NCBI GenBank assembly: GCA_003214175.1
Contig: QCLZ01000003.1
Span: forward strand, 1-24,000
Direction: 5' to 3'
Length of the DNA: 24,000 nt
Source of the DNA: Prochlorococcus sp. AG-418-I20
GTDB lineage: Bacteria > Cyanobacteriota > Cyanobacteriia > PCC-6307 > Cyanobiaceae
Shown here: in pieces, positions 1 to 24,000 of the stretch
How positions within the stretch are numbered: the stretch's first letter is position 1
Layout of the letters: the number at the start of each line of letters is the position of its first letter
Translations under genes and position numbers: made by a program
Notes under the pieces: model-generated
What the model saw: the letters and a program-made list of their open reading frames with translations, nothing else
Told to the model about the DNA's origin: nothing
The model's database searches: none

Positions 1-327
1 TTTTTAAAATCCGTCGTACATATATTAGTCCAATAACGCAATAATTGTGTGGAGTAAAATTTATACCATTGATAAATTATCCTTATTAATTAAATACATT
101 GTCTAAATCTTACTTGTATTCAATCTCCGTATTATTTGGATGCGATATTGTTTGGGATTTACATATATTCTTACTCGATACATATAAGTAGTAGATATAA
201 GCAAACGAAAGGAGGATCTTCGAAGATTCTAGCTACCCTTATAGATACTCTTTGGCTATATGTGACAGTAAACAATAAAAAAGGGGGATTGAGTAACGCG
301 CTAATTTGAATTGGTTTTTAAGAGTAG

Positions 328-642
328 TTGCGACTTCTTCCGTTACCGATTTTTATTTGCATTTATCTATTCTCTTGGTGGAGATGTAAAAAGAATATTA
401 TCGATAGTGATAAGCAACTAAAACCATGCATTGATTGGGCATATGTAAAAAATTTACCTCTCCCACCAAAACCTTCATTTGTCGAATTTTATATTGTTTA
501 TGTCTCTTCTTTTTTAAAATTCCCCTTTGGTATAATTCTTCAACAACTACCTTTTGCAAAGAAAGTAAGATACTACGAAAGAGAAATGAAATTAATATTT
601 GATAAATGGAATCTAGAAAAAATTAAGAAAATAATTAACTAA
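328..642 (+). CDS. hypothetical protein, 104 aa, TTG start (weak call)
   Basis: Only long ORF in this stretch. It has a non-ATG start and no recognisable motif, and it begins where a degenerate copy of the tRNA-flank sequence ends. Confidence 0.25.
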   Translation: MRLLPLPIFICIYLFSWWRCKKNIIDSDKQLKPCIDWAYVKNLPLPPKPSFVEFYIVYVSSFLKFPFGIILQQLPFAKKVRYYEREMKLIFDKWNLEKIKKIIN

Positions 643-643
643 T

Positions 644-757
644 TTATTGATATGTCTGGAGTAAAGAAATATAAATTCCTAATAATAAAAATATTGCTAC
701 ACCTATTCCCATAACTGTAGTGGGTTGATTATTCCAAAAATTAGTTAAAAATTCCAT
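644..757 (-). CDS. 37-aa single-TM peptide MEFLTNFWNNQPTTVMGIGVAIFLLLGIYISLLQTYQ
   Basis: Hand-found ATG..TAA ORF below the ORF-track cutoff. By manual alignment, 19 of 37 residues are identical to the ORF at 7249-7362 (WNNQP and LLGIYI motifs). Confidence 0.6.
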   Translation of the reverse strand: MEFLTNFWNNQPTTVMGIGVAIFLLLGIYISLLQTYQ

Positions 758-980
758 TAATTTGGAAGTTTAAATTTTTTTAGCTCTATTAGCTCTATTA
801 ATTACTTTTCTCAAAATATTATTTTTAATTGATAAATCAGAAATACAATAAAGAGTTAAAAACAAAACTACTTTTGCAAAAAATGAGATTTGCATAATAT
901 AAATAACTCTTTACTCATAAAAGCAAATTTCATTAAAACTGCCAGTTTTTTTAGAAAATCTTATAAGAGGTATTTTCAAT

Positions 981-1029
981 AATTGACAGTCGATCTATAT
1001 TTAGGGAGAATCAAATCCCTCTTTATTTA
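981..1029 (+). promoter_or_regulatory. island leader element copy P1 (AATTGACAGTCGATC + TATATT + hairpin AGGGA/TCCCT)
   Basis: Contains the invariant TTGACAGTCGATC, a TANNNT box and a 5-bp GC hairpin. An ATG at 1030 follows 9 nt after the stem. Confidence 0.6.
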
Positions 1030-1116
1030 ATGTCCATTAATACTTTTCTTTTGCTGTTATTAGTTATTGCAAATTACACAAACTTATTTTTAAATTTAAA
1101 AAATAGAAGAGTATGA
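1030..1116 (+). CDS. 28-aa hydrophobic micro-ORF (MSINTFLLLLLVIANYTNLFLNLKNRRV)
   Basis: Starts directly after leader element P1. It is very short and has no homology evidence. Confidence 0.3.
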   Translation: MSINTFLLLLLVIANYTNLFLNLKNRRV

Positions 1117-1166
1117 AACGTTTATTACTTCCAATATCGTTTTCTTTTGTAAAAATTATGTGTTAA
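1113..1166 (+). pseudogene. truncated remnant of a secreted-protein gene (MKRLLLPISFSFVKIMC*)
   Basis: The first 20 nt, ATGAAACGTTTATTACTTCC, closely match the signal-peptide 5' ends at 16347, 18156, 18890 and 19317. The reading frame stops after 17 codons. Confidence 0.45.
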
Positions 1167-1189
1167 TTGAGACTTACTGCTATGAATGA

Positions 1190-1236
1190 TCGAGGCGACA
1201 GGATTCGAACCTGCGACCTAGTGCTCCCAAAGCACT
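1190..1236 (-). repeat. partial tRNA-Pro(UGG) 3' segment (att-type repeat), copy a
   Basis: TCGAGGCGACAGGATTCGAACCTGCGACCTAGTGCTCCCAAAGCACT. The reverse complement gives anticodon loop TTTGGGA, T-arm GCAGG-TTCGAAT-CCTGT and an acceptor 3' strand. There is no 5' half. Confidence 0.9.
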
Positions 1237-1365
1237 CGATCAGCAAATTGCGACAGTACCCATGAGAACGAAGTGAGGCTATGACTTTAGTTTCAAGAAT
1301 CAATATCCATTATGAGTCTCAGGAATTGTTTTATATGTAGCAAAGTATCGCAAAGTTATGCATTT

Positions 1366-1387
1366 GATCGCCCGAGGATCGCCCGCA
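1366..1387. repeat. segment-private tandem repeat GATCGCCCGAG|GATCGCCCGCA
   Basis: 11-bp period with a GC-rich core. The same GATCGCCC tandem recurs at 3247-3268 at the other end of this segment. Confidence 0.8.
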
Positions 1388-1390
1388 AGC

Positions 1391-1417
1391 GAGCTAGTGC
1401 TCTATGGTCACTAGGTC
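1391..1417. other. symmetric att-core-like site GAGCTAGTGC-TCTATGG-TCACTAGGTC
   Basis: Two 10-bp inverted arms flank a 7-bp spacer. The left arm equals the tRNA fragment core GACCTAGTGC with 1 mismatch. Confidence 0.65.
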
Positions 1418-1440
1418 TTATTAATCCATATTTGATTTTG

Positions 1441-1475
1441 TGAACAGTCGATCTGAATTAGAGGTTTACTCCTCT
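1441..1475 (+). promoter_or_regulatory. island leader element copy P2 (variant TGAACAGTCGATC + TGAATT + hairpin AGAGG/CCTCT)
   Basis: Same architecture as the other copies. An ATG at 1476 abuts the stem and opens a 34-codon ORF that overlaps the convergent gene end. Confidence 0.5.
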
Positions 1476-1563
1476 ATGTTTTATCGACTATCAATCATAA
1501 TTAATTTAGCGGTGCACGAATTAAGCGTTTCATATATTCAGAATAAATGGTTGTTTTTTGGAT

Positions 1564-1953
1564 CTAGTGCCAATTATTAATTGCACAAATAGCTTTGAGG
1601 TGCTTCTTAGTTCTCCAAAGACAATGAACCAATCTGCCACTTGGATTTTGGTATGGTTTTAGTCCTTGGTGCAATCCATTTTTAATTCGTTCTAAGTAAA
1701 AAGATGACCTTTCTTTTTGATAAGGATAAACAGTAAGACTTTTGACTAATCCTTTATTACTAGGATCTATTTCCACATCACATGCTCCTAAAATTTCCCA
1801 TTTAATACCCTCTCCAAGTCCACCTACTCCATATTGATTTGATGTCATTTGAAGACATGTAGTTTCTATAGGTTTTGAGAAATCAACTGGGTGAGCAACA
1901 ACAGGTACTAAAAATTGAGAAATGATATGGCTTAGAAATAAGAAGCGTTTCAT
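1564..1953 (-). CDS. secreted hypothetical protein, 129 aa
   Basis: ATG start. The N-terminus MKRFLFLSHIISQFLVPVVAHP is signal-peptide-like, and the 5' nucleotides ATGAAACGCTT are shared with the secreted-protein family. Confidence 0.7.
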   Translation of the reverse strand: MKRFLFLSHIISQFLVPVVAHPVDFSKPIETTCLQMTSNQYGVGGLGEGIKWEILGACDVEIDPSNKGLVKSLTVYPYQKERSSFYLERIKNGLHQGLKPYQNPSGRLVHCLWRTKKHLKAICAINNWH

Positions 1954-2037
1954 TTGATATTCAAATCTTTAGATATTGATTATCATTTTGATACGTTTTG
2001 CATTCAATATTCCGAATTGTCAGCTTAAGTAAAATTA

Positions 2038-2802
2038 ATGGAAATTCTATTTTTAATTATTTGTTTTATTTTTCTTTTTATCCTAGCTGCATTCTCTGAG
2101 GATATGGGATTCTGGGTAGGCACAAAGCAGGTAGCTTTAGAAGAAAACATTAAAAAAAATATTAAAAATATTCTAAAAAATAATAAAGAAAATTCTAGAA
2201 AATCTTATAGAAATCAAAAAAGATTAGTAGGAAACATAAGGAATATTGAAGAGTTAGACGAAATTATGTTTGAGACTGCAAAAAGATTTGCAAGTAGTTT
2301 AGAGGTTAGTAATCAAGATATTCCTTTACTTGGAAATGCTCTAGGGATTGGATATCTACTAAATACCTATTTCACTTTTTTTATTAGAAGTAAAGTTTTT
2401 CCGGAAGATATTTCTCTGGCAGAGGATTTCTACTCAAAAGATAGAGACTTAGTAATGGGTATATCAACTTTTTTTTTAATAGCTAAAAAGAATTATAAAA
2501 AATCTGGATCAACTCTCGCTTTAGGGGTTGAGGGTCTAAAACATGTTTCTTTTTTGATGCATAAGTGCTCAAAGAAAAATCTTGAAGATAGACTTTGCGA
2601 TAAATCTGAGATAATTCCTTTGAAAGAATTATTCAGAGCTTATTCAAGCGAATATGAAAAAGGTGTTGAGACATTAAAGGCAACATATAAAATGATTGAT
2701 ATCAATAGTGAATATGAAAGATACTCAGATGATTTCAACAAATTGCTTTTAGATTTGAAATTATTCGTATTTGATAGTCCATATGATCAAACTAATTATT
2801 AA
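2038..2802 (+). CDS. hypothetical protein with N-terminal TM anchor, 254 aa
   Basis: Long ATG ORF with a hydrophobic N-terminus (ILFLIICFIFLFILAAF). No domain recognised. Confidence 0.7.
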   Translation: MEILFLIICFIFLFILAAFSEDMGFWVGTKQVALEENIKKNIKNILKNNKENSRKSYRNQKRLVGNIRNIEELDEIMFETAKRFASSLEVSNQDIPLLGNALGIGYLLNTYFTFFIRSKVFPEDISLAEDFYSKDRDLVMGISTFFLIAKKNYKKSGSTLALGVEGLKHVSFLMHKCSKKNLEDRLCDKSEIIPLKELFRAYSSEYEKGVETLKATYKMIDINSEYERYSDDFNKLLLDLKLFVFDSPYDQTNY

Positions 2803-2831
2803 ATAAACTAGATATAAAATACTTAGAGGAT

Positions 2832-3068
2832 TTAGCTCCAAAGAGATGAAAAGCCAATCACAATAATCGCAATTTGCAAAACCCCAGCAGATAAAGCCAG
2901 AAGTTTATTACCTCCATCAATCCCATTCTTTTCAACATCACCTCTGACCATTTCAGTAACGAACCAACTAACTATTACAAGTAATATAAATCCACCTAAT
3001 TGACTATCACCCCAGTATTTATATATACCCACTAGAGCAAAAATTCCTGAAAAAAATCCTGTCCCCAT
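2832..3068 (-). CDS. small multi-pass membrane protein, 78 aa
   Basis: ATG ORF with about three hydrophobic stretches. Confidence 0.6.
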   Translation of the reverse strand: MGTGFFSGIFALVGIYKYWGDSQLGGFILLVIVSWFVTEMVRGDVEKNGIDGGNKLLALSAGVLQIAIIVIGFSSLWS

Positions 3069-3246
3069 TTATTAAGTAATCAACTTTAAACTTTTAATTA
3101 ATTTATAGCGATATTGGCATTATTGGTAATGCCTGCAATATAAGTTATTGTCCTCTCAAATAAATAAAATGTTTACTACTTGCACAATCCAATCTTTGAT
3201 AGAAGAGGGCGATGCACCATGCAAAGCTATGCAAGGTATTGCAAAT

Positions 3247-3268
3247 GATCGCCCAGAGATCGCCCAGA
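3247..3268. repeat. segment-private tandem repeat GATCGCCCAGA x2
   Basis: Perfect 11-bp tandem. It is the partner of 1366-1387, and the upstream CAAAG..TATGCAA context is also shared. Confidence 0.8.
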
Positions 3269-3295
3269 GAGTATTTAAGAATCGTGAGAAGTCAA

Positions 3296-3340
3296 TCGGG
3301 GCGACAGGATTCGAACCTGCGACCTAGTGCTCCCAAAGCA
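3296..3340 (-). repeat. partial tRNA-Pro(UGG) 3' segment, copy b
   Basis: TCGGGGCGACAGGATTCGAACCTGCGACCTAGTGCTCCCAAAGCA. Confidence 0.9.
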
Positions 3341-3467
3341 TTCGATCTATTATTTGAGATTATAAAACAAAACTAAGCTATGACTAGGTTATAACCAAGA
3401 GAGTAGAACGAGTTTGAGTCTCAATATTGTACAAAGTTATAGTTCTATATACAAAATATATAACCTC

Positions 3468-3490
3468 AGCTCCTCCTTTAGCTCCCCCGG
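3468..3490. repeat. segment-private tandem repeat AGCTCCTCCTT-T-AGCTCCCCCGG
   Basis: The partner ACTCCCCCTAC|AGCTCCCCTTT lies at 7644-7665 at the other end of the segment. Confidence 0.7.
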
Positions 3491-3493
3491 AGT

Positions 3494-3520
3494 GACCTAG
3501 TGCCTCATGTTAACTAGGTC
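3494..3520. other. symmetric att-core-like site GACCTAGTGC-CTCATGT-TAACTAGGTC
   Basis: 10-bp inverted arms flank a 7-bp spacer, located 4 nt after the tandem repeat. Confidence 0.7.
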
Positions 3521-3554
3521 GAAGAAATGATGTTTTTAACTCTGGACCATACAC

Positions 3555-3710
3555 TTAAATTGAAGAACAAAAGTGATGAAATCTTTGATCATCAACGTCA
3601 GCCATTAAATCATATTCCTCTAATTTTTTTGTAATCCTTTTATATTCAATATCATTTACAAAATGAGCTATATATTTTTCTAAAAAATTTATATTGATTT
3701 TTTGTTTCAT
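3555..3710 (-). CDS. hypothetical 51-aa protein
   Basis: Hand-found ATG..TAA ORF (MKQKININFLEKYIAHFVNDIEYKRITKKLEEYDLMADVDDQRFHHFCSSI) with no homology evidence. Confidence 0.35.
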   Translation of the reverse strand: MKQKININFLEKYIAHFVNDIEYKRITKKLEEYDLMADVDDQRFHHFCSSI

Positions 3711-3925
3711 TAATATCCTTTATTTATTAATAGCTATAAATTCTCTTTTTAACTTTTATTGAATAATTGTTCCTTATAAATTGAGAAAATCTAAAAAAGT
3801 CTAATAAGTACAGCTTATAGAGGGTATGAGAGTAAGTAATTATACTCACACTTATGCTTTTCAGTCATTAGATTTGTTTCAAGATTGCATTAGGAAGCGT
3901 CTTAGCTAAATAGCCAACCAAACAA

Positions 3926-4060
3926 ATGAACGAAACAAAAACAGTTGAGAAGGAAAAAATCGTAGCTGAGAAGCTCAACGGTAGATTTGCGATGATTGGG
4001 TTTATTGCCCTTATAGGTGCATATCTAACAACAGGACAAATTATTCCAGGGTTTGTATAA
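3926..4060 (+). CDS. hli: high-light-inducible protein (HLIP, one-helix CAB/ELIP/HLIP family), 44 aa
   Basis: Translation MNETKTVEKEKIVAEKLNGRFAMIGFIALIGAYLTTGQIIPGFV carries the HLIP signature E-x-x-NGR-x-AM-x-GF and a TGQIIPG tail. Confidence 0.9.
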   Translation: MNETKTVEKEKIVAEKLNGRFAMIGFIALIGAYLTTGQIIPGFV

Positions 4061-4168
4061 ATGGATTTTTCATCTAAAAGACAAGGTTATGTACCCCTTA
4101 AGATGGTTCCTTACATATTCTTTGTTGCAGTTGTTTTAAGCATCACAACAACAAATACATTCGTATAG
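4061..4168 (+). CDS. 35-aa TM peptide immediately after hli
   Basis: Its ATG abuts the hli stop codon. Sequence MDFSSKRQGYVPLKMVPYIFFVAVVLSITTTNTFV, followed by a terminator. Confidence 0.4.
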   Translation: MDFSSKRQGYVPLKMVPYIFFVAVVLSITTTNTFV

Positions 4169-4193
4169 TTTTTAAAAACTTGCATTGTCATGA

Positions 4194-4227
4194 AAGTCAG
4201 CTGGTAGGGATACAGGCTGACTTTTTT
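4194..4227 (+). terminator. rho-independent terminator of the hli operon
   Basis: Stem AAGTCAGC / GCTGACTT with a 14-nt loop, followed by a T-run. Confidence 0.7.
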
Positions 4228-4328
4228 AATGGTAGTTGAGCAATTGACTTGGGAGAATCAAATTAAAACCAATAATTAAAAAATAGAGAATATTAAATTA
4301 AATCTTTACTTTTTGAACCGCTATCAAC

Positions 4329-4469
4329 TTATTCCAAATCAGTATCAAATTCAGGTCTAAACTTAGTAAGTTTAGAAATTTCTAATTTTAGTTCCTCTTC
4401 GGAATTAAATCCTAGTTCTCTGTAGGATTCTAGACCTAGTGAGGCTTCTCTTTTTAAAATTATTTTCAT
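4329..4469 (-). CDS. hypothetical acidic 46-aa protein
   Basis: Hand-found ATG..TAA ORF (MKIILKREASLGLESYRELGFNSEEELKLEISKLTKFRPEFDTDLE). Confidence 0.35.
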   Translation of the reverse strand: MKIILKREASLGLESYRELGFNSEEELKLEISKLTKFRPEFDTDLE

Positions 4470-4604
4470 ATCCCATAAGTTTCTAAATTAATACTAGTTT
4501 TTAATAATTTAATTAAGTTACTAAGTTGTTGATTCAAGACCGTTTGACCAATTTATTAATTGACAATCTATTTACAATGTATAAATGAACCCCTTCTTTT
4601 ATTT

Positions 4605-4736
4605 ATGAAAGAAACAGGATTTAACTTAACTCAAGGAATTGCTTTGCTACTTTTGAAAACATTAAACTTGCCTGTTAATTACGTTCTAAATTTAATAATT
4701 TACATAACTAACCCTAGAAATAATATTGGTTATTAA
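4605..4736 (+). CDS. hypothetical 43-aa peptide
   Basis: ATG ORF downstream of TTGACA(4560)-N-TATAAA, a diverged relative of the leader element. Confidence 0.3.
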   Translation: MKETGFNLTQGIALLLLKTLNLPVNYVLNLIIYITNPRNNIGY

Positions 4737-4764
4737 TTATGCCTCTCGAAGTGAAAAAAATTAA

Positions 4765-5058
4765 ATGAAGGTTCTCGAAGATATCGCATCCGATTTAGAA
4801 CAAAGAATTACTGATGCTTCCATAGGTAATTCTTCTAGGCCAACTATCTTATTCTGTGGCTGCGACCCTCGACTTAAAAAGGATTTGCATAAACGTGCAA
4901 AGCGTATTGGCTTTAATCCATCTTACTCAATAAAACATCCATCTATTAAAGTGGAATTGCAGAATTTTGGGAATAGAAAAATAGAAAGAGATAGGTTTAA
5001 GACAATAACTATGGACTATGAAAACTTTGAATTTATTTGTAGGTATCTAGAGAGTTAA
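4765..5058 (+). CDS. hypothetical protein, 97 aa
   Basis: ATG ORF with balanced composition. No motif recognised. Confidence 0.6.
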   Translation: MKVLEDIASDLEQRITDASIGNSSRPTILFCGCDPRLKKDLHKRAKRIGFNPSYSIKHPSIKVELQNFGNRKIERDRFKTITMDYENFEFICRYLES

Positions 5059-5285
5059 GCATCTTTCAAAGATCTATTTTTGTTCTTGTGTTATTGTTAA
5101 TAAATCTCAGGTAGAGATAAGACTAAGCAATATTGACCAGCTAAAGAATTTTTGAAAAAGAATCCCACCTGCAAGAGTCAAATACTTTCTGATAAACAAA
5201 TTGTGTTGATCTATCCCATAGAGCGAATGCAAAGAATAAAAATCACTTATTAAGCCTGTGTATATAAAACTAAAAAAGTAAACTA

Positions 5286-5420
5286 ATGAAAAAACTAAAC
5301 AAAAAATATGCTGAATTAATGCGCAAGGCTCAACAAGCTACTGGAAGAAAAGAGGCAGTTGGATTAATCCATAAAGCAGCAAAGTTAAAAACCAAATTTG
5401 ATCAATACGAGATGATGTAA
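5286..5420 (+). CDS. hypothetical basic helical 44-aa protein
   Basis: Hand-found ATG..TAA ORF (MKKLNKKYAELMRKAQQATGRKEAVGLIHKAAKLKTKFDQYEMM), 26 nt upstream of the DUF1330 gene. Confidence 0.4.
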   Translation: MKKLNKKYAELMRKAQQATGRKEAVGLIHKAAKLKTKFDQYEMM

Positions 5421-5446
5421 TCTAATTGAAACACTAATATAAATAA

Positions 5447-5788
5447 ATGGATAAAAAAGGGGCTAAAGGTTACTGGATATCAACGGCGAAAATAATTAAT
5501 CAGGACTTATTTGATGAATATGTAAATAAAGTTGGTCCATGGCTGAAAGAGTTTGGAGGTCAAGTTTTTGCAAAAGATACAGAGCCTCAAGGAAAGGAAA
5601 GGACTGAGGATGCCAATTTAGCCGTTATTTGTGAATTCCCATCAATGAGGGCTGCCGTTGAAGCTTATGAATCTGAAGAATATAAAGAGCTTTCAAAGCT
5701 AAGAAAAGAAGCAACTGAAAATTCCACGTTTACAGTTATGGAAGGTTTAGATGAAGCTACAAAACTTAGAAGAGCAATGGGTTTGTAA
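5447..5788 (+). CDS. DUF1330 family protein, 113 aa
   Basis: KGYWI start, FGG, EG, V-x-EFPS, and A-x-x-x-Y-x-S-x-EY spacing are typical of DUF1330. Confidence 0.8.
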   Translation: MDKKGAKGYWISTAKIINQDLFDEYVNKVGPWLKEFGGQVFAKDTEPQGKERTEDANLAVICEFPSMRAAVEAYESEEYKELSKLRKEATENSTFTVMEGLDEATKLRRAMGL

Positions 5789-5919
5789 TATATATGTAAG
5801 TTTTTCTACTCGTTACATAGCGAATAAAGAGTTAGAGTATGAACAATGGAAGCATTTGATTGGAGATAACTTCACTAGTCCAAAGCAACTATTTATACCT
5901 TCACAAAAAAATTAAAGAA

Positions 5920-6207
5920 ATGACTATTTTTATTGGAAATTTATCTTGGGAAACTGAGGTTGAAGATCTTGAACAACTTTTTAGTAATTATGGAGTAGTA
6001 AAGAAATGTTATTTACCTCTTGATAGAGAAACAGGAAGAAAAAGAGGTATTGCTTTTGTAGATTTAAATGATCATAATTCTGAAAAAAAAGCTATTGATG
6101 ATCTTCAAGATGTTGAATGGATGGGAAGAGAGATAAGGGTCAACGAGGCTGAGAAAAGGGACAGACCCAATAATAAAAAATACAATAAATTTAATAGAAA
6201 TAATTAG
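5920..6207 (+). CDS. RRM-type RNA-binding protein, 95 aa
   Basis: RNP2 IFIGNL and RNP1 KRGIAFVDL are present. I moved the start to the ATG at 5920, because the ORF-track TTG at 5860 adds an implausible extension. Confidence 0.9.
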   Translation: MTIFIGNLSWETEVEDLEQLFSNYGVVKKCYLPLDRETGRKRGIAFVDLNDHNSEKKAIDDLQDVEWMGREIRVNEAEKRDRPNNKKYNKFNRNN

Positions 6208-6257
6208 TTTTTATTACTTTGCGATTCTGAAGATTATCAGTATAAATCAAAAGAAAA

Positions 6258-6512
6258 TTAGAGCTTGCTTATTCGTAACTTATATCCAAAATTCATCAAT
6301 TGATTATAAGTCGATTTTATTTGTAAAGAGTTAAGAGAAAGACGTTTCTCCTTATTCTTTTGTAAATAAAAAAAACCTTTGTCATCTAAATTCTTTTCAA
6401 TAGAAACAAATTCTTTCCCTTTTTCTAGAATCCAAGGTTCTAATTGGAAATTATCATCTCCTATTTGATAATCCCATGGATAAATATCATTGGTTTGATT
6501 CTTTAGAGACAT
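6258..6512 (-). CDS. hypothetical protein, 84 aa
   Basis: ATG ORF with no motif. Confidence 0.55.
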   Translation of the reverse strand: MSLKNQTNDIYPWDYQIGDDNFQLEPWILEKGKEFVSIEKNLDDKGFFYLQKNKEKRLSLNSLQIKSTYNQLMNFGYKLRISKL

Positions 6513-6639
6513 ATTGAATACCTTATCTTAGTAAAAGTATCCTAATACTTTGTGATGGATTTTTTGTGTAACTAGAGAGACTGTTATATGTATATGTTGC
6601 TTTTTGAATCCTTCACATATTTGTTTTTATAGGCAAAAA

Positions 6640-6763
6640 AAAAGACCCTTGCGAGCCTGGATGATGGGGTTTTCTATCATGACAAATTAAAAAGGAACAA
6701 ACAACCCCATAGATAGGTAATATTTAATACTTACAAGCACCATATATAGTGCTAGTATTTTTT
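6640..6763 (+). ncRNA. candidate small RNA 1 (motif GAGCCTGGATGATGGGG, terminator-like end)
   Basis: ORF-free region. ATGGGG(6664-6669) can pair with CCCCAT(6705-6710). Hairpin AGCAC/GTGCT at 6736-6753 is followed by a T-run. Confidence 0.3.
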
Positions 6764-6765
6764 AA

Positions 6766-6827
6766 AGAGCTGGGTGATGGGGATTATCAAGCTTTTTTAT
6801 TTAGGGCGAATCTAACGCCCTTTTTTT
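6766..6827 (+). ncRNA. candidate small RNA 2 (motif GAGCTGGGTGATGGGG) ending in a strong terminator
   Basis: The motif from candidate 1 is repeated. Terminator AGGGCG-aatctaa-CGCCCT plus T7 lies at 6803-6827. Confidence 0.35.
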
Positions 6828-6904
6828 GTTTATGAGATTTACTTCTAAAAAACTTAAGTTTGATACTTAATTTGGCTTTTTGTTTTTTGGTATTAGTTAT
6901 TTAG

Positions 6905-7099
6905 TTACTGCTGTTGTTGGTGCGCTCGACGTTTCATGATTTTGTATTCCTCATGCAGAGAACCTAGGTGCCAAGCCTCTCTGAATCCTTTTGCACCTTG
7001 CATTAGAAGTCTTACATCTGAGGTTGAATGTGACTTCATCTCCAAGAACTCTTTCTGCCAAGAAGTGTCATCCAATTTAGTAATCAAATTTTCTCCCAT
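6905..7099 (-). CDS. hypothetical protein, 64 aa
   Basis: ATG ORF with charged, balanced composition. Preferred over the antisense ORF 6936-7208. Confidence 0.55.
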   Translation of the reverse strand: MGENLITKLDDTSWQKEFLEMKSHSTSDVRLLMQGAKGFREAWHLGSLHEEYKIMKRRAHQQQQ

Positions 7100-7206
7100 T
7101 CTTTTTTTCTATCATCCCAAAGCTTACCTTGTTTGTCCACATAAGAGAAAGTTAAATCTTTTATTATCTTTTCAATTTCTTCGTAAAACTTTTCTATTCG
7201 TTCCAT
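7084..7206 (-). CDS. hypothetical 40-aa protein (MERIEKFYEEIEKIIKDLTFSYVDKQGKLWDDRKKEWEKI)
   Basis: Uses the internal ATG of ORF 7084-7281. The shortened form avoids overlap with the divergent gene at 7249. Confidence 0.4.
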   Translation of the reverse strand: MERIEKFYEEIEKIIKDLTFSYVDKQGKLWDDRKKEWEKI

Positions 7207-7248
7207 AATTATTTTCTTTAGTATTCTTAACCTGAGAGTGAATTTTTT

Positions 7249-7362
7249 ATGGGATATTTTCAGGAGCTTTGGAATAATCAACCAAATGAAGTTATCGGTG
7301 TAGGCATGTTAATATTCATATTGTTGGGAATTTACATAGCATTACTCAATAGATTTAAGTAG
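7249..7362 (+). CDS. 37-aa single-TM peptide MGYFQELWNNQPNEVIGVGMLIFILLGIYIALLNRFK
   Basis: Paralog of 644-757, and 2 nt upstream of the next ATG (7365). Confidence 0.6.
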   Translation: MGYFQELWNNQPNEVIGVGMLIFILLGIYIALLNRFK

Positions 7363-7364
7363 TA

Positions 7365-7613
7365 ATGGAAAAATTTACCCTTATAAATAAAGATAGATCC
7401 AGGATAAAAGTATTTGAACCATTTGAAGATGTATCGAAGCCTAGTCCTAGTATTGATGCAATGATGATTAGTTATGGATGTGTTTATAAGCGAGCAAGTA
7501 AACCAGTTATGAAAGGAAGCAGAGTTGAAACTATCGAAGCAGCTCGAAAGGAATATAAACAACTACTGGATGAGGGGTGGAAGAAAACAAGTATCTTCAG
7601 GAGCTATTTCTAG
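7365..7613 (+). CDS. hypothetical protein, 82 aa
   Basis: ATG ORF tightly coupled to 7249-7362. Confidence 0.6.
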   Translation: MEKFTLINKDRSRIKVFEPFEDVSKPSPSIDAMMISYGCVYKRASKPVMKGSRVETIEAARKEYKQLLDEGWKKTSIFRSYF

Positions 7614-7643
7614 GCACTAAATACAGCAAAGTACATCCTATGA

Positions 7644-7665
7644 ACTCCCCCTACAGCTCCCCTTT
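7644..7665. repeat. segment-private tandem repeat ACTCCCCCTAC|AGCTCCCCTTT
   Basis: Partner of 3468-3490. It is followed by the palindrome CTCAATTTGAG and the tRNA-flank terminator. Confidence 0.7.
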
Positions 7666-7688
7666 CTCAATTTGAGACAGTAAGCAAT

Positions 7689-7713
7689 AAAAAAGCGAGT
7701 TGGGAGACTCGCT
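7689..7713 (-). terminator. terminator travelling with the tRNA-Pro fragment
   Basis: On the minus strand, directly 3' of fragment c, the stem AGCGAGT/ACTCGCT is followed by a T-run. Confidence 0.65.
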
Positions 7714-7735
7714 AGTATGAATTGGTTTTTAAGAG

Positions 7736-7787
7736 TCGGGGCGACAGGATTCGAACCTGCGACCTAGTGCCCCCAAATCACTAGTTC
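7736..7787 (-). repeat. partial tRNA-Pro 3' segment, copy c (variant, fully symmetric core)
   Basis: TCGGGGCGACAGGATTCGAACCTGCGACCTAGTGC-CCCCAAA-TCACTAGTTC. The loop is altered and the right arm is extended into a 10-bp inverted repeat. Confidence 0.85.
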
Positions 7788-7881
7788 AGAAGACCCTATA
7801 TCTACGATTTGAAGCTATAACAACAGTTATAAGCCCTTTTTTCTTCTAAAACCTTATAAGACTTTCTAATTCTTATTGGAT

Positions 7882-7903
7882 TTTTCCCTAAATTTTCCCT
7901 AAA
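7882..7903. repeat. segment-private tandem repeat TTTTCCCTAAA x2
   Basis: Perfect 11-bp tandem. Partner TTTTCCCTGA|TTTTTCCCTAA lies at 8505-8525. Confidence 0.8.
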
Positions 7904-7906
7904 GTT

Positions 7907-7933
7907 GATCTAGTGCTCCACAAGGTTCTAGGA
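7907..7933. other. degenerate att-core-like site GATCTAGTGC-TCCACAA-GGTTCTAGGA
   Basis: The left arm matches the core 9/10. In the right arm only the CTAG centre is conserved. Confidence 0.4.
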
Positions 7934-8041
7934 GTTGCCACAAACAAATAAAAATGGTGAATGTAGAAAGCCTTTAATTTATTCTTTTTTTTTAGTTTTA
8001 TTTGGGATAAATGTTGCTTGTTCAACGTAATGTGAGATCTA

Positions 8042-8329
8042 TTATTTAGGAAATGGGCAACTTGGATAAAGTTCCAGTGCAATTTCTTTTACATATTCTA
8101 TTTCACTTTTAGATAAGTATTTTTTTTCTGCATTATAAACATATTGCTTTGTATACTTTTTTGCTAACGAATAAGATAAATTATTCTCGTCATGCATCTC
8201 ACAAACTGCAGTAATTAATCCAAATACAAACATTTCCTTTTCAGGTTTTGTTAAGGAAGCAAAACTTGGACTTGTTAATGCAATAGTTGAAATACTAAAT
8301 GATGAAAAAATTAATAAGAATTTTTTCAT
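8042..8329 (-). CDS. secreted hypothetical protein, 95 aa
   Basis: Start moved to the ATG at 8329, giving MKKFLLIFSSFSISTIALTSPSFA as a signal peptide. The ORF-track start at 8401 adds an unlikely extension. Confidence 0.6.
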   Translation of the reverse strand: MKKFLLIFSSFSISTIALTSPSFASLTKPEKEMFVFGLITAVCEMHDENNLSYSLAKKYTKQYVYNAEKKYLSKSEIEYVKEIALELYPSCPFPK

Positions 8330-8504
8330 CAATATTCTTTTAGTAAATTCTAGTACTAGTTTCATATTTAATAGCCATCTGCTAATAAAGATAGCAACCA
8401 ACTATATCGATATATATAAAGGTAGGCTTATATCCTAAAAAATTCAATAAAATTCTATAAACTCTAGGGAAAAACCATAAGAAAACCCCCTAAAAAGGAG
8501 TTCA

Positions 8505-8525
8505 TTTTCCCTGATTTTTCCCTAA
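8505..8525. repeat. segment-private tandem repeat TTTTCCCTGA|TTTTTCCCTAA
   Basis: Partner of 7882-7903. An inverted copy TAGGGAAAAA lies at 8465-8474. Confidence 0.75.
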
Positions 8526-8554
8526 GCCAAATTAGGTAATCGCTGAAAAGCCAG

Positions 8555-8590
8555 TCGAGGATACATGATTCGAACCTGCGACCTAGTGCT
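8555..8590 (-). repeat. degenerate partial tRNA-Pro 3' segment, copy j
   Basis: TCGAGGATACATGATTCGAACCTGCGACCTAGTGCT. The T-arm and core are retained, the acceptor part has decayed, and the anticodon loop is replaced by TTTTATT. Confidence 0.7.
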
Positions 8591-8616
8591 TTTATTTAAA
8601 GAGTAAAAATATTATT

Positions 8617-8660
8617 GATTGACAGTCGATCTAACTTAGAGGGATAAAACCCTCTTTTTT
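8617..8660 (+). promoter_or_regulatory. island leader element copy P3 (GATTGACAGTCGATC + TAACTT + AGAGGG-ataaaa-CCCTCT + T-run)
   Basis: Canonical copy. There is no plus-strand gene downstream, and it faces the 3' end of the convergent gene 8659-8889. Confidence 0.7.
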
Positions 8661-8889
8661 AATGGTTATGTTTGTGCATACTGCATGGCATCCATTTATC
8701 ACCCATTTGATGAGCGCCTTCACAACCAAATTTATAGGCCTCTTTTTCTGCCTCTTCTTTCGTATTAAATAACATCGGCATTTCCATTTCTTTTTCTACT
8801 GGTTTATTTGAACATCCGAATATAAAAATTGATATAGAAAGAAAAGGAATAAGAGAAATAAAGTGTTTCAAAATTAATTCATAAATCAA
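8659..8889 (-). CDS. small lipoprotein with C/H-rich C-terminus, 76 aa (or 70 aa)
   Basis: Lipobox FIFGC and C-terminal GCEGAHQMGDKWMPCSMHKHNH. The start is TTG at 8889 or an in-frame TTG at 8871 (MKHFISL...). Confidence 0.65.
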   Translation of the reverse strand: MIYELILKHFISLIPFLSISIFIFGCSNKPVEKEMEMPMLFNTKEEAEKEAYKFGCEGAHQMGDKWMPCSMHKHNH

Positions 8890-8953
8890 GGCACCTTAGT
8901 ATTTAATATGTTTGGAAATATTTAAAAAGTTGAATTCTTTACATATATATATA

Positions 8954-8999
8954 GATTGACAGTCGATCTAAAGTAGAGGGATAAAACCCTCTTTTTTTT
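8954..8999 (+). promoter_or_regulatory. island leader element copy P4 (GATTGACAGTCGATC + TAAAGT + AGAGGG-ataaaa-CCCTCT + T8)
   Basis: Canonical copy. The T-run runs straight into the ATG at 9000. Confidence 0.7.
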
Positions 9000-9059
9000 A
9001 TGGATAGAAGATTTATTGCTGAAAAGATTATGACTCTAATTATTTCTTTGATTGGTTAA
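9000..9059 (+). CDS. 19-aa micro-ORF (MDRRFIAEKIMTLIISLIG)
   Basis: The only support is its position directly after leader element P4. Confidence 0.2.
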   Translation: MDRRFIAEKIMTLIISLIG

Positions 9060-9143
9060 ATCAAAAGATTGATGGTCTTATTTTGCAGTAATGGGAAAAC
9101 ACACTCATCAACAATGACATTATTTAATCCTTAAGATGGAATA

Positions 9144-9707
9144 ATGGAGACAGAGCAAAAGCTAATAAAATTACTTCTTGATAAACCTAATTCAAAAGAT
9201 ATTTTATTATTAGCTACAAAACTTGAGGGCAATTCTAATTTTATTCTTAGTAAAGATGTTGAAAAATTACAGGGAATATGGGAGTTAAGGTGGAGCAGTT
9301 CTAATGCTCCATTTTTAAATTATTCTCCATTAGTAGATAATCTTCAAATCTTGGATCCTTTAAATTCAAGTGCCATGAACTTGCTTAAACCAAGAGGTAT
9401 TAATGCAATTGTTGGGACAGGTATCATAGCCAAGTTAAACCCAATCAATGATATTAGAGTTGGAGTTAAATTTACTCATGCTGGATTAATAGGTCCCCAA
9501 ATAGGATTCAATAAAGTAAAAGCATTAGCAGAAATAAAAAAAGAGCAAAAAGGATGGCTAGATATCACCTATTTAAGTAAGGAGCTAAGAATATGCAGAG
9601 GAGATAAAGGGACATTATTTGTATTAAAGAAAAGAAGCGATGAAAAATTATTCAAAAGATTCCAAGGATTTATTGATAAGATTTCGAGTAAGAAAGAATT
9701 AGCTTAG
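9144..9707 (+). CDS. PAP/fibrillin family protein, 187 aa
   Basis: GIWELRWSS and WLDITYLSKELRICRGDKGTLFVL match the fibrillin (plastid lipid-associated protein) signature. Confidence 0.8.
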   Translation: METEQKLIKLLLDKPNSKDILLLATKLEGNSNFILSKDVEKLQGIWELRWSSSNAPFLNYSPLVDNLQILDPLNSSAMNLLKPRGINAIVGTGIIAKLNPINDIRVGVKFTHAGLIGPQIGFNKVKALAEIKKEQKGWLDITYLSKELRICRGDKGTLFVLKKRSDEKLFKRFQGFIDKISSKKELA

Positions 9708-9847
9708 CTACTCATAAAAAAAAGGATTTTAGATCAAAATAAAATATATGAATAAAGAACATTGGCTAATAAATTCCAGTAGATCAAGAGTAAAAAGATT
9801 CACAATAAATAAACAGAACAAAGATAAATTCTTCGAATATATGTTTG

Positions 9848-9889
9848 TTGACAGTAGATATAAAATTAAGTGAAATTAGGCTGTCTTTT
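9848..9889 (+). promoter_or_regulatory. diverged leader element copy P12 (TTGACAGTAGATA + TAAAAT)
   Basis: 10 of 13 positions of the invariant block are kept and a TANNNT box is present. A GTG start follows at 9890. Confidence 0.4.
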
Positions 9890-10381
9890 GTGAAGAAATT
9901 TTTCCTCCCTTTTCTTGTTGTTCTTGCTTTGCCTTCGTCTGTTAATGCTGGATATTCATCAAGCATTGATTTAATGACTGATGAAACAAAAATTAGGATT
10001 TTTCACAATTCTATTACCAAAGTGTCAAATTCAATAGGTATTCCTGAGACGGCAACAATCTGGATAAGATGCAGTCTTAAAAATGGTAAGACTACAAATC
10101 TAGAAGCATTTATTAAAACTCCTACATATAACTCAGATAATAATAAAGTTGGATTACGTTGGGATTCTGGAGAACCTATAAGAACTTCTTGGAACGAGTC
10201 AACATCGGGTACATCACTATTCAACCGAGATCCAAAAAAATTTATTAACAAGTTATTAGAATCTAATACATTAGTTTTCCAATGGACTCCTTATCAATCC
10301 ATTCCTCAAGCGGTTAAATTTGATTTAATAAAAATGAAGCCAGATATTATTCGAGCTAAAAATGATGGATGTGAATACTAA
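9890..10381 (+). CDS. secreted hypothetical protein, 163 aa (GTG start)
   Basis: Starting at GTG 9890 gives the signal peptide (M)KKFFLPFLVVLALPSSVNA|GY. The ORF-track TTG at 9845 lies inside the leader element. Confidence 0.65.
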   Translation: MKKFFLPFLVVLALPSSVNAGYSSSIDLMTDETKIRIFHNSITKVSNSIGIPETATIWIRCSLKNGKTTNLEAFIKTPTYNSDNNKVGLRWDSGEPIRTSWNESTSGTSLFNRDPKKFINKLLESNTLVFQWTPYQSIPQAVKFDLIKMKPDIIRAKNDGCEY

Positions 10382-10414
10382 TATTTGAGATTTCAAAATC
10401 CAAAAAAAATTTAT

Positions 10415-10609
10415 TTAATAGCCATATATATTACTAGTTCCTGCATACCAAACTTCAATAGTTTGCCATAGGCCTATAACTCCAAATAATACTGTAATGA
10501 AAATTACTGCTGGTCTCGAATCTGAACTTATGTTCTTTGAGAGAATTAGAGTAATCAAGGCTAATTGCATGAATATGCAGAAAAGCAATAAAACAATTGC
10601 AGGGAGCAT
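10415..10609 (-). CDS. two-TM membrane peptide, 64 aa
   Basis: ATG ORF with two hydrophobic helices. Confidence 0.5.
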   Translation of the reverse strand: MLPAIVLLLFCIFMQLALITLILSKNISSDSRPAVIFITVLFGVIGLWQTIEVWYAGTSNIYGY

Positions 10610-10662
10610 AAATTTAATGATCTTTTTTTATCTTAATTAGTGTGTCAACAAGATAAAAATTA

Positions 10663-10684
10663 ATTTGTTGGCTATTTGTTGGCC
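10663..10684. repeat. tandem repeat ATTTGTTGGCT|ATTTGTTGGCC
   Basis: 11-bp tandem in the same position relative to the tRNA flank as the others. An inverted copy GCCAACAAG lies at 10692-10700. I found no partner at the left end of this segment. Confidence 0.7.
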
Positions 10685-10709
10685 GCTATGAGCCAACAAG
10701 CAAAAGCAA

Positions 10710-10736
10710 TAAAAAAGCGAGTCTGGGTAACTCGCT
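10710..10736 (-). terminator. terminator travelling with the tRNA-Pro fragment
   Basis: On the minus strand 3' of fragment d, the stem AGCGAG/CTCGCT is followed by a T-run. Confidence 0.6.
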
Positions 10737-10758
10737 AGTACGACTTGGTGTTTAAGAG

Positions 10759-10805
10759 TCGGGGCGACAGTATTCGAACCTGCGACCTAGTGCTCCCAAA
10801 GCACT
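10759..10805 (-). repeat. partial tRNA-Pro(UGG) 3' segment, copy d
   Basis: TCGGGGCGACAGTATTCGAACCTGCGACCTAGTGCTCCCAAAGCACT, with one substitution in the T-arm. Confidence 0.9.
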
Positions 10806-10893
10806 TAATAGCCGTAGTTCAGCACTAGGTTTTAAAGCTATATCTAATTATTTGCTTGGTTCTGCGAAGTTTGTCGTGACAAATAAAGTAATA

Positions 10894-10915
10894 TTTGTCC
10901 GCAATTTGTCCGCAA
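10894..10915. repeat. segment-private tandem repeat TTTGTCCGCAA x2
   Basis: Perfect 11-bp tandem. The identical tandem recurs at 13330-13351 at the other end of the segment. A partial third copy TTTGTCGTGAC lies at 10870. Confidence 0.85.
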
Positions 10916-11239
10916 AATATTAGCTAAGAAAAATTTGACTAGCATTTTATACAAGATATTGATCTATTTAAATCAATAAGGATTTGAGATATGGAATATA
11001 GTTTTGGGGAATTACGAGCAAAATTTTGGAATCATTTGATTACTTCGAATATCTAAATTCAATATCATTTCATCCACCTGCAATGATAATTACTACCCTA
11101 GTATTCTTTTATATAAGAAGAAAAATTTTATTAGCTGGCAAAAAACATTAGCAATCTATTTAATATTTATATTTTTGAATGAGTCAAAAATTAAATAAAC
11201 AAAGCAAGTAATAAAAACAATTACATATATAGATTCCAT

Positions 11240-11608
11240 TTAACTTACCGTTGTTATTGAACTGCTTAATCCATAAGTGAGAAAAATAAAACTTGCAAAA
11301 GTAACTCCTATCATTATTGTTGTGTAGAGTTTATTTAGTTTGAAATTATTACTTGCAGATGAAAAGTCTGCAACAACAAAACTTTTCATTGAATATTTAT
11401 CTCTATTTATGAAATTATTGCTCTTTACCAAATTGCCTAAAATTGGATCTGTAGCAACTTTTATTTCTTGATTGATAACAGAATTTAAACCTTTATCTTC
11501 ATTGAAGAATCTTGGAAACATGTATGCATGCCATAAAGCTATTATTGCCACCCAAAAAACTACACTAACTCCTGCAAAACCAAAAAGTAAAAATCTAAAG
11601 GTTTCCAT
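11240..11608 (-). CDS. membrane protein, 122 aa
   Basis: ATG ORF with N- and C-terminal TM helices. Confidence 0.6.
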   Translation of the reverse strand: METFRFLLFGFAGVSVVFWVAIIALWHAYMFPRFFNEDKGLNSVINQEIKVATDPILGNLVKSNNFINRDKYSMKSFVVADFSSASNNFKLNKLYTTIMIGVTFASFIFLTYGLSSSITTVS

Positions 11609-11829
11609 ATTTGTTTTTTAATTAACTAAAATCTACATCAGAAAAAATATCTAAATACCGCAATCCAAAAAAATATACTTTAAATAAATCAATTAATCAT
11701 TTCATGATGTTACTAATGATTAGAAACAATGTTATTAAGGGCTTTTCTTTTAATATAAATTAATGATCAAATCAATTATTTAACTAAAAAAGACAAAATA
11801 ATAATCAAATTTATTATTACTTTTTAGAA

Positions 11830-12126
11830 ATGGATTTCAGGATTTTACTTGTTATTACACCAATAATATTCTCATGGATATTTACAGTCTTTTGGTTAGG
11901 TAGATGGGATGTATTTAGATTAACGCCACTAGGATTACCAAAGAAGGGAGTAGCTCCTTTTGAAAATTATCAAGTATGGGAAGATTCAGCATTAATTCCT
12001 GATACTGGCAGACCATCCGAAGGTTATCCAGTATTTACTGTAAGAACCGCAGCAGTTAATGCCCTAGGGATTCCAACCGTTTTCTTCCTTGGAGCAATAT
12101 TGGCAATGCAGTTTAAATCTTATTAA
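11830..12126 (+). CDS. membrane protein, 98 aa (first of tandem paralogs)
   Basis: ATG ORF. The N-terminus [29 protein letters not shown] parallels the next gene. Confidence 0.65.
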
Positions 12127-12138
12127 TAGGAAATCTTG

Positions 12139-12324
12139 ATGGATATTAGATTTTTAATTGTTGTAGCACCATTTTTAATCGCATTTTTTTATACCTTATT
12201 TTGGCTAAATAAATGGGGTGCTTTTAATTCTACGAATAATAATTTGCCAAAAAATATTTCTCTTAAAAATGAATCAATAGAACAAAATTATATTTTAGAG
12301 AATATCTTTTTAACAAAAAATTAA
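12139..12324 (+). CDS. membrane protein, 61 aa (second tandem paralog)
   Basis: The ATG at 12139 gives MDIRFLIVVAPFLIAFFYTLFWLNKWGAF, which aligns to the N-terminus of 11830-12126. The C-terminus is unrelated. Confidence 0.55.
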   Translation: MDIRFLIVVAPFLIAFFYTLFWLNKWGAFNSTNNNLPKNISLKNESIEQNYILENIFLTKN

Positions 12325-12359
12325 TCAAATTTTTCTTTCCCTTTAATTAATACCTTGTC

Positions 12360-12458
12360 ATGATTCCAATAGAACAGTATTTGTTTTTTGCAGTTTCTCT
12401 TTATGCATTTTTTTATCTTTCAATAACTATCGTAAGTACATTAATTAGTTTTTCCTAA
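12360..12458 (+). CDS. 32-aa TM micro-ORF
   Basis: Hand-found ATG..TAA ORF (MIPIEQYLFFAVSLYAFFYLSITIVSTLISFS). Confidence 0.3.
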   Translation: MIPIEQYLFFAVSLYAFFYLSITIVSTLISFS

Positions 12459-12540
12459 GTAATAACTACATAAAATATTAGACACTTATTTGTATAAAAT
12501 TAATCTTCCTGTATATAGAAACTCATTATATAAATATATA

Positions 12541-12660
12541 AGTAGATATTAGGGCAATCTACTAACCGCTAGCTTTGATAAAGCGGTTCGTAATGAGAAC
12601 CTCCCTTTGACCTCATTTTCTTTTCGCAATCTTAGAAAATGAGGTTTAAATAATTTTTAA
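12541..12660 (+). ncRNA. candidate structured RNA, copy 1 (three hairpins, terminator-like end)
   Basis: Three hairpins: AGTAGAT/ATCTACT (12541-12563), AACCGCT/AGCGGTT (12564-12588), and an 11-bp stem ACCTCATTTTC/GAAAATGAGGT (12610-12645) followed by a T-rich tail. TATAAA lies upstream. Confidence 0.45.
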
Positions 12661-12771
12661 TAGTAAGGAATATTAAAGTTAATTTTCTAAATAAATCCAG
12701 TCATTAAATTTTATTCATGGTCATGTATATTATTTACTTTTAAAAATAGAGTTTTTTCTATATAAAGAATA

Positions 12772-12885
12772 TGTAGATAATTGGCGAATCTGCAACGGTA
12801 TAGATTCCGTCTTTTGAACCTAGCCAACGAAAATATTCTTAACTACGTTTTAGTTATTTTAGTAGTTAGGAATATTTTTATTTTA
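12772..12885 (+). ncRNA. candidate structured RNA, copy 2
   Basis: Same order as copy 1: TGTAGAT/ATCTGCA (12772-12794), ACGG/CCGT (12795-12810), and a 15-bp stem AATATTCTTAACTAC/GTAGTTAGGAATATT (12832-12876) followed by a T-rich tail. TATAAA lies upstream. Confidence 0.45.
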
Positions 12886-12909
12886 AGGTTAATTTTTTCT
12901 TAAAAACAA

Positions 12910-13323
12910 ATGATCAATAAATCTCAAAAAGTATCCTCATTAGAAAATATCTACAAGAATTTGGAATCTGGAATGCCAGAAAATAAATCTATTAAAGACT
13001 ATGCTCTCCCTAATGCGAGACAGTGGTTAGGGGGAAGATATATAGCCCTATGGGTATTACCTATTTATTTAATTAGTAAAATTGCTAAATTCGCAGCTTC
13101 CTCTGCATTTATAAAACCATATTCTCCAATTAAAAATGGCCCTTCTTATAAAAGACCAGAAACTTTGTACACCTCTTTAAAAGGTGTATTTAAAGGAGAA
13201 GACCATTTAAGATTTTTTGATCATAGGTTTATCGCTATTTGGGTATTGCCTTTTGCTTTAACTGGAATTGTTTTTGAAGTGCTTTTTATATCTCCTGCTA
13301 AGAATACTTTCCCTTTCAATTAA
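12910..13323 (+). CDS. membrane protein with internal duplication, 137 aa
   Basis: ATG ORF in which RYIALWVLPIYLISKI and RFIAIWVLPFALTGIV are repeated halves. Confidence 0.55.
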   Translation: MINKSQKVSSLENIYKNLESGMPENKSIKDYALPNARQWLGGRYIALWVLPIYLISKIAKFAASSAFIKPYSPIKNGPSYKRPETLYTSLKGVFKGEDHLRFFDHRFIAIWVLPFALTGIVFEVLFISPAKNTFPFN

Positions 13324-13329
13324 GCACGT

Positions 13330-13351
13330 TTTGTCCGCAATTTGTCCGCAA
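13330..13351. repeat. segment-private tandem repeat TTTGTCCGCAA x2
   Basis: Identical to 10894-10915. It sits just before the terminator-like flank of fragment e. Confidence 0.85.
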
Positions 13352-13422
13352 TCATTGAGGACAGAATTTAAGCAATAAAAAAGACAGGCTGGGAAACCTT
13401 TCTATGACTTGGATTATTAGAG

Positions 13423-13469
13423 TCGGGGCGACAGGATTCGAACCTGCGACCTAGTGCTCCCAAAGCACT
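13423..13469 (-). repeat. partial tRNA-Pro(UGG) 3' segment, copy e
   Basis: TCGGGGCGACAGGATTCGAACCTGCGACCTAGTGCTCCCAAAGCACT. Confidence 0.9.
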
Positions 13470-13556
13470 TAACAAGCCCAGTTGGACACTATGTCTACAG
13501 GCCATGACTAAATAGTTGCGGGGTATTGCAGGATTTAACATGACAAACCATGGTGA

Positions 13557-13578
13557 ATTTGTCGGCGATTTGTCGGCG
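13557..13578. repeat. segment-private tandem repeat ATTTGTCGGCG x2
   Basis: Perfect 11-bp tandem. Partner TTTGTCGGCT|TTTTGTCGGCT lies at 15357-15377. Confidence 0.85.
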
Positions 13579-13691
13579 ATTTGAAAGTAATTTTCGGTTA
13601 ATTTAAATTTTAGAACCAATTAAAAGATATTTAATTGACATCGCATTCATATTTGTAAAATATGGATTTATACCGATAGGCAAAAAAGAGA

Positions 13692-15308
13692 TTGAGAATT
13701 GTTGAGATTAAAAGATCTTTAAAGATTATATTTTTAGTCTGCCTTGTTCCAACTGGAATTGTTTTGGCAGATACTTTTACTGGTACAGATATTTCAATTG
13801 AATCGGAACTAAATGGTGGAACAGTTATTGATTTCTCGAATGGCTCAAATGGAACTTCGGGAACATCGTTTCAAACCTATTCTGAAGGTGACGTAACTTT
13901 TTCAAACGAAGGTGGTATTGGTGAGAATAATGGTTCAATAAATATTGATGATTCTAGAAGTGGGTCATCTAATACGACAGGATTTTACTTGCAAAATACT
14001 ACTGATGATTATGGTGTCAGATTTACGAATCCTAGTAAATCTCTGAAGTTTGAATTTACAAACCCAGTTTCAGCTTTTGGATTTAATTTAGGCAATAATG
14101 TAAATATTTGGGATTTAAAAGCTTACGATTCTAGTAACACACTTCTAGAGACTTACAATTTACCCGCATTAGAGTCAACGAACAATAATGGTGAATATTT
14201 TGGTATTTCAAGTGACTCAAATAATATCAGTTATGCAACATTAATTGATCGGCTAAATACTGGGCAGGGGGCAAATGGGAATTGGATTTTTATTGATAAC
14301 TTTACTTATTTAATTTTATTTCGTAATGAGTGGTTACAACCTTTTGCCGCTATGCAAAATGTTGGTTTAACTTCAATAAAAAATAATAAAGATTTAGTGT
14401 TAGCAAAAGCTGGAGAATGCAATGATTATGGATGGGTTATTGATGAAACAGATTTCTGCTTATATAGCACTACTAGTAATTCAATTTCTAACGTAAATGG
14501 TAATAGCAATTATGGTGGATATGATTACGCAAACTTTAATACATCATTAATTATAGAGAAAACTTTTAATGAAGAATGGAAAGCTGGAATTTCTTACGGA
14601 GTTGGCTCGTCTAATTTAGATAATTTTAATTTCTCTGGAACAACTGCTAATTTTCATTCCACAAATACACATTATTCAATTTATGGATTTAAACAAGTTA
14701 GTAAAAAATTTAGTTTAAAAGGGTTGATTGGAGTCTCCGATTTTGATTATGCAGGCAATAGAAATTACCTAAATAAGACCGCTGAATCCATTTACGATGC
14801 TGATGGTTATACAGTAGAAATAGTAGGTGTTTGGGATTTTAATAAATTTATTAAGGAATCTAATACTCTTATCAATGTTAAACCCTCAATAGGAATGGCC
14901 TTTGCGGCTCATAATCAAGATGGATTTAGTGAATCTGGTAGTGGACATTTAGTTACCATCAAATCTAATCGAGCAGAATCTCTTCTTTTAAAAACAGGTT
15001 TAAAAGTTGAAAACCAAATACTAATGGAAGGAGGTAAGTGGATATTGATCCCTTCATTTAATTTGAATTATGAATTTGATGCTCTTGCTAGTAGTAACAA
15101 TAGAAAAATTAGCGGATTTCTTCAAGGGAGCACAGATGAGACTACATTTGTATCATCTAAAACTTTAGGAGAACACAATGTTTCAGCCAACGTTGGTGCT
15201 GATTTCATTTGTACTGAGAATTTAAGTTTTAATCTAAATGCAAAATATGTTTTAACAGATGGAGGTAATCAACATTCTTTTGGTGGAGGGTTCAGATTCG
15301 TATTCTAA
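13692..15308 (+). CDS. autotransporter-like outer-membrane protein (type V beta-barrel C-terminal domain), 538 aa
   Basis: Signal peptide KIIFLVCLVPTGIVLA|DT and a G/N/S/T-rich passenger. The C-terminal ~280 aa show the alternating beta-strand pattern, a P-x-x-G-x-A-x-x-x-x-x-DGFSESG motif, and a terminal GGGFRFVF. The start codon is TTG. Confidence 0.7.
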   Translation: MRIVEIKRSLKIIFLVCLVPTGIVLADTFTGTDISIESELNGGTVIDFSNGSNGTSGTSFQTYSEGDVTFSNEGGIGENNGSINIDDSRSGSSNTTGFYLQNTTDDYGVRFTNPSKSLKFEFTNPVSAFGFNLGNNVNIWDLKAYDSSNTLLETYNLPALESTNNNGEYFGISSDSNNISYATLIDRLNTGQGANGNWIFIDNFTYLILFRNEWLQPFAAMQNVGLTSIKNNKDLVLAKAGECNDYGWVIDETDFCLYSTTSNSISNVNGNSNYGGYDYANFNTSLIIEKTFNEEWKAGISYGVGSSNLDNFNFSGTTANFHSTNTHYSIYGFKQVSKKFSLKGLIGVSDFDYAGNRNYLNKTAESIYDADGYTVEIVGVWDFNKFIKESNTLINVKPSIGMAFAAHNQDGFSESGSGHLVTIKSNRAESLLLKTGLKVENQILMEGGKWILIPSFNLNYEFDALASSNNRKISGFLQGSTDETTFVSSKTLGEHNVSANVGADFICTENLSFNLNAKYVLTDGGNQHSFGGGFRFVF

Positions 15309-15356
15309 AAAAATATTTGATCTGCAATATCCTGCATGATTTAGAAAAACTACGCA

Positions 15357-15377
15357 TTTGTCGGCTTTTTGTCGGCT
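15357..15377. repeat. segment-private tandem repeat TTTGTCGGCT|TTTTGTCGGCT
   Basis: Partner of 13557-13578. Confidence 0.8.
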
Positions 15378-15401
15378 GATGTAACCGACATAATTTTCAA
15401 T

Positions 15402-15427
15402 AAAAAAGCGAGTCTGGGAAACTCTCT
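15402..15427 (-). terminator. terminator travelling with the tRNA-Pro fragment
   Basis: On the minus strand 3' of fragment f, the stem AGCGAGT/ACTCTCT (1 mismatch) is followed by a T-run. Confidence 0.5.
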
Positions 15428-15449
15428 AGTATGACTTGGTTTTTAAGAG

Positions 15450-15499
15450 TAGGGGCGACAGGATTCGAACCTGCGACCTAGTGCTCCCAAAGCACCCGC
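15450..15499 (-). repeat. partial tRNA-Pro(UGG) 3' segment, copy f (long form)
   Basis: TAGGGGCGACAGGATTCGAACCTGCGACCTAGTGCTCCCAAAGCACCCGC. Identity extends through the whole anticodon stem. Confidence 0.9.
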
Positions 15500-15623
15500 T
15501 ACGCAAAATGCGACAGCCCCCATGAGAAACAAGTGAGGCTATGGCTTATTAGTTGATATTAAATGAAAATTGATGAGTCTTAAAAATTAGCAAGATATAG
15601 CAAGGTGGTGCATAAATAAGCAA

Positions 15624-15645
15624 AATCTCGCTCAAATCTCGCTCA
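15624..15645. repeat. tandem repeat AATCTCGCTCA x2
   Basis: Perfect 11-bp tandem, 5 nt before the symmetric core. No identical partner was found. Confidence 0.75.
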
Positions 15646-15650
15646 CAAGC

Positions 15651-15677
15651 GACCTAGTGCCCTAAGAGCACTAGCTC
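15651..15677. other. symmetric att-core-like site GACCTAGTGC-CCTAAGA-GCACTAGCTC
   Basis: 10-bp inverted arms (1 mismatch) flank a 7-bp spacer. Confidence 0.7.
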
Positions 15678-15697
15678 GTAGAATTTAGAAATTTATT

Positions 15698-15741
15698 GAT
15701 TGACAGTCGATCTAACATAGAGGGATAAAACCCTTTTTATA
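15698..15741 (+). promoter_or_regulatory. island leader element copy P5 (GATTGACAGTCGATC + TAACAT + AGAGGG-ataaaa-CCCTTT)
   Basis: Canonical copy. The ATG of the lipoprotein gene follows at 15742. Confidence 0.75.
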
Positions 15742-15969
15742 ATGAAAAGAATTTATTTATTTCCTCTTTTTCTTCTACTAATAACAGGCTGTGAATATCT
15801 TTCTTTATCTCAAGCTAAAAAAGCTTGTTATCGATGGGGTCTTAATAGTGATATTGAACGTGGTAATTGGGATTGTAAACTTAACAAATCTAATATGGAA
15901 TACCTATTAATTAATGAATACTCTGACGATGGCATATACGATCCTAAAGTAATAAAAAAATTTAAATAA
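15742..15969 (+). CDS. small lipoprotein, 75 aa
   Basis: MKRIYLFPLFLLLITGC carries a lipobox (LITGC). Confidence 0.7.
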   Translation: MKRIYLFPLFLLLITGCEYLSLSQAKKACYRWGLNSDIERGNWDCKLNKSNMEYLLINEYSDDGIYDPKVIKKFK

Positions 15970-15995
15970 TATAGCTTTTCATTGATATTTATTTC

Positions 15996-16037
15996 TTGAC
16001 AGTCGATCTAACATGGAGGGATAAAACCTTTTTTTTT
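15996..16037 (+). promoter_or_regulatory. island leader element copy P6 (TTGACAGTCGATC + TAACAT + GGAGGG-ataaaa-CC + T-run)
   Basis: The right arm of the hairpin has partly decayed into the T-run. An ATG follows at 16038. Confidence 0.7.
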
Positions 16038-16343
16038 ATGTCTTGCTCTGTTACCTCTGTGTTTACTTTTAAGATTGAAAGTACTTTCGATGAATGGTCT
16101 GCAATATTTGATAGTGCAGAAGCTGATAAAAGGCATTCTGAATTTGAAATTAAGCCTTTATTTAGAGGAGTAAGTAAAGAAGATCCTCAAAAAGTTATTG
16201 TTATTCATCAAGCTCCAGAAGGTAATGTTCAAAAGTTTGTGGAAGCAAACGGTGACTGGATGGCAACCCATAGAGTTGACTTATCAACGATGGAGGAAAC
16301 GTCTTGGACTGCTTCATTAAGAAAAGATAGTTGTTGTGATTAA
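16038..16343 (+). CDS. hypothetical cytoplasmic protein, 101 aa
   Basis: Start moved to the ATG at 16038, because the ORF-track TTG at 15996 is the TTGACA of the leader element. Confidence 0.65.
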   Translation: MSCSVTSVFTFKIESTFDEWSAIFDSAEADKRHSEFEIKPLFRGVSKEDPQKVIVIHQAPEGNVQKFVEANGDWMATHRVDLSTMEETSWTASLRKDSCCD

Positions 16344-16346
16344 CAA

Positions 16347-16859
16347 GTGAAACGCTTACTACTTACACTTCTAGCTGCTATCTCCTTACCTAATCCTATT
16401 AATGCAGAAGAATTACCAAAAAGACTTTATGGTTCATGGCAATTTACTTCAACAGCTGGTGAAGCTGTAATTGGAGAACTCACAATCACTAAAGAGTATG
16501 TAGCGTATGGATCATCTCTTAATGGAGTTTGTAGTGACTCATACAAGGTTAAAAGATTAAAAGATGATAATGACTATCCTAATAATATGGTTGAAGATAC
16601 AAGAGGTTATATCTCCTATAGGACCTATAGATTAATTCTTGATAATCCTGAGAATTGTGTCCATAAAGATGATACGCTCCAAATATCTTTTGAACAGATT
16701 CCAATAGGATCCTTTAAAAATATTTATCCTGATGAACCGAAGTTTATTAATAAAATTGCCTTGGTTACTTATATTGATGGGAGAGTAACTGGTTGGTTTT
16801 CAAATGGATTTAAACTAACGGAATATATTAGAAAACCTTGGTCATGGGGAGAATTATGA
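16347..16859 (+). CDS. secreted hypothetical protein, 170 aa (GTG start)
   Basis: Signal peptide (M)KRLLLTLLAAISLPNPINA|EE, belonging to the conserved signal-peptide family. Confidence 0.7.
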   Translation: MKRLLLTLLAAISLPNPINAEELPKRLYGSWQFTSTAGEAVIGELTITKEYVAYGSSLNGVCSDSYKVKRLKDDNDYPNNMVEDTRGYISYRTYRLILDNPENCVHKDDTLQISFEQIPIGSFKNIYPDEPKFINKIALVTYIDGRVTGWFSNGFKLTEYIRKPWSWGEL

Positions 16860-17788
16860 TCATAAATGAGTATCGTCCACTAAATAATAAGTTTAGACTC
16901 TTCGGATATATAGTTTCCCTGATTGGAATATTTAAAATAACAATTCCTCAAAATCAATGGCTTCTTATTCCAGTCCTTATTCAGAATTTCTACACTCTTA
17001 GAGCTCTGCAAAATGGACCTCATAAAGATATTTTCTCTGAATTCAAAAGAGATATTAGTCCTCTAAGAGATCTTTTAAGAATTCTTATAGTTGGATTAGT
17101 CGGATTTCTATATTTTATGAATGTCGGAGCAGGCTTTGTAGAAATTATTTATTCATTAACGCAAGAAAGATTTACAGTTGGTTTATTATTAACACTATCT
17201 ATGGGAAGCACTCTTTATTTAGTAGGAGTAACCTTTAATCCTGATTTCGGAAGTAATTACAAGCAAAAAAATTCAAATCTAAAAAAAGATAAAAACCTTA
17301 TAGATATTCCAGTTAATTCGGCAAAAAATAATGTAGATTCTTTTACAAATAGGCTTCCAGAAAAAGAAACGATAGAAAGATTAGGAAATATTTTTAACCT
17401 TACAGTTACTGCATCAGAAAAAATCTATCAAGATGCAAAAAAGATTTCAAAGAATAGAGGTAAATCCATTCCTGATTTAGAGGATTTAAATAAAATACTC
17501 TCAGAATCTTCGCTGCAAAGATTAACGTTCAATGCAATGGGTGGTCTCTCAATAGATTATGAATATAAAGAACCTAAGCAATCAAAAAGAAAAGATCTTT
17601 TAAAAGAAAAAGGAGAAATAATAAAAGATTCTAAAAAAATTGTTCCCAAGAAAATTTCTAATTTGAAGGGAAATAATGATCTTTCAAATCTTTCTGGAGA
17701 AATTGAAAAACTTGCTGCATTAAAAGAAAAAGGTATTCTTACTGATGAAGAATTTAGTGCCGCTAAGGCTAAAATTTTAAATTCTTGA
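16856..17788 (+). CDS. multi-pass membrane protein with C-terminal SHOCT domain, 310 aa
   Basis: The ATG overlaps the upstream stop codon (ATGA). The C-terminus LSGEIEKLAALKEKGILTDEEFSAAKAKIL matches the SHOCT pattern. Confidence 0.7.
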   Translation: MIINEYRPLNNKFRLFGYIVSLIGIFKITIPQNQWLLIPVLIQNFYTLRALQNGPHKDIFSEFKRDISPLRDLLRILIVGLVGFLYFMNVGAGFVEIIYSLTQERFTVGLLLTLSMGSTLYLVGVTFNPDFGSNYKQKNSNLKKDKNLIDIPVNSAKNNVDSFTNRLPEKETIERLGNIFNLTVTASEKIYQDAKKISKNRGKSIPDLEDLNKILSESSLQRLTFNAMGGLSIDYEYKEPKQSKRKDLLKEKGEIIKDSKKIVPKKISNLKGNNDLSNLSGEIEKLAALKEKGILTDEEFSAAKAKILNS

Positions 17789-17803
17789 AACTCTGACTAC
17801 CTT

Positions 17804-17848
17804 GATTGACAGTCGATCTAAAATTGAAGGGATAAAACCCTCTTTTTT
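17804..17848 (+). promoter_or_regulatory. island leader element copy P7 (GATTGACAGTCGATC + TAAAAT + GAAGGG-ataaaa-CCCTCT + T-run)
   Basis: Canonical copy. The ATG at 17849 abuts the T-run. Confidence 0.75.
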
Positions 17849-18151
17849 ATGCCATACGATAAAGACGGAGAATATTATAGGAAGGCTGTAGTACCTCAAA
17901 AAAAAGAGGATTCTGTAGATAATTTTATAAAAAAATCAAAAAAGCAAGCTAATATTCTAGCCATTCTAATTTTAGCAGGAATTGCAGGTGGTCTCGGAGC
18001 TATTATTTTCTGGCCTAAGAAAGAACTTCCAAAACCTAATATGAATTTACAAGGAGCAGAAAGATATTATGATCTGTGCCTGCAGTTGCGAAATTATCAA
18101 GGTATATCAAAAGAAGGATGTGAGACTATTCTTGAAAATCCTGATTTATAA
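17849..18151 (+). CDS. single-pass membrane protein, 100 aa
   Basis: ATG ORF with a central TM helix ILAILILAGIAGGLGAIIFW. Confidence 0.65.
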   Translation: MPYDKDGEYYRKAVVPQKKEDSVDNFIKKSKKQANILAILILAGIAGGLGAIIFWPKKELPKPNMNLQGAERYYDLCLQLRNYQGISKEGCETILENPDL

Positions 18152-18155
18152 ACTA

Positions 18156-18446
18156 ATGAAACGCTTACTACTCCCACTACTAGCTGCAATCGTTTTACCC
18201 ACTGCTGTTAATGCTGAAAGTTACGATGCTTCTGTTGCCAAAAATCAATGGCCTAAAATGCAAAAATTGCTCGATAATGCAGAAGGTTTTCTGGATATTG
18301 GAGACATGAATGCAGCCTGTAGCAAATTAAGAGAATATGACCTTTTACTAGGAATGAATTTTGAGGGATTACAAGAGCTCTATCCAAGTACTGATTGGTT
18401 TAAAATAAAGAAGCATTCAAACGAAATAATTAAAGATTTTTGTTAA
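18156..18446 (+). CDS. secreted hypothetical protein, 96 aa
   Basis: The ATG at 18156 gives MKRLLLPLLAAIVLPTAVNA|ES. The ORF-track start at 18069 overlaps the previous gene. Confidence 0.7.
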   Translation: MKRLLLPLLAAIVLPTAVNAESYDASVAKNQWPKMQKLLDNAEGFLDIGDMNAACSKLREYDLLLGMNFEGLQELYPSTDWFKIKKHSNEIIKDFC

Positions 18447-18488
18447 AACAAATTAAACGCATAATACTTGCCCCGCTATATTAATTAC

Positions 18489-18533
18489 GATTGACAGTCG
18501 ATCTAATATAGAGGGATCAAACCCTCTTTTTTT
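18489..18533 (+). promoter_or_regulatory. island leader element copy P8 (GATTGACAGTCGATC + TAATAT + AGAGGG-atcaaa-CCCTCT + T-run)
   Basis: Canonical copy. The ATG at 18534 abuts the T-run. Confidence 0.75.
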
Positions 18534-18893
18534 ATGCGTAAATCATTAGTAACTTTATTAGCTGCATTTACTTTACCCACTGCTGTTAATGCCTCTGTTC
18601 CTTTCCTTTATGTAAATGGTGGAACCATGGGCGATTATGAAAGTGTGAATGAATGCTTAAACATAGCAATGAGAGAAATGAAAATGGCAGGATTTACAAA
18701 AATTGTTAAATCTGGTCTTGACAAAAAAAACAAAAAACAGGCTACTATTATTGCCGATCATTCATGGAGACCAGCCACAATAACTTATAGATGTTTTGAA
18801 GATCTAAAGGTATATTCGTGGGGAGTTTCAGCAATAGTTAATGATGATGCTTACGAAACTTATATTGATATGAATAATGCCTTTGGTAAATGA
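18534..18893 (+). CDS. secreted hypothetical protein, 119 aa
   Basis: Signal peptide MRKSLVTLLAAFTLPTAVNA|SV. Confidence 0.7.
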   Translation: MRKSLVTLLAAFTLPTAVNASVPFLYVNGGTMGDYESVNECLNIAMREMKMAGFTKIVKSGLDKKNKKQATIIADHSWRPATITYRCFEDLKVYSWGVSAIVNDDAYETYIDMNNAFGK

Positions 18894-19264
18894 AACGCTT
18901 ACTAATCCCACTACTAGCTGCCCTCGCTTTACCTACGGCTGTTAATGCTGAAACTTGGGTACAAGCAGCAAGTTTGATGCATGATGATGCTAAACCAGGC
19001 ACACTGGGATATTTTTTATGTAAGGAAAATAATGATTGTGGAATGGGATTGTTTGTTGATGTCAAATCTATAGTTAAAAGAGGTGATTTTGTTTACTTCA
19101 ATTTCGATACAAAACCTTTAAACAAATATGCTGTTCCAAAAGATAGAGAATTTGAAGCTGTAGGGTGGACTGCTGATTGCAAAAAAAAACTATTGGGACC
19201 AAATTTAAAAATGAGGCCGGCTTCAGAAAGGGAAATAAAGTTATTAAAACTTGTTTGTGATTAA
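18890..19264 (+). CDS. secreted hypothetical protein, 124 aa
   Basis: The ATG overlaps the upstream stop codon (ATGA). Signal peptide MKRLLIPLLAALALPTAVNA|ET. Confidence 0.7.
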   Translation: MKRLLIPLLAALALPTAVNAETWVQAASLMHDDAKPGTLGYFLCKENNDCGMGLFVDVKSIVKRGDFVYFNFDTKPLNKYAVPKDREFEAVGWTADCKKKLLGPNLKMRPASEREIKLLKLVCD

Positions 19265-19316
19265 GATTATTTAGTGAAAAAATAATGATATTCCCTGCGA
19301 TAAAGCCACTAGTAAA

Positions 19317-19349
19317 ATGAAACGCTTACTTACACCTCTTGAATTATGA
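19317..19349 (+). pseudogene. truncated signal-peptide remnant (MKRLLTPLEL*)
   Basis: The first 15 nt, ATGAAACGCTTACTT, follow the family 5' end. The frame stops after 10 codons. Confidence 0.45.
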
Positions 19350-19438
19350 ATAACGATTTTTAAAAAGGATTCTTAACTGGTTCAGGTGGATTATTAGGAG
19401 TTCTATCCATACCAGTTGGGATTTATCTCATATATTTT

Positions 19439-19672
19439 TTGATTAAGCTCTTATTCGTCCCAACAACAAACTTGTTATTAAGAAAAACGGAATATTTGAA
19501 TTGGAAAGATTGCCTTAAGGAGACACAAGCAGAAAGAAGTTACCAACCTATTAAAAGGGGGTATAGAGATAATAATATCTCTGCAGTTGTTCAACTACAA
19601 AAGGAGTATTGCGGGAGAAGACCAAATGAATGGAAGTGGCAATTAGAGACATACTACAAACCATCAAAATAA
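19439..19672 (+). CDS. hypothetical protein, 77 aa, possibly 5'-truncated
   Basis: TTG start. The frame stays open upstream through a TM-like stretch (GSGGLLGVLSIPVGIYLIYF) without any start codon. Confidence 0.35.
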   Translation: MIKLLFVPTTNLLLRKTEYLNWKDCLKETQAERSYQPIKRGYRDNNISAVVQLQKEYCGRRPNEWKWQLETYYKPSK

Positions 19673-19760
19673 TGGAATTGGGAATAGGTTCTTTTTAGAC
19701 AATTTAATGTGGGTCATCTGAAAGCACGATCATTTTGGAAGAATACTATTAGATGGTATT

Positions 19761-19808
19761 TAGCGATTAAGCCTACTAGGTATATCAAAGCTATACAAAT
19801 AATCGCTA
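19761..19808 (+). repeat. 48-bp perfect direct repeat, copy 1 (flanks the protease cassette)
   Basis: TAGCGATTAAGCCTACTAGGTATATCAAAGCTATACAAATAATCGCTA, identical to 20825-20872. Confidence 0.9.
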
Positions 19809-19822
19809 AATAATAGCTAGAG
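19801..19822. repeat. segment-private tandem repeat AATCGCTAAAT|AATAGCTAGAG
   Basis: Partner of 20865-20886. It is followed by the half-core GACCTAGTGT at 19826-19835. Confidence 0.65.
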
Positions 19823-19933
19823 GTAGACCTAGTGTCTTTAATGGGGTTTTATGTAATTTATGACTTAGTAAAAATGAAAACTATAATTTGATAATATTTT
19901 AAAAAACGAACTAAACTAACTAAAGCTTTTATC

Positions 19934-20827
19934 TTGGTTTTGAAAATCAAAAACTATCTAATATTTTTTTCTCTGATTGGTTTACTTTTGACGTTTAAAA
20001 TTAATTATTTTGGAAAAAATTCAATTTATTTTATGCCTAAAGAGTATAAAACTATAAAAAAATTAGTGGATAAAATAGCATCTAAAAATTACTTGGGCGA
20101 TAAAGAAATCCCTTTTTTTATTGGAAGTGGAAGGTATATGGAAATAAGGGCAAAAGAATTAGGTTTATGTGAAGAGGATGATTGCTGGTATTACAATAAT
20201 TTAAGTCCATATAAGAATTATAAAAATGTTGAGGGAATAAATCTTAATGAGCTTATAAAACAATCATATTTGTTCAATGGAATTGAAGCCTATGCTTGGA
20301 GAGGGATAGTTTGGTTAAGTCAATCTACTTTTCGAACTTATGGAAAAGATAAAAAATTTCTAAACTGTACTATTGGTCATGAATTATCTCATGTGATTTT
20401 TGATGATCATATTGAGCAGAGTATTAAACTATCAAATTCTTTAAAAGAAATAGAGAATCAAAATAAAAAAGATTCAAGCAGTAAAACACAAAAAGAAGTA
20501 AAAGAAAATATAAGACTAAAATTAAGTAGAGAATCTGAAAAGATAGCTGATATTAATGCCGCAAAAATGATTATTAATGCAGGATATCCTAAAGAAACTT
20601 GTATAGATGAATTAATCTTCCTCACTCAATCATCAAAGTTAGATGCTGATACTGAAACTGATTCAACTCATCCAGGTTTTATTGAGCGCATTGCCTCACT
20701 TGAAGAATTCATAGATAAATATGATCTAAATAAAGAGATTACAGAATTTAAGCCTTACAAGTGGACATGGAGTTATGACAGTACCTCTAAATTATTAAAG
20801 TTTAAACCTGAACCTAGCGATAACTAG
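19934..20827 (+). CDS. HExxH zinc metallopeptidase, M48-like, 297 aa
   Basis: N-terminal TM helix, GHELSH, and a downstream ESEKIADINAAKMI motif (E-x-x-AD with third-ligand spacing) as in M48 peptidases. The start codon is TTG. Confidence 0.7.
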   Translation: MVLKIKNYLIFFSLIGLLLTFKINYFGKNSIYFMPKEYKTIKKLVDKIASKNYLGDKEIPFFIGSGRYMEIRAKELGLCEEDDCWYYNNLSPYKNYKNVEGINLNELIKQSYLFNGIEAYAWRGIVWLSQSTFRTYGKDKKFLNCTIGHELSHVIFDDHIEQSIKLSNSLKEIENQNKKDSSSKTQKEVKENIRLKLSRESEKIADINAAKMIINAGYPKETCIDELIFLTQSSKLDADTETDSTHPGFIERIASLEEFIDKYDLNKEITEFKPYKWTWSYDSTSKLLKFKPEPSDN

Positions 20828-20872
20828 CGATTAAGCCTACTAGGTATATCAAAGCTATACAAATAATCGCTA
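20825..20872 (+). repeat. 48-bp perfect direct repeat, copy 2
   Basis: Identical to 19761-19808. It begins at the stop codon of the protease gene. Confidence 0.9.
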
Positions 20873-20886
20873 TTTAATCGCTATTT
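20865..20886. repeat. segment-private tandem repeat AATCGCTATTT x2
   Basis: Perfect 11-bp tandem and partner of 19801-19822. It is followed by the tRNA flank and fragment g. Confidence 0.8.
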
Positions 20887-20958
20887 GAGTTTTTAAGACA
20901 AATGAGAAATAAAAAAGGCAACCTTGGGATGGCTTCCTATGACTTGGTTTTGATTGAG

Positions 20959-21008
20959 TCGGGGCGACAGGATTCGAACCTGCGACCTAGTGCTCCCAAA
21001 GCACCCGC
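20959..21008 (-). repeat. partial tRNA-Pro(UGG) 3' segment, copy g (long form)
   Basis: TCGGGGCGACAGGATTCGAACCTGCGACCTAGTGCTCCCAAAGCACCCGC. Confidence 0.9.
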
Positions 21009-21092
21009 AAGATTAAAACTATAATTGAGACTTAAAGCTTTATCAGGCTTTTAGAGAAAAAAGTTTGGACTTATTCGGACTTATATGTTCGA

Positions 21093-21113
21093 TTTTGGGC
21101 ACTTTTTGGGCAC
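21093..21113. repeat. segment-private tandem repeat TTTTGGGCAC|TTTTTGGGCAC
   Basis: Partner TATGGGCAC|TTTTTGGGCAC lies at 22351-22370. A second tandem TTTGGACTTAT|TCGGACTTAT lies at 21064-21084. Confidence 0.8.
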
Positions 21114-21133
21114 ATAATTTAAGAAGTTATTAA

Positions 21134-21175
21134 TTGACAGTCGATCAAAAATAAGGGGCAATTCGCTCCTTTTTT
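21134..21175 (+). promoter_or_regulatory. island leader element copy P9 (TTGACAGTCGATC + AAAAAT + AGGGGC-aattc-GCTCCT + T-run)
   Basis: Both arms of the hairpin differ from consensus but still pair. It faces the 3' end of the convergent gene 21209-21586. Confidence 0.6.
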
Positions 21176-21208
21176 GGTGAATAGATTTTTAATTTAAGTG
21201 AATATGGG

Positions 21209-21586
21209 TTATTTCCATAAAGAAAGTCCCAAACGAATATATGGCTTAAGCTGCCAACCCCAAAAACCAAAACCAAATACTAAGAATTGAGGAAATATAC
21301 GAATTATCAATAAAATAATGCCACCTCTTCCTCTTGCTTTTGAAGAAATATTACTTATTTCATTTGAATCAAATATTGGAGGTTCATAAGTGCCCCATAA
21401 ATGGAAACCTTGCAAAACCATTATCAAACAAGAAAAGGCACCGATAATTGAGATTAATAATAGAGCTTTAGCTTTTATAGATCCTTTTTTTATAGATCCT
21501 TTTTCCATTTCTGGATCAAAAGCTCCGCAAACAATTAAAGATAGAAACCCTATTAGAGCAAACCATGCTGCAGTTGATCCGTTCAT
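21209..21586 (-). CDS. multi-pass membrane protein, 125 aa
   Basis: ATG ORF with several TM helices. It contains an in-frame 15-bp tandem duplication (KKGSI KKGSI). Confidence 0.6.
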   Translation of the reverse strand: MNGSTAAWFALIGFLSLIVCGAFDPEMEKGSIKKGSIKAKALLLISIIGAFSCLIMVLQGFHLWGTYEPPIFDSNEISNISSKARGRGGIILLIIRIFPQFLVFGFGFWGWQLKPYIRLGLSLWK

Positions 21587-21673
21587 GAATTAAGAAATAG
21601 TTATTAAGTAAAATAATCCCAATAAAGAATTTCAAATCTATAAATTTATAAATTAAGATAATTTATTTTTCAC

Positions 21674-22258
21674 TTATAAATTAATGTTATTTCTTTCCTT
21701 TTCTAACATTTTTATTAGGTATTCATATGCTTCATTAACTAGCTTAAATTCCTCTTCTGCATTTTTATCATTTTTATTTAGATCAGGATGCCATTGTCTA
21801 GCTTCTTTGCGATAAGCCTTCTTAAGCTCAGATTCATCAAAATCTTCTGAAAGATCAAAGAAGGAAATATAATCTAAATCTTCAAGACTTCTTTGCGGCC
21901 TATTTCTAATTTTATCTTGTTCATCCTTTTTCTCTTTAACCTCCTTTTTTTTAAATTTACTTTCATCTACAACATAATTTTCTTTTATAGTGATTTTTAG
22001 TTTTTTTATTGATTCTCTTAATTTTATATTCTCATAACCAACAAAAAATATTACGCCTACAAGTAAAAATTGCCCAAATTGAAGGATTGGATCTAATCTC
22101 CATCCTTGATAAAAAAGAATTAAACCGCATACCCAAAAAATTGGAACAAGAAATGGGTCATATTTAGTAGATATTGATTTCTTAAAGAAAGGAACAAAAC
22201 CAGCCAATATCAAGGCGATACCGACTATGCTGGCCCAATTTAATGAAGCGTTAAACAT
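21674..22258 (-). CDS. membrane-anchored J-domain (DnaJ-like) protein, 194 aa
   Basis: N-terminal TM helices. The C-terminal J domain reads [38 protein letters not shown] and carries the HPD motif. Confidence 0.85.
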
Positions 22259-22350
22259 ATATATATAACCCTCTAGAGAATAAGTTAAAAGTTATTTAAT
22301 TAAGGATAAATATAGAACTTATAGAAATCAATATTTTGAAAATAAATTAT

Positions 22351-22370
22351 TATGGGCACTTTTTGGGCAC
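22351..22370. repeat. segment-private tandem repeat TATGGGCAC|TTTTTGGGCAC
   Basis: Partner of 21093-21113. Confidence 0.8.
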
Positions 22371-22422
22371 TCTACTCTTTAGGTTAAATATATTATTGGC
22401 TGAGACTTACTGCTATAACTGA

Positions 22423-22472
22423 TCGGGGCGACAGGATTCGAACCTGCGACCTAGTGCTCCCAAAGCACCCGC
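22423..22472 (-). repeat. partial tRNA-Pro(UGG) 3' segment, copy h (long form)
   Basis: TCGGGGCGACAGGATTCGAACCTGCGACCTAGTGCTCCCAAAGCACCCGC. The left flank GAGACTTACTGCTATAACTGA is shared with copy a. Confidence 0.9.
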
Positions 22473-22596
22473 CCTCCAATTTGAGACAGTTACCTAAATA
22501 AACAAGTCAGGCTATTGCATGTTAGTTGCAATATCAGAGGAGTTGTGAGTCTCAAAAAGAGGTCAAAGGTATACAAAATTATCCATAAATATACAA

Positions 22597-22618
22597 TTCC
22601 TCGCCCGTTTGTCGCCCG
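22597..22618. repeat. segment-private tandem repeat TTCCTCGCCCG|TTTGTCGCCCG
   Basis: Partner ATCCTCGCCC|ATTCCTCGCCC lies at 23494-23514. It is followed by the half-core GACCTAGTAC at 22624-22633. Confidence 0.75.
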
Positions 22619-22659
22619 CCTCCGACCTAGTACTTTTATTCAAAGAGTAGAATATTATT

Positions 22660-22695
22660 GATTGACAGTCGATCTAAAATAAGAGAAAACAATAT
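22660..22695 (+). promoter_or_regulatory. island leader element copy P10 (GATTGACAGTCGATC + TAAAAT, no hairpin)
   Basis: The palindrome and TANNNT box are intact and the hairpin is absent. The ATG at 22696 lies 15 nt after the box. Confidence 0.65.
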
Positions 22696-22860
22696 ATGTT
22701 TAATCCTGATTACAAAGTTAACCCAAACGCAAAAGAGGAATTTACAGCTAAACTTTTCGATATGATTAGAGCTTATGAAGAGGATATACCTAGACTTGAG
22801 ATAGCAAAGGCACTACGTAATTTCGCAAAAATGTTGGAAAAAATAGAGGAAGGGAATTGA
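22696..22860 (+). CDS. hypothetical helical protein, 54 aa
   Basis: Hand-found ATG..TGA ORF (MFNPDYKVNPNAKEEFTAKLFDMIRAYEEDIPRLEIAKALRNFAKMLEKIEEGN), directly downstream of P10. Confidence 0.5.
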   Translation: MFNPDYKVNPNAKEEFTAKLFDMIRAYEEDIPRLEIAKALRNFAKMLEKIEEGN

Positions 22861-23087
22861 CTTTTTATCCTAAATTATCTAAAAACCTTACTCCAAAGGA
22901 TTTAAAACTTTTTTTTAAAAGTATATTTTTTCTAATATCAATAATATCAATAATATCTATTGGTATTGGAACAATATTTTTTATATATTTAAATGTTCAA
23001 TGCGAAGAAGTTTTTTTAAGAGGTCAAAATACTTTCATTTGTGGAGAGGATAGAGAAAAATTAAAAAAGAATAATTACAACTTTTAA
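22857..23087 (+). CDS. single-TM protein, 76 aa (TTG start overlapping upstream stop)
   Basis: TTGA start/stop overlap with 22696-22860. TM helix FFLISIISIISIGIGTIFFIY. Confidence 0.45.
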   Translation: MTFYPKLSKNLTPKDLKLFFKSIFFLISIISIISIGIGTIFFIYLNVQCEEVFLRGQNTFICGEDREKLKKNNYNF

Positions 23088-23118
23088 TGTATGTTTTTTA
23101 TAAGTTTAAAAAGCTAAC

Positions 23119-23289
23119 CTATTTAATAAATAGAGGTGTCATGAAAAAAGATATGATTCCAGTCGATATAAAGTAAGCGTTATTAAATTCCTTTTTACAT
23201 CCGCAATCTTTAAAGAGGAGAACACCTTGAATTGCTCCAATAATATAAACAACAATAAAGCTTATAACCCAAGCAGACAAACTATTCAT
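23119..23289 (-). CDS. two-TM peptide, 56 aa
   Basis: Hand-found ATG..TAG ORF (MNSLSAWVISFIVVYIIGAIQGVLLFKDCGCKKEFNNAYFISTGIISFFMTPLFIK). Confidence 0.4.
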   Translation of the reverse strand: MNSLSAWVISFIVVYIIGAIQGVLLFKDCGCKKEFNNAYFISTGIISFFMTPLFIK

Positions 23290-23493
23290 AATTAATACTA
23301 TTTATTTATTAAATAATAAATAAATATTAAACGTTAGCAAATAAAATTTTCTCAAGATTCACTTCTAAATGTCGAAAAAAACTGTTTACAAATAAACAAA
23401 AGATTATTGCAGTAATCTTAAATGCTTTTGAAATTGCAATAATTAGCCTTTTTTCGGGCGACAGACCCTCCAAAGTTATCCAAAGATATACAA

Positions 23494-23514
23494 ATCCTCG
23501 CCCATTCCTCGCCC
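23494..23514. repeat. segment-private tandem repeat ATCCTCGCCC|ATTCCTCGCCC
   Basis: Partner of 22597-22618. It is preceded by the shared CAAAGTTATCCAAAGATATACAA context. Confidence 0.75.
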
Positions 23515-23541
23515 GCAGAGATTTTAAGACAAATGAGAAAT

Positions 23542-23566
23542 AAAAAAGCGAGTTGGGAGACTCGCT
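23542..23566 (-). terminator. terminator travelling with the tRNA-Pro fragment
   Basis: On the minus strand 3' of fragment i, a perfect stem AGCGAGT/ACTCGCT is followed by a T-run. Confidence 0.65.
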
Positions 23567-23589
23567 ACTATGACTTGGTTTTTAAATGG

Positions 23590-23639
23590 TCGGGGCGACA
23601 GGATTCGAACCTGCGACCTAGTGCTCCCAAAGCACCCGC
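23590..23639 (-). repeat. partial tRNA-Pro(UGG) 3' segment, copy i (long form)
   Basis: TCGGGGCGACAGGATTCGAACCTGCGACCTAGTGCTCCCAAAGCACCCGC. Both flanks are homologous to those of copy g. Confidence 0.9.
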
Positions 23640-23724
23640 AAGAATAAGACTATAACTGAGACTTATAGCCATAACAGTACTTTTCAGGAATAAAGTATGG
23701 ACTAAAGTGGACTAGTTTCGATTC

Positions 23725-23746
23725 ATTTGAGGGAATTTTGAGGGAA
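23725..23746. repeat. tandem repeat ATTTGAGGGAA|TTTTGAGGGAA
   Basis: Occupies the same position after fragment i as 21093-21113 does after fragment g. Its partner would lie beyond the window end. Confidence 0.7.
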
Positions 23747-23790
23747 TTAAAAATAAGCTATTTTTAAATAAATTTTGCATAAGATTTAAT

Positions 23791-23840
23791 TTGACAGAAG
23801 ATCTACAATTAGGGAAAATTGGCTGAGGTTTTATCCAAAA
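23791..23840 (+). promoter_or_regulatory. diverged leader element copy P11 (TTGACAGAAGATC + TACAAT)
   Basis: 11 of 13 positions of the invariant block are kept and a TANNNT box is present. The downstream structure is unclear. Confidence 0.4.
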
Positions 23841-24000
23841 AAGAGAAAAAAATAACTTAATTAATTCATAAATTGCTTTTATAAGAAAATAAATTTAAAT
23901 TAAAATTAAAGCGTTTTAACTTAAGAATTGAAAAGAATAAAATTTCCTAAGTTCGAAAATTTAAAAGATATACAAGATTGGGCTGAGCAATATGATGATT

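Follow-up and report, generated by a model that had tools for sequence, protein, structure and literature searches.

In cyanobacteria, promoters with an adjacent operator of the LexA, Fur or NtcA type can carry a TAnnnT hexamer without a -35, and a short dyad at a fixed distance serves many dispersed targets. Operator consensuses include RGTAC-N3-DGTWCB (LexA), GTA-N8-TAC (NtcA), a direct repeat (RpaB HLR1) and an AT-rich 7-1-7 box (Fur). Intrinsic (Rho-independent) terminators combine a GC-rich stem-loop with a run of T. The stoperators of mycobacteriophage L5, reportedly described by Brown et al. in 1997 as 13-bp asymmetric repressor sites, are intergenic and lie in one orientation. Integrons hold a co-oriented array of small, mostly unrelated ORFs split by one repeated structured element, with the cassette order shuffled between genomes. 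Lastly, the Correia elements of Neisseria, the enterobacterial REP/BIME and the intergenic repeats of halovirus HF2 (PMC8707807) are families of short units with palindromic parts that can supply promoters and terminators.

The element described here, of about 45 bases, has likenesses to each. Its parts are, in order, a palindromic box that hardly varies, a -10-like promoter box, in most copies a hairpin that resembles a terminator and is followed by a T-run, and a start codon. In the variable genomic islands of high-light Prochlorococcus, and also in a few contigs of cyanophages, it precedes numerous small, mutually unrelated genes. In contrast to the LexA-, Fur- and NtcA-type promoters, its box touches the hexamer with zero spacing, and its targets do not make up a functional pathway but are flexible genes of the islands. 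The hairpin resembles an intrinsic terminator, with 6-7 bp in its GC-rich stem, 5-6 nt in its loop and 6-9 T in the run behind it, but is nested between the -10 box and the start codon, so that the predicted start site falls inside it, and it is inherited with the downstream rather than the upstream gene. As in L5, near-identical sites of 13 bp recur by the dozen in short spacers between genes, oriented with transcription and located in horizontally mobile DNA, and the concept of one protein silencing both initiation and read-through is perhaps shared as well. However, L5 has its sites in a phage genome that encodes the repressor binding them, whereas the repressor here is putative and the sites come together with a -10 box, a hairpin and a start codon. 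Unlike integrons, the element loci have neither an integron integrase nor attC architecture, and the element lies 5' of its gene, tracks it and has a promoter-like box, while integron cassettes are promoterless. It differs from the Correia, REP/BIME and HF2 repeats in its strict register with a start codon, in one core that is hyper-conserved across many genomes, and in that no terminal inverted repeats or target duplications were found around the unit.

Copies in the window and their distribution

The window (the whole stretch of 24,000 nucleotides analysed) is a Prochlorococcus genomic island of low GC content that carries ten partial copies of tRNA-Pro. We counted 13 occurrences of the box TTGACAGTCGATC in it, where 0.23 are expected by chance; 12 are on the plus strand. 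Of the 13, 9 match exactly and 4 have two mismatches, and none of 100 shuffles reached 13.

Table. Copies of the element in the window; scores in bits are from the covariance model.
Feature	Span	Strand	Box	Hexamer	Hairpin	Start codon	Bits
Copy 1	981-1032	+	983-995	TATATT (996-1001)	1003-1020 (AGGGA/TCCCT)	ATG 1030	43.5
Copy 2, decayed	1439-1478	+	TGAACAGTCGATC	TGAATT	1460-1475, T-run absent		
Inverted decayed copy	1451-1497	-	1482-1494 (TTGATAGTCGATA)				28.2
Weak diverged copy	4558-4607	+	TTGACAATCTATT	TACAAT		ATG 4605 (ORF 4605-4736)	
Copy	8617-8664	+			8638-8655, canonical, T-run		78.2
Copy	8954-9002	+	8956-8968	TAAAGT	8975-8992	ATG 9000	73.5
Decayed copy	9846-9892	+	TTGACAGTAGATA	TAAAAT	degraded class II	GTG 9890	
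Copy	15698-15744	+	15700-15712	TAACAT	15720-15735	ATG 15742	69.9
Copy	15994-16040	+	15996-16008	TAACAT	weakened, T-run	ATG 16038	59
Copy	17804-17851	+	17806-17818	TAAAAT	17826-17842	ATG 17849 (100-aa ORF)	61
Copy	18489-18536	+	18491-18503	TAATAT	18510-18527	ATG 18534	73.6
Copy	21132-21180	+		AAAAAT	class II 21153-21171, T-run		35.1
Copy without hairpin	22660-22698	+	22662-22674	TAAAAT	absent	ATG 22696 (54-aa ORF)	35.9
Decayed copy	23789-23840	+	TTGACAGAAGATC	TACAAT	weak	ORF absent	

The original prediction listed twelve copies, and all are present where it placed them, on the plus strand; a decayed inverted copy on the minus strand and the weak copy at 4560 come in addition. A recount agreed with its hexamers (TAnnnT in 10 of the 12, T at position 6 in all 12), its start codons and ORFs (six in all, including GTG 9890) and its hairpins, of which those at 9848, 23791 and 15996 are weak. 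The 15-bp dyad GATTGAC-A-GTCGATC is also there, although it is symmetric at 12 of 14 arm positions (6 of 7 pairs) and not at 13 as had been stated; the commonest box variant, TTGACAGTCAATC, is a perfect 7-1-7 palindrome.

The genes behind the copies are diverse. Copy 1 precedes a 28-aa ORF (1030-1116, MSINTFLLL...) conserved in locus L100, and a homology breakpoint coincides exactly with its box (983). The 19-aa ORF at 9000 (MDRRFIAEKIMTLII...) belongs to a family found behind the element in 10 loci; both short ORFs are conserved in other genomes. Other start codons open a 163-aa ORF with a signal peptide (GTG 9890), a 75-aa lipoprotein-like ORF (15742), a DUF3764 protein leading a three-gene run (16038) and a 119-aa secreted protein (18534). 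The arrangement of the weak copy at 4560 recurs in locus L147, and the hairpin of copy 2 is common to it and the inverted copy. The stop codon of the upstream gene lies 26 nt ahead of the box in the 15994 copy and 17 nt in the 17804 copy. Fragments of tRNA genes adjoin several copies: a truncated tRNA-Pro (8554-8618) directly to the left of the 8617 copy, a tRNA-like fragment (15648-15683) ahead of the 15698 copy, and a degenerate one ahead of the 22660 copy, where hexamer and ATG are just 15 nt apart. Two copies have no gene to drive and, as had been noted, face the 3' ends of convergent genes: the one at 8619 faces the stop codon of a DUF3721 gene (8659-8889, minus strand) and the one at 21134, with no plus-strand gene next, the end of gene 21209-21586 (minus strand).

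Scanning with a covariance model, as the original prediction had suggested, gave 132 matches across 424 kb of Prochlorococcus loci, with about 130 distinct copies spread over 56 loci; within loci the copies share one orientation. In a scan of all bacterial species true copies were confined to low-GC Prochlorococcus genomes, and in IMG/VR they occurred in three contigs, two of them T4-like cyanomyovirus fragments. The element is kept across more than 40 single-cell genomes and reaches phage contigs. A description of the box was not found in the searchable literature, and we know of no match between it and the LexA, NtcA, RpaB HLR1 or Fur operator consensus.

Putative promoter geometry and the hairpin

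The constant parts of the family are the box, the abutting TAnnnT and a start codon 20-30 nt downstream. The 68 copies used to assess this were anchored on the hairpin, not on the box. TAnnnT adjoins the box directly in 65 of these 68 copies, bearing out the proposed -10-like box beside the palindrome, all box positions are at least 85% conserved, and the A at -1 is conserved in 90%, though it was not a selection criterion. No conserved -35 was found at the right distance in the element copies. An ORF of at least 30 aa begins 20-30 nt past the hexamer in 61 of 130 copies (47%) compared to 135 of 4400 control TAnnnT sites (3%), a 15-fold linkage that sets the element apart from a generic repeat without positional ties to start codons. 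No Shine-Dalgarno sequence was found between the element and its directly following start codon, as anticipated. Since the pattern of TAnnnT followed by A is symmetric, about 60% of the copies offer a minus-strand hexamer too.

The hairpin with its T-run, which an intrinsic-terminator scan classed as a terminator, is found in about two thirds of the copies and is missing or weak in about one third. It folds with a mean energy of -5.4 kcal/mol, whereas shuffled sequences reach -2.1. In the hairpin alignment 89.8% of cells are paired, a value that the T-run keeps high also when partners are slid, and double-sided changes number 80, where shuffles give 38.5 +/- 4.1; these mostly reflect a single split into two classes in an alignment fitted to structure. 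These two sequence classes are set apart by paired changes, with pairing kept in both. The idea of an insulator joined to a promoter is partly supported by the sequence analysis: the hairpin is terminator-like and keeps its pairing, but it turns out to be optional. Its left arm ends 6-7 nt past the hexamer in 58 of 68 copies, so a transcript begun at the usual distance would lack that arm, as had been expected. Same-strand upstream genes end a median of 30 nt ahead of the box (48 of 67 within 50 nt), which leaves no room for another terminator.

We consider the chances about even that the element is a promoter that has no -35, in which an operator occupies about -27 to -13 and the left arm of a terminator falls ahead of the predicted start. 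TAnnnT would be the -10 box read by the host RNA polymerase, and the near-palindrome of 13-15 bp the putative target of a single dimeric protein that binds DNA, in the simplest case a repressor blocking polymerase access; no regulator gene was found in the window. Judging from the geometry, transcription would start 6-8 nt past the hexamer, at the last G of the left arm or in the loop, so that the cassette's own mRNA could not form the hairpin and would escape termination. This mRNA would have a short, U-rich leader of about 15-20 nt that is devoid of a Shine-Dalgarno sequence, and in hairpin-less variants it would be nearly leaderless. Read-through transcripts from upstream would carry the whole hairpin and U-tract and terminate just before the next start codon. 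Through a common operator, a single control may reach many island genes that are otherwise unrelated, and each cassette would probably have its own insulated, commonly regulated promoter. That the element serves as a portable, self-insulating promoter leader for the flexible-genome cassettes of Prochlorococcus seems to us a proposition with roughly equal odds either way.

The same features might instead act in RNA, as a leader or attenuator transcribed from a start upstream of the box, although we regard this as unlikely. The box would then fold in the transcript as a small hairpin, and the second one, followed by its U-tract, would be a conditional terminator, with entry into the downstream gene controlled, for example, by an RNA-binding antiterminator or by temperature. 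The box can indeed form a weak RNA hairpin (-2.7 kcal/mol), its one dyad-breaking T/G position becoming a G-U pair that is legal on the plus strand only. A terminator immediately ahead of a start codon, the many copies behind same-strand genes with almost no spacer, and the putative Shine-Dalgarno-like purines (AGAGGG, AAGGAG) in the hairpin left arm also fit. However, each of the two hairpins folds by itself and there is no alternative pairing that could act as an antiterminator, the box variants TTAACA, GTAGATC and GCCGATC break pairs with no compensatory pattern, and no Rfam family matches the element. An invariant TA...T with a variable middle is a DNA -10 signature for which an RNA rationale is absent. 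Box and hexamer also persist, with the short distance to the ATG, in hairpin-less variants (including TAAACT-TTTTT-ATG) and in copies with leaderless geometry, and for some copies a divergent gene starts just 47-48 nt away.

Cassette linkage and mobility

Among the copies, 155 pairs have a common downstream gene, and only 17 of these also have a common upstream flank; the two flanks assort almost independently (155, 57 and 17 pairs). The hairpin segments show 4.5 mismatches between copies with the same downstream gene, 7.7 between those with only the upstream flank in common and 8.0 between unrelated ones. These comparisons indicate that the hairpin is co-inherited with the downstream cassette and not with the upstream gene whose transcript it would end. 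Which hexamer variant a copy carries is tied to either flank to the same weak degree (0.29 and 0.28, where the background is 0.18), and this places the breakpoints around the box. From these patterns, the module is seen to move with its downstream gene, its invariant part marking the junctions of cassette reshuffling.

The box or the whole 45-bp unit could be primarily a recombination site or homology anchor that delimits cassettes exchanged between islands, tycheposon-like elements and phages, through a dedicated recombinase or homologous recombination on the shared 20-47 bp. Besides the assortment of flanks, the even hexamer linkage, the co-orientation and the junction exactly at box 983, this would suit the finding that the hairpin before one gene can be of class I or class II, or be missing, depending on the genome. 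It would also suit the three copies that bracket host-like genes upstream of uvsX in a cyanomyovirus contig; host-like cassettes bearing the element occur in cyanomyovirus contigs L053 and L060. As a primary role we nevertheless think it improbable. The window has no recombinase gene, and core sites of tyrosine recombinases have an overlap region of 6-8 bp, which the 7-1-7 dyad lacks. Homology blocks end near boxes only about twice as often as expected (15 of 192, the expectation being 3.6%), in a hypervariable island any intergenic spacer is a breakpoint, and the fixed -10 hexamer and the distance to the ATG would be left unexplained. Such a site is in any case compatible with the promoter role, and by its flanks the element is indicated to mark cassette junctions.

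Slightly less credible again is the view that the upstream gene simply has an intrinsic terminator of the usual kind, spread by duplication along with the sequence next to it, box and hexamer hitch-hiking or forming a selfish non-regulatory repeat: the terminator-like hairpin, the two copies that end convergent gene pairs and the decayed copies at 1441, 9848 and 23791 would agree with it, but conservation is much stronger in box and hexamer than in the hairpin, whose loss they outlast, the hairpin segment follows the downstream gene, and the start-codon linkage, the conservation in single-cell genomes and phage contigs and the absence of terminal repeats or target duplications all speak against it. 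The hairpin is somewhat more frequent behind same-strand genes (33/52 vs 32/67; odds ratio 1.9, p = 0.10), a weak trend.

Element copies in the window and their family

The repeated element is a leader of ~45 bases made up of a near-palindromic box, a TAnnnT hexamer, an optional hairpin with a run of T and a start codon. All twelve copies listed in the original prediction are present in the window, all on the plus strand. The box repeats it described are well beyond chance: TTGACAGTCGATC occurs nine times exactly and four more times with two mismatches, against 0.23 occurrences expected, and none of 100 shuffled sequences came near this number. Its hexamer counts (TAnnnT in 10 of the 12), hairpin variants, T-runs and start codons agree with ours. 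The symmetry of the dyad GATTGAC-A-GTCGATC had to be corrected, from 13 of 14 symmetric positions as claimed to six symmetric pairs out of seven. A decayed inverted copy and a weak copy were added to the list (see the table). Copies also precede two short ORFs with conserved counterparts in other genomes, one at 1030 (28 aa) and one at 9000 (19 aa).

Beyond the window, a scan for TTGACAGTCGATCT through one genome per bacterial species gave listed matches dominated by chance 14-mers; among the matches listed, all those having hexamer, hairpin and ATG came from low-GC Prochlorococcus single-cell genomes or from strain MIT 9322, whose copies lie at ~355.4–355.8 kb of NZ_CP138961 (locus L177). From those loci ~130 distinct copies were compiled. 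The covariance model and scan proposed with the original prediction were carried out on the Prochlorococcus loci, where a model trained on 20 copies of one hairpin class (class I, see below) scored 132 matches across 424 kb. Within a given locus most copies point the same way (five of five in each of L121, L115, L174 and L171), with mixed orientations in L105 and L188. The box is not mentioned in openly searchable text, in the tycheposon preprint (10.1101/2020.12.28.424599) or in the paper of Steglich et al. on Prochlorococcus non-coding RNAs. Neither the box nor the hairpin sequences turned up in the supplements of Steglich 2008 and Read 2017, and nothing relevant on the box sequence or on island promoter motifs was found within searchable (non-subscription) text.

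Predicted promoter, operator and terminator features

To avoid circularity, a set of copies was anchored on their hairpins (two sequences) rather than on the box. The box was recovered at a fixed distance from 68 of 69 anchored hairpins, each of its positions being at least 85% conserved. Directly 3' of it, 65 of the 68 copies carry TAnnnT, with the A at position 2 and T at position 6 of a sigma-70-type -10 sequence, as do 10 of 12 in the window. The G-run of the hairpin begins 3 nt past the hexamer in 58 of the 68, and an A at -1 is 90% conserved though unselected (G at -2, 55%). The box has the dyad symmetry of a dimeric operator, with six of its seven pairs symmetric, and its commonest variant TTGACAGTCAATC (15 of 131 copies) is a perfect 7-1-7 palindrome.

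No -35 hexamer was found 16–18 nt 5' of the -10 sequence, positions -15 to -4 holding at most 0.7 bit each, and a promoter scan paired a single copy, 23791, with a second hexamer. Sequence analysis found no Shine-Dalgarno sequence in the element either. Promoters without a -35 are normal in Prochlorococcus, where they take the form TAnnnT. We rejected the TTGACA inside the box as a true -35, given that it lies 7 nt from the conserved hexamer; the hexamers 17–19 nt 3' of it (GGATAA/GATAAA and GGCAAT/CAATTA) miss the A2/T6 signature in one hairpin class or the other. The base after the hexamer (+19 from the box start) is A in ~60% of copies; since TAnnnTA reads as TAnnnT on the minus strand too, a copy may, as far as sequence alone can suggest, also carry a leftward promoter.

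The hairpins fall into two sequence classes (I and II), AGAGGG-ATAAAA-CCCTCT and AAGGGGC-AATTA-GCTCCTT. Across the family, ~64% of copies have a stable hairpin (-4 kcal/mol or better), the mean folding energy is -5.4 kcal/mol against -2.1 in shuffled sequences, and positions +36 to +42 are 61–88% T. The hairpins at 8638, 8975, 18510 and 21153 have the form of an intrinsic terminator (GC-rich stem of at least 5 bp, loop of 3–8 nt, T-run). In the model-fitted alignment 89.8% of cells pair and there are 80 double-sided changes against 38.5 ± 4.1 when shuffled, a signal most of which is the single split between classes and whose slid controls are inflated by the T-run. Copies that have lost the hairpin retain box, hexamer and nearby ATG. 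In a gene family beginning MNTLIT... the hairpin is precisely missing, leaving TAAACT-TTTTT-ATG (L115, ~2454–2483; L190, ~3304–3333, minus strand), so that transcription is predicted to start at the A of the start codon itself, a leaderless geometry; in a further locus (L144) a gene of the same family carries a class II hairpin. Known RNA families were rejected, as the Rfam 15 covariance models gave zero matches at any copy with E up to 1.

Sequence analysis establishes the geometry of box, hexamer and hairpin, the terminator-like features, the coupling to start codons and the co-inheritance with the downstream gene described below, and the element is probably a portable, self-insulating promoter leader. 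The hexamer would act as the -10 box, consistent with the promoters of Prochlorococcus. Transcription would start 6–8 nt 3' of it, where the hairpin's left arm ends, so that the cassette (the gene preceded by an element copy) would have transcripts that escape the predicted terminator, and transcripts reading through from upstream would stop. A terminator nested just 3' of a -10 would be a very compact route to position-independent transcription of mobile genes. The box, at about -27 to -13, would bind a putative dimeric protein. The U-rich leader may serve initiation dependent on ribosomal protein S1, which has been discussed for Prochlorococcus by Read et al. (PMC5607370).

It is possible that the element acts instead as an attenuator at the RNA level, given that the box folds as RNA with a G-U pair at its single asymmetric position; an attenuator would leave unexplained the -10 signature, the non-compensatory box variants and the copies without a hairpin. 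Alternative pairing of the RAT antitermination type, in which an upstream element engages the terminator's left arm, is absent from the consensus RNAs, which form two independent hairpins and no competing structure.

No regulator gene was found in the window. MarR-type regulators related to the gene 0.7-like PSSP7_011 of podovirus P-SSP7 have been reported in MED4 island 1 and in MIT0604 (PMC9692554). Homologues occur in 2 of ~56 element-bearing loci (see the table) and are also common in marine metagenomes; no box lies upstream of either of the two. As a candidate box binder the MarR homologue is a lead only, and it is not present in every locus. The box itself can be used as bait (GATTGACAGTCGATCTAAAAT) for the regulator.

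Coupling to the downstream gene

An ORF of at least 30 aa starts 20–30 nt past the hexamer in 61 of 130 copies, compared with 135 of 4400 TAnnnT sites drawn at random from these loci; here the possibility that the motif is a generic repeat with no positional link to start codons was not borne out. On the other side, 67 of 119 copies have a same-strand ORF ending 5' of them; the median gap to the box is 30 nt, and many such ORFs stop no more than 10 nt short of it. This leaves the hairpin of the element as the sole predicted terminator between such genes. At some copies a divergent gene starts 47–48 nt away, leaving scant space for a further promoter. An in silico test of insulation, asking whether hairpins are commoner in copies with a same-strand upstream gene, gave only a trend (p = 0.10).

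Among the 155 pairs of copies with a homologous downstream gene, the upstream flank is also common to 17. The hairpin segment differs at 4.5 mismatches per 18 nt when the downstream gene is common, at 7.7 when only the upstream flank is common and at 8.0 in unrelated pairs. Hairpin similarity follows the downstream gene, and the module therefore belongs to the gene 3' of it, with breakpoints at or to the left of the box. This variable part tracking the downstream gene sets the element apart from the integron attC repeat, which is the 3' end of its cassette. One gene family may bear class I, class II or no hairpin, indicating exchange among copies. At the window copy 983, homology to three loci stops at 981–986 and homology to two others starts at 980.

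Recombination as the primary role of the element is compatible with these data, and the element may combine it with promoter function. Overall, homology blocks end near boxes ~2x more often than expected, a modest effect, and there is no recombinase nearby: we found no integron integrase beside the array and no recombinase domain in any window ORF scanned. Neither terminal inverted repeats nor target-site duplications of the MITE or REP kind were seen, and the flanks share no termini beyond the unit. The element is poorly accounted for as just a terminator or a selfish repeat, given that box and hexamer are better conserved than the hairpin and that copies are linked to start codons.

Each part of this proposed promoter leader is of a known type (-10 promoter, operator-like dyad, intrinsic terminator), and as a whole it comes closest to operator regulons, mycobacteriophage stoperators, integron cassettes and intergenic repeats that bear promoters. 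It fits the definition of none of integrons, MITEs, Rfam families or phage promoters. Prochlorococcus is the most abundant photosynthetic organism, and its genomic islands hold most of its ecologically relevant variation. With its hyper-conserved box ahead of many unrelated island genes, the element makes two questions testable, namely how island genes are regulated in a regulator-poor cell and how single genes move between cells and phages; the covariance model can list the regulon in any genome or metagenome and the box can mark cassette junctions. A broader reading, which taken as a whole we regard as unlikely, is a cassette system of the flexible genome combining silencing of acquired genes by one protein with a shared crossover point. 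The putative protein would occupy the invariant box, of which each genome would hold dozens, and block both initiation and read-through of new genes, much like phage 'stoperators', and the invariant 20–47 bp would be the crossover for single-gene swaps among islands, tycheposon-like elements and cyanophages. If true, this would be integron-like logic without an integron.

Phages and the island setting

Neither class consensus matches any record of a cultured cyanophage, and we rejected a phage RNA polymerase promoter or a cyanophage-borne element on the basis of this absence. True copies were found in three IMG/VR contigs only (L053, L060 and L012); this distribution makes the element essentially a host feature. 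L053, a T4-like cyanomyovirus contig, encodes a UvsX-like recombinase, a DnaB-like replicative helicase and MazG. Three element copies bracket host-like small genes at 1–1110, and the last copy lies just 5' of uvsX, out of frame with the element's own ATG. In L060, likewise a T4-like cyanomyovirus contig and encoding PhoH and an exonuclease, one copy (516–565) precedes a gene family that is also behind the element in host islands. IMG/VR scans with the perfect-palindrome box and with the two hairpins alone added no true copies, the matches apart from L053 being due to chance. The element with its cassette apparently moves into cyanomyophages occasionally.

The window has a G+C content of ~30% and small, island-typical genes (DUF1330, DUF3721, DUF3764, PAP-fibrillin, an RRM protein, an autotransporter and several secreted proteins). 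Ten partial tRNA-Pro genes resemble attachment-site remnants left by elements that integrated in series; on the minus strand, most of them precede a shared ~50-nt terminator-containing stretch (family D7 of the repeat families D1, D7 and D8). Rfam reported a full-length tRNA at 15450–15520, above threshold with 38.6 bits; ARAGORN called zero tRNA genes in the window, that stretch included. In all this the window resembles the hypervariable, tRNA-linked islands of high-light Prochlorococcus, for which an origin by serial integration of tycheposon-type elements has been proposed (10.1101/2020.12.28.424599). Four of the 13 window copies sit 20–45 nt to the right of a tRNA fragment, at the edge of a former insertion. 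The element as an arm binding site of a tycheposon integrase was rejected, since only four of 13 copies adjoin tRNA fragments and other direct repeats (TTTGTCCGCAA) fit better. Such tandem repeats could be binding sites for an integrase or a replication protein. Similar repeats, GTCCACAC and GTGGACGAG, are seen in the phage contig L053 (450–470) and in another island (L127, ~3036–3080).

Features added to or found beside the element copies, in the window and in two comparison loci
Feature	Sequence	Position	Strand	Remarks
Decayed inverted element copy	Window	1482–1494	minus	Shares one hairpin (1460–1475) with facing decayed copy 1441
Weak element copy	Window	4560		
Partial tRNA-Pro(UGG) 3' halves (ten)	Window	1189–1253, 3295–3359, 7735–7799, 8554–8618, 10758–10822, 13422–13486, 15449–15513, 20958–21022, 22422–22486, 23589–23653	minus	
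Tandem direct repeats	Window	10882–10915, 13318–13351, 13546–13579		TTTGTCCGCAA x2, variant TTTGTCGGCGA; beside tRNA fragments
MarR-type PSSP7_011 homologue	L200	6021–6380	minus	42% identity
MarR-type PSSP7_011 homologue	L183	5404–5742	plus	35% identity; in-frame stop

Among the genes of the window, two neighbouring ORFs (11830–12126 and 12136–12324) encode small membrane proteins, the C-terminus of the former matching the cytochrome b559 (PsbE/PsbF) family (PF00283, 32 bits). This Prochlorococcus island also encodes, at 13692–15308, a protein of 538 aa that contains the beta-domain of autotransporters (PF03797, E = 2e-28). Window genes starting at 16347, 18156, 18534, 18890 and 19315 form a paralogous family of secreted proteins with the N-terminus MKRLLLPLLAA...AVNA. 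Remnants of this N-terminus lie at 18450–18490 and 1495–1530 (minus strand), and in at least 10 other loci (e.g. L164, L190, L202). In many loci a 10-codon remnant, MKRLLLAPLY and a stop, then ATACGA, stands directly 5' of the box, ahead of different genes; it could represent a longer subfamily of the element or a recombination scar.

Follow-up and report, generated by a model that had tools for sequence, protein, structure and literature searches.

Repeated 3' segments of tRNA-Pro were reportedly described in a Prochlorococcus island by Coleman et al. in 2006. The systems closest to the locus analyzed here are the tycheposon islands, which resemble it in the group of organisms, the target tRNA, and the model of accretion. 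According to Hackl et al. (bioRxiv 10.1101/2020.12.28.424599), Pro-tgg is one of seven island tRNAs, the islands hold scattered partial tRNA copies, and new elements enter beside the tRNA and displace older material; the preliminary description of our locus, which had named tycheposons and this tRNA, is consistent with that account. What defines a tycheposon there is a recombinase of the tyrosine or large serine type together with replication genes, and the island DNA outside the elements is explained as degenerate fragments and imprecisely excised flanks. The preprint makes no mention of arm repeats or of integrase-less units with complete ends. CIMEs (cis-mobilizable elements) provide a second point of comparison: they keep attL and attR, lack integration genes, and through successive integrations form tandem stacks at the 3' ends of tRNA or tmRNA genes. 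In Dehalococcoides, 15 such islands have no integration module. Tycheposon islands and CIME accretion being already published, what we add is modest: matched arm sites on integrase-less units.

The window, i.e., the whole stretch of 24,000 nt of Prochlorococcus sp. AG-418-I20 that we analyzed, would be the distal part of a tRNA-Pro(UGG) genomic island of high-light Prochlorococcus, with the full tRNA gene past its right edge. This part could be described as a series of small units, 0.8 to 5.5 kb long, stacked head to tail, and we regard it as very probable that the whole locus is an island of stacked, integrase-less, CIME-like units. Tycheposons have recombinase and replication genes, whereas the units in the window have neither. 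Because an integrase gene is absent from all of these units, they may be regarded as equivalents of CIMEs, with attL and attR retained and the recombinase missing. The differences from CIMEs are that units of this type are much smaller (0.2 to 5.5 kb) and not associated with conjugation, with many arm specificities side by side and mobility as a candidate property.

The repeat that delimits the units is a 46-nt motif with nine plus-strand matches in the window, at zero to two mismatches (starting at 1190, 3296, 7736, 10759, 13423, 15450, 20959, 22423, and 23590), and none in shuffled sequence. It corresponds to positions 29 to 74 of the tRNA-Pro(UGG) gene, CGGGGCGTGGCGCAGCTTGGTAGCGCGGGTGCTTTGGGAGCACTAGGTCGCAGGTTCGAATCCTGTCGCCCCGA, found by ARAGORN in 70+ related cyanobacterial loci. 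Its source is a real high-light Prochlorococcus tRNA gene, of which the copies span the 3' 46 to 50 nt. The ten copies in one orientation that had been listed before are all present, nine of them near perfect and one truncated to 36 nt (Table 1), and comparison with the ARAGORN gene confirms the way in which they had been parsed (anticodon arm, variable loop, T arm, acceptor strand). The accompanying claim that no copy continues into the D arm or the 5' part stands only partially: ARAGORN found zero tRNAs in the window, but four copies (15450, 20959, 22423, and 23590) run 4 nt further, to cover 50 nt (tRNA positions 25 to 74), and thereby enter the 3' strand of the D stem. Furthermore, the copies at 1190, 15450, and 22423 have a common flank family in which the ~28 nt adjoining the att resemble the 5' third of the tRNA. 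At 15450 this flank has 21/28 identities with 3 gaps (score 11, the 99.9th percentile of shuffles being 9.4), which suffices for a tRNA call by Rfam over 15450-15520 at 38.6 bits (threshold 29). This stretch is probably a pseudogene. We also found an eleventh boundary, absent from the preliminary description, in which a P'-type arm (233-321) is followed by an att stub (322-334); blocks common to 10 other genomes begin within it, at 327. The truncated copy at 8555-8590 has lost its tRNA-5'-side arm and is followed 29 nt further on by a promoter-like motif. The farther an att copy of the window lies from the end nearest the tRNA, the more mismatches it has (rho = -0.72, p = 0.02).

The architecture is not peculiar to this contig. 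The window and 132 fetched loci contain 210 att-like sites, i.e., 78 full tRNAs and 132 partial ones. Gaps between copies range from 819 to 5509 nt in the window, and the median over 73 att-to-att intervals of other genomes is 1.8 kb, such that the density of one copy per ~2.4 kb, previously judged extreme, is ordinary. At least three copies lie within 8 kb in 22 of 128 related loci. Collapsed or chimeric assembly joins at the tRNA fragment could in principle produce such repeats, and the short-read contigs of Logan SRR7041006, apparently from the same strain, do break at att copies. However, these contigs are 100% identical to the window between the copies, and the same architecture is found in the complete genomes of MIT 9322, MIT 9302, and MIT 9107 and in dozens of single-cell genomes. 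We consider an artefact extremely improbable.

Table 1. Coordinates of att copies, arm repeats, and associated features in the window. P, tRNA-5'-side arm; P', tRNA-3'-side arm; cassettes and intervals are named by the starts of their two att copies.
Positions	Strand	Feature	Basis
233..334	-	Orphan P' arm with hairpin and A-run, then ~12-nt att stub	
1190..1235	-	att copy, tRNA-Pro positions 29-74, 1 mismatch	motif search, tRNA alignment
1366..1387		Tandem 11-mers, GGGCGATC type, P arm of cassette 1190-3296	
3249..3270		Tandem 11-mers, GGGCGATC type, P' arm of cassette 1190-3296; 9/11 with 1366-1387	
3296..3341	-	att copy, 46 nt, 1 mismatch	motif search, tRNA alignment
7694..7713	-	Terminator-like hairpin and T-run; follows att 7736 immediately when read in tRNA orientation	families D7/D8
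7736..7781	-	att copy, 46 nt, 2 mismatches	motif search, tRNA alignment
7885..7906		Tandem 11-mers, TTTCCCTAA type, P arm of cassette 7736-8555	
8504..8525		Tandem 11-mers, P' arm of cassette 7736-8555; 10/11 with 7885-7906	
8555..8590	-	Truncated att copy, 36 nt, 4 mismatches, ends in anticodon loop	
10663..10684		Tandem 11-mers, GCCAACAAAT type, P' arm of interval 8555-10759; P-arm partner deleted	
10759..10804	-	att copy, 46 nt, 1 mismatch	motif search, tRNA alignment
10805..13422	+	Cargo of cassette 10759-13423: unknowns and small cytochrome b559-like proteins	
10894..10915		Tandem 11-mers, TTGCGGACAAA, P arm of cassette 10759-13423	
13331..13352		Tandem 11-mers, TTGCGGACAAA, P' arm of cassette 10759-13423; match 11/11	
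13423..13468	-	att copy, 46 nt, 0 mismatches	motif search, tRNA alignment
13562..13583		Tandem 11-mers, CGCCGACAAA, P arm of cassette 13423-15450	
15357..15378		Tandem 11-mers, AGCCGACAAA, P' arm of cassette 13423-15450; match 9/11	
15450..15499	-	att copy, 50 nt (tRNA positions 25-74), 1 mismatch	
15500..15520	-	Apparent decayed tRNA 5'-third remnant; gives Rfam tRNA match with att 15450	
15624..15645		Tandem 11-mers, GAGCGAGATTT, P arm of interval 15450-20959; mismatched (6/11) to P' 20867-20888	
15700..15744	+	Promoter-like motif TTGACAGTCGATCTAA and hairpin, inner end of P arm; ATG ~43 nt downstream	
19763..19853		Att-less internal arm remnant, with tandem 11-mers at 19800-19821	
20867..20888		Tandem 11-mers, TAGCGATTA type, P' arm adjoining att 20959	
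20959..21008	-	att copy, 50 nt, 0 mismatches	motif search, tRNA alignment
21094..21115		Tandem 11-mers, AGTGCCCAAAA, P arm of cassette 20959-22423	
22350..22371		Tandem 11-mers, AGTGCCCAAAA, P' arm of cassette 20959-22423; match 11/11	
22423..22472	-	att copy, 50 nt, 0 mismatches	motif search, tRNA alignment
22597..22618		Tandem 11-mers, GGGCGAGGAA type, P arm of cassette 22423-23590	
23493..23514		Tandem 11-mers, GGGCGAGGAAT, P' arm of cassette 22423-23590; match 10/11	
23590..23639	-	att copy, 50 nt, 0 mismatches	motif search, tRNA alignment
23727..23748		Tandem 11-mers, AATTCCCTCAA, P arm of next cassette, which leaves the window	

The flanks of the partial copies in the window and the 132 loci sort into few families. 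P arms fall into U1 (47 copies), U2 (30), and U3 (20), and P' arms into D0 (81 partial and 24 full copies), D1, and D2. In the intervals between copies, both arms bear tandem 11-nt direct repeats whose sequence is specific to the interval. The two arms match at 9/11 or better in six of the nine window intervals, the exceptions being 3296-7736, where no tandem 11-mers are detectable, 8555-10759, and 15450-20959. When the related loci are included, 34 of 48 testable intervals (71%) have arms matching at 10/11 or better, vs 4.5% of random cross-locus pairs, and the two sides of one chromosomal att never match at this level (0/51). The internal remnant in the 5.5-kb interval 15450-20959 has 11-mers of the same type as those at 20867-20888, and we therefore think that this interval is probably a fusion of two or more cassettes. 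These data also bear on the hypothesis proposed by Hackl et al. for non-element island material, in which the intervals would be host DNA flanking a donor element, carried along by imprecise excision and left behind by a later precise one. Elements make up only ~3.6% of island DNA (bioRxiv 10.1101/2020.12.28.424599), the window has no integrase, and the region 327-1189 and much of 3342-7600 are gene-by-gene mosaics with other genomes rather than whole cassettes, all of which would fit this idea. Yet random flanks should not carry complete P and P' arms with the same 11-mers, as seen in six of nine intervals here and in 71% overall, and we find capture of flanking DNA an unlikely origin; if the captured flank were itself an att-bounded cassette, the hypothesis would merge with cis-mobilization and hence with our main reading.

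What could the 11-mers be? In viral contigs, one att (attP) lies between the two tandems, and the gene for a ~400-aa protein follows closely downstream. This protein is, as judged from its sequence, a tyrosine integrase, because it matches phrog_1 (E = 1.9e-14), has a borderline PF00589 match, and retains the invariant R, K, R-H, H, and Y residues. Where such contigs have one partial att beside the integrase, the arms match at 11/11 in four cases and at 9/11 in one. An integrase alignment led to 17 viral loci, 13 of which show the order tandem, tRNA-Pro segment, tandem, integrase, with matched, element-specific 11-mers; L141 and L142 bear the tRNA 5' part. Across 13 related sequences, the similarity of the 11-mers correlates with the identity of the N-terminal 100 aa of the integrase (rho = 0.43, Mantel p = 0.003), vs rho = 0.15 (p = 0.10) for the catalytic part. 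From their position and this correlation in 13 related sequences, we infer that the 11-mers are arm-type sites read by the N-terminal domain of the integrase. Hence, since matched 11-mers flank a single attP beside an integrase and track its N-terminal part, the intervals can be read as whole integrated units. Lambda-type heterobivalent tyrosine integrases offer a close parallel: the core lies at fixed distances between repeated arm sites with int adjoining, integration puts the two arms at opposite ends of the element, and the arm sites co-vary with the N-terminal part of the integrase. In contrast to them, the putative sites here are tandem 11-mers that share sequence and orientation between the two arms, they vary widely among close relatives of the integrase, and we identified no excisionase or host-factor sites.

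The same observations weigh against an origin of the array with no site-specific recombination, in which the tRNA 3' segment and its terminator would have been multiplied as one unit through repeated duplication or unequal crossing-over. An att copy and ~100 nt downstream (family D0) do repeat together, but the intervals hold unrelated genes, the arm repeats match within an interval and differ between neighbors, and the same arms flank a single att beside an integrase in viral contigs. Duplication is thus highly unlikely. Our results support the earlier view of the array as scars left at one tRNA gene by serial site-specific integration, through the interval-specific matched arms, the single-att attP of integrase-bearing elements, and the re-use of a cassette (see below). 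They also modify it: these serial scars are not plain ones around arbitrary cargo, but integrase-less units with complete arms.

Within the window there is no integrase or fragment of one (best tblastn E = 0.21; none with Pfam), and no integrase was found with any of its 11-mer types. In related loci, integrases of the kind described above adjoin partial tRNA-Pro copies, another point of agreement with tycheposon islands. An integrase homolog is present in 1 of 73 short intervals, a count biased by the use of 8-kb blocks, which are too short for long elements. The link between the two kinds of units is illustrated by L076, which bears an integrase, and L129, an integrase-less cassette of 974 nt: their P-arm 22-mers are identical, and their homology gives out shortly beyond the 11-mers, near the point at which the integrase of L076 has its ATG.

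One cassette of the window has been re-used. The segment 10759-13468, including both att copies, has counterparts of 94% identity in two further genomes, where the neighboring arms differ; the homologous block stops exactly at both att copies in one (L117) and exactly at the 13468 end in the other (L025). For the TTGCGGACAAA-type cassette we found no attP form or circular junction in the metagenome collection. Of 64 ends of cargo homology blocks, 7 lie 12 nt or less from an att edge (2.1% expected, p = 4e-4), but the other 57 lie away from att boundaries. Because these 57 ends fall inside cassettes, gene-scale recombination, finer than cassettes, also shapes the island.

Are these cassettes dead? 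They could be former integrase-bearing elements that lost integrase and backbone through internal deletion, and that would now be fixed in place, with homologous recombination via att and arms as the only means of reshuffling. Distal att copies have one to four mismatches, one copy is truncated, another is a stub, and two cassettes are apparently fused; the 219-nt "empty" interval of L016, made of arms alone, is what one expects from deletion between directly repeated 11-mers, and the review literature treats CIMEs as decay products. However, the tandem 11-mers are mostly intact, matching at 9 to 11 of 11 positions within a pair, in arms 1 to 3 kb apart. The end of the L129/L076 homology near the integrase ATG resembles a clean exchange more than a ragged deletion, and one cassette sits between differing neighbors in three genomes, with two blocks ending exactly on the att edge. 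We regard dead remnants as a possible but rather doubtful description.

If the units are instead CIME-like cassettes, each probably entered as a circle whose attP recombined with the 3' 46 to 50 nt of the tRNA, the reaction being carried out by a lambda-type tyrosine integrase that would bind core and arm sites. Newer units would go in beside the tRNA and shift older ones outward; there, att copies and arms may decay or vanish and adjacent units may fuse. Cassettes may still be mobile, and to move again they would depend on a cognate integrase acting in trans, or on being co-excised along with an integrase-bearing neighbor. The incoming unit would supply a replacement tRNA 3' end, in most cases with a terminator hairpin in the P' arm, and its other end, the P arm, would often close with a conserved, promoter-like motif directed into the cargo. 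In the units observed, the end that bears the tRNA 3' end usually has a terminator hairpin as well, and the promoter-like motif is frequent at the opposite end. Family D0 has a minus-strand hairpin and T-run that may serve as the tRNA terminator; the feature at 7694-7713 recurs at 10716-10736 and 23547-23566. In their linear one-orientation stacks of small units without recombinase, mostly of one to a few genes and separated by recombination sites, these arrays resemble those of integrons. They differ in that long-armed tRNA fragments take the place of attC hairpins as boundaries, and in that the window has no IntI/attI/Pc platform. Many cassettes here also seem to bear their own promoter-like motif, with further copies of TTGACAGTCGATCTAA at 983, 1441, 8619, 8956, 9848, 15996, 17806, 18491, 21134, 22662, and 23791.

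The partial tRNA-Pro(UGG) segments that divide the window (att copies, each named by its start coordinate) are largely what the preliminary description took them to be. A 46-nt motif has nine plus-strand matches with 0 to 2 mismatches in the window and none in shuffled sequence, and the tenth copy (8555-8590) retains just 36 nt, has 4 mismatches, and ends within the anticodon loop; the ten copies had thus been placed correctly. ARAGORN, run on the related loci, gave one prevailing tRNA-Pro(UGG) sequence, called in 70+ of them. The window motif corresponds to positions 29-74 of this tRNA, with 46 to 50 nt of identity to the ARAGORN-called gene, and the structural parse of the repeat as its 3' part is therefore correct. 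All copies are direct repeats in the sense of the tRNA. The claim that no copy continues toward the 5' part holds only approximately: the match begins at tRNA position 25 in copies 15450, 20959, 22423 and 23590, giving 50 nt that enter the D stem, and copies 1190, 15450 and 22423, which share the flank family U2, have about 28 nt beside att that resemble a decayed tRNA 5' third. The spacing of the copies (819-5509 nt) had been regarded as an extreme density, which the comparison does not support, since relatives are equally dense or denser. The median att-to-att spacing in other genomes is 1.8 kb (n=73), four copies lie within 5-6.5 kb in each of three related loci (L016, L020, L070), six lie in 7.8 kb in two others (L090 and L048), and 22 of the 128 related loci hold at least three copies within 8 kb.

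The resemblance to a 5' third raises the question of whether one copy is a functional extra tRNA. Rfam calls a tRNA at 15450-15520 (38.6 bits, threshold 29) because the flank looks like a decayed 5' third: 21 of 28 positions are identical with 3 gaps, and the score of 11 exceeds the 99.9th percentile of shuffled sequences (9.4). A functional tRNA is rejected on the evidence of ARAGORN, which found no tRNA gene in the whole window, by a non-canonical D region of 10 nt (11 in the model), by two non-standard acceptor pairs, and by a 5' G-run that is not kept across the arm family. We read 15450-15520 as a pseudogene. The U2 arm showed no homology to the chromosome upstream of the real tRNA gene. 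Full tRNAs head the arrays in related loci, e.g., L090, L052, L020, and L084; that of the present array would lie outside the window. Within the window, att mismatches form a gradient, with rho -0.72 (p=0.02), and rise away from the high-coordinate end. This fits a model in which new units insert beside the tRNA.

The window (30.9% G+C) has cargo and flanks with 70-97% identity to single-cell and isolate genomes of high-light Prochlorococcus. When 35 nt of the motif were scanned against one genome per species, at least 119 stretches were retrieved, and almost all the matches listed were from Prochlorococcus or Synechococcus/Cyanobium relatives. The att of the window was not carried by any cultured phage in the phage collection searched. 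Two short-read contigs from SRR7041006 (L001, equal to window 7742-9934, and L004, equal to 20983-22428) are 100% identical to the window, probably from the same strain, and end inside att copies. They show that short-read assemblies break such arrays, which are hence under-counted. An exact look-up of two window proteins likewise returned only contigs of 0.8-2.2 kb ending at att copies; that of a 538-aa autotransporter ORF gave no match, its TTG start having been picked mechanically and being probably wrong.

The conserved sequence extends well beyond the tRNA segment. The window and 132 fetched loci together yielded 210 att-like sites whose flanks we surveyed; 78 of the sites are full tRNAs, and the other 132 are partial copies. 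On the tRNA-5' side (P arm), the partial copies fall into three chief families, U1 (47 members), U2 (30), and U3 (20). On the tRNA-3' side (P' arm), most belong to D0, which 81 partial and 24 full copies have; D1 and D2 come next. Since conserved arms surround each att, the repeated unit is larger than the att core. D0 holds, on the tRNA strand, a hairpin and then a T-run, and the P' arm, lying downstream of the tRNA segment, usually provides a terminator. Both arms also hold tandem 11-nt direct repeats at set distances from att. On the P side these are about 110-116 nt in U1 and about 150 nt in U2, and on the P' side about 25-30, 50, or 70-76 nt. These 11-mers vary between intervals but agree between the two arms of one interval. 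Among the 48 intervals between consecutive att copies with tandems detectable on both sides, 34 (71%) match at 10/11 or better, as against 4.5% of random cross-locus pairings. Single-linkage clustering of the 11-mers into types was uninformative, as the sequences chained via their A-rich halves. Six of the nine window intervals have matched arms, at 9-11/11. One of the unmatched intervals, 15450->20959, contains an arm remnant whose 11-mer type equals that of the P' arm at 20867-20888; at least two cassettes have therefore probably fused in it.

Intervals and other features of the window, with their positions
Feature	Position	Strand	Observation
Interval	1190->3296		arm 11-mers of GGGCGATC type, 9/11
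Interval	3296->7736		no clear tandem 11-mers detected
Interval	7736->8555		arm 11-mers of TTTCCCTA type, 10/11
Interval	8555->10759		unmatched; P arm deleted along with part of att
Interval	10759->13423		arm 11-mers TTGCGGACAAA, 11/11
Interval	13423->15450		arm 11-mers of GCCGACAAA type, 9/11
Interval	15450->20959		arm 11-mers unmatched, 6/11
Interval	20959->22423		arm 11-mers AGTGCCCAAAA, 11/11
Interval	22423->23590		arm 11-mers GGGCGAGGAAT, 10/11
Arm remnant	19763-19853		inside 15450->20959
P' arm	20867-20888		same 11-mer type as the arm remnant
D0 hairpin and T-run, examples	7694-7713, 10716-10736, 23547-23566		on the tRNA strand
CTAGTGC hairpin	1392-1414, 3495-3517, 15652-15674
TTGACAGTCGATCTAA motif	983, 1441, 8619, 8956, 9848, 15700, 15996, 17806, 18491, 21134, 22662, 23791	+	12 copies
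DUF1651-like ORF	7365-7613	+	82 aa
Signal-peptide paralogs	16347-16859, 18156-18446, 18534-18893, 18890-19264, 19317	+	copy at 19317 broken by stop codons
Small membrane proteins	11830-12126, 12136-12324	+	cytochrome b559 match in the first

Two side observations concern the arms. A hairpin, CTAGTGC-loop-GCACTAGGTCGC, lies about 200 nt from three att copies and adjoins the tandem 11-mers wherever those are detectable. In sequence it echoes the tRNA's anticodon stem and variable loop. It is kept across U2 arms and could act as a second core-type binding site or be the vestige of an older att. The related locus L016 has an "empty" interval (1296-1560), with two att copies 219 nt apart from start to start and between them a P' arm, one common 11-mer run, a P arm, and nothing else. 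Such a product is expected when the directly repeated 11-mers of a single cassette serve as the end points of a deletion.

The same arms are found around a single att in elements that carry an integrase. At single att sites in chromosomes, the two sides matched at 10/11 or better in 0 of 51 cases; in viral contigs with one partial tRNA-Pro copy the sides match, four at 11/11 and one at 9/11. A single attP with both arms beside an integrase occurs in the viral contigs L008-L013 and L138-L147. The protein of about 400 aa next to the viral att is an integrase: it matches phrog_1 (E=1.9e-14) and, at the borderline, PF00589, and has invariant R245, K271, R349-H350, H372, and Y381. The family was found by position and size, followed by phmmer cross-matching. 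Pfam identified the commonest ORF families near att copies as cargo (PstS-like, RTX, inverse autotransporter, GAPDH) and found no integrase among them. The integrase neighbors include a sigma factor, an Erf-like annealing protein, a primase/helicase-like protein, and an exonuclease. Searching the integrase alignment against the viral collection gave 20 loci, and 13 of the 17 examined have the order tandem 11-mers, tRNA-Pro segment, tandem 11-mers, integrase; in those 13, the two tandems agree in sequence and are element-specific. This layout is the attP of a lambda-type integrase with arm-type sites.

Similarity between 11-mers correlates with identity over the N-terminal 100 residues of the integrases (rho 0.43, Mantel p=0.003); for the catalytic part there is no such correlation (rho 0.15, p=0.10). 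For example, the integrases of the viral contigs L136 and L137 share 99% identity over the catalytic part but 60% over the N-terminal part, and their 11-mers differ. Taken together with a second such pair (L134/L135), the catalytic parts are 99-100% identical and the N-terminal 100 residues 60-78%, the 11-mers differing accordingly. This suggests that the N-terminal module was swapped together with the arm sites. Two integrase-bearing viral contigs present a variation: their attP (L141 2742-2959 and L142 2739-2960), again flanked by matched tandem 11-mers, contains the 5' part of the tRNA-Pro, from the anticodon loop to the 5' end, and not the 3' part. This implies that such an element would integrate on the other side of the tRNA.

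Do the att copies delimit units that move? The cassette at 10759-13468 recurs at 94% identity in two other loci, and the block of homology ends exactly on both att copies in L117 and on the 13468 end in L025; the neighboring arms differ in both. Blocks also end at an att edge for 4329-7789 (in locus L030), 14328-15495 (L052), and 21991-22472 (L070). Overall, 7 of 64 cargo homology-block ends fall within 12 nt of an att edge, where 2.1% were expected (p=4e-4), whereas the remaining 57 fall inside cassettes. A comparison of this kind had been proposed in the preliminary description. Cassette-level assortment is real, yet it is one process among others. The DUF1651-like ORF illustrates how single genes are shuffled between cassettes, being found at 78-82% identity in at least five other genomes and in different cassettes; one of these is the 974-nt cassette L129, whose arm matches an integrase-bearing element. 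Taken together, the matched arm 11-mers, the attP layout beside an integrase, and the re-use of one cassette support the earlier reading of the repeats as scars of integration.

The window itself has no integrase homolog or fragment, by Pfam or by tblastn (best E=0.21), and Pfam found no replication gene (primase, helicase, polymerase) among 20 of its ORFs. These ORFs match DUF1330, RRM, PAP_fibrillin, an autotransporter (the beta domain), SHOCT, M48, DnaJ/Ycf66, and a cytochrome b559-like domain; many other window ORFs are of unknown kind. They are small genes typical of islands. Integrase fragments were found in 1 of 73 att-to-att intervals of other genomes, a count biased by the use of 8-kb blocks, which exclude long elements. 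The relation between units with and without integrase is seen in the integrase-bearing element L076 and the cassette L129, which lacks one: they share an identical 22-mer in the P arm and 76% identity over 151 nt of it. The homology stops shortly past the 11-mers, about at the integrase ATG of L076; cassettes therefore retain the whole non-coding arms of integrase-bearing elements, with other genes in the place of the integrase. No integrase-bearing partner was found with an 11-mer type of the window.

A promoter-like motif of about 45 nt also recurs in these arrays. It consists of TTGACAGTCGATCTAA, then the hairpin AGAGGGATAAAACCCTCT, then a T-run, is frequently found at the inner end of the P arm, and usually has an ATG about 43 nt past its TTGACA. 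Related loci contain 90 occurrences in 925 kb, oriented opposite to the tRNA by 44:6. Possible roles are those of a promoter whose leader is very short, of a terminator-promoter module, or of a hairpin with a regulatory function. It is not the integrase promoter, being absent upstream of 11 of 11 integrases examined, and a full-text search found no paper containing its sequence.

How could these units have been assembled? Every unit probably entered as a circle by recombination between attP and attB. Its arms would thereby come to lie one at either end of the unit, as they do in the chromosomal arrays. The 11-mers would then be putative arm-type sites for the N-terminal domain of the integrase. 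Cassettes could still be movable, through a cognate integrase acting in trans or along with a neighboring element. One metagenome scan gave no circular or attP-form junction of the TTGCGGACAAA-type cassette. A broader proposal, which we put forward tentatively and consider rather unlikely, is that the integrase-less cassettes are not debris but a living class of miniature mobile units. The tRNA-Pro island would then function as a kind of integron based on a tRNA att, with a variable 11-mer arm code and small cassettes that have their own promoter-like motif and are moved in trans by a tycheposon or phage integrase with the matching N-terminal domain. If this were true, such living cassettes would explain the greater part of Prochlorococcus island DNA, a part that published work attributes to imprecise excision.

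Arrays of this kind are already described for Prochlorococcus; repeats of a tRNA-Pro segment were reportedly seen in one of its islands by Coleman and colleagues in 2006. The window units resemble the cis-mobilizable elements (CIMEs) of streptococci, with their tandem accretion, and fit that definition: they keep attL and attR including matched arms (6 of 9 intervals) and lack an integrase. A link to an autonomous element is seen for a cassette in another genome, L129, which has its 22-mer in common with the integrase-bearing L076. Similar, too, are the tandem ssrA islands of Dehalococcoides, among which 15 have no integration module. They differ from an integron in that their boundaries are tRNA fragments and not attC, and in that no integrase is present in the window, the proximal end of the array lying beyond it. 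Like tycheposons, they are flanked by a partial copy of an island tRNA: tRNA-Pro(tgg), segments of which border every window interval, is one of the seven island tRNAs of Hackl et al. (bioRxiv 10.1101/2020.12.28.424599). Unlike tycheposons, they have neither recombinase nor replication genes and therefore are not tycheposons by definition. According to the same preprint, partial tRNAs are scattered through islands and separate elements, recognizable mobile elements make up a few percent of island DNA, and the rest is explained by degenerate fragments and imprecise excision; it mentions neither arm repeats nor direct repeats, nor integrase-less units whose ends are complete. What appears to be new here is the matched 11-mer arm code and the view of island DNA as complete integrase-less cassettes, a modest addition and not a new kind of system.

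Genomic islands hold most of the flexible genes of the ocean's most abundant photosynthetic organism, and the window suggests that much of the island DNA outside recognizable mobile elements is organized into separate cassettes whose recombination arms are complete and matched in specificity. In that case, the route by which island genes arrive becomes testable. Pairs of 11-mers flag cassette boundaries even after the loss of att, and they may predict which integrase could move which cassette.

One interval of 5.5 kb encodes a series of small paralogous proteins with a near-identical signal peptide (MKRLLLPLLAA..PTAVNA) and unrelated mature parts. Another contains two adjoining genes for small membrane proteins with similar N-termini; the product of the first matches the cytochrome b559 (PsbE/F) domain (E=6.5e-8) and is therefore a photosystem-related paralog carried as island cargo.

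Follow-up and report, generated by a model that had tools for sequence, protein, structure and literature searches.

Putative arm-type sites of tyrosine integrases bracket integrase-less cassettes in a tRNA-Pro island of Prochlorococcus

Our analysis indicated that the tandem 11-mers in an island of Prochlorococcus sp. AG-418-I20 are probably the P and P′ arm-type sites of heterobivalent tyrosine integrases, belonging to the tycheposon/temperate-cyanophage lineage and targeting the 3′ half of tRNA-Pro(UGG). This reading draws on the anatomy of the repeats, their attP form in phage-like contigs, their covariation with the integrase, and the recurrence of motif families among genomes. Arm sites were previously undescribed for the tRNA-Pro elements of tycheposons and cyanophages; also new are a single core common to many arm specificities and the finding that most armed Prochlorococcus-type fragments (approximately three-quarters) have no adjacent integrase.

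Within the window (the whole stretch of 24,000 nucleotides analyzed), 13 exact period-11 tandems with a matching run of at least 9 bases were found, compared with a mean of 0.3 and a maximum of 2 in block shuffles; the other periods from 7 to 15 gave 0 to 4 comparable tandems each. All 13 lay in the junction zones adjoining tRNA fragments, at fixed offsets from ten tRNA-Pro(UGG) 3′ fragments. The eight matched pairs reported in an earlier note on this DNA were all recovered, exactly or within a few bases, together with three tandems that it had overlooked (starting at 10663, 15623, and 23726). The 10663 tandem lacks a partner because its left arm was lost at the hybrid site at 8557. The unit, described earlier as a 10- to 12-mer, did consist of a specific core (8-9 nt) and variable T/A-rich filler, but its length was 11 nt throughout the window, with 12-mers occurring in some families elsewhere. 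The fixed position beside fragments likewise stood, except that the left copy of pair 6 (19801) has no preceding tRNA fragment. Copies were imperfect in pairs 2, 6, and 8. A longest-common-substring matrix paired the zone to the right of fragment i with the zone to the left of fragment i+1 (9, 8, 13, 22, 10, 18, and 12 nt, against a background of mostly 5-9 nt), confirming that the repeats match across the cargo and not across the tRNA fragment; pairs 1 and 2 (9 and 8 nt) therefore rest on the position and reading of the repeats and not on substring length. Of the 61 complete cassettes drawn from the window and from Prochlorococcus-type loci, 45 had a stretch of at least 10 nt in common at their ends, which was the case for 10.5% of random pairs. 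The density of GC-containing period-11/12 tandems was 2.07 per kb in att zones versus 0.066 per kb outside, a 32-fold enrichment over the island background, and about half of those outside were themselves recognizable arm motifs. As stated earlier, no integrase was found in the window; integrase remnants were absent too. The features are listed in the table, where the terminator hairpin shows compensatory stem changes in the family alignment.

Table. Candidate att features in the window (positions 1 to 24,000)
Feature	Position	Strand	Remark
tRNA-Pro(UGG) 3′ fragment (att core)	1192..1235	-	1 mismatch; intact gene in relatives is tRNA-Pro(tgg)
P′-arm tandem GATCGCCC x2, cassette 1 left end	1366..1387	+	family also in L027, L048, L069, L084
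core2 palindrome GAGCTAGTGC-N8-CACTAGGTC	1391..1417	+	3 nt past P′ tandem
inverted third copy of GATCGCCC motif, P arm	3207..3213	-	
P-arm tandem GATCGCCCAGA x2, cassette 1 right end	3247..3270	+	
tRNA-Pro 3′ fragment (att core)	3298..3341	-	
P′-arm tandem AGCTCCYC x2, cassette 2	3468..3490	+	period-12 family (C)TAGCTCCCC seen elsewhere
core2 palindrome	3494..3520	+	
P-arm tandem ACTCCCCC/AGCTCCCC, cassette 2	7644..7665	+	
element-borne terminator hairpin of tRNA	7689..7713	-	equivalents start at 10711, 13377, 15402, 20911, 23542
tRNA-Pro 3′ fragment	7738..7781	-	2 mismatches
P′-arm tandem TTTTCCCTAAA x2, cassette 3	7882..7903	+	present in L136 too
core2-like site	7907..7934	+	
P-arm tandem TTTTCCCT x2, cassette 3	8505..8525	+	
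hybrid site: degenerate T-arm + GACCTAGTGC, then sequence following core2 at 22624	8557..8589	-	comparison with 22624-22680
P-arm tandem ATTTGTTGGC x2, right end without partner	10663..10683	+	
inverted copy of TTGTTGGC motif	10692..10699	-	
tRNA-Pro 3′ fragment	10761..10804	-	1 mismatch
P′-arm tandem TTTGTCCGCAA x2, cassette 4	10893..10915	+	same motif on integrase-bearing element, L237/L261
P-arm tandem TTTGTCCGCAA x2, cassette 4	13330..13352	+	
tRNA-Pro 3′ fragment	13425..13468	-	
P′-arm tandem TTTGTCGGCGA x2.5, cassette 5	13557..13583	+	identical tandem directly upstream of integrase P0002, L281
P-arm tandem TTTGTCGGC x2, cassette 5	15357..15377	+	
tRNA-Pro 3′ fragment	15452..15495	-	with 15496-15520 scores as whole pseudo-tRNA; Rfam tRNA match 38.6 bits, 15450-15520
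P′-arm tandem AAATCTCGCTC x2, left end	15623..15645	+	right-end match absent from window; family alignment
core2 palindrome GACCTAGTGC-CCTAAGA-GCACTAGCTC	15651..15677	+	
tandem TAATCGCTA/TAATAGCTA, cassette 6 left end, fused P/P′ junction	19801..19822	+	no preceding tRNA fragment
core2 left half	19826..19836	+	
two inverted copies (TAGCGAT x2) of AATCGCTA motif, P arm	20815..20831	-	
P-arm tandem TAATCGCTATT x2, cassette 6	20864..20886	+	
tRNA-Pro 3′ fragment	20961..21004	-	
P′-arm tandem TTTTGGGCACT x2, cassette 7	21093..21113	+	
P-arm tandem (T)ATGGGCAC/TTTTGGGCAC, cassette 7	22351..22370	+	
tRNA-Pro 3′ fragment	22425..22468	-	
P′-arm tandem TCCTCGCCCG/TTGTCGCCCG, cassette 8	22597..22618	+	
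core2 left half (GACCTAGTAC)	22624..22633	+	
inverted TCGCCC motif copy, P arm	23456..23461	-	
P-arm tandem TCCTCGCCC x2, cassette 8	23494..23514	+	
tRNA-Pro 3′ fragment	23592..23635	-	
P′-arm tandem TTTGAGGGAAT x2, left end	23726..23748	+	partner beyond window

The junction postulated earlier for an excised circle (tandem, flank, tRNA core, spacer, same tandem) was directly seen in unintegrated, phage-like viral contigs with genes for a large terminase, a minor tail protein, and an integrase. Tandems occurred on both sides of the tRNA-Pro fragment in 15 of 21 such contigs, and in 12 of these 15 (L016 included) a single fragment had one and the same tandem on its two flanks, at a distance of approximately 55-76 nt on the left and about 100 nt on the right; the right copy was imperfect in L021, and only the right side was visible in L011. 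An open reading frame (ORF) of approximately 400 aa begins just right of the right-hand tandem, and this order of tandem, tRNA, and integrase recurs in unrelated phages. In the free contigs L003-L020, the fragment had the same motif in its P and P′ arms, within an arm backbone that looked conserved when compared by eye. At integrated GC-rich loci, the left and right tandems of a fragment were mismatched, as in the window.

The ~400-aa ORF is a tyrosine recombinase, with weak matches to PF00589 and XisAC_2nd and the conserved R..HxxR..H..Y residues. Its AlphaFold model (pLDDT, 87) matched Tn1549 Int, Cre, IntI, and XerH over residues ~95-424 and revealed an extra, well-ordered N-terminal domain (residues 1-88; alpha-beta3-alpha-alpha), for which no match was detectable among solved arm-binding domains. 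The first ~58 residues tracked the repeat sequence independently of the remaining protein. Within one Prochlorococcus integrase lineage, L105 and P0006, which share the motif ATTTGTCCACT, were 85% identical in the N-module and 65% in the body, whereas L105 and P0002 (ATTTGTCGGCG), with different motifs, were 24% and 87% identical, respectively; P0001 (ATTTGTCCATA) differed from L105 by an ERR-to-KAN change in an N-module of 80% identity, with 95% identity in the body. Among phage integrases, N-domain identity was 0.86-1.0 for the same motif and 0.58-0.67 for different motifs, the latter with a body identity of 0.89-0.91. The distant Synechococcus-type integrase L261 (TTTGTCCGCGA), whose body was 38-39% identical to all those compared, showed 35-37% N-module identity to TTTGTCC-type modules and 20-26% to others. 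This covariation with the N-terminal module of the adjacent integrase favors the comparison with lambda-type arm sites drawn earlier, and the N-module may physically bind the tandems. As the P′ tandem lies no more than ~30 nt from the integrase 5′ end, physical linkage during mosaic exchange could account for some of the covariation; however, the distal P arm changes in concert while the backbone, judged by eye, is conserved, which speaks against linkage alone.

The arms did not behave as private addresses of single cassettes, as had been proposed. At least ~25 arm-motif families recur in Prochlorococcus, Synechococcus, and Cyanobium, and integrases carrying at least two of the window motifs (TTTGTCGGCGA and TTTGTCCGCAA) exist elsewhere, although cognate integrases were found for only these 2 of the ~11 window motifs, a point against the arm-site reading. 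Nor does the tandem travel with its cargo, since a single arm family brackets many unrelated cargos and cargo of 89-97% identity is found between different arm families. Among Prochlorococcus-type fragments with an intact arm, those without an adjacent integrase have almost no integrase remnants. Across 12 P arms that belong to one family and lack an integrase, the tandems were 96.8% conserved, compared with 62.7% for the adjacent spacer and 37% for the cargo side.

In the proposed model, a free attP comprises an optional inverted copy, the tandem x2, 55-100 nt including a replacement tRNA terminator, the tRNA 3′ half as core, a 100-140-nt spacer, the same tandem x2, and the integrase gene, with the crossover at the anticodon loop. 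Integration would carry P′ to one element end and P with a fresh tRNA 3′ half to the other, and repeated integration at the regenerated tRNA would stack elements serially, leaving one motif at both ends of each segment and differing motifs across each fragment. The motifs would differ because the integrases share core specificity while carrying exchangeable ~58-residue N-terminal modules with different arm specificities. Since the cores of the array are all identical, cognate arms on both partners may steer partner choice, allowing an integrase to pair the ends of one element and not any two fragments. The eight window cassettes, with complete attL and attR, have lost their integrase or never possessed one; as one arm is left per element end, the island would represent a row of integrase-less cassettes, each retaining a full, specific set of two handles for recombination.

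The tandems might instead bind another element protein, such as an excisionase (RDF) or a replication initiator acting on iterons, and merely be co-inherited with the integrase N-terminus; we consider this unlikely. Both Xis sites, such as the lambda X1-X2 tandem sites, and iterons typically consist of tandem direct repeats spaced by one helical turn. In L278 and L282, the stop codon of the integrase gene is overlapped by a 63-aa ORF, probably an excisionase, which is co-inherited with the integrase, and the 5′ end of the integrase is in tight linkage with the P′ tandem. Replication modules are also carried by tycheposons (bioRxiv 10.1101/2020.12.28.424599). However, the repeats flank the core at fixed offsets in just two copies each plus an inverted copy, an AT-rich unwinding region and an adjacent rep gene are both absent, and motif tracking by the integrase resides in an additional N-terminal domain that is discrete and folded. 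Moreover, type-1 arms hold separate, non-private repeats (caaag.tat.caaa boxes) that are better candidates for Xis or host-factor sites. The iteron-like origin suggested in the earlier note is thus disfavored, as is its copy-paste footprint, under which the matched tandems would be functionless passive scars of duplication or of homologous recombination. Tandem-tandem recombination does occur, as seen in the "empty" single-tandem cassettes of L026 and L216 and in the fused junction at 19741-19836. Nevertheless, the same paired arrangement in unintegrated phage genomes, motif conservation far above that of its neighbors, covariation with the integrase, and the enrichment over island background make a scar origin the least credible account.

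Only slightly less improbable is the possibility that direct and inverted motif copies fold as a single strand and are read by shape, as in integron attC, which would explain the sequence differences from cassette to cassette. In P arms, the private motif does recur once or twice in inverted orientation 35-45 nt upstream of the tandem, and these copies change in concert with the direct ones (GACCGCA in L113, two direct and one inverted), but P′ arms usually hold direct copies only, and arm sites are commonly laid out as two direct sites and one inverted site. Within families, the sequence itself is conserved beyond complementarity, and it covaries with a protein module. Furthermore, the crossover core consists of double-strand tRNA sequence that does not vary, and the integrase body is as similar to Tn1549 Int and Cre as to IntI.

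The arm-site reading places these repeats beside known systems, and the earlier statement that no such system has been described was too strong, as both arm-type sites and CIMEs are known kinds. Lambda attP carries the arm sites P1, P2, and P′1-3, with equivalents in L5, P2, HP1, Tn916, and CTnDOT. As in these, both arms carry short direct repeats that are spaced by about one helical turn, are unrelated in sequence to the core, and stand tens to more than 100 bp away from it; the repeats are divided between attL and attR upon integration and are likely read by the extra integrase N-terminal domain. Unlike lambda-type systems, the N-domain here has no detectable match to solved arm-binding domains, one tRNA-Pro core is combined with at least ~25 different arm motifs, the N-module is swapped as a cassette between integrases otherwise 80-95% identical, and type-1 arms add a core-like palindrome (core2) beside the P′ repeats. 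The integrases of lambda and HK022, a natural pair that shows arm and core specificities to be separable, have arm sites in common but use different cores; our system is the mirror image, with a shared core and different arms on a much larger scale.

CIMEs and ICESt1/ICESt3-type accretion arrays consist of integrase-less DNA between functional attL and attR that accumulates in tandem. The window cassettes appear similar in being integrase-less, att-flanked, and accumulated at one tRNA-type site, and by analogy might be mobilized in trans, being excised by the integrase of a neighboring or incoming element; they differ in forming up to ten units in a row with many different arm specificities. 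Integron arrays likewise string together small gene cassettes, mostly poor in promoters, that have individual recombination sites and are served by a tyrosine recombinase. However, an invariant tRNA sequence here takes the place of the folded attC as core, two arms belong to each cassette, an attI, IntI, and Pc platform is absent, and specificity resides in direct repeats putatively read by an N-terminal domain.

Tycheposons occur in Prochlorococcus islands beside tRNA genes, where partial tRNA copies separate the stacked elements, and they are associated with a tyrosine recombinase specific to their lineage and with phage-like particles (Hackl et al., bioRxiv 10.1101/2020.12.28.424599). The system described here shares these traits, although the window cassettes lack integrase and replication genes and hence fall outside the tycheposon definition of that preprint, which makes no mention of arm repeats. 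Most island DNA was there ascribed to flanking material from imprecise excision (bioRxiv 10.1101/2020.12.28.424599), whereas nearly all inter-fragment DNA here belongs to units that have att cores and cognate arms as their boundaries.

The 11-nucleotide tandems (two copies each) flanking the tRNA-derived fragments of the window are a real and highly non-random feature. All eight tandem pairs reported in the earlier note were present, and three further tandems of the same kind (10663, 15623, and 23726) had been overlooked there. That note had also proposed a shuffling check; when this was run, 13 exact period-11 tandems were observed against 0.3 in block shuffles, with other periods yielding 0 to 4, and all 13 adjoined fragments. 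The longest words shared between the zone to the right of one fragment and the zone to the left of the next measured 8 to 22 nt, compared with a background of mostly 5 to 9 nt, which the two weakest pairs overlapped by that measure. The ends shared at least 10 nt in 45 of the 61 complete cassettes (segments between fragments; Prochlorococcus-type loci and the window) versus 10.5% of random pairs. The possibility that equally dense tandems occur elsewhere was also checked, and att zones proved 32-fold denser than the rest of the same loci. A chance origin of the tandems is thus ruled out by the shuffles and the background density.

The window is AT-rich (GC 31% over 24 kb) and lacks an intact tRNA according to ARAGORN, which yielded no tRNA there; the fragments were found by pattern matching as nine near-identical 44-nt copies of a tRNA 3′ half, all located on the minus strand, and a further, hybrid copy at 8557. 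Their intact counterpart in related genomes is tRNA-Pro(tgg), anticodon UGG (L050, L061, and L216, loci fetched from other genomes). The 44-nt identity block is invariant, and the tandems lie outside it, at −53 to −100 and +97 to +143, with sequences unrelated to the core type. The right end of a segment (P arm) comprises, in order, one or two inverted motif copies, the tandem, a variable spacer, a hairpin, and the tRNA 3′ half; in one class of right ends (type 1), common caaag.tat.caaa boxes are situated between the inverted copies and the tandem. This hairpin is a replacement terminator; it is accompanied by a T-run (tRNA strand), and its stem shows compensatory changes. The left end (P′ arm) consists of the fragment, a 100- to 140-nt spacer, the tandem, and in many cases a core-like site (core2). 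Further period-10 repeats that are not private, GGACTnnTTCGGACT and TCTTGCGTAC, were seen in left arms (window 21066-21085 and 23696-23716; L026, L060, and L087), and together with the type-1 boxes they are candidates for excisionase or host-factor sites. One class of left arms opens with a diverged tRNA-Pro 5′ half, so the attP of that class would hold a whole pseudo-tRNA. In L058, the fragment at 821 has a 7-nt anticodon-loop segment inverted (GACCTAGTGC-TTTGGGA). About 85 nt 5′ of the intact tRNA-Pro gene, on the side facing away from the island, there are two to four copies of a tandem, (A)TTTTGTC(A/G)CT(A) (L029, L032, L039, and L099).

Positions of arm, core-like, and recurrent features in the window
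Feature	Position	Strand	Description
Cassette 1 arm motif	within 1350-1400		GATCGCCC; P′ tandem
Cassette 4 arm motif	within 10880-10930		TTTGTCCGCAA; P′ tandem
Cassette 5 arm motif	within 13540-13600 and 15340-15395		TTTGTCGGC; tandems
Core2	1391-1417, 3494-3520, 7907-7934, 15651-15677, 19826-19836, 22624-22633		also in many other loci
Hybrid site	8557-8640		degenerate tRNA T-arm and GACCTAGTGC, joined to the sequence following core2 at 22624
Fused junction	19741-19836		inverted copy, caaag boxes, tandem, and core2, without tRNA fragment
Pseudo-tRNA stretch	15450-15520	minus	Rfam tRNA match, 38.6 bits
Recurrent element of about 45 nt	983, 8619, 8956, 15700, 15996, 17806, 18491, 21134, 22662, 23791

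Core2 (GACCTAGTGC) has the same sequence as the core half-site, and many families carry it 4 to 7 nt past the P′ repeats. Some copies form complete palindromes (10-N7-10) with compensatory variants; elsewhere the sequence diverges precisely at the would-be exchange point. In the integrase-bearing locus L022, core2 separates the tandem from the start of the integrase gene. The idea that a second core2 beyond the mobility module lets the integrase delete itself precisely was rejected, with no such site in the nine loci checked (L104, L116, L022, L105, L278, L113, L114, L097, and L118). The hybrid at 8557 implies that a tRNA core recombined with core2 at least once, with the loss of one left arm. 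The junction at 19741-19836 looks like two AATCGCTA-type units fused via recombination between arms, and such a fusion would explain the mismatched ends of the segment 15496-20960. Two 'empty' cassettes without cargo (L026, 6475-6663; L216, 3788-4016) run from a fragment through a spacer, a single tandem, and a terminator to the next fragment or the intact tRNA. Together with the fused junction, they indicate that recombination between the two tandems deletes cargo.

The free form of this arrangement was encountered in phage-like contigs. Scanning viral contigs for the fragment gave 21 loci, of which 15 had tandems on both sides, and 12 of these 15 carried a single fragment with the same tandem on its left (approximately 55 to 76 nt away) and right (approximately 100 nt away). 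Directly past the right tandem begins an open reading frame (ORF) of about 400 residues. The motifs vary among free contigs (CTAGATTAC, CTAGGATAC, ATGTGCGCTTG, ATGTGCGAA, TTGTGTAG, TTGTGTACA, TTTTGAGCAG, and TTATGCGCTT), and the presence of genes for a large terminase and a minor tail protein indicates that the contigs are temperate-phage-like. The junction of an excised circle, as predicted in the earlier note, was therefore seen in 12 viral contigs, but with an integrase in cis rather than without one; among the fetched loci, no integrase-less cassette had a junction in which one motif flanks a fragment left and right. In integrated GC-rich loci, the left and right tandems are mismatched, as in the window.

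These data are best read as indicating that the tandems are arm-type sites of a heterobivalent tyrosine integrase: as in the attP, attL, and attR of such integrases, the arm repeats flank one core when the element is free and are split to two ends when it is integrated. Two other known arrangements were considered. In integrons, the attC is an imperfect palindrome particular to each cassette, and IntI recombines it beside attI/Pc in the form of folded single-stranded DNA. In our loci, every unit has an identical tRNA sequence as its crossover, most repeats are direct, and there is no IntI platform, and an integron cassette was thus rejected. Iteron origins have at least three direct repeats of approximately 17 to 22 bp beside an AT-rich region and a rep gene, whereas each arm here has just two 11-nt copies, placed symmetrically about the att cores, with no rep gene. 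The window resembles tycheposons, island elements of Prochlorococcus for which Hackl et al. list seven tRNAs, in integration at an island tRNA that leaves partial tRNA copies (nine fragments and one hybrid). However, it differs from them in lacking the lineage-specific tyrosine recombinase, which relatives elsewhere possess, and the replication module (primase and helicase), which is missing from the Pfam matches of its cargo (DUF1330, RRM, PAP_fibrillin, autotransporter, SHOCT, M48 peptidase, and DnaJ/Ycf66). This cargo is ordinary island content. No integrase ORF is present in the window, and tblastn with 20 integrases detected no remnants there (noise only, with E values from about 0.2 upward). 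The cassettes of the window are CIME-like, having an attL and an attR at their ends and no integrase of their own.

The earlier note had regarded each tandem as an address private to its cassette, a claim that is wrong as stated. A genome scan for the fragment architecture gave at least 119 loci, in Prochlorococcus, marine Synechococcus, and freshwater Cyanobium, and among the matches listed at least about 25 motif families recur, including most of the motifs of the window. At least nine unrelated cargos adjoin arms of the CTCGCTC family, whose conserved module stops sharply at the tandem or core2 and in which conservation is 96.8% in the tandem versus 62.7% in the adjacent spacer. Conversely, cargo with 89 to 97% identity occurs between differing arm families, and even between differing arm classes, and one cargo gene is inverted in another cassette. 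A 129-residue ORF (window 1557-1970) is 96.6% identical to an inverted copy at 518-931 of L211, a metagenome cassette with different (TTTGTCGGC) arms. Single genes shift between cassettes independently of the arms. Cassette 4 and its neighbor were found intact again in L042. The tandem marks the integrase class, not the cargo. Cognate integrases occur elsewhere: P0002 (L281) directly follows two copies of TTTGTCGGCGA, the cassette 5 motif, and in L237 and L261 two copies of TTTGTCCGC(A/G)A, the cassette 4 motif, are followed by an integrase.

The ORF of about 400 residues gave sub-threshold Pfam matches to Phage_integrase (PF00589) and a weak match to XisAC_2nd, with invariant R, HxxR, H, and Y positions. 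In the AlphaFold model of P0005 (pLDDT 87), the body matches Tn1549 Int, Cre, IntI, and XerH, and is preceded by an extra ordered N-terminal domain (residues 1-88; helix 5-21, three strands at 27-53, helices 59-74 and 79-86) and a disordered linker (89-93). This domain by itself had no significant match in the PDB. As modeled, the cognate enzyme belongs to the tyrosine recombinases and carries an extra domain at its N-terminus. The L105 integrase and P0006, which share the motif ATTTGTCCACT, are 85% identical in the N-module (first ~58 residues) and 65% in the body; the corresponding values for L105 against integrases with other motifs are 24% and 87% for P0002 (ATTTGTCGGCG), 21% and 88% for P0004 (ATTTGACGGAA), and 80% (ERR to KAN) and 95% for P0001 (ATTTGTCCATA). 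Phage integrases exhibit the same pattern (L005 unlike L018-L020; L013 unlike L016). In a distant integrase of the Synechococcus type, which has TTTGTCCGCGA arms, the N-module is nearest to TTTGTCC-type modules, and the body is equidistant to all. Since the identity of the N-module tracks the motif and that of the body does not, arm specificity is placed by covariation in the N-terminal domain, with the caveat that the P′ tandem is physically linked to the 5′ end of the integrase. In free contigs, the P motif agrees with the P′ motif across the fragment, and the arm sequence around differing motifs seems conserved between contigs, as judged by eye; that the distal P arm changes in concert argues for function.

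Serial integration at the regenerated tRNA would build the array. With all cores identical, it is recognition of the arms by the N-module that would limit synapsis to both ends of one unit, a role for which lambda-type bridging is the basis. Among the matches listed, an integrase follows 23 of the 97 Prochlorococcus-type fragments with an intact right tandem; for Synechococcus/Cyanobium fragments that have a right tandem, the figure is 17 of 17. The complete cassettes listed all lack an integrase, in a sample biased by 8-kb blocks toward small units, and integrase remnants are rare (examples are L222 and L125). Each of the eight cassettes of the window lacks an integrase and possesses cores as well as P′ and P arms that are cognate. 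Of the DNA enclosed by the first and last fragments, about 70% belongs to units with cognate arms at both ends, and the remainder to units retaining one arm. It is possible, though we consider it rather doubtful, that integrase-less cassettes are no debris but form a standing library of non-autonomous integrative units, each individually addressable by an integrase with an arm-matched, exchangeable N-module, and all with one common tRNA-Pro core. If so, a tycheposon or temperate cyanophage entering the cell would act in trans to excise, carry, or re-insert specific cassettes, the island DNA of Prochlorococcus would for the most part be an integron-like cassette system run by arm codes, and core2 beside the P′ repeats could be the place of cargo swapping.

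According to the tycheposon preprint, most island DNA is flanking material from imprecise excision, and arm repeats are not mentioned there (Hackl et al., bioRxiv 10.1101/2020.12.28.424599). With the arm sites, the island reads as a row of discrete units with complete cognate recombination sites, not as amorphous flanking material, and the gain and loss of island genes becomes a testable question: are the units excised in trans by matching integrases, in the fashion of CIMEs, or are they inert? For tycheposon and cyanophage integrases, the arm sites also supply a concrete anatomy of attP as well as a candidate for what determines specificity, both of which the preprint lacks (bioRxiv 10.1101/2020.12.28.424599). 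The integrases constitute a natural series with a common core, in which putatively exchangeable modules would read at least about 25 different arm motifs of 8 to 9 nt; this makes them a test bed for the encoding of arm recognition, and they might also yield handles for orthogonal recombination.

We observed a recurrent element of approximately 45 nt (TTGACAGTCGATCTAA..(T)AGAGGGATAAAACCCTCT(T)n) that immediately precedes the start codon (ATG) in many small cargo ORFs and often comes right after core2. This promoter-like hairpin element matched no Rfam family, and it may represent a shared promoter or 5′-UTR hairpin as well as a homology patch for gene shuffling between cassettes. A viral scan with TTTGTCSGCNATTTGTCSGC retrieved only non-cyanobacterial phages, a parallel case. 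In unrelated phages (L150, L151, and L155; IMG/VR contigs with a GC of 36 to 53%), a TTTGTCCGC(A/T)A tandem adjoins tRNA 3′ ends and a tyrosine integrase, and in L155 the tRNA fragment is flanked by two copies of this tandem.

Follow-up and report, generated by a model that had tools for sequence, protein, structure and literature searches.

The window, a 24,000-nt stretch of Prochlorococcus sp. AG-418-I20, is the interior of a high-light Prochlorococcus tRNA-Pro(UGG) island and a tandem array of integrase-less cassettes from tyrosine-recombinase elements (tycheposon type) that target this tRNA. Several cassettes contain extra copies of the half-site beside the tRNA anticodon loop, some of them completed to a palindrome around a 7-bp spacer. 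Tentatively, and at a little below an even chance, we read these sites as accessory core-type integrase-binding sites in an attP-derived arm that are occasionally used as pseudo-crossover points. Their anatomy, recurrence, context and junctions are directly observable.

As far as the searchable text of the tycheposon preprint goes, tRNA-Pro(tgg) is among seven reported targets, partial-tRNA arrays are read as successive integrations and a divergent tyrosine recombinase adjoins the tRNA (Hackl et al., bioRxiv 10.1101/2020.12.28.424599). The same searchable text makes no mention of palindromes, arm-type repeats or secondary sites, and the fine structure of the sites appears to be undescribed there.

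Fragments and symmetric sites in the window

Ten 46-nt tRNA 3' fragments divide the cassettes, and no integrase was found in the window. One tRNA-Pro(UGG) fragment lies at 1190..1235 (minus strand, tRNA sense), with nine more copies at 3296-3341, 7736-7781, 8555-8600, 10759-10804, 13423-13468, 15450-15495, 20959-21004, 22423-22468 and 23590-23635. Each is an att junction: on its left is the P arm of one element, made up of an 11-bp x2 direct repeat followed by the tRNA terminator, and on its right the P' arm of the next, with about 110-150 nt ahead of a similar 11-bp x2 repeat. The symmetric sites adjoin the P' repeats on their outer side, with no more than one in any tRNA-delimited cassette, and more than 10 different repeat motifs share one core. 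The tandem at 1366..1387 (plus strand), a putative arm-type site beside the first symmetric site, recurs at the opposite cassette end (3247-3268); other pairs are 3467-3488/7644-7662, 7882-7903/8505-8525, 22597-22618/23494-23515 and 19798-19819/20862-20883, and the tandem at 15623-15644 has no partner within the window. Motifs match at both ends in 10 cassettes, and in locus L103 one motif stands on either side of a single fragment with int next; such repeats on both sides of a core are the P2-type arm-site layout. The symmetric sites lie within a lambda/P2-like attP arm, adjoining putative arm-type repeats.

The native tRNA gene, taken from four related loci, reads GACCTAGTGC tcccaaa GCACCCGCGC in window orientation and is symmetric over 4-5 bp only, in line with the 5 bp given by the first-pass annotation. 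In every fragment, the 10 nt flanking the anticodon loop are the left arm of the sites, which are copies of the sequence beside the presumed tRNA-Pro att crossover region, as had been claimed. The right flanks that the fragments took from the elements are themselves closer to symmetry than the native tRNA, which points to GACCTAGTGC as the probable preferred half-site.

All core-like sites in the window have the coordinates and sequences first given for them, and the features below are on the plus strand. The secondary symmetric site at 1391..1417 (left arm GAGCTAGTGC, spacer tctatgg, right arm TCACTAGGTC; 2 mismatches to a perfect 10-N7-10) lies 176 nt past the fragment core at 1215, 3 nt past the tandem 1366-1387 and 26 nt ahead of the leader at 1444. 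A second, at 3494..3520 (GACCTAGTGC, ctcatgt, TAACTAGGTC; 2 mismatches), lies 173 nt past the core at 3321, and a third, at 15651..15677 (GACCTAGTGC, cctaaga, GCACTAGCTC; 1 mismatch), lies 176 nt past the core at 15475, 6 nt past the tandem 15623-15644 and 22 nt ahead of the leader at 15700. The site at 7761..7787 (GACCTAGTGC ccccaaa TCACTAGTTC; 2 mismatches) is a tRNA-Pro fragment core whose palindrome is completed by the element-derived right flank. These four fit GACCTAGTGC-N7-GCACTAGGTC with 1-2 mismatches. The reported tandem adjacency was likewise found, sites 1391, 3494, 15651, 7907, 19826 and 22624 each starting 3-6 nt past an 11-bp x2 tandem, as were the leaders downstream of 1391 and 15651. 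The leader at 15700..15738 (TTGACAGTCGATCTAAnnTAGAGGG-hairpin-T run-ATG) belongs to family D2 (9 copies); other leader copies beside such sites are 1444-1475, 8619-8660 and 22662-22685.

Other sites are less complete. The proposed weak site at 7907..7933 (GATCTAGTGC tccacaa GGTTCTAGGA, behind a TTTTCCCTAAA x2 tandem) keeps its left arm but not its second arm, of which there is only CTAG, shifted by 1 nt. The elements at 19826..19835 (GACCTAGTGT, behind the tandem 19798-19819, with neither tRNA fragment nor arm upstream, i.e. fused cassettes) and 22624..22633 (GACCTAGTAC, 176 nt past the core at 22448, then ttttattCAAAGAGTAG and a leader) are left half-sites only, as had been stated. At 8567..8606, a fragment-site hybrid joins the tRNA T-arm and GACCTAGTGC directly to ttttattTAAAGAGTAA, followed by a leader; its spacer and right side are those downstream of half-site 22624. 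A second half-site arrangement, (G)CCCTAGTGC-A-GCACTAGGTT, occurs as a degenerate copy at 10811..10831 (+27 to +47 of an arm family without a symmetric site), and its intact form is at L034:6661.

Chance origin of the sites is excluded: the 10-mer at ≤1 mismatch occurs 21 times in the window (0.22 expected), and the full pattern at ≤3 mismatches 6 times (0 expected), a threshold also passed by two ordinary fragments, 1215 (2 mismatches) and 3321 (3), since the right flank that each received from its element, GCA(C/T)TCGATC, already exceeds the native tRNA in symmetry. We also reject the reading, raised in the first-pass annotation, that the sites are decayed tRNA fragments, because a tandem repeat stands on their left where the T-arm is missing, the right arm resembles the inverted left arm and not the tRNA 5' half, and compensatory changes are absent (see below).

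Recurrence in other genomes

The same sites are present in 29 other Prochlorococcus genomes. An exact-pattern search over 185,579 species genomes gave 36 matches, 29 of them in Prochlorococcus, with tRNA-Pro fragments at all those loci but L037; the sites are specific to tRNA-Pro arrays of ∼30 Prochlorococcus genomes. Related sites lie 125-186 nt (mostly 174-176) from the fragment core and 1-13 nt (usually 3-6) past an 11-bp x2 tandem that is also found at the other cassette end. Homologues of site 3494 occur in L012, L028, L030 and L032; the 15651-type family occurs in L008, L011, L014, L026 and 23 of 40 metagenome arms; the arm family of 7761 (TCACTAGGTC agaagaccctata...) is found in 10 further loci; the 7907-type arrangement recurs at +146/147 in L009, L022, L025, L035 and L038; and the 22624 variant recurs at L010:528.

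Among 90 fragments, 35 have a left half-site (≤1 mismatch) at +100 to +200, and its orientation is constant wherever a tandem repeat precedes it. At least one extra half-site is present in 57 of the 90 arms, compared with 9% of shuffled sequences. The offsets are discrete (+19, +27/+40, +62, +125 to +186 and +192 to +195) and shared by arm families that do not otherwise align. In two Synechococcus elements (CC9605, arm AGATGCC, tRNA AAGATGCC; MIT S1220, arm TGATGCC, tRNA ATGATGCC), the extra half-site tracks the difference between their tRNAs.

In autonomous relatives (L016, L040-L042 and L044), tandem repeats are followed by a half-site and, 5-35 nt further on, by the start of the recombinase gene. 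The homologues are ∼420-aa tyrosine recombinases, modelled with an extra N-terminal helix-3 strands-helix domain before a predicted Cre-like body. The geometry varies, the half-site near int being inverted in L040-L042, and the integrase-bearing L103 has weak half-sites only.

A proposed role in the attP arm

We infer integrase binding, and any regulatory or architectural role of the sites, as follows. The sites would be additional, idealised versions of GACCTAGT(GC), the core-type half-site recognised by the recombinase next to the crossover region in the anticodon loop. An N-terminal arm-binding domain would hold the integrase on the tandem repeats while it also occupies the neighbouring core-type half-site or pair. 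The occupied site could then build or cap the attP nucleoprotein complex, and would sit ∼35-40 bp upstream of the first gene's promoter, that gene being int in autonomous elements and cargo in this array. Because it looks like a core, the site might occasionally be used for pseudo-crossover or deletion, together with the tRNA core or another such site, and the outcome would be removal of the 176-nt arm or a swap of arm modules against promoter-cargo modules. Recombinase binding or a regulatory function, which the first-pass annotation gave as an alternative to recombination, fits the attP-arm position and the proximity to int at least as well. Several observations count against this role: the window carries no integrase, some arms have lost the site or its right arm, L103 has weak half-sites only, the half-site by int is inverted in L040-L042, and the clustering of junctions at the outer left edge departs from the canonical prediction of cleavage at the arm/overlap boundary.

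Variation, junctions and competing explanations

The constant feature is the left half-site, while the right arm ranges from 9/10 matches down to absent; the full palindrome is only the commonest variant. Spacers vary even within one array and are never TCCCAAA in sites behind a tandem repeat. Since ordinary tyrosine recombinases require the two overlaps to be identical, canonical two-strand exchange is unlikely, whether with the tRNA core or between one site and a different one.

Comparative breakpoints, which the first-pass annotation proposed to look for in the 7-bp spacers, do fall on the sites but not inside the spacers. The junctions comprise fragment-site fusions, site-site chimeras and sharp outer edges, and map to the 12-nt left-arm identity or the outer site edges, none being in a spacer interior. 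The fusion at position 8580 of the window has an analogue at L018:3268 that keeps the full right arm. In the chimera at L010:3761, a left side from the 15651 family is joined to spacer, right arm and cargo from the 3494 family; the left sides of L010:2358 and L026:1586 are unrelated, but to the right, starting at tgcGACCTAGTGC, the two share ∼97% identity; L005:557 is another site-site chimera. Site 3494 with its right flank is attached to different left contexts in L005, L010 and L020, and a single cargo can be joined through the site to 4-5 different left contexts. In an unbiased sample of arms, with one tandem repeat as the anchor, sequences diverge at the outer edges (14 left, ∼8 right) and at the left arm/spacer boundary (3-4), with no divergence point within an arm or spacer; the site is retained or lost as a whole, its edges sharp, and forms a discrete unit. 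The sites mark points at which island modules are reshuffled.

These hybrids and chimeras, the cargo shared by several left contexts and the arms that break exactly at the left-arm/spacer boundary are what true secondary att sites could produce, at which integrase strand exchange would swap promoter-cargo modules between integration modules independently of the tRNA copy, probably through one strand pair at that boundary and with the junction resolved by replication. The 10-7-10 layout would suit a tyrosine-recombinase core with putative arm-type repeats directly adjoining. We nevertheless consider such an integron-like exchange system possible but unlikely. The spacers tctatgg, ctcatgt and cctaaga differ from TCCCAAA and from each other in one array, the right-arm type is largely co-inherited with the tandem-repeat superfamily, and left-only variants lack the second arm. 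The reciprocal product (tandem repeat + left arm + tcccaaaGCAC) was not found among the loci compared, L074 being ambiguous. Most junctions are at the outer edges and not in the overlap. Every chimera is equally explained by deletion between 12-nt direct repeats; short-homology deletion and site-specific exchange give indistinguishable junctions. Of the earlier idea of secondary recombination sites, the location of junctions on the sites is retained, and canonical exchange is unlikely given the differing spacers.

It is also unlikely that the sites are relics with no present function, i.e. remains of a duplicated T-arm-less symmetric attP core (7761-type) inherited with the arm, their junctions reflecting short-homology deletion or slippage between direct gcGACCTAGTGC copies. 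Site 1391 and the 7761 family share TCACTAGGTC, as right arm in the former and right flank in the latter, and 8 nt of T-arm adjoin the symmetric site in L037. Of 40 arms in one family, 14 wholly lack the site, and decay of the right arm is common, which indicates that persistence does not require the site; spacer and arms are equally conserved within one family, so that arm-specific purifying selection is not demonstrated there. Against decay, left half-site orientation and tandem adjacency are kept across non-aligning arm families, including integrase-bearing and higher-GC relatives, the extra half-site follows the tRNA difference in the Synechococcus pair, and the whole-or-absent pattern is unlike slow neutral decay.

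The palindrome centre lies ∼35-40 bp upstream of the leader TTGACA, and other palindromes occupy the equivalent position upstream of int in L040-L042 and L044. An operator for another dimeric regulator (host or element encoded) of the adjacent leader or int promoter, its tRNA likeness incidental or exploiting the same protein, would account for this placement. We find such an operator distinctly improbable, since the half-site is exactly the tRNA core and follows the tRNA difference in the two Synechococcus elements examined. The cyanobacterial LexA box is TAGTACA-N2-TGTACTA, and its half-site is similar but its spacing differs (here 7 or 1). A simple promoter scan found no sigma-70-type promoter, and most leader copies occur without a site; on the other side, integrases are reported to be co-induced by mitomycin C in the accessible text of the preprint (Hackl et al., bioRxiv 10.1101/2020.12.28.424599).

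A nucleic-acid hairpin, whether in RNA as a processing or terminator signal or in single-stranded DNA as a structure used in replication or recombination (cf. attC, CTX phage), is scarcely credible: the three best sites do fold better as DNA than shuffled controls (-5.6 to -7.4 kcal/mol, z -2.2 to -3.4), but two-sided compensatory change is absent across 25 distinct sites, which already largely refutes this reading, the two innermost pairs do not form in the largest family, the right arm is missing from many members, the stems are short, weak and without a following T run, and the sites match no Rfam family. The absent compensatory change and the independent variation of the arms instead fit protein half-sites, as in the favoured reading of accessory integrase-binding sites.

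Comparison with known systems

The integron analogy (attC versus attI) drawn in the first-pass annotation fails on structure. Like attC, the sites are imperfect palindromes tied to cassettes with junctions at a conserved short core, and heterology-tolerant single-strand exchange would be needed. However, they measure 27 bp against 57-141 bp for attC, have no extrahelical-base signature or hairpin covariation, and lie upstream of promoter-bearing cargo instead of at the 3' end of a promoterless ORF. There is at most one site per tRNA-delimited cassette, and neither an IntI-type integrase nor an attI/Pc platform is present.

As in lambda secondary att sites and XerC-only CTX phage integration, a core with a non-matching overlap could still give rare products, which the fragment-site hybrids resemble; here, the sites are element-borne at a fixed arm position and not scattered over the host chromosome, and reciprocal junctions were not found. 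With loxP/FRT they share two inverted half-sites about a 7-8-bp spacer and a recombinase model closest to Cre, whereas the arms are 8-10 bp instead of 13 bp, many copies do without a right arm and spacers vary between copies.

In comparison with attP of the lambda/P2/HP1 type, most cassettes have no integrase, more than 10 repeat motifs go with one core, and a second, more symmetric core-type copy lies directly beside the outermost P' arm repeats; to our knowledge, such a copy is no standard attP component. The likenesses are (i) a core within the tRNA anticodon stem-loop; (ii) element-specific tandem direct repeats that flank the core on either arm at a distance of about 100-150 bp; and (iii) a recombinase with a predicted extra N-terminal domain, whose gene, in autonomous relatives, points outwards from the P' arm.

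tRNA-Pro fragments and their flanking arms

Ten copies of a 46-nt sequence that forms the 3' part of tRNA-Pro(UGG) are present in the window; in tRNA sense, they read along the minus strand. The window has neither an intact tRNA (ARAGORN) nor an integrase gene. The G+C content is ~30%, the cargo genes are small and the cassettes (i.e. the units running from one fragment to the next) share 92–96% identity with high-light (HL) Prochlorococcus single-cell genomes. The native tRNA 3' flank and terminator stand left of most fragments (six in the window, family D7), so the elements carry the native tRNA 3' flank.

An 11-bp ×2 tandem repeat lies ~75–130 nt left and ~105–175 nt right of each core. The motif right of one fragment is also the motif left of the next (GATCGCCC, AGCTCCCC, TTTTCCCT, TTTGTCCGC, TTTGTCGGC, TTTTGGGCAC and CCTCGCCC), with pairs at 1366–1387/3247–3268, 3467–3488/7644–7662, 7882–7903/8505–8525, 10893–10915/13330–13352, 13557–13583/15357–15377, 21093–21113/22353–22375 and 22597–22618/23494–23515. 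Each motif is private to its cassette, being the same at both ends and different between cassettes, and more than 10 such specificities are common to one tRNA core. One superfamily has a 10-bp-phased preamble (xGCAAAGnTA, three to four times) before the repeat on both arms. Among related loci from other genomes and metagenome or viral contigs (L-numbers below), closely related integrases (L040–L042) have a common repeat motif and distant integrases have different ones. The private repeats are probably arm-type integrase sites. Units resembling the tRNA 3' strand occur in the repeats at 22597–22618 and 1366–1387, in the orientation opposite to the fragments; the idea that the repeats mimic the tRNA 3' end (TTTGTCGCCCG and GATCGCCCG versus TGTCGCCCCGA) was rejected as statistically unconvincing.

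Recombinase genes adjoin fragments in L016, L040–L042 and L103, and the recombinases of related loci are tyrosine recombinases of ~420 aa. An AlphaFold model (pLDDT 84) places a helix–three strands–helix module (residues 6–73) before a Cre-like two-domain body, which is compatible with a putative arm-binding domain. In the IMG/VR contig L103, a single fragment has one motif on both of its sides, and the recombinase gene comes next. When cassettes are compared across loci, the two ends match (the same 11-bp ×2 motif) in 10 and are mismatched in seven, and these seven look like fused cassettes. The L103 layout, the 10 matched-end cassettes and the ~420-aa recombinases with an N-terminal module support a tandem array of integrated circles, each with an attP that had the same arm-type repeats on both arms.

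Several other features of the array were observed. At 19760–19835, a left half-site stands after a preamble and a tandem repeat that lack both a tRNA fragment and an arm upstream; the best match of this segment is the left-hand arm at 20825–20883, and it appears to be a fusion of two cassettes. A motif (A/G)GCTAT(A/G)AC lies at ~+55 to +65 after each core (e.g. 1277–1290, 3376–3392, 7812–7825 and 13500–13512), an offset shared by right-hand arms that are otherwise unrelated, and a related motif, TATGACTTGG, lies between the terminator and each fragment; both may be sites for an accessory protein. The fragment and right-hand arm at 15450–15520 (minus strand) score 38.6 bits as a full tRNA in Rfam and are rejected by ARAGORN; in this arm family, the tRNA 5' half is present as a decayed copy (GCACCCGCTACGCAAAATGCGACAGCCCCC; the native sequence is GCACCCGCGCTACCAAGCTGCGCCACGCCCCG). 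L040 has an intact tRNA-Pro with native 5' flank at 609–685 and further tRNA fragments on its 5' side, at 2344 and 3947. Such fragments are not predicted by a simple model of island growth on the 3' side only, and the intact tRNA-Pro may have been captured as a whole. Several small cargo genes (9889–9956, 16347–16413, 18155–18222, 18533–18600, 18889–18956 and 19315–19339) share a nearly identical signal peptide (MKRLLLPLLAA..LPTAVNA) at their start, and the repetition extends to the DNA; these look like a small secreted-protein family with a common 5' module.

Sequence and position of the symmetric sites

The native tRNA-Pro gene, recovered from four related loci, reads CGGGGCGTGGCGCAGCTTGGTAGCGCGGGTGCTTTGGGAGCACTAGGTCGCAGGTTCGAATCCTGTCGCCCCGA; its core in the window orientation is therefore GACCTAGTGC tcccaaa GCACCCGCGC, symmetric over 4–5 bp only. 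The window has 21 copies of the left arm, GACCTAGTGC, when up to one mismatch is allowed (0.22 expected), and six matches to the full 10-N7-10 pattern when up to three are allowed (none expected). The ordinary fragments at 1215 and 3321 also come within the three-mismatch threshold because the right flank that the element gave them, GCA(C/T)TCGATC, already has more symmetry than the native gene.

Tyrosine-recombinase cores consist of inverted half-sites of ~9–13 bp around a 6–8-bp spacer. This geometry is found in the symmetric sites at 1391–1417, 3494–3520 and 15651–15677 and in the fragment core at 7761, each with 8–9 of 10 positions symmetric around 7 bp. All four have the sequences written in the first-pass annotation, which was also right that the left arm is the sequence flanking the anticodon loop (the same 10 nt in all fragments and the native gene), that the real tRNA is symmetric over ~5 bp only, that a leader element follows 1391 and 15651 closely (26 and 22 nt downstream, respectively) and that 19826 and 22624 are half-sites without a second arm. 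Its weak two-arm site at 7907 survives in part, since the left arm is present and the right side is merely a shifted CTAG. Thus 7907, 19826 and 22624 each have the left arm alone, not two inverted half-sites.

The spacers are unrelated, as had been proposed: 22 different ones occur among 25 distinct sites, those of 1391, 3494 and 15651 all differ, and the set therefore lacks the identical overlap of recombining sites. The sole TCCCAAA spacer among the 25 belongs to L029:7144, a diverged tRNA fragment with no preceding tandem repeat.

In one arm superfamily, the left arm of the site starts 1–13 nt (usually 3–6) past the right-hand tandem repeat, and the core-to-site distance is 125–186 nt (mode 174–176; 146 in the TTTTCCCT family). 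No consistent helical phase was seen over distances of 125, 134, 146, 158, 162, 173–176 and 186 nt. The orientation after a tandem repeat is always that of the left arm of the core.

The leader, TTGACAGTCGATCTAAnnTAGAGGGATAAAACCCTCTTTTTTATG, has nine copies in the window (981–1029, 8617–8665, 8954–9002, 15698–15746, 15994–16042, 17804–17852, 18489–18537, 21132–21180 and 22660–22708) and comprises a conserved box and a hairpin (GAGGG/CCCTC), after which a T run reaches the start codon. A consensus scan found neither promoter (no sigma-70 promoter) nor terminator at the leader, which has no match in Rfam.

Recurrence of the half-site

When one genome per species was scanned for the exact pattern, 36 loci matched: 29 are from Prochlorococcus and, except for L037, contain tRNA-Pro fragments, and the remaining seven are chance perfect palindromes in unrelated bacteria. 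Cultured strains with sites of this type include MIT 9107, MIT 9201 and MIT 9302 (L010, L015 and L017). A scan of viral contigs gave four unrelated chance matches. The pattern has two contexts: after a tandem repeat (the secondary sites), or in a fragment whose right flank, TCACTAGGTC, completes the palindrome (the 7761 family). Copies of the 10-mer without a preceding T-arm number 55, ~40 of them after a tandem repeat, and their right-arm match ranges from 9/10 down to 1/10. The left half-site is therefore the constant feature and the palindrome its commonest elaboration.

Diversity estimates on pattern-selected loci are biased. An unbiased sample was formed by metagenome contigs anchored on one tandem repeat, AATCTCGCTC ×2, which gave 40 right-hand arms: 23 have the full site, three have the left arm only and 14 continue into unrelated DNA 0–6 nt past the repeat, so that about a third of this arm family has no site. 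Within one family, no arm-specific conservation was seen, the spacer being conserved as much as the arms.

Half-sites also recur elsewhere in the arms. An extra GACCTAGT or ACTAGGTC (at most one mismatch) is present in 57 of 90 right-hand arms versus 9% of shuffled sequences, at discrete offsets that differ by arm family. An arm family without the secondary site arranges the same half-sites into a second palindrome, CCTAGTGC-A-GCACTAGG, whose spacer is 1 nt long, at +27 to +47 from the core (L034:6661–6683, L012:3639 and, in degenerate form, 10811–10831 in the window). In the autonomous relatives L016, L040–L042 and L044, a half-site separates the tandem repeats from the start codon of the recombinase gene, and L045 has one at +70. 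In two Synechococcus elements, the target tRNA-Pro genes differ at one position of the core segment and the arm 7-mer matches the element's own tRNA (AGATGCC in CC9605, TGATGCC in MIT S1220); this small sample of two points to an extra half-site that tracks the target of the recombinase.

A perfect palindrome was also observed between the tandem repeats and int in integrase-bearing relatives (TTCCACGGAnTTCCGTGGAA; TTCCCACGCTTGTGGGAA in L044), at L040:4058–4080, L041:320–345, L042:2458–2478 and 2240–2262, and L044:145–165. In L042, its half-site also makes direct repeats on the other arm.

Junctions at the sites

Among other assemblies, the window proteins matched nothing beyond a 2.1-kb contig that repeats the window sequence; breakpoints were therefore mapped against the pattern-derived loci. 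At 8567–8606 in the window, a fragment is fused at GACCTAGTGC to the sequence that follows half-site 22624, and L018:3268 is a fusion of the same type with a full right arm. L030 has the cassette right of 3494 in full, between its two fragments; L012, L028 and L032 have it with its left end. In L020, L005 and L010, homology to this cassette starts with base 1 or 2 of the site, to the left of which the sequences differ: the site at L020:433 comes after the stop codon of a gene, the left side of L010:3761 belongs to the 15651 family and that of L005:557 to a third repeat family. Similarly, L010:2358 and L026:1586 are almost the same sequence from tgcGACCTAGTGC to the right, their left sides being unrelated.

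In the unbiased set, 14 divergence points lie just before the left arm, 3–4 at the left-arm/spacer boundary and ~8 just after the right arm; none lies inside an arm or spacer. The first-pass annotation had proposed the 7-bp spacers as the place to look for rearrangement breakpoints. Junctions do occur at the sites, and overall they fall in the 12-nt left-arm identity, at the left-arm/spacer boundary or at the outer edges, none being in the spacer interior. Because of the chimeras and the edge-placed divergence points, the site is, as far as comparison of loci goes, a discrete unit and a recurrent mosaic junction.

These chimeras fall short of demonstrating site-specific exchange because all of them, site–site and fragment–site alike, can be explained by deletion between 12-nt direct repeats, because no reciprocal junction products were found among the loci compared and because the spacers of the partners are mismatched. 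The metagenome arm L074:119–175 runs from a tandem repeat through AACCTAGTGC and tcccaaa (the anticodon-loop sequence) into unrelated DNA; it is the sole candidate for a reciprocal site/fragment junction and is ambiguous. For the tRNA core itself, we infer the crossover position from the position of the 46-nt identity block, after Williams, who is said to have classified crossover sublocations within the targets of tRNA-integrating elements.

Possible roles of the sites

Our preferred, tentative reading is that the sites are putative accessory core-type binding sites for the tyrosine recombinase of the element, and also pseudo-crossover or deletion points. They would occupy the cargo-facing border of the arm derived from attP, with the arm-type repeats next to them and the first promoter downstream, and their pseudo-crossover or deletion role would be a by-product or minor activity of accessory binding.

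The main idea of the first-pass annotation, that the symmetric sites are a working secondary att system, seems unlikely. Adjacent arm-type repeats would deliver the integrase to the site, and one strand pair would be exchanged at the left-arm/spacer boundary, non-matching spacers notwithstanding, with the junction resolved by replication. The chimeras are accounted for equally well by deletion between the 12-nt repeats, and the mismatched partner spacers and the lack of reciprocal products among the loci compared argue against it. We give a similarly low probability to the sites being a functionless relic of a duplicated symmetric core.

It is improbable that the sites are an operator for another regulator. 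Cyanobacterial LexA boxes consist of inverted TAGTAC-type half-sites at a fixed short spacing; the half-site TAGTGC is similar, but the inverted arms here are 7 or 1 nt apart, and a LexA box in this form was rejected.

A decayed tRNA fragment was rejected as well: the left flank is a tandem repeat without T-arm and the right arm is the inverted left arm, not the tRNA 5' half GCACCCGCGC. Alignment to the full fragment including the T-arm, which the first-pass annotation had named as one way to overturn its view, leaves the flanks matching neither the T-arm nor the 5' half; L037 alone retains T-arm sequence (8 nt). A structured RNA or a tRNA was likewise rejected: with a permissive threshold, Rfam gave only weak tRNA matches on the fragments and two sub-threshold matches. 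A hairpin is highly improbable, given weak stems without the T run that an intrinsic terminator would need, no Rfam match, no covariation and only one-sided departures from pairing across the 25 distinct sites, with the inner two pairs unpaired in the largest site family and a nearly invariant left arm beside a variable right arm.

Significance

Prochlorococcus is the most abundant phototroph, and most of its flexible genes are held in its islands, where cargo capture and reshuffling are only partly explained by tRNA-targeted integration. The present analysis gives a concrete att-site anatomy in which element-specific arm repeats flank the core on both sides and a further, idealised copy of the core lies at the edge towards the cargo; in dozens of genomes and metagenome contigs, mosaic junctions recur at this further copy. 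If the integrase binds or cuts at the sites, this would explain imprecise excision, cargo capture and mismatched-end cassettes, and a first biochemistry of these recombinases would have defined substrates to work on. Should it do neither, the sites are still markers for delimiting cassettes and arm families. Were the sites a working secondary att system, promoter–cargo modules would hop between integration modules of different arm specificity, recombination between a tRNA fragment and a distal site would capture or delete whole cassettes, and an integron-like shuffling layer would exist inside tRNA-targeting elements.

Comparison with known systems

The analogy with attC versus attI in the first-pass annotation fails on size, position and enzyme. 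An integron attC spans 57–141 bp, forms an imperfect palindrome (R''-L''/L'-R'), closes a promoterless cassette at its 3' end and serves an IntI integrase next to attI/Pc, whereas the site here is 27 bp long and lies upstream of leader and cargo, and both IntI and attI are absent. The recombinases of related loci belong to a family separate from IntI, are ~420 aa long and are encoded beside a tRNA fragment. The tandem-repeat layout of the window resembles P2-type attP arms, and element-specific direct repeats on both sides of the core are arms of the lambda/P2 type.

Repeated partial tRNA-Pro(tgg) in Prochlorococcus and tRNA-adjacent tyrosine recombinases in related loci characterize a tycheposon-type array. 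According to the tycheposon preprint, tRNA-Pro(tgg) is among the seven tycheposon targets and scattered partial tRNAs are traces of successive integrations; the text searched mentions neither palindromes nor arm repeats (Hackl et al., bioRxiv 10.1101/2020.12.28.424599). In the literature searched, we found no description of an idealised second core copy beside the outermost arm repeats or of its role as a module junction; full-text searches with the motif strings returned unrelated papers only, and a 2008 ncRNA paper contains nothing on these repeats. The tRNA-targeted tycheposon-type array is thus known, and the second idealised core copy beside the arm repeats appears to be new.

Follow-up and report, generated by a model that had tools for sequence, protein, structure and literature searches.

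Why do neighboring genes whose products are unrelated beyond the signal peptide begin with nearly the same stretch of DNA? The question is raised by a run of small operons in the 24,000-nt stretch of Prochlorococcus DNA analyzed here (the window), in which four genes open with a predicted Sec-type signal peptide of the consensus MKRLLLPLLAALALPTAVNA. The individual signal peptides are MKRLLLTLLAAISLPNPINA for the gene at 16347, MKRLLLPLLAAIVLPTAVNA for that at 18156, MRKSLVTLLAAFTLPTAVNA for that at 18534, and MKRLLIPLLAALALPTAVNA for that at 18890. A sequence-only reading of this DNA had claimed that the four are conserved at the DNA level, and we found 90% nucleotide identity between 18155-18222 and 18889-18956 and 76% and 62% between the 18155 copy and the copies at 16346 and 18533, respectively. 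When up to two mismatches were allowed, ATGAAACGCTTAC occurred 7 times against 0.58 expected. The shared 60-nt unit, ATGAAACGCTTACTACTCCCACTACTAGCTGCCCTCGCTTTACCTACTGCTGTTAATGCT, which we call the module, is predicted to encode a classical Sec type-I signal peptide, made up of MKR, then a hydrophobic core, and then VNA just ahead of the cleavage site, and the proteins that begin with it are probably exported and cleaved.

Table 1. Features of the window that bear on the signal module
Feature	Position	Strand	Details
Signal-module stub, 17 codons	1113..1166	+	MKRLLLPISFSFVKIMC, then stop; tRNA-Pro fragment starts 22 nt on
Possible third stub	1501..1533	-	MKRLIRAPLN, then stop; 30 nt downstream of minus-strand gene 1564-1953
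163-aa predicted secreted protein	9890..10381	+	Distant module relative MKKFFLPFLVVLALPSSVNA, 60% nt identity
Degenerate tRNA-Pro(UGG)-like copy	15450..15520	-	Left bound of cassette run; 1 of 10 fragments
Leader element 1	15700..15741	+	Core TTGACAGTCGATC, -10-like TAACAT, hairpin AGAGGG/CCCT, T-run, then ATG
75-aa predicted lipoprotein	15742..15969	+	MKRIYLFPLFLLLITG/C lipobox; without shared signal module
Leader element 2	15996..16037	+	
DUF3764 protein, operon 2 gene 1	16038..16343	+	
170-aa predicted secreted protein	16347..16859	+	16347-16406 is a diverged module; GTG start
310-aa membrane protein	16856..17788	+	C-terminal SHOCT domain; start overlaps preceding stop (ATGA)
Leader element 3	17806..17848	+	
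100-aa protein, operon 3 gene 1	17849..18151	+	One hydrophobic segment
96-aa predicted secreted protein	18156..18446	+	18156-18215 is a canonical module; mature part predicted all-alpha bundle
Leader element 4	18491..18533	+	Hairpin also flagged as terminator-like
119-aa predicted secreted protein	18534..18893	+	18534-18593 is the AT-rich module variant MRKSLVTLLAAFTLPTAVNA
124-aa predicted secreted protein	18890..19264	+	18890-18949 is a canonical module; start overlaps preceding stop; mature part predicted alpha/beta
Signal-module stub, 10 codons	19317..19349	+	MKRLLTPLEL, then stop; junction scar joining two blocks of different ancestry
Membrane-protein gene remnant	19346..19672	+	Frameshifted, shortened; intact (179 aa) in locus L015
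tRNA-Pro 3' fragment, next one along	20958..21022	-	Right bound of cassette run

As the sequence-only reading had described, the run has four small operons, each with a leader element at its head. Their cores begin at 15700, 15996, 17806, and 18491, the first, third, and fourth of these lying 2 bases after the starts it had given, and start codons are found 42 to 43 nt 3' of each core, at 15742, 16038, 17849, and 18534. The leader is not restricted to the stretch from 15698 to 19349; the exact core TTGACAGTCGATC is present in 9 copies across the window, all on the plus strand, with 0.23 expected for two-mismatch matches. The leader is a generic promoter or leader repeat of the island and serves as a junction as well. 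A degenerate leader also lies at 9848, ahead of the gene at 9890.

We searched 185,579 species genomes with a pattern that permitted all codons for PLLAAxALPTAVNA. It matched 77 loci, all of them in Prochlorococcus, as well as at least 120 marine metagenome contigs, and had 0 matches in phage collections and IMG/VR viral contigs. The module is a trait of high-light, low-GC Prochlorococcus lineages and is not peculiar to one locus. Its nucleotide identity, earlier suggested to be above expectation, exceeds what codon bias and amino acid conservation would give: among 35 mature-domain clusters, the rare codon CGC is retained in 26 (background, 2%), CTA in 24 to 30 (background, 12%), and CTC in 19 to 22 (background, 4%), and the same retention is seen in an independent metagenome sample. 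Because these rare codons are common to them, all module copies descend from one sequence. The borders of the module are sharp; column conservation rises at the ATG and drops at +60, and in 2,314 pairs drawn from different families, the BLASTN match over the module starts between -20 and +9 in ~97% and ends between +55 and +69 in ~95%. In comparisons of signal and mature divergence between distant homologues, 51 to 56% of same-residue codons differ in the mature part, where synonymous sites are saturated, versus only 23% in the signal part, a value that reaches 27% between unrelated families.

The mature parts, previously judged by eye to lack similarity, are truly unrelated, and one module heads dozens of such domains. 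No similarity between mature parts of window pairs was detected by BLASTP at an E value of <1e-3, profile comparison between families by hhalign gave probabilities below 4%, and AlphaFold2 models of two window proteins differ in fold class (all-alpha for the 18156 product and alpha/beta for the 18890 product). Pfam domains found behind the same signal include PDZ, MORN, TPR, SHOCT, and an SdiA-regulated beta-propeller.

The sequence-only reading had proposed to look across strains for recombination breakpoints at the signal/mature junction, and at least 7 independent contexts have breakpoints there: upstream DNA is 75 to 96% identical, homology ends between +59 and +70, and unrelated sequence follows. 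For example, loci related to the gene at 16038 have a block of leader, DUF3764 gene, and signal followed by three different mature parts; this block is 91 to 93% identical among loci L026, L070, L033, and L054, with three unrelated sequences beyond it, and between L054 and L026 homology picks up again only at a tRNA-Pro fragment. Likewise, a block of leader, cupredoxin-like gene, and signal is 95% identical from -487 to +66 and then leads into either a PDZ or a propeller protein, and five more cases of replacement behind conserved upstream DNA were found besides these two contexts. Mirror-image breakpoints occur at the ATG: L004 and L017 are 99.9% identical from -2 to +828, and their upstream DNA is unrelated. 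Pairs within the same family are bimodal; homology begins 300 nt or more upstream in 269 pairs and between -20 and +30 in 366 pairs, with no pair in between. The module thus has homology breakpoints at both of its edges. The signals themselves also vary; in the 18534 family, most members have MRKSLVTLLAAFTLPTAVNA, two have the canonical signal, a third is short of only its last residue, and several have mosaic signals, and one member of the 18156 family, P0124, carries a signal of another kind. Where a pair has only its upstream context in common, the module shows 2.6% mismatches in its first third and 7.7% in its middle third; for unrelated pairs, both values are 16%. Counting against recombination at the module, the four-gamete incompatibilities seen in the PDZ family are not confined to the signal window.

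Truncated copies also bear on the question. The loci at 1113-1166 and 19317-19349 had been described as signal-peptide stubs that look left over from recombination; they are stubs of 17 and 10 codons, and the flanks of the second trace to different loci, the left one matching loci that have an intact signal-peptide gene next and the right one matching a locus with a degenerate signal remnant ahead of a membrane-protein gene. The minus-strand gene at 1953, previously listed as having the same start, was rejected as a family member on sharing only its first 11 nt. The window, with a GC content of ~31%, lies in a Prochlorococcus island rich in tRNA-Pro 3' fragments, of which it contains 10, and is probably part of an island that grew adjoining tRNA-Pro.

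We consider it probable, on comparison of these sequences, that the module acts as a dispersed patch of homology where operon halves are reassorted by recombination. Since copies of a near-identical dispersed repeat that lie at different genes would be able to undergo homologous recombination with one another, a crossover, either within one genome or with incoming DNA, could join the 5' side of one copy (leader, first gene, and signal) to the 3' side of another (mature domain and later genes). The remaining crossover points would be provided by the leader element, which is found across the island, and by the tRNA-Pro fragments; with all three, the island would therefore be a patchwork joined at short repeats, and the truncated stubs would be scars of such joins. 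The earlier proposal that the module is a shared 5' unit that may enable mature-domain swaps by recombination is supported by these comparisons. The net result would be a combinatorial turnover of small exported proteins, for which RecA-type homologous recombination is the likely enzyme route and which could be adaptive, with an ecological role as a "diversifying exoproteome."

Selection on the mRNA or DNA could instead hold the nucleotide sequence of the module, with the edge breakpoints a by-product of a conserved repeat. Possible causes are rare-codon pausing for Sec targeting, an unstructured, pyrimidine-rich start that permits re-initiation after an upstream stop, and a shared small-RNA target. 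Such selection would fit the retention of specific rare codons in 35 families, the leveling off of module synonymous divergence at ~25% (23 to 27%) below the mature saturation, an unstructured module RNA (z = 0.34), and the position of the gene start within -4 to +10 nt of the upstream ORF stop in 25 of 35 family representatives, often as TAAATG. It would also fit the absence of within-genome homogenization, which counts against the recombination reading; pairs from different families show no greater likeness when both members come from one genome than when they come from two (permutation p = 0.97, with low power). However, in close orthologues the module changes no more slowly at synonymous sites than the mature part (4.4% versus 1.7% and 19% versus 11%), whole families, such as that of 18534, stably keep AT-rich, common-codon versions, and selection leaves the same sequence on unrelated domains and the replacement events unexplained, so we regard it as unlikely. 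Far less credible is a single fast-evolving, conotoxin-like paralogue family with a conserved signal and a mature part diverged under diversifying selection. Several families do have the same first mature residues (ETW or ESY), many members are small and contain cysteines, and PDZ and MORN proteins have a short Cys motif in common just past the signal. This reading is already contradicted here by established unrelated domains (PDZ, MORN, TPR, propeller, and SHOCT) behind one signal, by the different folds of the two modeled proteins and the hhalign probabilities, by DNA homology that ends sharply at +60 beside 93 to 95% identical upstream DNA, and by mature parts that, within families, evolve at ordinary rates with signals no better conserved.

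It is also improbable that a dedicated site-specific recombinase, of the kind found in integrons, shufflons, or Mycoplasma vsa loci, or an integrase like that of tycheposons, mobile elements with tRNA genes as their insertion sites, recognizes the module and moves mature-domain cassettes. Very sharp junctions at the two edges would fit such an enzyme, as would the location of the module inside an island that tRNA-targeting integrative elements have shaped, but 0 recombinase domains were found among 20 window ORFs scanned, the module lacks hairpins and inverted repeats and was not found in viral or mobile-element contigs, and junctions at either edge together with mosaic signals indicate that crossover positions vary. 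The comparison genomes are mostly single-cell assemblies, along with short metagenome contigs, and assembly of such data might collapse at a 60-nt repeat and create mosaic junctions. Against this scarcely tenable explanation, the same junctions are seen in independent cells, with the cupredoxin-like gene followed by a PDZ protein in many loci and by a propeller protein in L020, L050, and L052, and with DUF3764 ahead of a PDZ protein in both L026 and L070. In addition, sequencing reads are longer than the repeat, and four different genes of the window itself bear the module.

A shared signal module of this kind appears to be undescribed for cyanobacteria. Its closest analogue is the Borrelia burgdorferi erp (ospE/ospF/elp) genes of cp32 prophages, in which a leader-peptide module of single origin is found on independently derived, still-recombining mature parts and members have promoter and operator sequences in common as well (PMC10016077). 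In both systems, one leader module is fused to many unrelated mature parts. The erp unit, however, comprises promoter, operator, lipoprotein leader, and sorting residues and occupies a single allelic site on prophage plasmids, whereas the unit here is a 60-nt Sec type-I signal alone, which lacks a lipobox and is usually carried by an operon's second gene. The promoter-like leader here is a separate repeat, and the genes lie on the chromosome of a free-living phototroph and were not found in phage collections. In the sequence-variable mosaic (SVM) proteins of phytoplasmas (PF12113, SVM_signal), too, a conserved signal peptide precedes diverse small secreted products, which are encoded in regions rich in mobile elements (PMC6638208). 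No window protein matched PF12113 at an E value of ≤0.1, and SVM proteins, unlike those here, are host-targeting effectors of obligate plant and insect parasites. In variable lipoprotein loci of Mycoplasma, such as M. pulmonis vsa, one signal-peptide 5' end is joined by DNA recombination to alternative mature-domain cassettes; these loci rely on a site-specific invertase and on silent cassettes in one locus and give phase variation in a single cell line, whereas here no recombinase or silent cassette array was seen and the variation is between strains. Within the same genus, the prochlorosin precursors (ProcA) of MIT9313 also combine a highly conserved N-terminal leader with hypervariable C-terminal parts across many genes. 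In prochlorosins, the leader is of the Nif11 type and is recognized by a lanthipeptide synthetase, and the cores are short peptides; the leader here is a Sec signal, and the mature parts are folded domains such as PDZ or TPR. At the level of the island, the window resembles the tRNA-flanked islands and tycheposons of Prochlorococcus in lying beside a tRNA and holding 10 tRNA-Pro fragments. Scattered partial tRNA copies in such islands are taken as traces of successive integrations, and the terms signal peptide and promoter have 0 occurrences in the tycheposon paper (10.1101/2020.12.28.424599). Compared with those elements, the signal module would represent a second, finer layer of mosaicism within the island.

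The four signal peptides encoded at 16347, 18156, 18534 and 18890 have the sequences that a sequence-only reading of this region had given; the module peptide, read directly from the sequence, is MKR, then LLLPLLAALALP, then TAVNA before E. The conservation of the four also extends to the DNA, as that reading had claimed, with the 18156 and 18890 copies of the 60-nt module being 90% identical and the 13-mer at the module start occurring 7 times in the window compared to 0.58 expected occurrences. The minus-strand gene at 1564-1953, where the same start had been noted, was ruled out as a family member, since it has only the first 11 nt in common with the module. Judged by a positive N-region, a hydrophobic core of 10 to 15 residues and small residues at -3/-1 of the cleavage site, all of which it has, the module peptide is a predicted Sec type I (signal peptidase I) signal. 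The module peptides lack both an L-x-x-C at the cleavage position and an RR in the N-region, while the neighboring gene 15742, by contrast, has a lipobox (LITGC). On one metagenome contig (L095), we also found a gene for a 163-residue signal peptidase I (Peptidase_S26), with a relative of the 18890 protein 150 nt downstream and a tRNA-Pro near; this adjacency of an island-borne signal peptidase and a module-bearing gene may be more than coincidence.

We surveyed codon use in the module in one gene from each of 35 mature-domain clusters (families). Arg3 is encoded by CGC in 26 of the 35 families (background use, 2%), Leu5, Leu8 and Leu9 by CTA in 25, 24 and 30 families, respectively (background, 12%), and Leu6 and Leu12 by CTC in 22 and 19 families (background, 4%). 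An independent metagenome sample agrees among the matches listed, with CGC in 84 of 122 genes, CTA in 91 to 95 and CTC in 72. By base count, the canonical module has a GC content of ~47%, compared to 31% for the genome. Conservation sets in at the ATG, often with a TAA just before it, and ends at +60; across 2,314 between-family gene pairs, BLASTN alignments spanning the module start between -20 and +9 in ~97% and stop between +55 and +69 in ~95%. In 25 of the 35 family representatives, the module gene starts -4 to +10 nt from the stop codon of a preceding ORF, frequently as TAAATG. The GC-richer canonical module is the usual form in genes coupled in this way, and several genes directly behind a leader element use an AT-rich version. 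No RNA secondary structure was detected in the module (z = 0.34). In homologous pairs whose mature parts are less than 60% identical, 51 to 56% of same-residue codons in those parts differ, which amounts to saturation; the figure for the signals of these pairs is only 23%, and between unrelated families 27% of signal codons differ. When orthologues are close, the signal diverges no more slowly than the mature part (4.4% against 1.7%, and 19% against 11%), so the module is not simply frozen; rather, there is a limit to how far it diverges across families.

The mature parts behind this module are unrelated, as had been judged by eye: BLASTP finds no similar pair in the window, and profile-profile comparison of six families (hhalign) gives a probability below 4% for all pairs except two subfamilies of the 18890 group. 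The fold classes predicted by AlphaFold2 also differ: the 18156 protein is modeled as an all-alpha bundle (pLDDT 87.5) and the 18890 protein as a six-stranded alpha/beta fold (pLDDT 85.3). In a Foldseek search of the PDB, neither model had a match at E < 0.001, with nothing below E = 0.3, and most mature parts had no match in Pfam or NCBIfam. In related loci, the domains behind the same signal include PDZ, MORN-repeat, TPR, SHOCT and SdiA-regulated propeller domains, and 194 mature parts from the genome and metagenome genes among the matches listed fall into at least 44 BLASTP clusters. In five related loci (L004, L022, L041, L072 and L076), PDZ, MORN and other proteins have a second short module directly after the signal, x-V/I-D/S-P-x-V-x3-C-x2-A-x-D-Y/F-x-G-C-V, within the first ~25 mature residues, which suggests that module shuffling extends past the signal peptide. 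A signal-bearing 189-residue PDZ gene, present in L004 and ~30 other loci, shows ~4% synonymous codon difference among different GTDB species representatives and is found behind at least 5 different upstream genes; the low divergence and the varied contexts suggest recent spread.

Homology breakpoints at the signal/mature junction, which the domain-swapping proposal had named as a check, were found across strains, and we regard them as decisive evidence. A block of leader, DUF3764 gene and signal is 91 to 93% identical in four related loci (L026, L070, L033 and L054), and the identity stops at +59/+60; past it lie three unrelated sequences, of which one encodes a PDZ protein, one a different protein and one a stub of 27 residues, and between L054 and L026 homology returns only at a tRNA-Pro fragment. 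A block of leader, cupredoxin-like gene and signal is 95% identical between L004 and L050 from -487 to +66, after which one locus continues with a PDZ protein and the other with a propeller protein. Five more contexts show this pattern (L008/L032, L037/L065, L001/L058, L024/L077 and L048/L054). The mirror image is seen in L004 and L017: from -2 to +828 they share 99.9% identity, and their upstream sequences are unrelated. Pairs from the same family are bimodal, either having at least 300 nt of upstream sequence in common (269 pairs) or becoming homologous between -20 and +30 (366 pairs), with none between. The left ends of common blocks coincide with leader elements, so the mosaic has three kinds of joint, namely leaders, signal modules and tRNA fragments.

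We also surveyed signals within families, searching by mature parts alone and hence without bias toward any signal. In the 18534 family, MRKSLVTLLAAFTLPTAVNA is the signal of most members, two have full canonical signals, a third lacks only the last residue, and several have mosaic signals that are canonical-like in the first half alone; one member of the 18156 family has a different signal. In pairs with only the upstream context in common, module mismatch is 2.6% in the first third and 7.7% in the middle third, compared to 16% in both thirds for unrelated pairs, a gradient that suggests, with modest support from few and non-independent pairs, that crossovers fall within the module. A four-gamete test in the PDZ family gave incompatible site pairs in the signal window (9/21) but to an equal extent throughout the gene's 5' half, so this result is not specific to the signal. 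Both signal-peptide stubs noted from the sequence exist, and the one at 19317 does appear to be a leftover of recombination: window positions 19270-19330 match L017 and L022, each with an intact signal-peptide gene next, and positions 19310-19491 match L015, in which a degenerate signal remnant without an ATG precedes a gene for a 179-residue membrane protein whose window copy is frameshifted and shortened. Since its two flanks match different loci, this stub is the scar left by a join. Other loci have many stubs as well, with at least 9 complete ORFs of fewer than 25 mature residues among the matches listed in the combined genome and metagenome set.

The four leader elements proposed for the cassette run (15698-19349) are present, with the start codon 42 to 43 nt past TTGACA in each, but the count of four holds for the run only, as the core occurs 9 times in the whole window. 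With up to 2 mismatches, there are ~210 core occurrences in 589 kb of related loci plus the window. The element consists of an imperfect palindrome (GATTGAC-A-GTCGATC), a TAnnnT box (129 of 152 unique copies), a hairpin of one of two sequence types (GAGGG-ATAAAA-CCCTC or GGGGC-AATTA-GCTCC) and a T-run, followed by the start codon 42 to 46 nt past TTGACA across related loci and window. The hairpin is based on single-sequence folds; RNAalifold chose the pairing of the core palindrome only and gave no formal covariation support for the hairpin, the MAFFT alignment mis-registering its two types. In a sigma-70 scan, TTGACA was not paired with a -10 box at 16 to 18 nt, and a leader 16-mer had 17 matches in IMG/VR, about the number we estimate by chance. 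From its sequence, the palindrome looks like a candidate site for a dimeric regulator, and we tentatively predict that the leader is a compact expression unit, in which an operator and a -10-only promoter would overlap, the hairpin and T-run could halt incoming transcripts, and the U-rich tract might help initiation.

Positions of the cassette-run operons, repeats and neighboring features (window coordinates except for the last row)
Feature	Position	Description
Operon 1 of run	15742	Lipoprotein gene
Operon 2 of run	16038, 16347, 16856	DUF3764; secreted protein; SHOCT membrane protein
Operon 3 of run	17849, 18156	Membrane protein; secreted protein
Operon 4 of run	18534, 18890, 19317	Secreted proteins; then stub
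Distant module-family member	9890	
Stubs	1113-1166, 19317-19349	
Possible additional stub	1501-1533	Minus strand
Leader copies outside run	983, 8619, 8956, 21134, 22662, plus 9848 (degenerate)	
Leader cores, degenerate	1441-1494	Two, facing each other across one hairpin
tRNA-Pro(UGG) 3'-part copies	1189, 3295, 7735, 8554, 10758, 13422, 15449, 20958, 22422, 23589	Minus-strand sense
50-nt repeat	272-321, 7683-7732, 10706-10755, 15397-15446, 20905-20954, 23536-23585	Directly before most tRNA fragments
ATTTGTCGGC tandem motif	10663, 10893, 13329, 13557, 13568, 15356, 22596	Two repeats, with variants (TCCGC, TTGGC)
91-nt repeat	19763-19853, 20827-20917, 23458-23548	Three copies, 67-100% identical
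Autotransporter beta-domain protein	13692-15308	538 residues; Pfam E = 2e-28
37-residue small-membrane-protein paralogues	644-757 (-), 7249-7362 (+)	M.F...WNNQP..V.G.G..IF.LLGIYI.LL
Other small-gene paralogue pairs	11830/12139 (example)	Dispersed over island
Signal peptidase I and 18890 relative	7362-7853, 8001-8354	Metagenome contig L095

The window has a GC content of ~31% throughout and carries typical Prochlorococcus island cargo, including an RRM RNA-binding protein, DUF1330, PAP/fibrillin, the autotransporter immediately upstream of the cassette run, an M48 peptidase, a DnaJ/Ycf66 protein and, recognized by eye, a high-light-inducible-type protein. Its minus strand holds 10 copies of a ~48-nt fragment, the reverse complement of which ends like tRNA-Pro(UGG), and the copies at 15449 and 20958 bound the cassette run. 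One copy (15450-15520) is near full length but degenerate, since it scores 38.6 bits against the Rfam tRNA model and receives no ARAGORN call; intact tRNA-Pro(UGG) genes lie at the matching position in L026, L054 and L095. Partial tRNA copies scattered in Prochlorococcus islands have been interpreted as marks left by tRNA-targeting elements integrating one after another (10.1101/2020.12.28.424599), and the ten window copies look like a pile of old integration sites. Such elements (tycheposons) have flanking copies of the target tRNA, as in the window, but also a tyrosine recombinase and a replication module, neither of which was found among the window ORFs scanned, with small ORFs covered in part; the window thus resembles element remnants and not an intact tycheposon. 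Read on the minus strand, the 50-nt repeat forms a GC hairpin followed by a T-run and is probably a terminator downstream of tRNA-Pro that was duplicated along with the attachment site. The tandem motif lies near cassette borders, and copies of the 91-nt repeat flank the M48 peptidase gene and the last tRNA fragment.

With the 18890 product as query, a protein search gave 626 matches at E ≤ 10; among the 120 listed, most align only over the ~23-residue signal, at 87 to 96% identity, and these signal-only matches are proteins of 68 to 140 residues. A scan of 185,579 species genomes for PLLAAxALPTAVNA, with all codons permitted, found 77 loci, all in Prochlorococcus single-cell or isolate assemblies, two of them labeled merely uncultured Synechococcaceae, and the same pattern occurs on at least 120 contigs in marine metagenomes. 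A phage origin of the module was rejected, as the pattern has no match in IMG/VR or in 50,697 phage genomes. The module is a Prochlorococcus-specific marker with which the whole exported-protein set can be retrieved from any marine metagenome and its turnover tracked.

On our preferred reading, the module arose once and serves recombination as a dispersed patch of homology. A crossover between two copies would join the upstream half of one to the downstream half of another, with the second crossover falling in leaders or tRNA fragments; RecA recombination needs only a few tens of base pairs. Ongoing gene conversion within genomes, by which copies would evolve in concert, is not supported, because modules of different families are no more alike inside one genome than between genomes (p = 0.97, a comparison of low power). 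Selection on the nucleotide sequence may add to the constancy of the module; as a rival explanation we consider it unlikely, and it accounts neither for unrelated domains gaining the module nor for the replacement events. A fast-evolving family of secreted paralogues like the conotoxins is contradicted by our data, since it implies a homologous scaffold, whereas the families differ in profile, predicted fold class and Pfam domain. Movement of cassettes by a dedicated recombinase finds no support here, with no integrase domain in the 20 window ORFs scanned, and the mosaic junctions are unlikely to be assembly artifacts because the same junctions recur in independent cells.

A further idea, which we think quite improbable, is that selection maintains the module as a genetic adaptor, a portable stop-start-export cassette that keeps its exact sequence because crossovers take place there. 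If so, wild Prochlorococcus populations could add an export signal to newly acquired or newly arisen reading frames and reshuffle operon halves, which would give populations a system by which exported proteins are invented and exchanged in a minimal genome; in a weaker form of the idea, the module sequence may also allow the whole exported set to be regulated in common. No photosynthetic organism is more abundant than Prochlorococcus, which has a streamlined genome and a huge pangenome concentrated in islands, and to our knowledge it lacks most classical gene-exchange tools. The homology-patch reading offers a concrete, testable, fine-scale mechanism for island diversification, in which the joints for reassorting gene segments are short dispersed repeats (the signal-peptide module, the promoter-like leader and tRNA fragments) and unrelated domains are turned into predicted exported proteins by acquiring a ready-made signal.

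A full-text literature search found no description of the peptide sequence or of Prochlorococcus signal-peptide cassettes. Polymorphic toxin and orphan-cassette systems carry a toxin domain at the variable end and an immunity gene beside it; the mature parts, most of them without any Pfam or NCBIfam match, had no match to toxin or immunity families there. Integron cassettes have attC imperfect inverted repeats and IntI, whereas the module lacks secondary structure (z = 0.34) and no integrase was found in the 20 ORFs. Phytoplasma SVM proteins have a common conserved signal, PF12113 (PMC6638208), and this profile had no match at E ≤ 0.1 in 10 window proteins. The closest analogue is the Borrelia erp family, in which many independent mature parts are fused to a promoter/leader module that arose once (PMC10016077), as the rare codons and the unrelated domains and folds indicate for the Prochlorococcus module. 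However, the erp leader is a lipoprotein leader with sorting residues, and the module has no lipobox; the erp promoter and operator are contiguous with the leader, whereas conservation of the module begins at the ATG, within 10 nt of another ORF in 25 of 35 representatives; and the erp allelic site is on a prophage, whereas the module is absent from the phage and viral collections searched. Four features set the Prochlorococcus case apart: the common unit is a predicted Sec type I signal only, usually on a downstream operon gene, with the promoter-like leader a separate repeat, and it is chromosomal in a free-living, genome-streamlined phototroph.
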